DNA from: Gemmatimonadota bacterium
GTDB lineage: Bacteria; Gemmatimonadota; Gemmatimonadetes; Gemmatimonadales; GWC2-71-9
Assembly: GCA_039586365.1 (NCBI GenBank)
Contig: JBDHKN010000054.1
Location: forward strand, 1 to 32,433
Length of the DNA stretch: 32,433 nt
Reading direction: 5' to 3'
The notes under the pieces were generated by a model. The model saw only the letters and a program-made list of their open reading frames with translations, did no database searches and was not told where the DNA came from. The number at the start of each line of letters is the position of its first letter. Position 1 is the stretch's first letter. A program made the position numbers and the translations under genes. Below, in pieces: positions 1 to 32,433 of the stretch.

Positions 1-1
1 C

Positions 2-646
2 GTCGGCCGCGTCACACAAGCGCTCATCTCGGCGGACAAGGCGGGCATCGAGCTGCAGTTCCCGACTGCGGCTGCCATCGACCTGGCCGGACGGGACGTC
101 CTCGAGGCAGTCCAGGTCTCCGTGAATCCGAAGGTAATCGAGACACCGAAAGTCGCGGCCATGGCCAAGGACGGCATTCAGTTGATGGCAGTCGCGCGCG
201 TGACAGTGCGGGCGAACATCAAGCGCCTCGTCGGTGGCGCTGGCGAAGAGACGATCCTGGCTCGGGTCGGCGAGGGGATCGTCTCGACCATCGGTTCAGC
301 GGACTCTCACAGGGACGTGCTCGAGAACCCTGGCCACATTACTGAAACGGTGCTCGGTAAAGGGCTGGACGCCGGCACAGCCTATGAGATTCTCTCGATC
401 GACATCGCCGACGTGGACGTCGGCAGGAACATCGGCGCCGAGCTGCAGACGGATCAGGCTGAAGCCGACAAGCGGATCGCACAGGCCCAGGCGGAGAAGC
501 GGCGCGCGATGGCGGTGGCAGAGGAGCAGGAGATGACGGCTAGAACTCAAGAGATGCGGGCGCAAGTGGTCCAAGCTGAAGCTGAGGTGCCGCTGGCCCT
601 TGCTGAGGCATTTCGCGCTGGGCGCCTTGTCGCAACGCGTCCCTAG
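2..646 (+). CDS. floA: Flotillin-like protein FloA (YqfA family), 5' end outside window
   Basis: Frame from base 2 reads [16 protein letters not shown]...[25 protein letters not shown]...[19 protein letters not shown]...[28 protein letters not shown], the FloA signature. Confidence 0.93.
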
Positions 647-728
647 CGGCAGCGAGATGAACGGTGACCTGCAGCGGATCACATCAAACGGATGACCGCT
701 CACGCGATCGTCTGCATCAGGAGGAGCA

Positions 729-971
729 TTGAACGAGCCCGATAGGCACAACACTGGCCCGCCGTTTTCTAAGGAGGATGTGGCGCTCATCCGTGAGGCG
801 GTCATGAATCCTGGCGCCCGCGTGACATGTCCGGGGTGCGGCTCCCCGCTCACCATTGAGACTGTCGCGGGTGAGGGGCAAGGAGCTGGCTGGCGGATAC
901 ACTGCGAGAAATGCAGGCGCAATCTTGTTGTCCACAGCCTGCCGGAGAGGCCAGCGAGCGAGCACGATTGA
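729..971 (+). CDS. Small putative Zn-ribbon protein
   Basis: GGAGGAG RBS before TTG; CPGC and CEKC pairs. Confidence 0.6.
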   Translation: MNEPDRHNTGPPFSKEDVALIREAVMNPGARVTCPGCGSPLTIETVAGEGQGAGWRIHCEKCRRNLVVHSLPERPASEHD

Positions 972-1184
972 TGGGTGTGCCGTCCCGGGCTGCGGAGGTA
1001 AAGGCTCTGGCGCGGCTGACCATCGCCTCAGGCCGTTGCGGCGCACCAAACTGGAATGCCTAGTCCTACTGTATGACAGGTCGTATGGCGTGGTAAACGG
1101 TAGGATCAGAGTTGATCCCGCTGGCCAGGCTCTAATGCGCCAGCAAGACAAACCTCGGTGCAAAACGCGTCTGGAGAGGGTTAA

Positions 1185-1385
1185 ATGGACGACAACGCGG
1201 TGATGCGGGCAGATCGAGAGACGGGTTACTCGTCCGGGGACGTGAAGGGGGCACGCCAAGTGATGCGCGACGCGAACGTACCGGAAGACAAGATCGCGTC
1301 GGTGTTGCGCCTCCTTGCCCAGGCCGCCGTGCTCGATGGTGAACGATCAACATTGGCGGCGTTGGCGCTCCGGGCCGCGGCGTAG
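1185..1385 (+). CDS. Small hypothetical protein (66 aa)
   Basis: GGAGAGG upstream of ATG, GC-rich third positions, helical composition; no recognised family. Confidence 0.4.
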   Translation: MDDNAVMRADRETGYSSGDVKGARQVMRDANVPEDKIASVLRLLAQAAVLDGERSTLAALALRAAA

Positions 1386-1472
1386 GCTGGCAGGGTGGAG
1401 TGAGCGAGAGAGCGTCGCACCGGTGTTGCGCGCCCGTCATGGAAGGAAGTCGTTGGGTTGAGGAGGGGACGC

Positions 1473-4400
1473 CTATCCGAGCACCACTTGGACCCGGTGC
1501 TCGAGACCGTCTTCGGACAGGGGCACGAGCGCCTCTACCGGAAGCGGGGTTCCGTCAAGACTGATGCTGGAAACACCGCGACAGACTGCATCCGGATTCT
1601 CGACCGCAATCCGATAGAGCGTGTCGCCATGACGATAGACGATCTCGAAGCGTTTCCAAGCGCGAGGGATGCACGGATCGATAGCGAGAGCGGAACCGCG
1701 CTTGCGGAATCCGAGAATCGACTCCAAGCCCGCGCGGTAGAGCCAAGCCGCAGCCCCGGTGTACCACGTCCATCCTCCCCGTCCCACGTGGGCGGGTGCG
1801 GAGTAGATATCTGCGGCGACGACGTAGGGCTCCACCTTGTAACGGTATGCGCTCGCACGACGGCTCGCATGGTGAATCGGATTGAGCAGGTCGAAGAGAT
1901 CGAGGCTCTTGTCTCCCTCGCCCAGCCGAGCGAATGCAATAACCGACCAGATCGCGGCGTGGGTGTACTGCCCACCGTTTTCACGGATGCCGGGCAGATA
2001 TCCTTTGATGTATCCGGGATCCCTATGTGTCTGGTCAAACGGCGGGGAAAAGAGCAGCAGTAGCCGGTCGTCCTGACGGACCAGCCGTCGTTCAACCGAT
2101 TCCATGGCCTGGCGCGCACGGTCCGGATCACCAGCGCCGGAGAGGACCGCCCAGGATTGGGCAATCGAGTCGATCTGGCATTCATCGTTCTGAGCCGATC
2201 CGAGCGGCGTCCCGTCATCGAAGAAAGCGCGCTTGTACCACTCCCCGTCCCATGCTTCCCTGTCCAGTGAGGCCGCAAGAGATGCCGCCGCCGTCCGCCA
2301 ATGTGCTGCACGCTTCTCTTCCTCTCGGCGGTCGGCGATGGCTGCAAACTCGCTCAAGTTCACATGGAGAAACCAACCCAGCCACACGCTTTCTCCACGA
2401 CCCGCTCGACCAACACGGTTCATCCCGTCGTTCCAGTCGCCCCCACCGATCAACGGGAGACCATGACTGCCTGCGTCGAGACTTCGATCTAGTGCCCGCG
2501 CACAGTGTTCAAACAGTGTCGATCGGTCTTCGGATACCTCAGGTTCGAAGTAGGATTCTTGCTCTTGCTCCTCGAGGATCGGCCCCTGGAGCCATGGGAT
2601 CGTCTCGTCGAGCACGCCCCAGTCCTCGGTTACCGCTAGATATTGAGCCACTGCATAAGGCAGCCACAGGCGGTCGTCGGAGATTCGCGTCCGTACCCCG
2701 CGCCCGGTTGGGGGATGCCACCAATGCTGGACGTCTCCCTCAGGGAACTGCCGGGCGGCCGCCCGCAGGATGTGCTCGCGCGCGATATCGGGCCGCGCCA
2801 CCAACAGCGCCATGACATCTTGTAGCTGGTCGCGGAAGCCGTATGCCCCTCCGGACTGGTAGAAGGCGGAGCGGGACCAGAGGCGACAGGAAAGCGTCTG
2901 ATAGAGTAGCCAGCGGTTGAGCAGCAGATCCATCGAAGCGTCCGGCGTCCGGACCTGTACCGTGCCGAGCACAGTGTCCCACCGCTCCTGGACCTGGCGG
3001 AGCAGCGCGGCACAATCCTCCCCACGATATCGTTCAATCAACGTGCGCGCCTGTTCGGGACTCTCTCCCTGTCCAAGTAGGAACAGCACCTCGACGCGCT
3101 GCCCTGGCTGCAGCTCCACCTCCGTTTGCAGCGCGGCGCAGGGGTCCAGGGTCGCGCCGGTCGTTCCCGATAACTCATCGCCCCGCTCGAGCGAGGCCGG
3201 GTGGTCGAGGCTCGCATTGCGGCCCAGGAAGTCGAGGCGGTCGCAGGTCCAAGACATTTGGCGGCCACCCAGATCGGCGAAGGCGACCCGACTCGCGAAC
3301 TCACCGTTCCAGGCGTTGCGCGCGAACGTGGCGCCGGTCTCTTGATCGATCTCGGTGACCACGTAAGGTGCGGAGCGGCTGCGCGTGACGCCCAGCACCC
3401 ACTCCGCATAGGCGGTGATCGAAAGCCGACGTTTGCGACTGGACCGATTCACCAACGTGAGGCGCGAGATCTTGATCGGGTCGCCCGGCGGCACGAACTG
3501 CAGCAGATCCAGCGCGATGCCGTGAGACGTGTGCTCGAAGCGACTGTAACCCCGACCGTGTCGGATGACGTAGGGCGAGGCTTCTTCGCGAATCGGCAGG
3601 CATGTCGGTCCCCAAATCAGGCCACTGTCCAGATCGCGCACGTAGAACGCCTCGCCCGGCGTGTCGCTGACCGGATCGTTCGACCACGGCGTCAGCTTGT
3701 TCTCCCGGGAGTTCACAGACCAGGTGTAGCCGGAGCCCGACTCCGAAACTTGGAATCCGAAGTCTGGATTCCCCACTACGTTGATCCAGGGAGCCGGCGT
3801 CCACTGTCCCTGGCCCAGCAGCGTGACGTACTCGCGGCCGTCCTGCGAGAATCCTCCCAGACCGTTGAAGTGCTCGAGATCGAGCGTTGGGGGGGGTACG
3901 GGTTCGGCTTCCTCGCGCGGCGTGCGGAGCCGGGGCGGCACCGGTCCCGGCCTCAAGCGCTGCAGCCGGATCACCTGCTCGGACAGCGTGCCCCTGTTCG
4001 CCAGGACCACCACGCGGGCCGCCGAACGCAGCAAGAGCAGATCCTCCGCAGGCAACAGGTCCTCCCGCAGCACGAAGACGTTCCCCAGTCCCCCGTCGGT
4101 CTCACCGCCGAGCGCGGACTGACTCGCCCGCACCATGGCTTCAAACGCTTCCTGGAGATCTTGGGCGTAGGAGGTGCCCGTCGCATTCAGTATCACGAAG
4201 TCGGAGGTGATCCCCTTGAGGCGCCAGTACTCGTGCGCCCGCAGCAGCTGCCTCGCGACGTCCCGCTCCTCCTCGCGCTCGACTCGTACGACGGCGATCG
4301 GGAGATCGCCGGAGATGCCGTAAGCCCAGAGCCCCGACGGACCCCGACGGTTGGTGGCCAGTTCCTCGGCTGTGGTGCGCAACGTGCGATCGTTGTAGAG

Positions 4401-7400
4401 CAGACGATTGGCCAGACGTTGGAACAGATGCGCTTCGTCCTGGGTGATCCGGAGGTGGTGCAGCTGGACCTGCGCGTACATCCAGGCTAGTGAACTCTCT
4501 CGCTCGAAGGTCCCCGGCTGGCGGTACTTCACCGCTGTGTCGAGAGCTTCTTCCCGCGAGGGCGCCACCAGCGTGGTGAAGACGAGACGAACCGTTCCGC
4601 CAGGCGGGATCGCTACCCGATACCGGAGGCTCACCATCGGATCCAGAATGGTCCCCGCGGTGTTCGTTAGCGGTTCGCCCTCTATCACCGAGACCGGCGT
4701 CCTGACCCCGCGGCCCCGGCCCACAAAGCGCGCGCGGTCGCTCTCGTATTCGCACGTGCCGACGATCTCCCCCTCGACTGCGGCGACGTGAGCCAGCCAT
4801 GGTTGTGGCTCGTCAGCCGAACGGGCGCGTCGGGTCGCCAGCAGCGTCTCGAGCTCAGGAACGATTTCGGTTTCCACAAAGAGATTCGAAAAGACCGGAT
4901 GGGCCTCGTCGGCAGCCTGCGGGGCAAGGGCGACCTCTGCATAGGATGTGAAATCGATCTCACGATCTCGGTTTTCCAGATTGGTCACCGTCAGCTGGCG
5001 CAGTTCGGCATCGTCTTCGGGCGAGACCACGATGTCGAGCGTGATCGACAGTGACCGGTCGCGCTGCATAATCTTGGCCCGGTCTTCGGCATAAACGACG
5101 TTGTACTTGTCCACTTCGGTACCGCTCGGCTGGAACCCGGCCGACCAGACATCACCGCTTTTCGCGTCCCGCAAGAAGATGAAGGTGCCCCAACAGTCAC
5201 GGGTCGTGTCCTCACGCCATCGGGTCACGGCGAGGTTGTGCCACCGGCTGAAGCCGGAGCCCGCCGCAGTGACCATGACCAGGTACCGACCATTCGACAG
5301 GAGATGGGTGCGCGGCGGGATGTCGTGCGGCGATTCGAACCGCCGCAGGGTTGGTGACACGAGGTCACGAATGTGGACGGCCACCTGTACTTCCTCGCCG
5401 CGCGGTCGGGTTACGGCCACCGCACGCGGCGTACGTTCCTGCAGCAAGAGCTCCGATGCCTGGATCATGGGATGCGCGTGGAAGCGTCTCTGGGTGAGGC
5501 CCTGGTGAACCACGTTGCCCAGGGAGACGATTGTCATCCCCTGATGGTGCGCCATACATGCCCGAACCACGGCCACCCGCTCGTCTTCCGGAAGCCTCGA
5601 TGGCGTGAAATCCAACGCTTCGTAGAATCCGTAGGCGCTGCGGGCCCCGGCATCTTCGAGGTGGGCGATGTTGTCGATGGCGGCTTTGGGATCGACCATA
5701 GCCGCGAGTGCGGTGGCGTAGGGAGCCACCACCACGTCCTCGAATAGCCCGCGCTTGAGTCCCAGGCCGGGCACACCGAAATCCGAGTACTGATAGGTCA
5801 GTTTGACATCGCGCACGTTGTAGGCTGACTCGGAAACTCCCCAGGGGACCCCTCGTTCCGCGCCATACCGTACCTGGCGCCCCACCACGAGGCGGCTGGT
5901 GAGATCCAGCAGGCTGCGGGCGGGCTGCTCCATCACCAGCAGCGGCATCAGGTATTCGAACATCGAACCCGACCAAGAAACCAGCGCCGCCCCATGGCCC
6001 ACCGGCGTGAGGGACCGGCCGAGGAGAAACCAGTGCCGTGGCGACACATCTCCCTTGGCGATGGCCACAAAACTCGCCAGCCTCGCCTCCGAGGCCAGCA
6101 GGTCATAGCAGCTGGGGTCGAGTGTGTTGTCGGCCACCCGGAAGCCGATGGAGAACAGCTTGCGCGACGAATCGAAGAGGAACCGGAAGTCCATCGCCAG
6201 GGCCATCTGTTCCGCCTGGAGGGCGACGGCAGAGAGGCGGTGATCAAGAGTGATCGCCGCCGCCGCAGACGCGTCCGAGTCCTCAGCTTGGAGCATCACT
6301 AGATCACGTGCGTGACTCCGGACGGTGTCCCGGACGGCGGTTGCCCAGGCCAAAACATCCGGGCCGGACTCCTGCCCCGCGGCGGCTGAAACTGTGCGGA
6401 CGATGTCCAGCAGATTCTCCGCTCGGGCCTCCAACTGCTCAAGCCGGGAACCCCATTCGGGAATCGACGATGGGGGATCATCCAGACCGGCCGAAATCGC
6501 GTTTAGGGCCTCCCGCACCTGCAACGCGGTGACCGTTTCCGTGCGGGCGCCGAACTTTGACCTTGCCAGCGAATCGAGCACTGGCTCGAGAGCGTCGCGG
6601 ATCCCATCCAAGATCTGTGGGCCCAACAGCGGTCGCTGTGCAAGCTGGCGGCATCCTTGAGACAGTGCGATGAGATGCCCCGCGAGATTCCCACTGTCGA
6701 CGGTGGAGATGTAGAGGGGATCGAGCGGCCGGAGGTCCCTGGTGTCGTACCAATTGAAGAAGTGACCATGTAACCGGCGCATGGTGGTCAACGTCTCCAG
6801 GGTAGCCTCGAGCCGTTGCACCATATCCGAGATCCCAATCCAGCCGAAGTCGTGGGCTACCATGGTGCTCAGGAGGTACAGCCCCATATTGGTCGGCGAG
6901 GTGCGGTGGGCGACCACCGGCTCGGGATCCTCCTGGAAGTTGTCGGGCGGGAGAGCGTGCTCCTCCGCTTTCACGAACGTCTCGAAGAAGCGCCAGGTGC
7001 GCCGGGCAATGAGCCGTAAAGTGCGCGTCTCAAGCGGCGAAAGGCGCTGTTTTTCAGCGAGCTTCACCGGAACGCTCAGGCGCCAGGCCAGAATGGGGGC
7101 CAGGCCCCAGAGGAGCACCAAGGGTGCGGCAACCGGCCACGCTCCCAGCTTGAACATCACGAACAGAACGCAGACGCCCGAGGCTAGAACCACGCTCCAG
7201 CGAAGGTGCCAGTAGAAGCTGCGAAGCCTCAGGTCGACTCCGTACCCGGCCTGCGCGGCTGGGACCCACTCGAGCAGCTGTCGCTTGGTGACATAGAGTC
7301 GCCCGAGCGTGCGCACCACGGCATCCGCCATGTAGCGGGCCTGGTGCGCCAGCGTGGCGATCGCAAGCAGCACCTGCAGCGAAGCAACCTGGATGTCGTG

Positions 7401-10145
7401 GCCCGTGCCGCGCAGGTGATTCCGCTTCGAGAACCCTTGCCTCCGCGGGAGCAGATCGTCGAGCACCGGCATGAACGCGGGCAACGCGATTGCTGCCAGG
7501 AACAGACCGGTCCACAACAGCGGAGAGACGGCGGGCAGGGTCCAGGCGGCTACGCCAAGTAGAAAGGCCGCGGGCGCCGCGAGGCTGCGGCGCAGGTTGT
7601 CCAGCATCTTCCATCTACCGTGCACGGGAATGCGTCCGCGCTGCCCCCTCCCAGGCTCGTCGTCCTTGTGGCCAAGGATCCAGGGGAGCAGCTGCCAATC
7701 GCCCCGCACCCAGCGGTGGTTGCGGCGGACGGCCACCTCGTAGTTGGTGGGAAACTCCTCGAACAGGTCGATATCGGTGACGAGTCCGGCCCGTGCGAAC
7801 AGCCCCTCGAACAGATCGTGACTCAGCAGCGCGTTCTCCGGCACCCGTCCCGCAAGCGCCGTCTGGAACGCGTCGACGTCGTAGATCCCCTTTCCCGTGT
7901 AGGACCCCTCCCCGAACAGGTCCTGATAGACGTCAGATACCGCCGCCGCATAGGGGTCCACGCCCCCGGGGCCCGACACGATCCGCTGGTAGGTCGTACT
8001 TCCCGGCCCAGTCGGCAGGGACGGTGTGATCCGCGGCTGGAGGATCGCGTATCCCTCGACCACCCGCCCTATCTCGGGGTCGAGGCGCGGACGATTCAAC
8101 GGGTGGGCCATCGCCCCAACGAGGCGGTAGGCGGCCCGTCCGGGAAGTCGGGTGTCGGCATCCAATGTGATGACGTAGCGGACGCCCTGCGGCACGGTGG
8201 GCGGTATGCCCTTGATCGGAATGAACGTGGTATCGGTGGCGCCGCGGAGCAGCCGGTTCAGTTCGTGCAGCTTCCCCCGCTTTCGCTCCCAGCCCATCCA
8301 CCTGCCTTCCCCCTCGTTCCAGAGGCGTCGACGGTGCAGTAGGATGAACCGCTCCCCTCCCCCGGGCGGACTCCCGTATCGCTCGTTGAGACCGGCTATC
8401 CCGTCGGCCAGCGCGGCGAGGAGATCCTCGTCGCCAGGCATGTGTTCGTTGGCGGCGTCCGACCAATCCGTCAGGAGTGCGAAATGGAGATGGCCCTCAG
8501 GATTCGCCAAGTGGTGCACCTGGAGCCGTTCGATGGACTCATCGATGTCCGCGCGGCTGGAGAGCAGTGTGGGTACCACGACCATAGTTCGCAGCTCCGC
8601 AGGCACGCCGCGATCGAGTTCGAGCTTGCAGAGCAACCGGGGTGGAACGATGAGAGCAACCAGGCGATGGACCAGGGACACCGCGATATCAGAGGCGGGT
8701 ACGAAGGCGAGGATCCCCAGGAGGATGAGGATCGGTACGCCTACTCCCGCGCTCCAGCTCACGAACAGAGGGCCGGAGAGAACGAGAGCAGTGAGGACGG
8801 CGATTAGTCCGAAATAGCCGGAAACCGCATGGGCACGCCACGCGCGTCGGATCCGGATTCGCACGGGGACGCGATAGCCCAGCTGCCTCTCGAAAGCCCA
8901 CCTGCCACGCGAAACCAAGTAGTATCCGGGGTCCTCTTCGGGACGCTCGGGAACTGCGAGAGCCTCTGACTGGTGTTCCGACGGGGCGGTCTCCTCGTCC
9001 GGGCAGGGTTGCGGGGAGGTGCGCTCTCGTTCGCGCCGTGCTTCACGGGCCAGCCGCACAGCTTCGCCTGCCACCTCCAGTTCCGATCGCTTTGAACCCC
9101 GGGACAGTTCCTCGACGGCAGCCCGGTACTTGTCGCGAGTGGCGAAATCCATCGCAGCGAACCCCGGAACCGTTCGCAGGGTCTCGTCCACCAAACTCAC
9201 GCTCTCGAAAAACCCCGGCCAGCTGATGGAGGACATCCACCGCATGCTGGTGATGATGTTCCGGACCGTGATGTTCGCTGCGGCCTCAGCCTGATGTGCC
9301 TGAGCCACAACTTCGCTGGGGGAGGTCCCCTGGGCGGCCAGGTTCTCGTTCAGCCAGTCGAGGGCCGGTGTGACTGACGGCGCCTGGTCACGGAGCCGCT
9401 GCAGCAATTGCACCGCGAACGCGCTGGCCAGGGGAGCGTTGCCAAGACCGTCCAACACGTCCTCCGCGCGCTCCGCCCGCCGGCCGCTGAGGCCCAGCAG
9501 ACGATCCGCTACCTCATCTGCGCTTGCGCGACCGTGGCGGGCGCGGATGATTAGCTCCGACAACCGTCGCAGGTTTTCCAGCAGGGCGACTCGCAGGTGG
9601 ATCGCGACCGCCCAGAGTTCACCGATGCCGAGGGGTTGAACGCGCTGGTAAGCCCGAACGAATGCCTGCAGCGTCCCCACATCGAACCGACTGTCGGTAT
9701 GGGCCACGTAGGCCCACGCTAGCCCATAAACGCGCGGGTATCCTCCGAGATGTCGGCCCTCGGCGATCTTCGGCAGCAGCTTGTAGAAGCTGAGCGGGAG
9801 GTGATCCCGAACATCCCGGATCTGCCCATCCACGACGTGAAAGTTGTCGAGCAGCCATTCCTCGGCCTGCATGATCTGGTTCTTTTGTCGAACCGCCTCG
9901 ACGATGTTCCGGTACCCGGCGAGCAGCACGCGCCCGTTCTCGCGGACCCGCGGAAGGAGTGCTCGCCCTTTGAATCGTTCGTCACCGGTAGGCTGGGCTG
10001 CGGCGAGAGTCTCCGCATGTTGCTGGAGTCGTTCGATGCCGAACACCTCGGCGCGGATCGGCTGTTCCACTTCAGAAGGAGCTGCGACCAGCGCGTCTTT
10101 GGTGTTCACTTCGAGTTCCGCGTCCGAACGTCCGAACGTGCGCAC
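1473..10145 (-). CDS. ndvB: Cyclic beta-1,2-glucan synthase (GT84 + glucoamylase-like + GH94 phosphorylase domains)
   Basis: 2890 aa; EWLLDNF, WMGWERKRGKL, YVITLDADT, LSHDLFEG, HRWVRGDWQL, SWSGSMFEYLMP, GAYGFRDQLQD, DWNDGMN, ENGGQYTHAA and GRGGWTWYTG motifs of Cgs/NdvB/ChvB. Confidence 0.95.
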   Translation of the reverse strand: MRTFGRSDAELEVNTKDALVAAPSEVEQPIRAEVFGIERLQQHAETLAAAQPTGDERFKGRALLPRVRENGRVLLAGYRNIVEAVRQKNQIMQAEEWLLDNFHVVDGQIRDVRDHLPLSFYKLLPKIAEGRHLGGYPRVYGLAWAYVAHTDSRFDVGTLQAFVRAYQRVQPLGIGELWAVAIHLRVALLENLRRLSELIIRARHGRASADEVADRLLGLSGRRAERAEDVLDGLGNAPLASAFAVQLLQRLRDQAPSVTPALDWLNENLAAQGTSPSEVVAQAHQAEAAANITVRNIITSMRWMSSISWPGFFESVSLVDETLRTVPGFAAMDFATRDKYRAAVEELSRGSKRSELEVAGEAVRLAREARRERERTSPQPCPDEETAPSEHQSEALAVPERPEEDPGYYLVSRGRWAFERQLGYRVPVRIRIRRAWRAHAVSGYFGLIAVLTALVLSGPLFVSWSAGVGVPILILLGILAFVPASDIAVSLVHRLVALIVPPRLLCKLELDRGVPAELRTMVVVPTLLSSRADIDESIERLQVHHLANPEGHLHFALLTDWSDAANEHMPGDEDLLAALADGIAGLNERYGSPPGGGERFILLHRRRLWNEGEGRWMGWERKRGKLHELNRLLRGATDTTFIPIKGIPPTVPQGVRYVITLDADTRLPGRAAYRLVGAMAHPLNRPRLDPEIGRVVEGYAILQPRITPSLPTGPGSTTYQRIVSGPGGVDPYAAAVSDVYQDLFGEGSYTGKGIYDVDAFQTALAGRVPENALLSHDLFEGLFARAGLVTDIDLFEEFPTNYEVAVRRNHRWVRGDWQLLPWILGHKDDEPGRGQRGRIPVHGRWKMLDNLRRSLAAPAAFLLGVAAWTLPAVSPLLWTGLFLAAIALPAFMPVLDDLLPRRQGFSKRNHLRGTGHDIQVASLQVLLAIATLAHQARYMADAVVRTLGRLYVTKRQLLEWVPAAQAGYGVDLRLRSFYWHLRWSVVLASGVCVLFVMFKLGAWPVAAPLVLLWGLAPILAWRLSVPVKLAEKQRLSPLETRTLRLIARRTWRFFETFVKAEEHALPPDNFQEDPEPVVAHRTSPTNMGLYLLSTMVAHDFGWIGISDMVQRLEATLETLTTMRRLHGHFFNWYDTRDLRPLDPLYISTVDSGNLAGHLIALSQGCRQLAQRPLLGPQILDGIRDALEPVLDSLARSKFGARTETVTALQVREALNAISAGLDDPPSSIPEWGSRLEQLEARAENLLDIVRTVSAAAGQESGPDVLAWATAVRDTVRSHARDLVMLQAEDSDASAAAAITLDHRLSAVALQAEQMALAMDFRFLFDSSRKLFSIGFRVADNTLDPSCYDLLASEARLASFVAIAKGDVSPRHWFLLGRSLTPVGHGAALVSWSGSMFEYLMPLLVMEQPARSLLDLTSRLVVGRQVRYGAERGVPWGVSESAYNVRDVKLTYQYSDFGVPGLGLKRGLFEDVVVAPYATALAAMVDPKAAIDNIAHLEDAGARSAYGFYEALDFTPSRLPEDERVAVVRACMAHHQGMTIVSLGNVVHQGLTQRRFHAHPMIQASELLLQERTPRAVAVTRPRGEEVQVAVHIRDLVSPTLRRFESPHDIPPRTHLLSNGRYLVMVTAAGSGFSRWHNLAVTRWREDTTRDCWGTFIFLRDAKSGDVWSAGFQPSGTEVDKYNVVYAEDRAKIMQRDRSLSITLDIVVSPEDDAELRQLTVTNLENRDREIDFTSYAEVALAPQAADEAHPVFSNLFVETEIVPELETLLATRRARSADEPQPWLAHVAAVEGEIVGTCEYESDRARFVGRGRGVRTPVSVIEGEPLTNTAGTILDPMVSLRYRVAIPPGGTVRLVFTTLVAPSREEALDTAVKYRQPGTFERESSLAWMYAQVQLHHLRITQDEAHLFQRLANRLLYNDRTLRTTAEELATNRRGPSGLWAYGISGDLPIAVVRVEREEERDVARQLLRAHEYWRLKGITSDFVILNATGTSYAQDLQEAFEAMVRASQSALGGETDGGLGNVFVLREDLLPAEDLLLLRSAARVVVLANRGTLSEQVIRLQRLRPGPVPPRLRTPREEAEPVPPPTLDLEHFNGLGGFSQDGREYVTLLGQGQWTPAPWINVVGNPDFGFQVSESGSGYTWSVNSRENKLTPWSNDPVSDTPGEAFYVRDLDSGLIWGPTCLPIREEASPYVIRHGRGYSRFEHTSHGIALDLLQFVPPGDPIKISRLTLVNRSSRKRRLSITAYAEWVLGVTRSRSAPYVVTEIDQETGATFARNAWNGEFASRVAFADLGGRQMSWTCDRLDFLGRNASLDHPASLERGDELSGTTGATLDPCAALQTEVELQPGQRVEVLFLLGQGESPEQARTLIERYRGEDCAALLRQVQERWDTVLGTVQVRTPDASMDLLLNRWLLYQTLSCRLWSRSAFYQSGGAYGFRDQLQDVMALLVARPDIAREHILRAAARQFPEGDVQHWWHPPTGRGVRTRISDDRLWLPYAVAQYLAVTEDWGVLDETIPWLQGPILEEQEQESYFEPEVSEDRSTLFEHCARALDRSLDAGSHGLPLIGGGDWNDGMNRVGRAGRGESVWLGWFLHVNLSEFAAIADRREEEKRAAHWRTAAASLAASLDREAWDGEWYKRAFFDDGTPLGSAQNDECQIDSIAQSWAVLSGAGDPDRARQAMESVERRLVRQDDRLLLLFSPPFDQTHRDPGYIKGYLPGIRENGGQYTHAAIWSVIAFARLGEGDKSLDLFDLLNPIHHASRRASAYRYKVEPYVVAADIYSAPAHVGRGGWTWYTGAAAWLYRAGLESILGFRKRGSALAIDPCIPRAWKRFEIVYRHGDTLYRIAVENPDAVCRGVSSISLDGTPLPVEALVPLSEDGLEHRVQVVLG

Positions 10146-10466
10146 TTGATCACGAGTCTTGGTCCCCTTGCTGCCACCGCAGCCAGACTACATGCCTTGT
10201 CTGGAGACAGGTGCACCGGCCAGTTGCGGGGACACCCCGATTTGTCTCAGCAGCCCCTCCGCAGTAGTTCTGTCGCGTACGCCTGGTGGGATATGGAGGC
10301 ATTGTCATCCACTGAATTCGTCTATTGGGAATGCCGCTACACTTGGCATCGCGTTCGAGTATGCTCGTCACCTGACGATCCCGTCGGCAATTCCGAGACC
10401 GCCATACGGATCCAAGATTCTCGGTCACGCCCTGTCAATCATAACATGATGTCGTCAGCCGGCGGC

Positions 10467-10588
10467 ATCCTCGTTTCGGCGGTGGACGCCCCCTCCGCGC
10501 CGCACCCCCGCTCGCGTCTGCTGCGCAACAATTGCGTCCCTGGCGATCCCAAAAGCCCCTTCCTGACGGGGCTTCCGCGTGTGTGTGC
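10467..10588 (+). repeat. Copy 1 of a 122-bp dispersed direct repeat (degenerate tRNA-Phe 3' half plus hairpin)
   Basis: Aligns ungapped with 24155-24276; about 20 mismatches in 122 by manual count. Confidence 0.9.
10551..10574 (-). terminator. Hairpin/terminator-like element inside repeat copy 1
   Basis: AAGCCCC-N8-GGGGCTT; ends in GGGGCTTTT on the minus strand; stem identical in copy 2. Confidence 0.5.
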
Positions 10589-10616
10589 CCTGGCTTCACT
10601 GCCCGACAGCCCTCGA

Positions 10617-10634
10617 ATGTGCGTAGATGTGCGT
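10617..10634 (+). repeat. Tandem ATGTGCGT dimer, putative integrase arm-type site
   Basis: ATGTGCGT at 10617 and 10627 (10-bp period); related motif at 14064, 24021 and 26143-26161 (minus). Confidence 0.55.
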
Positions 10635-10691
10635 TGGGCAAGCTCCGACTGCCACCCCTGAAACCTTCTGCCTAATTCTGACGTTCTGGTG

Positions 10692-10729
10692 TATAGATGG
10701 ATCATCCATATAGTGGACGGTCCACATAT
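10692..10729 (+). promoter_or_regulatory. Putative PadR operator (two tandem palindromes)
   Basis: ATGGA-TCA-TCCAT (10697-10709) and GTGGA-CGG-TCCAC (10713-10725), 16-bp period, upstream of padR. Confidence 0.65.
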
Positions 10730-10823
10730 CGGTCCTGGTGACGCTGGGGTTGGCAACGTGGTTGGCGCCGGCCTGGCCAGCGGAGGATCCCGGGGCCCGC
10801 AACAGCCATCACGGGGGCTCACG

Positions 10824-11183
10824 ATGCCGACACTCGATCCTCGATCCCTTCTTCCCCTTACCCACCTCTCCTACCACGTCCTGCTGGCCTTGGCCGACGA
10901 TGACCGCCACGGGTACGGGATCATCAAGGAAGTCCTGGCCCGAACCGACGGACAGATGGAGCTGGAGACTGGGACACTGTACACGGCTCTGAAGCGCCTG
11001 AAGGATGAGGGGCTCATCGACATCGTGGGACGGCGGGAGCGGCCGCCGGGCGAGGACGATCGTCGGCGCACTTATCGCCTGACACCTTGCGGGAGGGAGG
11101 TCCTGGCGGCCGAGTCCCAGCGCCTGGCTTCTCTGGTGGGGGTGGCCATGGAGAAGCGTGTCCTTCCTGCCACCTCAGCCTGA
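10824..11183 (+). CDS. PadR-family transcriptional regulator (ADOP-associated)
   Basis: LLALADDDRHGYGIIKEV...GTLYTALKRL...RRRTYRLTPCGR; ATG at 10824 after GGGGG. Confidence 0.92.
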   Translation: MPTLDPRSLLPLTHLSYHVLLALADDDRHGYGIIKEVLARTDGQMELETGTLYTALKRLKDEGLIDIVGRRERPPGEDDRRRTYRLTPCGREVLAAESQRLASLVGVAMEKRVLPATSA

Positions 11184-11193
11184 GGGTTGAGCA

Positions 11194-13947
11194 ATGAGCA
11201 TATCATCGAGGGTCCTCTTCCGCCTCTACCGACTCCTGATGGGTCTCTACCCCTCCGAGTTCCGGGCCGAATGGTCGGGCGACATGCTGCGGACAGTGAT
11301 TGTGAGGGAAGGAGCGCTCGGTGGTGAGGCCGGAATGCTGCGGCGGCTCCGATTCTGGCGTCGCGAGCTGTTTGCGGTGCTCGGTACCGCCCTGCGGCAG
11401 CGCTGGAAGTGGGCACGGATCAGGGATTCCTCCGTGGCTTCGAGAGGGACCGATGCCCGGCAGGAACGGTCCACGATGGCGCAGGGCCCCAGACGCAGGC
11501 GACCCACAGCGATAGAGCCCATCCTCCGAGACCTTCGCTTTGCCTTGCGGCAACTGCTCCGACGTCCCGGCCTCTCCGTCGCGGCGGTGCTGACGCTTGC
11601 GCTGGGTATCGGGGCAAACACTGCCGTGTTCAGCGTCGTGAGCGGCGTCCTCCTGGAGCCGCTGCCTTACCCGGAGGAAGACCGCCTCGTAAGGGTCTAC
11701 GACGAGAATCCGAACTTCCCCCGTTTCCCACTCGCCCCCGCAGCGTTCAACGACTACCGGGAGCTGGAGTTGCCCTTCTCGGGCTTCGCCACATACAGCC
11801 GAGTTAACCTCCAGCTTTCAGAAGATGATCGGCCCGAGCAGTTGACGGGGATGCGCGTCTCCAGCGGGTTCTTCCAGGTGCTGGGTATGGAACCCGCGCT
11901 GGGGAGAGGGTTCACCCGGGAGGAGGAATTGGCGGGCAATCACTACCAGCTGGTGCTGGGTTATCAGCTTTGGCAGCGCCGATTCAACGGTGATGCGAGC
12001 GTGCTAGGTCGCACCCTGGAGTTGTCGGGGCGGACCTTCACTGTGGTGGGCGTGGCGCATCCGGACCTTCGGTCGCCGGGAGGCAGCTTTCGCTCGGTGG
12101 CCCACGGAGAGACCGTGGACTTGTGGTGGCCACTGGTGTTGGGCCCCGACGAGCAACCTCGCTTCTCCCATTACCTCAACGGAGTCGCCAGGCTCCGGAA
12201 CGGTGTTTCGCTGGAGCAGGCCGAGGCGGCCATGAACGTCATCGCCGCCGAGGTGGTGGCCCCCTTCGTCGACCCCGAGGATGAAGGAGACGCCTGGACC
12301 ATGAGCCTGGTCCCCCTTTCAGAGGACATCGTAGGACACGCCCGGTCCACGCTCCTGGTGCTGTTGGGGGCGGCCAGCCTCATCCTCCTCATGGCCTGCG
12401 TCAACATGGCGGGTGTAATGCTCGCCCGCGCTGCGGAGAGGCAGGGGGAGATCGCGCTTCGGATGGCTATCGGAGCCAGCCGGGGGCACCTGATCCGGCA
12501 GATGCTGGTAGAGGGAGCGGTGGTAGCGGCCCTGGGTGGGGTCGCCGGTGTGGTCCTGGGGGTGGTTGGGCTCTGGCAGCTCCTGGGTCTGGCTCCCGAG
12601 GTGTTGCCCAGGATTTACTCCATCGGGCTGGACGCAAAGGTCTTGGGCTTCGCAGTGGGAGCCACCGCCCTGACGGCTCTGGCCGCCGGCCTGGTCCCGG
12701 CATTCCATGCACGGCGCTTCGAGTTGGCCGGCACTCTCAAGGCCGACGGCGGCCGCGCCATCCGGAGTGCGGTCCGATCTCGGCGCGTGCTGGTGGTTTC
12801 CCAGGTTGCCCTGGCCGTGGTCCTCCTGGTAGGTGCGGGGCTCCTCCTCCGCAGCCTGGTAGGGCTCCAGCACGTGGACCCCGGGTTCAGGCCGGACGGA
12901 GTGCTCACTGCCAGGTTGAGCCTGCCCTCTGCCCGCTACTCGTCGGCCCAGGACAGAGCAGAGTTCTATCGAGAGTTGGAGAGCAGACTGGAGGGCTTGC
13001 CAGGCGTCTGGGCTACGGGGGTCTCGTATGCCCTTCCGTGGAGCGGATACGACGAGAACTCGGACTTCGAGATCGAAGGGTGGGAGCCGCCGGAGGACCT
13101 GTTGATGTCCTTGCGCTACCACTTCGTGGGCGCGGACTTCCTCGAGGCTATCGGGGTCCCGCTATTGGAAGGGCGGAACCTCCGGGACAGTGATGACAGG
13201 AGCCCCGATTCCCCCTTCGTGGCCCTAATCAATGAGGCGATGGCCCGTCGCTTTTGGAGAGAGCAGCCAGGCGCCGGGAATCCAGTCGGAAGCCAGCTCC
13301 ATTTCTGGGGACAGGTAGTGACGATCGTGGGGATCGTGGGGAACATCAAAGACGGTCCGTCCAGTGCCGAAACCCGGCCCGCTGCCTTTTTTCACATCCT
13401 CCAGTTTCCCCGCTCCAGTGCGTCAGTGGCGCTCCACACCAGGGGCGACCCAATGAGTCTGGTGGGATCCCTGCGTGAGGTTGTGGCGAGCATCGACCCG
13501 GCTCTTCCGTTGGCGGAGGTCCGCCCCCTGAGCGAGATTGCAGGTGCCACCACGGCTCCGGCCCGTTTCACCGTGCTCCTGGTGGGCGTGTTCGCGGCGA
13601 TGGCGCTCACACTTGCGGTGGTGGGGCTTTACGGTCTCCTGTCGTATCTGGTGGGACAACGGAGTCAGGAGATCGCGGTGCGCATGGCTTTGGGGGCCGC
13701 CGGCGGACGAGTGCTTGGGCTGGTGGTGACCGAAGGGTTGCTCTTGACCGCTTTCGGCCTGGTATTGGGCATCGCGGCTAGCCTGGCTCTGGCCCGGTTC
13801 CTGGCCTCGCTCCTGTTCGGCATCACCCCGTTCGATCCCCTCACCCTTGTGGGAGTGGCAGTGGCGGTCTTGGTGGTGGCTGGGACGTCCTGCCTTCTTC
13901 CGGCAATGCGGGCTGCGAGGGTGGAACCCGCGCGGGCCATGCGGTGA
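11194..13947 (+). CDS. Duplicated orphan ABC permease (ADOP; 2x MacB_PCD/FtsX)
   Basis: DLRFALRQL...LTLALGIGANTAVFSVV, LILLMACVN, EIALRMAIGA, second EIAVRMALGA; no ATPase gene nearby. Confidence 0.93.
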   Translation: MSISSRVLFRLYRLLMGLYPSEFRAEWSGDMLRTVIVREGALGGEAGMLRRLRFWRRELFAVLGTALRQRWKWARIRDSSVASRGTDARQERSTMAQGPRRRRPTAIEPILRDLRFALRQLLRRPGLSVAAVLTLALGIGANTAVFSVVSGVLLEPLPYPEEDRLVRVYDENPNFPRFPLAPAAFNDYRELELPFSGFATYSRVNLQLSEDDRPEQLTGMRVSSGFFQVLGMEPALGRGFTREEELAGNHYQLVLGYQLWQRRFNGDASVLGRTLELSGRTFTVVGVAHPDLRSPGGSFRSVAHGETVDLWWPLVLGPDEQPRFSHYLNGVARLRNGVSLEQAEAAMNVIAAEVVAPFVDPEDEGDAWTMSLVPLSEDIVGHARSTLLVLLGAASLILLMACVNMAGVMLARAAERQGEIALRMAIGASRGHLIRQMLVEGAVVAALGGVAGVVLGVVGLWQLLGLAPEVLPRIYSIGLDAKVLGFAVGATALTALAAGLVPAFHARRFELAGTLKADGGRAIRSAVRSRRVLVVSQVALAVVLLVGAGLLLRSLVGLQHVDPGFRPDGVLTARLSLPSARYSSAQDRAEFYRELESRLEGLPGVWATGVSYALPWSGYDENSDFEIEGWEPPEDLLMSLRYHFVGADFLEAIGVPLLEGRNLRDSDDRSPDSPFVALINEAMARRFWREQPGAGNPVGSQLHFWGQVVTIVGIVGNIKDGPSSAETRPAAFFHILQFPRSSASVALHTRGDPMSLVGSLREVVASIDPALPLAEVRPLSEIAGATTAPARFTVLLVGVFAAMALTLAVVGLYGLLSYLVGQRSQEIAVRMALGAAGGRVLGLVVTEGLLLTAFGLVLGIAASLALARFLASLLFGITPFDPLTLVGVAVAVLVVAGTSCLLPAMRAARVEPARAMR

Positions 13948-14053
13948 CGCCAATGGGGTTGTAGGGCCAAAGATCTCGGCGCTCGAACACAGGCAGCCGA
14001 CTTTCGACTAACGACCCCTGGCTCCCGCGCGTTAGCTGTCATACAGCTTGCGG

Positions 14054-14071
14054 ACGTGTCCCGATGTGCCC
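14054..14071 (+). repeat. Arm-like dimer just downstream of the integrase stop
   Basis: ACGTGTCC/ATGTGCCC at 10-bp period; TGTCCCGATGTGCC matches TGTCCCAATGTGCC at 24014-24027 (13/14). Confidence 0.55.
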
Positions 14072-14080
14072 TGAAGACTC

Positions 14081-14218
14081 CTACTCGCTGTGGAGCGCGG
14101 CCAGCCTGGCGGTGCCCTCGCGCAGGTCGGACTCGGCGACGATCGAGTACCGCCGGTAGACGGCATCGGTCTTATGGCCGGTTAGCTTCATCGCCGCCAA
14201 ACGTGAGACTCCCGCGCG
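14081..14218 (-). pseudogene. 3' remnant of a tyrosine recombinase/integrase
   Basis: Manual translation RAGVSRLAAMKLTGHKTDAVYRRYSIVAESDLREGTARLAALHSE*, the GH...Y catalytic box II; in-frame TAA at 14240-14242 and no HxxR upstream. Confidence 0.85.
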
Positions 14219-14303
14219 CTGAGGCGACTGGATGACCCCTTAAGGCAGGATCGGCACTGGAACGACCTTGGTTAGTGGCTCAATGGTACGGATCGGTTGG
14301 TGC

Positions 14304-16325
14304 TCAAGCTGGGTCGGTGCGCTGCGTGCTACTCAGCGATGACCCACCCGACGATAACGGTTCTTCGCCTGCCCCTTTCAGTGCCGCCTCGACCTCCGAA
14401 CGTCCCTCCAAGAGCCGCTCAATGTCGCCAGCGATCTCGCTGGCGTTGGTGAGGTCCTGAGTAATTCCCCCGACCGTTCCACTGCCAGCGTGCAAACGAA
14501 GCAGACCGAGCCGGATGGTCTCCAGCGAGGCAACCGCATCCTGTAGCCTGACCTGGGCCCCGTCGCGCGCCCGCTCGAGATCGTCCTTGACTTGGTCACG
14601 CTGCACCCTCAGGTCGGGATTGGAAACAACCGAAGCCGCACGTTTTGAGAATCCGCTGTCCCCTTCGCCTCCGATATCGAAGAGCATTCCATTCAACTCT
14701 TCGATGCGTTGCCGCATCCCCAAAGCATCCTTCTCGAGACGATTCACAAGTTCGGGGAGTTCTTCGAGATCCTTTTGTGCTGCCTTCGGCAATTCTTCGA
14801 AGAGACGCTCGGCAGCCATCCCAATCGCCAACTCGGTGGGTCCATAGGCCGACCCCGCATTCGGGAGACCCTTGAGCCGGACGCCTGCCGCCTTGAACAA
14901 CCACTTGCCCACACGACTCTCCCAGAACTTGCTCCACCATTTCCCGGGCAAGCCACGCCGGCTACCACCTCTCACCGCCGTGAGGGGAATCCCCACCAGA
15001 CTGGCGACCAACCCCCCCGCCGTGAGCGCACCCAAACCTCCAAGGACCAAATCCGAGATGGCATTCAGATCTAGGATGTATGCCAAGGCCGTCCCGACTC
15101 CCATTGCGGCTAGGCCCCCGTACATGAGTCCCAGGGACATCCGATCGACCCAATTCGTCTCACCCCCGCGCTCGAACGCCAGTTCCTCCTTGCGTGTCTG
15201 AAGATCGTCTTTGAGTGCTAGGAGAAGCTCTTGACGCCCATATCCCGACCCAAGGAGCTGGCGTGCCATGCGTAGGAGCATCCCGATTGGGACAACACCC
15301 ATTACGAGGGCCCCCGACAGCATGAAAAGGGCGATGATAGGTTCTCCACTCACACCCGCAACCAAAGCGACCACCGCTGCGTAGGCCACGAACAGAGCCC
15401 ACAGCGGCAAGCCACTCAACCGCTCGCGGTTTTGCTTGAGGAACACGCGAAGTGGCACCGGCATTTCTCGCCGCACCTCGATGGATTGGCTCAGTGCCAT
15501 GGCGAGGTCTTCGGCATTTGCGAACCGATCCGCGGGGGCCCTGGCGAGACAACGATCGATGGCCTGGGCCAGATGTTTAGGTACCTCGGGCGCGACACTG
15601 GAAAGGAGCGGCGCAGCTTGGGTGATGTGCTTGGCGAGCACCGCCGCGGCGGTCTCACCCCCGAAGGGGACTCGACCGGACAACATGTAGTATCCGACCA
15701 CTCCAAGGGAGTAGATATCACTCCGCTCATCCACTGTCTCGCCGCTCGCCTGCTCGGGACTCATGAATTCCGCGGTTCCCAACACCTCACCTCTTCCCGT
15801 GGTTCCTGGACTCTCGCGAACCTGAGCGATTCCGAAATCCGTCACCAACGCGCGCGCGCTGCCCACCTCGACTAGGATGTTGTCGGGTTTGACGTCTCGG
15901 TGCACCACGCCCTGGACGTGTGCATACGCGAGCGCCCATGCAACCTCGCGCAGGATCCGAACGGCTTCGCCCGGTGGAAGAGCTCCTCGCTCCCGGATCG
16001 CCGAGCCGAGCGTAAAACCGTCGACATACGCCATCGTGAAGAACACGAAGCCGCCCACGTCGTCCACTGTGTAGATCGGAACGATGTTTGGCTGTGAGAG
16101 CTTTGCCGCTGTGCGCGCCTCACGCATGAACCTCTCGCGCATCGTGGGATCGGCTGCCATGTGTGGCGGCAATAGTTTGAGCGCAACCGGACGGTCGAGC
16201 GCGACTTCATGGGCCAAATACACGATCCCCATCCCACCTCGGCCGAGTTCGCGCTGGAGGGAATATCTGCCGGCGAGCGCCTCCTGGAGGGTTATGAACT
16301 CCTGGTCCGGAATCCGGTCGGTCAT
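14304..16325 (-). CDS. Hanks-type Ser/Thr kinase with transmembrane helices and C-terminal coiled coil
   Basis: GRGGMG, VALK, HRDVKPDN, DFG, GTAEFMSPE and SDIYSLG intact; about 4 hydrophobic segments; heptad-rich tail. Confidence 0.92.
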   Translation of the reverse strand: MTDRIPDQEFITLQEALAGRYSLQRELGRGGMGIVYLAHEVALDRPVALKLLPPHMAADPTMRERFMREARTAAKLSQPNIVPIYTVDDVGGFVFFTMAYVDGFTLGSAIRERGALPPGEAVRILREVAWALAYAHVQGVVHRDVKPDNILVEVGSARALVTDFGIAQVRESPGTTGRGEVLGTAEFMSPEQASGETVDERSDIYSLGVVGYYMLSGRVPFGGETAAAVLAKHITQAAPLLSSVAPEVPKHLAQAIDRCLARAPADRFANAEDLAMALSQSIEVRREMPVPLRVFLKQNRERLSGLPLWALFVAYAAVVALVAGVSGEPIIALFMLSGALVMGVVPIGMLLRMARQLLGSGYGRQELLLALKDDLQTRKEELAFERGGETNWVDRMSLGLMYGGLAAMGVGTALAYILDLNAISDLVLGGLGALTAGGLVASLVGIPLTAVRGGSRRGLPGKWWSKFWESRVGKWLFKAAGVRLKGLPNAGSAYGPTELAIGMAAERLFEELPKAAQKDLEELPELVNRLEKDALGMRQRIEELNGMLFDIGGEGDSGFSKRAASVVSNPDLRVQRDQVKDDLERARDGAQVRLQDAVASLETIRLGLLRLHAGSGTVGGITQDLTNASEIAGDIERLLEGRSEVEAALKGAGEEPLSSGGSSLSSTQRTDPA

Positions 16326-16327
16326 GG

Positions 16328-16513
16328 CTAGGTATTATGGGGTCCGCAGCACGCCTGGGCGAGATCTAGCCGCAGCACTTTCACCGCCACCTTGCGGTGA
16401 TGCTTCAGGTCCTCGGCGAGATACACGGTCGCCATCCCACCGGAACCAAGCTCTCGCTCGATCCGGTAACGGTCGGACAGCGCGGTCTTGAGACGTTCCA
16501 ACAGGTCGGCCAC
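16328..16513 (-). pseudogene. 5' stump of Ser/Thr kinase (N-lobe only)
   Basis: [47 protein letters not shown], then unrelated residues and stop. Confidence 0.88.
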
Positions 16514-16640
16514 GGGGACGGCCTCCGATTCGCGATTGCATTAACCTACGATGCGCCTCCGAAGACGGCCAGATTGACGCCCAGCGCAACGGCTGGCGGG
16601 GTCACAGCAGCCTCAAAGAGCGCCTTAAGAGACCTCTCCG

Positions 16641-16660
16641 CGGTGATTACTCGGTGATTA
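16641..16660 (+). repeat. Tandem CGGTGATTA dimer (11-bp period), possible arm-type site
   Basis: CGGTGATTA at 16641 and 16652 in a non-coding junction. Confidence 0.45.
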
Positions 16661-16901
16661 TTGAAGCAGAAAACAGGAGTTCCTCGACATCGCGGAGGCT
16701 CAGAGTGAATCGACGGTAAAGCCAAACGCTGTGGGTGATGATTTCAGGTGGGGAGCGGTAGCCACGGTAGCTGGTCGTATTCGTTCTCATAGGAAGAGGA
16801 TGCCTGGACTGAACTCAAGTCGACAATACCGTTCCAAGAAATAGCAGACGCGACGATCGGGAGCACGGGTCACTGATGGGTATGTATGAGAGGTTGGAGT
16901 A

Positions 16902-16940
16902 TACTAGTCACTTGACTATTAGTCTATCGACTAGTAGTTT
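16902..16940 (+). promoter_or_regulatory. sigma70-type promoter overlapped by putative PadR operator
   Basis: TTGACT(16912)-17 bp-TAGTTT(16935); TAGTC-N4-GACTA twice (16905-16918, 16920-16933). Confidence 0.75.
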
Positions 16941-16969
16941 GGCTGCGCGTAGTTGAACACGGAGCAGCC

Positions 16970-17347
16970 ATGAAGCCATCACCAATAGATAAACCTACGG
17001 CCGTGAACCAGCGGGACTTCCTCCTACTTTTGGCGCTCACCGAGGGTCCGCGCCACGGGTACGGGCTATTGCAGGACGTCATGCAACTCACAGACGGCGA
17101 GGTGAAGTTCGATCCGGCAAACCTATATCGGTCCGCCAAGAAGATGATCGAACAAGCCCTTATAGAGCCGCACGACACACCAAAGGACGTTGCCTCGCTC
17201 GCGGGTAGTAATGCAGCGCGTCGCCAATACTTTGCGATCACCGAAAAGGGCTTGAACCTGGTGAGAGCGGAGGCGGCGAGAATGGACCGGCTGGCGCGGT
17301 TCGCAAGGGCGAGGAAACTGATACCGGAACCGGGGAGCCGACGTTGA
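16970..17347 (+). CDS. PadR-family transcriptional regulator
   Basis: LLALTEGPRHGYGLLQDV...DPANLYRS...RRQYFAITEKG; GGAG RBS. Confidence 0.92.
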   Translation: MKPSPIDKPTAVNQRDFLLLLALTEGPRHGYGLLQDVMQLTDGEVKFDPANLYRSAKKMIEQALIEPHDTPKDVASLAGSNAARRQYFAITEKGLNLVRAEAARMDRLARFARARKLIPEPGSRR

Positions 17348-20085
17348 GCCAAGAGCGGGATTCACTCCCACAAAGAATCTACCGCTTTCTCCTACTCGCC
17401 TATCCGCCTGAGTTCAGGAGACTCTATACCGCAGAAGCGGTCGAGACTTTTCGTGAACTGCATCGCGACGAATGGAGGTCCGGTGGCGTGCAGGCGGTCG
17501 CGTCGCTCTGGTTGCGTTCGGTGTCGCAGGTTGTCCGGTTTGGCTTCCGAGAGCGGTTGTCCCACGGACTGAGCCGCGCACACGCGATGCGATCGAGTGT
17601 TGGCTTTGCCAGACAACTTCTCCAAATCACGAGATCCCGCAGGAAACAGGCAGGAAGCGAGCATTCACGAATGGGCCAAAGACCAGGCTGGGGATTGATA
17701 CATTCCGCAGTCGCAGACATGCGGCATGCGTTTCGTACGTTTCGCCGGCACCCCGGTGCGATCCTCGTTGCTGTTGTGTCACTCGGAGTAGGGGTCGGGG
17801 CAAACGTCACGATCTTCAGCGTCGTCGACGTGTACGTGTTCCGGTCCCTCCCGTTTCCCGATCCAGACCAGCTCGTCCACGTGTATAGCACCATGCCGGA
17901 GCGGGGCTGGAACTTCAACAGCGTCTCGATCCCTGTCTTCCTCGATTTTCGCGAGCAGAGTCGGACGATGGACATCGCCGCGAGCTATCCCCGCGACGTC
18001 AACCTCTCAGGCGGCGACCGACCTGAAAGAGTGGGCTCGGAGCGGACGTCGTGGAATTACTTCGAGCTCTTCCAGGTTCAGCCGATACTTGGGCGAACTT
18101 TCGGACCTGAGGAAGAGGGAGACGGTAACCACCGCGTCGCGATATTGAGCCACGGGTTGTGGCAGCGCCACTTCGGGTCGGACCCCTCGCTGCTGGGGCA
18201 GACGATCCAGCTAGACGCGGAGCCTTTCACTGTCATCGGTATTATGCCCCCGGACTTCCGCTTCGGCCTGACGCTAACCGATGTGTGGACGCCATTCGGC
18301 ATCACCGGCGAAGAGAGCCGTGGAACCAAAAGGCTCAATCCGGTTGGGAGACTTCTTCCCGGCGCAACCGTGATGCAGGCGAATACCGACGTGGCTGCCA
18401 TTGCCGAGCAGCTGGCGGAGGGTTATCCGGAGATACACGGAGGTTGGACCGCCGGCGCGAGAGATCTGGATGACTACATCGTTCCGGTTGAAGCTCGAGT
18501 CGGCATGCTGATTACCAGCGTTGCCGCAGCTCTTGTACTGCTGATCGCATGCACCAACGTTGCCAACCTTATGCTGACGCGGGCCACCGCACGCGTTCGC
18601 GAGATCGCGGTGATGGGAGCGCTTGGTGCAAGCAGAACCCGAATTGTACGTCACCTGTTCACAGATTCGATGGTCGTTGCATTCTTGGGTGGAATCCTGG
18701 GGATTGTGATATCGGTGGCAGGCATCCGCTGGTACATATCTCTCATCCCCGCTTGGGCACCACGCGTGGAAGAGGTTGGGATCGACGGCAGAGTCCTGGC
18801 GTTCGCCGTAATCATGACCACGCTGACCGGCATCGTATTTGGCGTCGCCCCCGCACTCAGGAACTCTCTACCCAACTTCTCCGAGTCGCTCAAGGAGGGC
18901 GCCCGTGGAGTGTCGGGTGGGCGGGGCAGTCGCCTTCGGAAAGTGCTTGTCGTGTCGGAAGTGACAATGGCTTTGACGTTGCTGGTGGGATCGGCTCTAC
19001 TGGTGCGAGGCTTCTTCAATCTGCAGTCATTGAATACGGGATGGCGCGAGGAGAACGTTCTCACTTTCCGTCTCTCACTGCCTCAGAGTGAGTACCCGGA
19101 TGGAAAGTCGGTGAGCAGCTTCTACCGACCGCTGATTCAACAATTGGAGACGCTGCCCGGCGTCGAATCGGCAGGCGCCATTTCAAATCTGCCGATGCAA
19201 AGCAACTCGAATACGCTGTACGACGTGCCCGGGCAGGAGGCGCCGAATCCCCAACAACGCCCCCTTGCCGAATATCGCTTCATCTTGCCCGGGTATTTTC
19301 CGGCAATGGACATCGTCTCGGTGCGGGGCCGCAACTTCGACGAAGGTGACCGTCCCGACACACGGCCCGTGGCGATCGTGAACGAGATGCTCACGGAACT
19401 ACACTGGCCGAACGAAGACCCGATCGGCAAGCAGGTGGAGTTCTGGGGCGAGACTCGCGAGATCGTGGGCGTCGTGGAAAACACAATCGTCTACGACCAG
19501 GTGACTCGACCAATGATTTTCTTGTCAGCGTTCCAGTCGCCCAGAAACAGCATGAGCGTTGTCCTGCACACGTCGGGCGAGCCCGCTGCACTGGTGGAAA
19601 CCGTCAGAACTGAGGTGTCGTCGCTTGACCCGAACCTCCCGCTCTACCGCATAATGAGTATGAAGCAGGTCGTGCGCGAAAGCCGTCAGATGGACACATT
19701 GATGGCGAAGATGATGGCCGCGATGGCTGTCGTCGCTCTCGTTCTGTCGGTGGCGGGCGTATACGGAGTAATCTCCTGCTCGGTCGCCGAGCGCACCCAG
19801 GAGATGGGAATCAGGATGGCGCTTGGAGCGCGTGAGGCCAGCGTGCTGGCTCTGGTGCTGCGGCAGGGCGCGGCGCTAACCGGGATAGGGATACTCGTCG
19901 GGATTCTCTCGGCATCGCTGGTTGCCAGAGGTATGTCGCTATGGCTCTTCGGAGTCAGTCCGTTCGATGCTGTCTCGTTCGGTGCGGCAATTGTCATCCT
20001 GCTTGGCTCGGGCATTGCGGCGAGCTACTTCCCGGCACGCAGAGTCGCGAGGCTGGATCCACTCAAAGTGCTGAGGTATGAGTAG
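17344..20085 (+). CDS. Duplicated orphan ABC permease (ADOP)
   Basis: DMRHAFRTF...SLGVGVGANVTIFSVV, LLIACTNVANL, EMGIRMALGA, DPLKVLRYE; TTG start overlaps padR stop. Confidence 0.93.
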   Translation: MSQERDSLPQRIYRFLLLAYPPEFRRLYTAEAVETFRELHRDEWRSGGVQAVASLWLRSVSQVVRFGFRERLSHGLSRAHAMRSSVGFARQLLQITRSRRKQAGSEHSRMGQRPGWGLIHSAVADMRHAFRTFRRHPGAILVAVVSLGVGVGANVTIFSVVDVYVFRSLPFPDPDQLVHVYSTMPERGWNFNSVSIPVFLDFREQSRTMDIAASYPRDVNLSGGDRPERVGSERTSWNYFELFQVQPILGRTFGPEEEGDGNHRVAILSHGLWQRHFGSDPSLLGQTIQLDAEPFTVIGIMPPDFRFGLTLTDVWTPFGITGEESRGTKRLNPVGRLLPGATVMQANTDVAAIAEQLAEGYPEIHGGWTAGARDLDDYIVPVEARVGMLITSVAAALVLLIACTNVANLMLTRATARVREIAVMGALGASRTRIVRHLFTDSMVVAFLGGILGIVISVAGIRWYISLIPAWAPRVEEVGIDGRVLAFAVIMTTLTGIVFGVAPALRNSLPNFSESLKEGARGVSGGRGSRLRKVLVVSEVTMALTLLVGSALLVRGFFNLQSLNTGWREENVLTFRLSLPQSEYPDGKSVSSFYRPLIQQLETLPGVESAGAISNLPMQSNSNTLYDVPGQEAPNPQQRPLAEYRFILPGYFPAMDIVSVRGRNFDEGDRPDTRPVAIVNEMLTELHWPNEDPIGKQVEFWGETREIVGVVENTIVYDQVTRPMIFLSAFQSPRNSMSVVLHTSGEPAALVETVRTEVSSLDPNLPLYRIMSMKQVVRESRQMDTLMAKMMAAMAVVALVLSVAGVYGVISCSVAERTQEMGIRMALGAREASVLALVLRQGAALTGIGILVGILSASLVARGMSLWLFGVSPFDAVSFGAAIVILLGSGIAASYFPARRVARLDPLKVLRYE

Positions 20086-20300
20086 GAGTGTGGTGGCGCG
20101 TGAGCGAGCCGAGGCGGAGCGACTCCAGGATGTCGTCGCGCTTGCTCGGGCACCTTCATCACCGAACCAGCACGCGGGAAAGGACCCAACCCCGCGTCGC
20201 GCAGGGCTATTCTACCGCAGCTACCGTGTTGCCTAGCCCGACCTGAGTCGCCGGGCCAGCGCCCACGCAACCATTTGCCTCACTCAAGCCACTAACAGAC

Positions 20301-20864
20301 GTGACCGAACAATCGCAATCTCCGGCGCCGCGTGACCGCGAACTCGCGGATCGAGTGCTGGTCGACGGCGACGAGACCGCGTTTCGTATGCTGTATCGCA
20401 GGCATACACCAGCGCTGTACCAGCTGGTGTTGCGCATTCTGGGGGGTAATCAGCCCGACGCGGAGGACGTCGTACAGGAAGTGTGGATACGGGCCGTGGA
20501 AGGGCTGGGCCAGTTCCGATGGGGGTAGGCGCTCCGGACCTGGCTAGTTGGTATCGCCGTGAATCTCTGTCGGGGACTGTTCCGGAAGGGAGACAGGAAC
20601 TGGATCGAGGTCAACGACAGCTTGGAGTTGACACAAGTCATTCCAGCGGATGACCACCGGATTGATCTGGAGGCCGCCTTAGCGGCGTTGCCACCAGGCT
20701 ATCGCACGGTCGTCGTGTTGCACGATGTCGAAGGCCTCACCCACGCCGAGATTGGAGAACGGCTCGAGATCTCGGCCAACACGTCTAAGAGCCAGCTGTT
20801 TCGTGGTAGACGTATGCTACGAACCCTACTGGCGCCGGGCGGGATTCAAGACGCGAGGATATGA
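20301..20864 (+). pseudogene. ECF sigma factor interrupted by one in-frame TAG
   Basis: GDETAFRMLYRRH...DAEDVVQEVWIRA..QFRWG*ALRTWL...LPPGYRTVVVLHDVEGLTHAEIGERL...TSKSQLFRGR; stop at 20526-20528, same frame continues. Confidence 0.85.
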
Positions 20865-21427
20865 ATATGCAGGACAGCGACGGGACGGACTTGAGTGCGG
20901 CAGAGCGAGCCGCCTTCGCGGCACTGACCAGTGAGCGTGATTCGGGCGCACTGCTGGAGGAGCGCACTGTCAGGGCTCTGCGGAGACGAGGTCTACTGAG
21001 GGTGGCCGGGCACCGGTGGTTTGGATTGCGACCGTCCTACTGGCTGACTGGAATCGCGGCAGCGGTGGCACTGTTCGTTAGCGGCGTGACAGTTGGGCAG
21101 TGGCTCGGCTCACGCGCCGTGGCAGGGCGGCTCGTGCAGGCGCAACAGCAGACGGCGTTGCAGGCAGCTGCGGCAGTGCAGCGTGCCGGATCGGCTTACG
21201 TCAATGCGCTGACAGCGTTGGCCGAAGTGGCCGATTCGTCCGGCGATGGCGCTCTGGACCAGGGTAGGGAAGCCGCGCTCACGGCATTGTACGCGGCTGC
21301 ATATGAACTGTCACACCTCGCGCCGGAGGACCCGATCGCGGTCACGATTCGCGAGCGACTCGAGGGAACCGAACTGGGTGGTCAAGCAGATGATGCCGGG
21401 CAGCTCAGACGAGTCGTTTGGTTCTGA
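20861..21427 (+). CDS. Putative membrane anti-sigma factor
   Basis: ATGA overlap with sigma stop; short N-terminus, one TM helix (WLTGIAAAVALFVSGVTVG), helical C-terminus. Confidence 0.65.
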   Translation: MNMQDSDGTDLSAAERAAFAALTSERDSGALLEERTVRALRRRGLLRVAGHRWFGLRPSYWLTGIAAAVALFVSGVTVGQWLGSRAVAGRLVQAQQQTALQAAAAVQRAGSAYVNALTALAEVADSSGDGALDQGREAALTALYAAAYELSHLAPEDPIAVTIRERLEGTELGGQADDAGQLRRVVWF

Positions 21428-21447
21428 ACCACGGTAAGGGAGGCACC

Positions 21448-22542
21448 ATGTTTGGGATCGGATCCAGGATGGCGAATAGCGCATTGGTAGTGGCGCTGAT
21501 CGCGACTCCGACAGTCGCACTGACGCAGGAACAACAGGGTTGGTGCAAGAAGAGTGGCGAGTTCGTAGTCGGAGCGCTGGGCTATACGGAACTCGAGTGC
21601 AACTGCGAAATCGGTTTGTTCACCGATACCCAGCAATTCATCTATCGCTTCAGGTCGGAGCCCGTGATCGGGGGGGTCAAGAGCGGTGGGCCCGCCGAAG
21701 GGAAGCTCAGGGCCCGCGACGTGATCACCGCGATCGACGGATATCTGATCACGACGGCGGAAGGTGGCAGACGGTTCGGCGGGCTCGAGCCGGGCAAGCC
21801 TGTGAACCTTACGGTGCGCCGCGACGGCCGCGAAAGGGACGTAACGATCACTCCGGTGGCGGAGTGCGAGCGAGTCACATTCGATACACCGCCGCCTGCA
21901 CCAGGGCAGCCGGTACGGCCGCATCCGGCGGGTCAGCCGGATCGGGGGCTGGCTGCTTCGAGGGCCATATCCGGCAGGCGGCCACCTGGAATGCCAGTGC
22001 CGCCACCGTCGCCCAAGGACATCATACCTGAAGGTTGGATGGGATTCAGCTTCTCCTGCTCGGACTGTTTTGCCAGTCGCGATGGCGAGACCCTTGTCTG
22101 GAGCTTCACGGAGAGGCCGACGGTCGACCGCGTCGAGCCAGGCAGCCCGGCGAGCCGGGCTGGTCTCAGGGCGGGGGACCTGCTGATCGCCATCAATGCC
22201 ACTGCGATGACGAGTCCCGAAGGCGGCCGACTGTTCGGTGCGGTTCATCCCGGAGATACCGTTGCCTTCTCGTACGTTCGAAACGGTCGCGAACGCTCAG
22301 CCCAACTCGTGGCGGGCGAGCGCATCGGGGAAGGGTGGGAGTTGTTGCGGCCACCTCCCAAAGCACCCGCACCCAGCCCCGGCGACGAGCCGCAGCCGGG
22401 TACGACCCGCTTCTCCGGGACCGTCGGCGACGCTCACATCTTGGTTACCGGCGGACCGATCACGGTGACCCGCACCGACGACGAAATCGTGGTTCGGAGC
22501 CAGGACATTACCGTGCGAATAAGGAAGACCGGAGGTAGCTGA
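21448..22542 (+). CDS. Secreted protein with two PDZ domains and Pro-rich linkers
   Basis: GGGAGG RBS; signal-like N-terminus; GGVKSGGPAEGKLRARDVITAIDG and RVEPGSPASRAGLRAGDLLIAIN PDZ motifs; no protease domain seen. Confidence 0.85.
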   Translation: MFGIGSRMANSALVVALIATPTVALTQEQQGWCKKSGEFVVGALGYTELECNCEIGLFTDTQQFIYRFRSEPVIGGVKSGGPAEGKLRARDVITAIDGYLITTAEGGRRFGGLEPGKPVNLTVRRDGRERDVTITPVAECERVTFDTPPPAPGQPVRPHPAGQPDRGLAASRAISGRRPPGMPVPPPSPKDIIPEGWMGFSFSCSDCFASRDGETLVWSFTERPTVDRVEPGSPASRAGLRAGDLLIAINATAMTSPEGGRLFGAVHPGDTVAFSYVRNGRERSAQLVAGERIGEGWELLRPPPKAPAPSPGDEPQPGTTRFSGTVGDAHILVTGGPITVTRTDDEIVVRSQDITVRIRKTGGS

Positions 22543-22946
22543 CATTTCCCCGCCATTCCCCCTTCGTAGGTCCATAGCTCGGCCCTCCGGGCAGCATCCC
22601 TGGGTTTCGCGCTATGCCGCTGTGCCTGCTCCCGGGCCGTGGACATCCGCCTGTTGACGGCGGACTCGACGCTACCGGCCGCTAGCTTCGAGGCCGCTCT
22701 ACGCGTCCCAGGCGCTTGCCGCCGCAGCTGGCCTCATAGGCGCTTCAGCAGCCACCCATGGCACACGCCACCGCAAGATGGTCGAGACGATTTTTCAGTT
22801 GCCATTGATACAGACAGTTGCGAGCCCCGGGCGGCCGAGTCCCGGGTGGGGGTTGAAGGCACGACTAGCGGTCCGCAGCGGGACAGCTCCAATTCTGCCG
22901 TGCATACTTGCGAGGGGTGGATTGAGATTCCTACACGGAAGGGAGG

Positions 22947-23360
22947 CTACTTGCCTGGGAGCAGCCTATACCGGCCTAGCCGCCCGAAGTCGGCGTCGAA
23001 CGTGAAAACGTCCGTGACCTTGAGCCGGTCCAACAGAACGAACGAGGTGCAATCAGTGAGTGAAAAGGGGTGGTGCCGGTGCTTCCGCAACAGCCGCCAC
23101 GCTGCCTCTTCCGTTTCTCGATCAACCCACTCCATGCGGATGACTCCCGATCGCAGTTTCTCGCCCAACTCGATCTTCTTGTCAGGATAGCGCGCGAACC
23201 AGGACATCAGCTCATCGAACACGTACGTGCTCGTAACGAGTTCGGCGAACTCTCCGGCCTTGACCAGATCGGCGAATCTGGCCGCGCGCCGATGATTGAT
23301 GTCGTCCGCTTCCTCGAGAGCGATGAAGGCGCTCGTGTCCATGAACAGCCGGCCGGGCAT
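22947..23360 (-). CDS. PIN-domain (VapC-like) toxin
   Basis: [11 protein letters not shown]...YVFDE...SLTDCTSF...VFTFDADF acidic PIN residues. Confidence 0.9.
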
Positions 23361-23361
23361 G

Positions 23362-23595
23362 TTACTTGGGACGGTCGTGGTCGACCGAGCCACGCTTCCG
23401 CCCAGTGTGTATGGGGGTCTCGCCGAATGGAAAGTGCACGGCGGCCGAGCAGTCAGCGTTCTTGCGAAGATCCGCTGCAACCACGCGACGTAGATACTCG
23501 CCGACACTGAGCCCCAGACGGCGGGCCTGTCTGTTGATGTCGTTCTTCATCTGCCTCGGCAGCAGGAGCTGGATGCGTTCCTCGGAGATGGGCAT
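23362..23595 (-). CDS. Ribbon-helix-helix (CopG-like) antitoxin
   Basis: ERIQLLLP...[24 protein letters not shown] tail; directly upstream of the PIN gene. Confidence 0.85.
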
Positions 23596-23606
23596 CGCGA
23601 CCTCAT

Positions 23607-23651
23607 ATGCTCATGTGCATACAAGCTATATGAGCATGTTCATGCTGACAA
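23607..23651 (-). promoter_or_regulatory. TA promoter with RHH operator array
   Basis: Minus strand TTGTCA(23651-23646)-17 bp-TAGCTT(23628-23623); four ATGnnCAT palindromes at 23607, 23613, 23630 and 23636. Confidence 0.7.
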
Positions 23652-23734
23652 GGTGCATCGCCCCACAAGTGCAATTCAAACGGCGAGCTGTTCGGGCTAC
23701 ATAGGCAAAACGACGCAGCCAGAAGCGGAATGCC

Positions 23735-23950
23735 TCAGTGTTGCGAGAACTCCCTATCTCGCGCACACCTATAGGCGCTCGGGCCGAGGCTGGCAGCGAG
23801 TTCCGGGCGCAGGACCTTGATGGCTACCTGACGGCGATGCTTGAGATCCTCGGCGAGATAGACCGTTGCCATGCCACCGGCGCCGAGTTCCCGCTCGATC
23901 GTGTAGCGGTCGGCGAGTGCTGCTCTGAGACGGTCCGGTACATAGGCCAC
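23735..23950 (-). pseudogene. 5' stump of Ser/Thr kinase (N-lobe only)
   Basis: [50 protein letters not shown], then unrelated sequence. Confidence 0.88.
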
Positions 23951-24010
23951 GATGACGGAGCCGCGGTGGCTCCAGCACCAAGCTACGGCTCAATGTCGCA
24001 CGCAGCCAGG

Positions 24011-24276
24011 TGTTGTCCCAATGTGCCTCGAAAGTGCGCGGACTGGGGTACACCGGTGTCACTCAGTGACACGACTCGACAGCGTCGAACCGCGTCACGA
24101 TGTCATTCGGTGTCAGTGCGTACCGATTTGGATGGCAATGTCTGCGGACTGAAAATCCTCGTGCCGGCGGTGGACGCCCCTACCCCACCACAACACCACT
24201 CGCGTCTGCCGCGCAACAATTCCGGCCCTGGCCATGCGAAAAGCCCCCTTCTGACGGGGCTTCCGCGTTGGTGTGC
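24011..24276 (+). mobile_element. att-like site: arm motif, TGTCA repeats, tRNA-Phe-derived core and repeat copy 2
   Basis: TGTCCCAATGTGCC (24014-24027); GTGTCACT-C-AGTGACAC palindrome (24056-24072); GGACTGAAAATCC (24146-24158); 24155-24276 matches 10467-10588. Confidence 0.7.
24144..24190 (+). pseudogene. Degenerate tRNA-Phe(GAA) 3' half
   Basis: gcGGA-CTGAAAA-TCCTC-GTGCC-GGCGG-tggacgcccctacccc-ACCA: anticodon loop, variable loop, T-stem 5' strand and ACCA are recognisable; TTCGA loop and 5' half absent. Confidence 0.75.
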
Positions 24277-24366
24277 GGTGGGCTTCATAGCCGTCCCGTG
24301 CGGAGATACTCACGGACGGCAGCTTGCCGCGGCCCGGAAACGATCGAAGTCACCGGTCATCGACGT

Positions 24367-24588
24367 TTAGCGTTCCCGTCGTCCCTCGCGCACCGCAGTG
24401 ACGATTTCGTCACGACACAAGCCGAGCTTTACGCCTTTGACGCCTAGCGGTGACTCATTAGACCGTTCGGGACGCAGTACAAATATCTGCCCATCGCGTA
24501 TGAGTATGCGCACTGATCCTACGCGGCGGGCCTCCTCGAGTACCTTCGCGAATCTCTGCCTCGCCTCTGAGTAGGTGTATACCTTCAT
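24367..24588 (-). CDS. Phd/YefM-like antitoxin
   Basis: MKVYTYSEARQRFAKVLEEARRVGSVRI..RDG..SPLGVKGV; ATGA overlap with upstream PIN stop. Confidence 0.85.
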   Translation of the reverse strand: MKVYTYSEARQRFAKVLEEARRVGSVRILIRDGQIFVLRPERSNESPLGVKGVKLGLCRDEIVTAVREGRRER

Positions 24589-24824
24589 TCCGACACCTCC
24601 AAAACATCCAGACCGATCTCCTTCGCGGCACGCACCAAACGGCCATCCAACGTCAACACGGGACTGTGGTGCAAACGTGCACACTGAAGCACGTACGCGT
24701 CGTAAGCATAGATCTTCAACTCAGCCGCACTCGCCAGGGCATCGGCCAAGTCCACATCAACGAACTGAATCGGGATCTCGGCGTAGGTTCTCAGTGCCTT
24801 ATGCACCTGTGCGAGATGCCTCAC
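24585..24824 (-). pseudogene. 5'-truncated PIN-domain toxin
   Basis: Has YAYDAYVLQCA and LTLDGRL but lacks the N-terminal DTS motif; begins 1 bp after a kinase-tail stop codon. Confidence 0.8.
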
Positions 24825-24825
24825 G

Positions 24826-25065
24826 CTACTGCGGCAAATTCACCCGCCGACGCAGATCGTGGTACCGCGGGTCGTCGTGGAGGCTCTCGATAGGCGGCCA
24901 GGCACTCAGATACGGCACGCCAGGATCGTGCTCCTCGAAACCGCGCTCCAGCCAATCGAGGGTTAGGCTGTCCTCCCCGGCGAGACCATACACCGTGGCG
25001 ATCTCGCCTCTGCCCGATTCTGGGACTCGTCCCTCCCAAATCCGAGCAAGAAGGCGAGGCTTCAC
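24826..25065 (-). pseudogene. 3' stump of a TPR-tailed protein (kinase/TolB-like-TPR type)
   Basis: IATVYGLAGE...LDWLERGFEEHDP...LHDDPRYHDLRRRVNLPQ*, homologous to the tail at 26305. Confidence 0.8.
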
Positions 25066-25094
25066 GAAGTAATGCTGAGCTGAGAGTGTTTACA

Positions 25095-25138
25095 GATAAA
25101 GGACTTACCGCGTCCGCTGTCCGCGGCACACACGTTGC
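25095..25138 (+). promoter_or_regulatory. Putative sigma54 promoter with upstream IHF-like site
   Basis: GGCACACACGTTGC (GG 25125-25126, N10, GC 25137-25138); GATAAAGGACTTA at 25095-25107 resembles WATCAANNNNTTR. Confidence 0.55.
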
Positions 25139-25221
25139 CTCAGGTCGACCTGGAACGTTCGATCCGTACGTCTATTCGTGCCGGTCTGCGACCACAAATG
25201 CTGAACGGGGAGGGTTCACGC

Positions 25222-26115
25222 ATGAAACGGATTCTGGTAGCTGCGCTGGTTTCGGGAGTCCTGGCCGGCCCGGCCATGGCACAGGATGGTTCGACCCTTG
25301 AGGAGGACCGCGCGGGTGTTGAAGCCGCGGCCCGCGATTACATGGAGGGGGCTTTGTTCGCCAACGCTGATCGCATGACCAGGGCGGTGCACCCCGGACT
25401 CACGAAAGTCGTTGTTGGCAGAAACCGCCTGACCGGCAGACAGTTCCTGAGCTACAACACTGCCACGCTGTTGGTGGAGTGGGTCCGCAGTGCCGAGGAG
25501 CGGATGGCGAACGTCGACAAGAACGTGGATGTCACCATCTTTGATATCGATACCAGACTTGCCACCGCGCGTGCGATCGGTTCACTGTGGTACGACTTCC
25601 TGCAGCTCGCGAAGATCGATGGTGAATGGCGGATCGTCAACATTCTGTGGGCTCCCAACCGCGTGGTGGGTCCCAACCGCTCGGCGGCCGAAGAGGAGGC
25701 GCGAGTGGTTCCGGATGCGAGAGACAGTGCTCAGGTCATGGCGCAGGCGCTCAACTACATCGAGGGCTCCTTCACAGGTGACGCCGGAAGGATGGAAAGT
25801 GCCCTTCATCCCGAACTAACCAAGGTAATGTTGGCCTACGATCCTACCACGCACCGGCCATACCTTCGCACGATGGGAGCGTCGGACCTCATCGAGGAAA
25901 CGCTCGCCGGGATGGGAATGGTACCGGAGGACGAATGGCACATCGATGTGGAGATCCAGGATGTCTCGCGCGGCATTGCCTCCGTGAAAGTCACCTCTTC
26001 GATGTACATCGACTACTTGCAGATGGGTAAGGTCAACGGCACCTGGAAGATCGTCAACGTGCTCTGGGTGCCTAACCCGGAGAGGCCGAGGCTTAGGCCG
26101 AGCCTGAGGCGCTGA
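25222..26115 (+). CDS. Secreted protein with two tandem NTF2/SnoaL-like (Lumazine_bd_2-type) domains
   Basis: Signal peptide ending AMA-Q; two repeats A.DYMEG...AVHP.LTKV...DFLQLAKIDGEWRIVNILW and NYIEG...ALHPELTKV...DYLQMGKVNGTWKIVNVLW. Confidence 0.85.
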   Translation: MKRILVAALVSGVLAGPAMAQDGSTLEEDRAGVEAAARDYMEGALFANADRMTRAVHPGLTKVVVGRNRLTGRQFLSYNTATLLVEWVRSAEERMANVDKNVDVTIFDIDTRLATARAIGSLWYDFLQLAKIDGEWRIVNILWAPNRVVGPNRSAAEEEARVVPDARDSAQVMAQALNYIEGSFTGDAGRMESALHPELTKVMLAYDPTTHRPYLRTMGASDLIEETLAGMGMVPEDEWHIDVEIQDVSRGIASVKVTSSMYIDYLQMGKVNGTWKIVNVLWVPNPERPRLRPSLRR

Positions 26116-26140
26116 TCGACTACAGTGGACGGTGCCGGTC

Positions 26141-26220
26141 CGAGGCACATTCAACGCACATGGGCCCGGGAGCCGCGTCCCGACGGGCCTCCCGATACGG
26201 TCAGAGGATTCTTAGTCCTC
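26141..26220 (-). mobile_element. Second att-like site in inverted orientation
   Basis: Minus strand GAGGA-CTAAGAA-TCCTC (26220-26204), then ATGTGCGT-TGA-ATGTGCCT (26161-26143); AATGTGCCTCG is identical to 24020-24030. Confidence 0.55.
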
Positions 26221-26304
26221 GGTACACCACTGCAGCCAGTGCGGAACGACAGCAGGCAGCACCCGCTCGTGCTTGAGAGTGGAAATCGAATCGCGGACTC
26301 GACA

Positions 26305-26750
26305 CTACTGCGGCAGATTCATCCGCCGCAGCAAATCCTGGAACCGTGGATCGGCGCGCATTGAGTCGTAGATCGGAAGCCCCAGGCACGGCATGTTGCC
26401 ATCACCGGCCTGGTATGCTCTCTCGAGCCACTCGAGTGTTTGGCCCCTTTCTCCGGCATATAGGTACGTAAGCGCGACCTCGAAGGCAGACGGTCTACCC
26501 GACTCCCAATAGCGCCTGGCCATCACCTCCGCGATCCGGTTTTGCGCGTCGCTGTACCCCGCTTCCGAATATCCCTGCTCCAACGCTTCCAGAAGTTCAC
26601 GGTCGCCGCCGATACTCTCACTGTTCAGGGCGAGGGCCTCTTCGAACATCCCTTTCATGAACAGGGCACTACACAACCCGTCCCAGGCGACTGGGGCGTT
26701 GGGTTGGATCCGGAGCGTCGCTCGGGCCGCAGCGATGGCTTCGTCGTCGC
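26305..26750 (-). pseudogene. 3' stump of a TPR-tailed protein (kinase/TolB-like-TPR type)
   Basis: DEAIAAARATLRIQPN...LEWLERAYQAGDGNMPCL...MRADPRFQDLLRRMNLPQ*; starts mid-TPR, no RBS. Confidence 0.8.
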
Positions 26751-26761
26751 AAGACATTACG

Positions 26762-26774
26762 TATCAATAGCTTA
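26762..26774 (+). promoter_or_regulatory. IHF consensus site
   Basis: TATCAA-TAGC-TTA matches WATCAANNNNTTR exactly. Confidence 0.5.
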
Positions 26775-26820
26775 CGGTGAACCAACGGCGCCGACTGAGG
26801 TGCGCACACGTAGTTGGACC

Positions 26821-26872
26821 TTGACGGAGCAGGTTTTCTCGTATAAAGTGTACTTTGAATATCAAAGTACAC
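26821..26872 (+). promoter_or_regulatory. sigma70-type promoter and palindromic operator
   Basis: TTGACG(26821)-17 bp-TAAAGT(26844); perfect inverted repeat GTGTACTTTGA-ATA-TCAAAGTACAC (26848-26872). Confidence 0.8.
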
Positions 26873-26907
26873 GTGCAGGAAGCGTACTTGTTCATGGAGA
26901 CGGCGCG

Positions 26908-27558
26908 ATGCAGAGAATAGACTTGAAGGTGGTGGAGCGCAGTGCCTTCAAAGCAGCAGTTGATACCGGGCTGTGGGATGTCTTCATTGCGGCTCTTGTA
27001 GCGATGTTACCCATCGTGTCGCTACTGGGCGGGACGCTAGGCGACTTCTGGAGCCCGGTCGTCTTCCTTCCCGTTTTGGGAGGTACATATCTAGCCATCC
27101 GATTCGTCCAGGAGCGCGTCGTCGTTCCCCGGGTCGGTCAGGTGCGGTGGGGCTCGTATCGCAAGGCCCGGCTGAAACGATTCACCGTGGCGATGTTGAC
27201 CGTGAACGTAGTTGCACTGGCGTTGGGCGGCGTCGCTTTCATCGCCACTCAACGAGGAGCAGAGGAGCTGTGGGTGTTCCCCGCGATGCTCTCGGTGGTC
27301 CTTCTCGTGGGTTTCTCCTTCGCGTCCTACTCCCTGAACCTCCCGCGCCTCTTCCTTTACGGCCTACTGCTCGCAGGAGGGTCGTTGATCGGCGAGGCGT
27401 TGTTCCGCCAGGGCCGTGTCTCCCACCACGGGTTCCCTCTCGTGTTTGGGACAGCCGCTCTGATGATCGCCACGATCGGTCTGATCAAGTTTGCCCTTGT
27501 TGTCCGCAGTACTCGCCCCGTCTCTGATGAGGCGTCAGTGGTTGAAGACGATGACTGA
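26908..27558 (+). CDS. Multi-pass membrane protein
   Basis: GGAG RBS; MQRIDLKVVERSAF..DTGLWD, then about 6 hydrophobic segments, VVPRVGQV. Confidence 0.8.
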   Translation: MQRIDLKVVERSAFKAAVDTGLWDVFIAALVAMLPIVSLLGGTLGDFWSPVVFLPVLGGTYLAIRFVQERVVVPRVGQVRWGSYRKARLKRFTVAMLTVNVVALALGGVAFIATQRGAEELWVFPAMLSVVLLVGFSFASYSLNLPRLFLYGLLLAGGSLIGEALFRQGRVSHHGFPLVFGTAALMIATIGLIKFALVVRSTRPVSDEASVVEDDD

Positions 27559-27877
27559 CCGCCCGGGAGACTCGTGGGCCGATCCGCTGAGTGGAATCGA
27601 CCCTGTCATTCACGCTCCAGCCAGGTTGAAGCTGTTGACTCAGCTATACGTAGTTGAGGCTGCGGATGCGACCTTCCTGGTCAACCGGACTGGCCTCACC
27701 TGGGGCAATCTCTCCACGCATGTGGGCAAGCTTGAGGAGAGCGGCTACGTGGCTCTTGAGAAGGGGTACCGGGGGAAGAAGCCCTGCACGATGATCCGCC
27801 TCACCAGGGAGGGCCGCGAGGCGTTCCGACAATATCGGGCCAATATGCAACAGGCGCTTGGAGACCTGCCAGAGTGA
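27551..27877 (+). CDS. Winged-HTH regulator (HTH_34 / MarR-ArsR-like)
   Basis: IDPVIHAPARLKLL...GLTWGNLSTHVGKLEESGYV...LTREGREAF. Confidence 0.9.
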   Translation: MTDRPGDSWADPLSGIDPVIHAPARLKLLTQLYVVEAADATFLVNRTGLTWGNLSTHVGKLEESGYVALEKGYRGKKPCTMIRLTREGREAFRQYRANMQQALGDLPE

Positions 27878-27984
27878 CCACCCTAGACTACGGGCTGCCG
27901 CTGGGGTCGGCCAGAGTCAGCGACGATCGGGGTCAGGGACGGTTTGGCGCCCCTAGGTAACGCTCGTTTGGCGGCTGCTGCACA

Positions 27985-28300
27985 CTCTCGGGACTCTCCG
28001 CCCGCGGCAGACACTCGGCGCAGGCGGTATTCCTGATCGACGTACACCACGGTCCCGTCGTCCAGCCACGCGGCGGGGGATGCGTTGTACGTCTCCACGG
28101 AATCAGCGAGTCTAATCGCCGCGCCCCCATCCACCGCGCCCTTGCGCAGTTGGCCGCCGGCCGTGAAAGCTATCCACCGCCCGTCAGGAGATACCGACGG
28201 GCCGCGCGCGCCATTGGCGCCTAGCAACGGCACAGCCTCGTAACCGGTCCCGAGCCTTGATCCAAAGCTGACCGCCGCCCTCAGAACCCAGAACCATGAT
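27985..28300 (-). pseudogene. Internal fragment of PD40/TolB-like beta-propeller (typical kinase sensor tail), frameshifted
   Basis: GGQLWIKARDR, 1-nt frameshift, YEAVPLLGANGARGPSVSPDGRWIAFTAGGQLRK..DGG..AWLDDGTVVY..LRRVSAAGG; boundaries approximate. Confidence 0.75.
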
Positions 28301-28330
28301 CTGCGGACGGCGCAGGTGCGGATCTATGCG

Positions 28331-28483
28331 TCAGCCAAGCGGCGCCAAGGTTGACTTGACGAGCATTTGGACACGGTCAGCCAGCAGCTCCTTGATCCTC
28401 GCCGCGTTCTCTCGGCTCGGTCGCGTACCTTCCTGCTCCCAGTGCCACACCCTGCCTTGTGAGCGGCTACTCTTCCTGCCGAG
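28331..28483 (-). pseudogene. Possible 3' remnant of an XRE-family HTH gene
   Basis: Manual translation LGRKSSRSQGRVWHWEQEGTRPSRENAARIKELLAD...; SQxxVxxWE...P pattern; no start codon in frame. Confidence 0.5.
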
Positions 28484-28504
28484 TCAGGCTCCATTCTAGA
28501 CATC

Positions 28505-28540
28505 ATGTCGGTTGACACTGTGTCACTTGACATATATTGT
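28505..28540 (+). promoter_or_regulatory. sigma70-type promoter overlapped by putative PadR operator
   Basis: TTGACA(28512)-17 bp-TATTGT(28535); ATGTC-GGTT-GACAC and GTGTC-ACTT-GACAT at 15-bp period. Confidence 0.78.
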
Positions 28541-28594
28541 TGGGCACGGTCTCTGACACACGTTCCGCGCTGTCCACTGGCTTGGGAGGTTTTC

Positions 28595-28951
28595 ATGGAT
28601 CCGGAAAGCCTGCTCCCGCTGAATCCGAACGACTACCTGATCCTCTTCACCCTCGTTGCGGGTGAACGTCATGGTTACGGGATCGTGAAGGAGGTGGAAA
28701 AGGAGAGCCGGGGCAGGATCCGGATTGATCCGGCCAACCTCTATCGATCGATGAAGCGCTTGACCAGGGATGGCTTGGTCAAAGACGCGGACTGTCGTCC
28801 TGCTGCTGAAGCCCAAGGCGAGAGACGCCGCTACTACGCGATTACTGACTTTGGCCGTCGAGTGGTAACGCTGGAAGCAAGCCGGCTGGCTGAGCTGGTA
28901 GAGGCGGGGCGAGACCGAAAGCTGATCCCAGAGAGTGTGACGGACAGATGA
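28595..28951 (+). CDS. PadR-family transcriptional regulator
   Basis: GGGAGG RBS; ILFTLVAGERHGYGIVKEV...DPANLYRSMKRL...RRRYYAITDFGR. Confidence 0.92.
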   Translation: MDPESLLPLNPNDYLILFTLVAGERHGYGIVKEVEKESRGRIRIDPANLYRSMKRLTRDGLVKDADCRPAAEAQGERRRYYAITDFGRRVVTLEASRLAELVEAGRDRKLIPESVTDR

Positions 28952-31683
28952 ACACCCATCCCGTGCCGGAGCGGTGCATCAGGAGCCTCCTCCGAGTCAC
29001 CCCCACGGATTTCCGGGAAGCTCATGGGGCGGATGTCGTGCAACTTTTCCGCGACCTCTATCGGGAGGCCCTGAGGACAGGAGGAACCGGTGCGGCTTTG
29101 AGGATCTGGGCCCATACAATCTGGGGTCTCATTGTCTGCGCCCTGGCCGGGCGCTGGGAGCAGAGGATGAGGCGGGGAAAAGGAGAGCCCCCATCCCCAT
29201 GGAAGCCAACCCTATCACCGAAGAGGAGGGCTCCGAGGGCGGCGGTGGATGGATTGAAGCTCGACCTGCGCTTCGCGTTTCGGACCCTGCGCCGCTCCCC
29301 CGGGTTCACTCTCGCGGCAGTCCTTATCCTCGGGGTGGGTATCGGTGCCACCACCACCATCTTCAGCTTGGTGGACACCGTGGTGCTCCGGCGCCTTCCG
29401 TATCCGGATCCCGAGGAGCTCGTCTTCCTTGATTGGGGCTACCATACCGTCCCCGCATTCATCGAATGGCGGGACAACGTGGGATCGTTTTCAGCCATCG
29501 GCGGTGTGCGGTACGGCGAGGCCGACATGACCGAAGGAGGCATGCCCGAGCGACTCGAGACGGTGCATGTCACGGAAGGTTACCTACCCGTCCTCGGAGC
29601 CGAAGCCCACGTTGGACGCCTCTTCGTGGCTGATGATTTCGCAGGCACTCCGTCCACCGTGCTTCTCGGTCACGGGCTATGGCAGCGGAGATTCGGTTCG
29701 GATCCGTCCATCGTCGGACGGTCCATCCACCTCTCGGACCGGTCCGTCGTAGTGGTTGGCGTGGTGGACCCCGGATTCAACCTTCCATCGTCAGGAGCCT
29801 CCAGGCAGGTGGACGTATGGCTTCCCCTCGACGAGAACAGCCCAGAGTTCCAAAACAGCCGAAACCGTATGCTGGACGTGATCGCCCGCCTGGACGAGGG
29901 AGTGAGCCGTGAGACGGCCCAGGCGCAGATGGACGCCCTCATGCCGCGGATCGCCCAGGCGTATCCGGATCAGTACGGGAGGCGGGACGGCAGCCTGAAG
30001 ACCGTTCAGCTATTGCCCCTCCGCCAAGCCACGGTGCGGAGGGTCCGGGGCGTCCTCTATGTGGCGCTGGGAGCAGTGGGGCTCCTACTGCTCATCGCCT
30101 GCGCGAACGCGGCCAGCCTCTTCTTGGCCAGAGGAACCGCCCGCAACCGGGAAGTCGCCTTGAGGGCAGCCTTGGGAGCCGGAAGGGCCCGGCTCATCAG
30201 TCAGCTCCTCACCGAAGGCAGCGTGGTCGCGTTGGCAGGAGGAGCTCTGGGCGTCGCAATGGCCTTCCTGGGTGTGGACCTTCTCTCGCGGTACGACCCA
30301 GGCCAGATCCCGCGCATGGAGAACCTCGCCGTCGATACGCGGATCCTCCTCTTCGCCGTTGTGGCTTCGGTGGGGGCAGGGATCCTTTCCAGCATCTTCC
30401 CGGCCCTCCAGGCTGTCAGGCGGGACTTCAGCGAAGGGCTTCGGGAGAGCAGCGTCAACGCCACCGTGGGCAGAGGCGGTCGGAGATTCCGCAACGGCCT
30501 GTTGGTTACCGAGATCGCCCTTACCCTGATCCTCCTCACAGGCTCGGGGCTCCTCTTCCGGAGCCTCGTGGGCCTGGTCATGGTGGACCCTGGCTTCCAG
30601 CCCGAGAGTCTAGTGACGATCTCCCTGAGCCTGGACGGGGAAACTTCGAGCCAGGGCGGCACCTACACAGCGGAGACCCGGGTCCAGTTCGTTCGTGAGC
30701 TGCGAGAGAGGCTGGAAGGCTTACCGGGTGTGCGCCGGGTGGCAGCCGGCTGGACCACGCCCTTCCAACAAACCGGAGTGGGACGATGCTGCTGGGGTGA
30801 AGACTTCTTTCCAGAGGAAGGCGGGGAGGAGGATTCGGCCTCGCAGTGGGGCCTTGTCTACCCAATTACGGAGGGATACTTCGAGGTCCTGCGGGCACCC
30901 CTGGAGCACGGGAGGGAGTTTACCTCCACTGACCTGACCTCCGACCTTCCGGTGGTGATCCTGAACACTCCCCTCGCTCGACGGCTGTACGGACGGACCG
31001 ACGTGGTTGGAGAGCGCATCCGGGTCGGAGAGGACAACCTCCTCACCGTCATAGGGGTGGTGGAAGGAGTGCATCACTTCGGTCTGGACCAGGGCGTCGT
31101 GCCCGGTGTCTACGTGCCCTATGAACGATGGGGCCCAAGGGCGCCCTTGCTCAGCGCAGTGGTTCGTACCGAGGGAGGCGTGGAAGCCCTCGCCACCGGG
31201 ATACGGGAGGCCGTCTGGGCTATCGACGCCGACCTCCCTGTCGAACAGATCGTCACCATGCGCCAGCGGGTGGATCGGTCCCTTGCCGCACCTCGCTTCC
31301 TCTCGATCCTCTTCGGCTTCTTTGCCGGAGTGGCTCTCCTTCTGGCGTGTGGCGGCACCTATGGGTCCATGCTCTACGCCGTCGGACAACGGAGGCGGGA
31401 AATGGGGATCCGGCTGGCCTTGGGGGCAGATAAGAGGCGAGTGATTCGGCTGGTGCTATGGCAGGGAATGTCTCTCACGCTCCTCGGCCTGGGTCTGGGT
31501 CTGGCGGGAGCGTGGGGTCTCACGCGATTGCTGCACAGCATCCTCTGGGGGATATCCGCCACCGATCCGTCCACCTTCGGAGCGGTCACGCTCCTCCTGG
31601 CAACGGTTGCAGGGGCCGCATGCCTCGTACCGGCGTGGGGAGCCTCCCGGACCGATCCTCTCAAGACGCTCGGGGCGGAGTAG
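28948..31683 (+). CDS. Duplicated orphan ABC permease (ADOP)
   Basis: DLRFAFRTL...ILGVGIGATTTIFSLV, LLLIACANAASL, EVALRAALGA, EMGIRLALGA, DPLKTLGAE; ATGA overlap with padR. Confidence 0.93.
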   Translation: MNTHPVPERCIRSLLRVTPTDFREAHGADVVQLFRDLYREALRTGGTGAALRIWAHTIWGLIVCALAGRWEQRMRRGKGEPPSPWKPTLSPKRRAPRAAVDGLKLDLRFAFRTLRRSPGFTLAAVLILGVGIGATTTIFSLVDTVVLRRLPYPDPEELVFLDWGYHTVPAFIEWRDNVGSFSAIGGVRYGEADMTEGGMPERLETVHVTEGYLPVLGAEAHVGRLFVADDFAGTPSTVLLGHGLWQRRFGSDPSIVGRSIHLSDRSVVVVGVVDPGFNLPSSGASRQVDVWLPLDENSPEFQNSRNRMLDVIARLDEGVSRETAQAQMDALMPRIAQAYPDQYGRRDGSLKTVQLLPLRQATVRRVRGVLYVALGAVGLLLLIACANAASLFLARGTARNREVALRAALGAGRARLISQLLTEGSVVALAGGALGVAMAFLGVDLLSRYDPGQIPRMENLAVDTRILLFAVVASVGAGILSSIFPALQAVRRDFSEGLRESSVNATVGRGGRRFRNGLLVTEIALTLILLTGSGLLFRSLVGLVMVDPGFQPESLVTISLSLDGETSSQGGTYTAETRVQFVRELRERLEGLPGVRRVAAGWTTPFQQTGVGRCCWGEDFFPEEGGEEDSASQWGLVYPITEGYFEVLRAPLEHGREFTSTDLTSDLPVVILNTPLARRLYGRTDVVGERIRVGEDNLLTVIGVVEGVHHFGLDQGVVPGVYVPYERWGPRAPLLSAVVRTEGGVEALATGIREAVWAIDADLPVEQIVTMRQRVDRSLAAPRFLSILFGFFAGVALLLACGGTYGSMLYAVGQRRREMGIRLALGADKRRVIRLVLWQGMSLTLLGLGLGLAGAWGLTRLLHSILWGISATDPSTFGAVTLLLATVAGAACLVPAWGASRTDPLKTLGAE

Positions 31684-31733
31684 GCCGGCGGCCACTCTCG
31701 CGCTTCCTCCCGCAGTGGCACATCTTCTAGCGC

Positions 31734-32315
31734 ACGACCGAGATCACCGCACGGCTCTCGGCAGCCCTCGCGGACCGCTACCGCGTCGACCGTCTGCTCG
31801 GCGAAGGCGGGATGGCCACGGTCTACCTCGCGCAGGATCTCAAGCACGACCGCATGGTGGCTCTGAAGGTCCTGAAGCCGGAGCTCGCGGCGGTGATCGG
31901 GGGTGAGCGCTTCGTACACGAAATCAAAGTCACGGCCAACCACCAGCATCCGAACATCCTGGCCCTCTACGACTCAGGCGAGGTCGACTCGTTCCTGTAC
32001 TACGTGATGCCATATGTCGAGGGTGAGTCGCTTCGCGAGCGGTTGAACCGCGAGAAGCAGCTCTCTGTGGAGCAGGCCGTCGAGATCACCAAGTCCGTGG
32101 CGAGCGCGCTGGTTTATGCACACCGCAACGATGTCGTGCATCGCGACATCAAGCCGGAGAACATCCTGCTGCACGAAGGGCAGCCGCTGGTTGCCGACTT
32201 CGGAATCGCGCTGGCCGTCAGCGCGGCCGGCGGTACCCGGCTGACCGAAACCGGCCTCTCGCTCGGCACACCGGACTACATGAGCCCCGAGCAGGCAGCG
32301 GCATCGCGGAACTGA
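31734..32315 (+). pseudogene. Ser/Thr kinase truncated after subdomain VIII; probable start codon reads ACG
   Basis: (ACG)[32 protein letters not shown]...HRDIKPEN..DFG..GTPDYMSPEQAA, then stop; subdomains IX-XI absent. Confidence 0.85.
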
Positions 32316-32401
32316 AAAAGCCCCGCATCAGGCTGCCGTCGATCGTTGGCTTGGTGGGTGCCGCGGGTATCGGCCTGGTCATCGGAAGCACGATCCCGTG
32401 A
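32303..32401 (+). pseudogene. Possible 3' stump of an unrelated gene with a hydrophobic tail
   Basis: Other frame reads IAELKKPRIRLPSIVGLVGAAGIGLVIGSTIP* with GC-rich third positions, starting where kinase homology stops. Confidence 0.4.
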
Positions 32402-32433
32402 AGAACCCATTCACAAGCGCTGTTTGCTGGCCC

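Follow-up and report, generated by a model that had tools for sequence, protein, structure and literature searches.

The window analysed here, a 32,433-nucleotide stretch of a Gemmatimonadota genome (contig JBDHKN010000054.1), contains junctions that resemble attP and belong to a single island family with a tyrosine integrase (Table 1). The evidence taken together makes it probable that these junctions form a tandem array of small islands, inserted successively at the tRNA-Phe anticodon loop by a lambda-type tyrosine integrase family, and that a 44-nt insert within the displaced tRNA pieces is a separate non-autonomous element surviving only in dispensable tRNA copies. Most of what a prior sequence-only reading had observed in this DNA was confirmed, whereas its interpretation was supported only in part. 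Below, the genome (132 contigs) is called G000, the window contig C94, and two further contigs of the genome C37 and C125.

Junction structure and arm motif

A junction runs from a left arm (L) with an ATGTGC dimer through a tRNA-Phe 3' half to a right arm (R). The two tRNA-bearing junctions of the window are incomplete. The junction at 10467 lacks the left arm and has a GH94 flank directly fused to the tRNA piece (homology of this flank with contig C47 of the genome G002 stops immediately before 10467), and the junction at 24146 lacks the right-arm dimer. Neither ARAGORN nor Rfam gave a match on the window.

Table 1 Features of the window
Feature	Position	Strand
tRNA-Phe 3' half, block 1 (anticodon-loop 3' edge to T-loop position 55)	10467..10484	+
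44-nt two-hairpin insert between T55 and C56	10485..10528	+
tRNA-Phe 3' half, block 2 (remaining T-loop and acceptor strand)	10529..10546	+
Right arm R: hairpin, single GTGTGC, ATGTGC dimer 10617/10627	10553..10635	+
Cargo: PadR regulator and ADOP permease (TIGR03434 above cut-off)	10824..13947	+
Single ATGTGC arm site, R-arm remnant beside integrase stop	14064..14069	+
Tyrosine integrase C-terminal remnant (stop 14081-14083, coding 14084-14221)	14081..14221	-
Cargo: Ser/Thr kinase, kinase N-terminal stub, PadR and ADOP, further genes	14304..23595	
Remaining cargo: ECF sigma with neighbour and PDZ protein; PIN toxin and antitoxin	within 14304..23595	
Kinase N-terminal stub inside the preceding cargo	16328-16513	
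Kinase N-terminal stub, start 71 bp from left-arm dimer	23735..23950	-
Left arm L: ATGTGC/AAGTGC dimer 24021/24032 and ~110 bp conserved arm	24021..24144	+
tRNA-Phe 3' half, block 1; 7-nt anticodon-loop core 24149-24155	24146..24172	+
44-nt two-hairpin insert between T55 and C56	24173..24216	+
tRNA-Phe block 2 and shortened R arm without dimer	24217..24291	+
Cargo: Phd antitoxin, PIN fragment, kinase-like C-terminal fragment, lumazine-binding-family protein	24367..26115	
Q site: inverted arm dimer (GCACAT 26145, 26156) and symmetric core GAGGA-N7-TCCTC 26204-26220	26138..26230	+
Kinase-like C-terminal fragment ending beside Q core	26305..26757	-

The motif ATGTGC is common to three arm types: the left arm, the right arm and the Q site. 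The sequence-only reading had assigned it to four junctions, mostly as dimers. Exact dimers are indeed present at 10617/10627 (forward strand, spacing 10 bp) and 26161/26150 (reverse strand, spacing 11 bp), but the details of the other two required correction. The dimer placed at 24011-24028 lies at 24021/24032 and has AAGTGC as its second copy, and of the pair given as 14054/14064 the latter is an exact single copy, whereas the former carries two mismatches. The sequence at the 14064 site, ATGTGCCCTGAAG, is also the terminus of the C125 right arm.

Exact ATGTGC dimers occur nine times in G000 against 0.63 expected, and six of the nine fall within arm sites of C94, C37 and C125, the contigs to which arm-profile matches were confined in a search of all 132. 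One-mismatch dimers taken alone are not enriched (25 versus about 29 expected). Nor is GAGGA-N7-TCCTC by itself, which was found 5 times in the genome with 11 expected. Columns of the arm motif are 94-100% conserved versus 80-86% for the remaining arm columns.

Three tRNA-Phe-like cores had been proposed. Those at 10467 and 24146 are true tRNA-Phe 3' halves, but that at 26204 has no tRNA flanks. This second core is inverted, has a centre that varies and is not tRNA-derived. Across 13 such Q cores, conservation is lowest at the centre (about 50% versus mostly 80-100% in the core arms). Assignment of the 26204 site to tRNA-Lys or tRNA-Leu was ruled out by the lack of a flanking tRNA half and by the variable centre.

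Target, integrase and cargo

Over 26 nt, the piece at 24146 shares 96% identity with the only intact tRNA-Phe gene of G000, which is on C125, where the right arm at 10553..10635 is also found 3' of the intact gene. In the relatives G007 (contig C98) and G602 (contig C419) arrays begin at an intact tRNA-Phe on the same contig, as does the first module of G000 on C125, and in all three cases the tRNA 3' fragments lie downstream of the intact gene and are co-oriented with it. Hence the earlier statement that the integrase had acted far from any intact tRNA does not hold in general. A synteny search did not place C94 relative to the tRNA-Phe contig because floA is present in several copies and, in the genome G006, the GH94 gene is far from tRNA-Phe.

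Crossover within the 7-nt anticodon loop, as had been suggested, is consistent with where the fragments end and with a hybrid core (left arm plus Q core) that is present in G007; the crossover-class scheme is that of a table note in the Islander work (PMC4383910). The T-stem allele of the Phe junctions is that of the host gene in 5 of 5 cases in G000 and 2 of 2 in G007, and likewise in all three insert-bearing displaced halves of G602, one of which has a further change. This is as expected for displaced host-type tRNA halves. Against that reading, one G002 junction has a non-host T-stem letter.

The integrase remnant that had been reported to abut the fourth junction is real, being 74% identical over 46 residues to the full-length integrase P0002, and this 46-residue remnant of the P0002 family is the sole integrase trace within the window. 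The proposal that one lambda-type integrase family acted repeatedly is supported. The end of the integrase gene overlaps the right-arm dimer, and in G003, G006 and G007 integrase tails come after the R dimer. P0002 ends in a peptide that is the translation of the reverse-complement dimer. As read from this protein tail, ATGTGC would be the arm motif of the family and P0002-type integrases the putative cognates of these arms. By structure prediction and fold search the closest structure to the P0002 model is lambda Int, with an N-terminal domain of the arm-binding type. Residues R217, K245, H315, R318, H341 and Y350, the R-K-H-R-H-Y catalytic set, are invariant across 51 P0002 homologs. A further protein, P0003, is a kinase-integrase fusion. 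An intact cognate integrase was found neither in G000 nor in 8 genus genomes (best match 49%), 251 family genomes (best 54%) or viral contigs (a single 40% match), and array members retain only C-terminal integrase remnants.

The cargo assignments made earlier (PadR, ADOP, kinase and toxin-antitoxin) hold. The label of the 26305..26757 fragment, which had no Pfam hit, was given because it resembles the fragment at 24826-25065 as well as the ends of kinases in relatives. The modules are multi-gene units with their own regulators in both orientations. A kinase start lies within 320 bp of 8 of 21 left arms (chance about 0.002 each), and G000 has 62 kinase N-terminal matches. Cargo is wholly different between species. 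Low-depth contigs from four sequencing runs gave no joint at an att site. Coverage drops after 24108 in two of these runs, an observation that carries no evidential weight.

We considered an alternative close to the earlier reading, an active, integron-like platform in which an integrase supplied in trans would act on kinase and PadR-ADOP cassettes that lack one of their own, cutting them out and reinserting them between junctions or inverting them at Q sites. Conservation of the arm dimers above their flanks, the kinase starts near left arms, the left-arm/Q-core hybrid, the variable Q-core centres and the complete cargo turnover would all suit such a platform. However, the junctions of the window are incomplete, no intact cognate integrase was found in the genomes listed above, and P0002 is far below the integron-integrase threshold (score 20.9 against the IntI model, cut-off 435). 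Moreover, no module was seen in two orders, and the kinase adjacency is explicable as one inherited island end. The platform is therefore improbable. The description of the array as integron-like is unsupported, since neither an integron integrase nor an intact cognate integrase, a reshuffling of the same modules or a circle junction was found.

The array behaves like a tandem accretion of integrase-less, CIME-like islands rather than like an integron. We suggest that each incoming island would displace the previous tRNA 3' half and that deletions would afterwards remove the integrase from the islands, in many cases with fusion to kinase genes, and leave CIME-like modules of a few kb each. Two observations go against accretion: the left junction of C94 adjoins a non-tRNA flank, and intact parent island DNA was not seen. 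The array is a compact case of island accretion, of which a limited literature search found no description in this Gemmatimonadota lineage, and it suggests that tRNA-anchored modules may feed the expansion of kinase paralogs.

A 44-nt insert in the T-loop

Overlooked in the first reading, a 44-nt two-hairpin insert interrupts both tRNA halves of the window. Hand-picked loci gave 63 rows (61 distinct), a model of the insert matches 24 of 150 family genomes, and the insert-bearing fragments span at least eight tRNA types. The insertion point is constant, between GT(T/G) and CR, with no target duplication; at most, some copies repeat a single C at their right end. In two rows the insert is in the Pro anticodon stem, between GGGGTT and CAG. 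Six full-length tRNA-like copies also carry it; two have an intact sibling and four are of accessory type, uninterrupted siblings being present for the Phe and Leu genes. Displaced halves without the insert include about a dozen non-Phe halves in G000 and all four Phe junctions listed for G002.

The insert is GC-rich, contains CGTC and has a conserved fold, in which a stem of 5 bp closes a C-rich loop of 22-25 nt and the second hairpin has 3 bp; with the intact T-stem on which they sit, the two stems make up a three-way junction. The outer pair of the small stem covaries (T-A 24, C-G 21, C-A 1; n=46), and the first pair of the large stem is G-C in 39 copies, C-G in 4, A-T in 1 and T-C in 2, counts that come from related sequences and so are not independent events. 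Single copies fold no better than shuffled sequences (z -0.7 to -1.3). These covarying stems and the six full-length genes could point to a functional RNA, for example a removable mini-intron or a structured RNA from the displaced half. We regard this as very improbable, given that each of the two standard tRNA genes with the insert has an uninterrupted sibling, that the insert has no match in Rfam and that 23900-24450 contains no promoter-like site. A group I or II tRNA intron was rejected on the same Rfam result and the intact sibling tRNA genes, and 44 nt is far below the size of either intron type.

A further alternative, also quite unlikely although less so, is that the insert is an immobile, fixed part of the left arm and that crossover takes place 3' of it (the T-loop/acceptor junction class), so that it is invariably the displaced copy that receives the insert. 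This would account for working tRNAs without the insert and for its clustering by tRNA type: across genomes insert similarity is 0.748 within a type versus 0.692 between types, a difference reached in 0 of 2000 label shuffles, which also fits inheritance together with the att site. However, the spread over tRNA types, the full-length copies and the anticodon-stem site would then call for many separate insertions, a variant specific to the genome G601 (C-G first pair) occurs across tRNA types, the T-stem allele 5' of the insert matches the host and the hybrid core indicates crossover in the anticodon loop.

A mobile insert accords better with these data. It would enter the tRNA half after displacement via a sequence-specific trans-acting enzyme and may spread among homologous fragments by gene conversion or homing. 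A junction that bears the insert is predicted to be unable to regenerate the only tRNA-Phe, which would leave modules of this kind to recombine with other junctions alone. Against mobility, the genomes searched gave no parent element or enzyme. Left-end and right-end patterns returned only tRNA-context copies or chance matches in the genus genomes, and small GIY-YIG genes in 10 genomes had no adjoining insert. The model matched 0 of 79 genomes of a phylum sample outside the family. The exact pattern, less sensitive than the model, matched 3 of 400 other genomes class-wide with chance-like text, and none of 19 pattern matches in viral contigs was the insert. A GTDB pattern scan (27 of 64 parts) yielded at least seven further real inserts amid dominant coding-sequence noise. 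By eye, GTT precedes AAC in the insert; the box order of attC is the opposite.

Throughout this bacterial family the insert turns up repeatedly in spare copies of tRNA genes, and it likely spreads on its own. In our view it outweighs the array in importance, being structured, exactly targeted to the most conserved tRNA motif and without a known mobiliser. It conceals displaced fragments from island finders that need continuous tRNA matches and provides a concrete substrate for an enzyme hunt; the literature searched contained no description of it. A bolder and rather doubtful proposal is that this protein-less two-hairpin element is among the smallest site-specific mobile DNAs, homing to the point between GTT and CR, killing every redundant tRNA copy it enters and locking junctions away from the working tRNA, and that locked junctions and inverted Q cores make up a cassette platform, mobilised in trans, through which these Gemmatimonadota diversify their large repertoire of Ser/Thr kinases and PadR-ADOP modules.

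Comparison with known systems

Phage lambda attP consists of tandem arm repeats plus a core recognised by lambda integrase, and the present junctions likewise have tandem arm repeats on both core sides and a 7-bp overlap. Integrons carry small modules arrayed between repeated recombination sites. The window resembles them in its array of small modules separated by repeated sites, but differs in having no integron integrase, arm-core-arm double-stranded att junctions and multi-gene modules in both orientations. The P0002 model shares with lambda Int (PDB 1z1g) a three-domain fold with an N-terminal three-stranded sheet and helix, although identity is 17% and arm binding by P0002 is putative.

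Like CGTC/GTAG REPs and MITEs (PMC3733652), the insert is short, GC-rich, hairpin-forming, non-coding and contains CGTC. In the available text those REPs have 8-9-bp stems, 4-5-nt loops and many extragenic copies, whereas the insert has a 5-bp stem with a 22-25-nt loop and a low copy number and is nearly always in tRNA motifs; the stem and loop sizes and copy number thus exclude it from that class. It is not a MITE, lacking 15-30-bp terminal inverted repeats and target duplication, nor a REP/IS200-IS605-type element, as no cognate Y1 gene with the same ends was found in G000 or G006, where by coordinates the Y1 transposase genes are away from every insert match. The T4 homing endonuclease SegB, as described in the text available (PMC2330249), recognises the T-loop motif GGTTCRANTCC of many tRNA genes, cuts near the tRNA 3' end and mobilises its own gene. 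It is a precedent for recognition of the T-loop, whose motif the insert destroys, but none of the 10 genomes checked links the insert to a gene of this kind.

Islander arrays, in the available text (PMC4383910), have displaced tRNA 3' fragments marking island ends, one anticodon-centred crossover class, an integrase required for each member of a tandem array and, as fragment damage, a small deletion near the discriminator. The displaced tRNA 3' fragments, the anticodon crossover and a tyrosine integrase gene adjoining an att site are shared by the present array; unlike Islander arrays, it has no intact integrase, and its fragments carry a 44-nt insertion. Accretion and CIMEs, including decay to integrase-less elements that retain att sites and renewed integration from which chimeric attI junctions result, are described in PMC5704250. 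Unlike CIMEs as treated in that text, the modules here are few-kb units of signalling cargo in which no conjugation genes were seen, and there is an extra inverted non-tRNA core, the Q core, sharing the arm motif; like CIMEs, they have lost their integration genes and kept their att sites.

Arm sites, cores and the integrase family

The assembly (5.44 Mb in 132 contigs, the window being the entire contig C94) has a single tRNA-Phe(GAA) gene, placed by ARAGORN on contig C125; neither ARAGORN nor Rfam gave a match in the window. Named records with the same insert, together with the kinase type, make a Gemmatimonadota lineage probable. Two of the three tRNA-Phe-like cores that the sequence-only reading had picked out, at 10467 and 24146, are tRNA-Phe 3' halves. 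Its tandem ATGTGC dimers were found with corrections: two are exact, the left-arm dimer has one mismatch and is not at 24011-24028, and the supposed 14054/14064 dimer is a single copy. Exact dimers are in excess genome-wide (nine against 0.63 expected, six of the nine inside arm sites). Looser dimers alone (25 seen, about 29 expected in the genome) and GAGGA-N7-TCCTC alone (5 seen, 11 expected) were not enriched.

Profiles from homologous stretches, whose training copies match by construction, defined three arms: L, whose dimer lies some 129 bp to the left of the anticodon-loop core; R, lying 3' of the tRNA 3' half and composed of a hairpin, a single GTGTGC and a dimer; and Q, an inverted, shortened R-like arm adjoining a symmetric core. 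Profile matches are confined to three of the 132 contigs, C94, C37 and C125. The R arm stands behind the intact tRNA-Phe in the window's genome (G000) and in genomes G002, G003, G006, G007 and G602; in G001 and G004 the intact gene is followed by a hairpin only, without R.

The integrase remnant called in the window is borne out by 46 residues at 74% identity to a full-length integrase, and the full-length homologue P0002 is 89% identical to a G007 remnant. Read from the protein alone, the P0002 C-terminus, RHIDAH, is the peptide encoded by the reverse-complement dimer. In three genomes, G003, G006 and G007, the integrase tail overlaps the R dimer. The predicted P0002 structure (mean pLDDT 89.6) would have an N-terminal three-stranded sheet plus helix, and lambda Int was the top match of a fold search with this model. 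By eye, different tandem arm words accompany related integrases at other tRNA targets, among them a second tRNA-Phe element in G002, and thus the ATGTGC motif is family-specific. One ATGTGC left-arm variant adjoins a 3' half whose anticodon loop reads TCT, as in tRNA-Arg; it is a putative sister element using the same arm word at another target. Searches for an intact cognate integrase were negative in 8 genus genomes (best 49%), in 251 family genomes (two matches, one of them the unpublished G608, which enters this tally only; best 54%) and in five insert-rich genomes (best 46%). Kinase-integrase fusions are seen in protein P0003 and in the reading frame of the G007 remnant, and a kinase gene starts at most 320 bp from the L arm in 8 of 21 cases.

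In the 13 Q cores the half-sites are conserved and the centre poorly so; on the opposite strand most cores begin with CT and finish with AA, as the Phe loop does. At one G007 site an L arm is joined to a Q core, a hybrid that fits crossover at the 7-nt core. From this geometry Phe and Q cores would be predicted to allow inversion between them; none was observed.

Layout of the array

G007, a member of the same genus, has behind its intact tRNA-Phe, all on one contig, six L matches, three Q sites, a pair of insert-bearing junctions and a pair of integrase remnants. Behind the intact gene of G602, from another genus, come R, Q and L junctions and a full-length duplicate. In the window's genome the first module behind tRNA-Phe is on C125, and the order of C94 and C125 is ambiguous in the assembly because the same repeat ends both. 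This short repeat cuts off the kinase that lies at the right end of the window, as well as a junction on C125, and it breaks the assembly.

At 10467 a GH94 flank is joined straight to the right core edge and the same flank runs on without an att site in G002; therefore this place may be a secondary-site or deletion junction. Against the 43 loci collected, window cargo gave no match of at least 76% identity apart from floA and GH94. The cargo simply differs, and module order is therefore not comparable. G002, G003 and G007 have several floA copies, at 85-93% protein identity and chiefly on short contigs, as would suit mobile cargo. The array itself is genuine, formed by accretion of islands from a single integrase family and since decayed.

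The genome holds about a dozen more displaced 3' halves, from tRNAs for Trp, Arg, Pro, Lys, Ala, Asn, Val and Leu, in which the T-loop is not interrupted. Several of their contigs are kinase-rich, suggesting further tRNA-anchored arrays. Parallel arrays at tRNA-Met/Ile(CAT) and tRNA-Cys share the T-loop insert and use different arm words; in several of these arrays, too, kinase genes begin beside the left arm.

Locations of features (window coordinates unless a contig or locus is named)
Feature	Location	Remark
floA	2-646	
tRNA-Phe 3' halves	10467; 24146	
T-loop inserts	10485-10528; 24173-24216	
ATGTGC dimer	10617/10627	exact
ATGTGC copy	14064	single
Left-arm dimer	24021/24032	one mismatch
ATGTGC dimer	26161/26150	exact, minus strand
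Short repeat	32303-32433; G000:C125:1-145, C37:22417-22543, C63:67389-67495	
Further ATGTGC dimer	G000:C31:1460	exact, outside arm profiles
Left-arm variant, Arg-type half	L031:9116-9330 (G002:C73)	
Displaced halves, other tRNAs	G000:C51, C3, C8, C37, C56, C75, C76, C78, C21	
Met/Ile(CAT) and Cys arrays	L365-L379 (G693); L227, L231, L234	
Other inserts	L049, L229, L401, L423	at GTT|CR
G/T-rich spacers	G000:C61:1236-1300; L046	upstream of tRNA-Met
tRNA-like genes, long variable arm	G000:C102:22917-23002; L228, L395, L416, L417	several with insert
Group II intron	L416:1110-1671	ORF-less (Rfam)

The T-loop insert

A 44-nt stretch interrupts each of the window's two tRNA halves between T-loop positions 55 and 56, without target duplication. 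Pattern scans found the insert in other tRNA fragments (nine of nine metagenome stretches genuine); a GTDB scan gave a few real inserts among 119 rows, mostly noise. A sequence model matched 24 of 150 family genomes (17 of 78 genera); a phylum sample of 79 genomes from outside the family gave no match. One copy is in a GTDB bin labelled Kiloniellales, its lineage given by the bin label only. The census, with loci picked from pattern or model matches and types assigned by anticodon patterns, has 63 rows, 61 distinct: Met/Ile2 15, Phe 10, Trp 7, Pro 6, Leu 5, Ile 4, accessory tRNA-like 4, Arg 2, Cys 2, Pro anticodon stem 2 and unclassified 6. Six rows have the full 5' half. The Phe gene (G602) and Leu gene (G601) each have an uninterrupted sibling; the other four are accessory genes with odd anticodons, which we infer to be dispensable. 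Many displaced halves lack the insert. Some tRNA-like genes with a long variable arm have CGC or CAC anticodons. Downstream of an insert-bearing tRNA-like gene, an ORF-less group II intron lies directly behind a hairpin.

In the fold of the insert, a loop of 22-25 nt (63% C, 6% G) is closed by a 5-bp stem, and a 3-bp stem follows. For pair counts 55 rows gave 49 distinct sequences of 42-46 nt, three unparsed (n = 46): the outer pair of the small stem is T-A in 24, C-G in 21 and C-A in 1, and the first pair of the large stem G-C in 39, C-G in 4, A-T in 1 and T-C in 2, counts inflated by relatedness. Single copies folded no better than shuffles. Variants lengthened to about 80 nt also occupy this T-loop motif, as do other inserts that begin with a hairpin and have a CGC...GCG layout. 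Examples of about 45-80 nt have the hairpin from the first base and then the CGC...GCG stem; L401 and L423 have two different inserts within one tRNA-Pro fragment. Between TACCGYC repeats upstream of tRNA-Met are variable spacers whose composition resembles that of the insert loop on its reverse strand.

The insert would enter a tRNA half after its displacement, an order favoured because the junction T-stem allele follows the host gene (G000, G007, G602) and because the insert also occurs at GGGGTT|CAG, outside any T-loop. It may spread between homologous fragments or pass on with the att site; these routes are favoured since inserts across genomes are more alike in the same tRNA type (0.748) than in different types (0.692), and most alike within one array (0.825). 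The search for a parent element or enzyme found none: small GIY-YIG genes in 10 genomes were not linked to the insert, and in G000 and G006 the Y1 genes are located away from it.

Comparison with known systems

Full-text searches of the main texts of open literature, and passages of PMC3733652, PMC4383910, PMC9897764, PMC2330249 and PMC5704250, brought up no description of either insert or array. The insert appears undescribed and is the more surprising part. T4 SegB, a nuclease reported to recognise the same T-loop motif (PMC2330249), would by analogy be a precedent only for recognition of that motif. The array resembles the tandem arrays at tRNA genes in the Islander paper (PMC4383910), here without intact integrases, and shares its pattern of accretion and decay with CIMEs, for which PMC5704250 describes the same route. 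It is a known kind of structure, its unusual features being the tiny kinase-led modules and the inverted Q cores.
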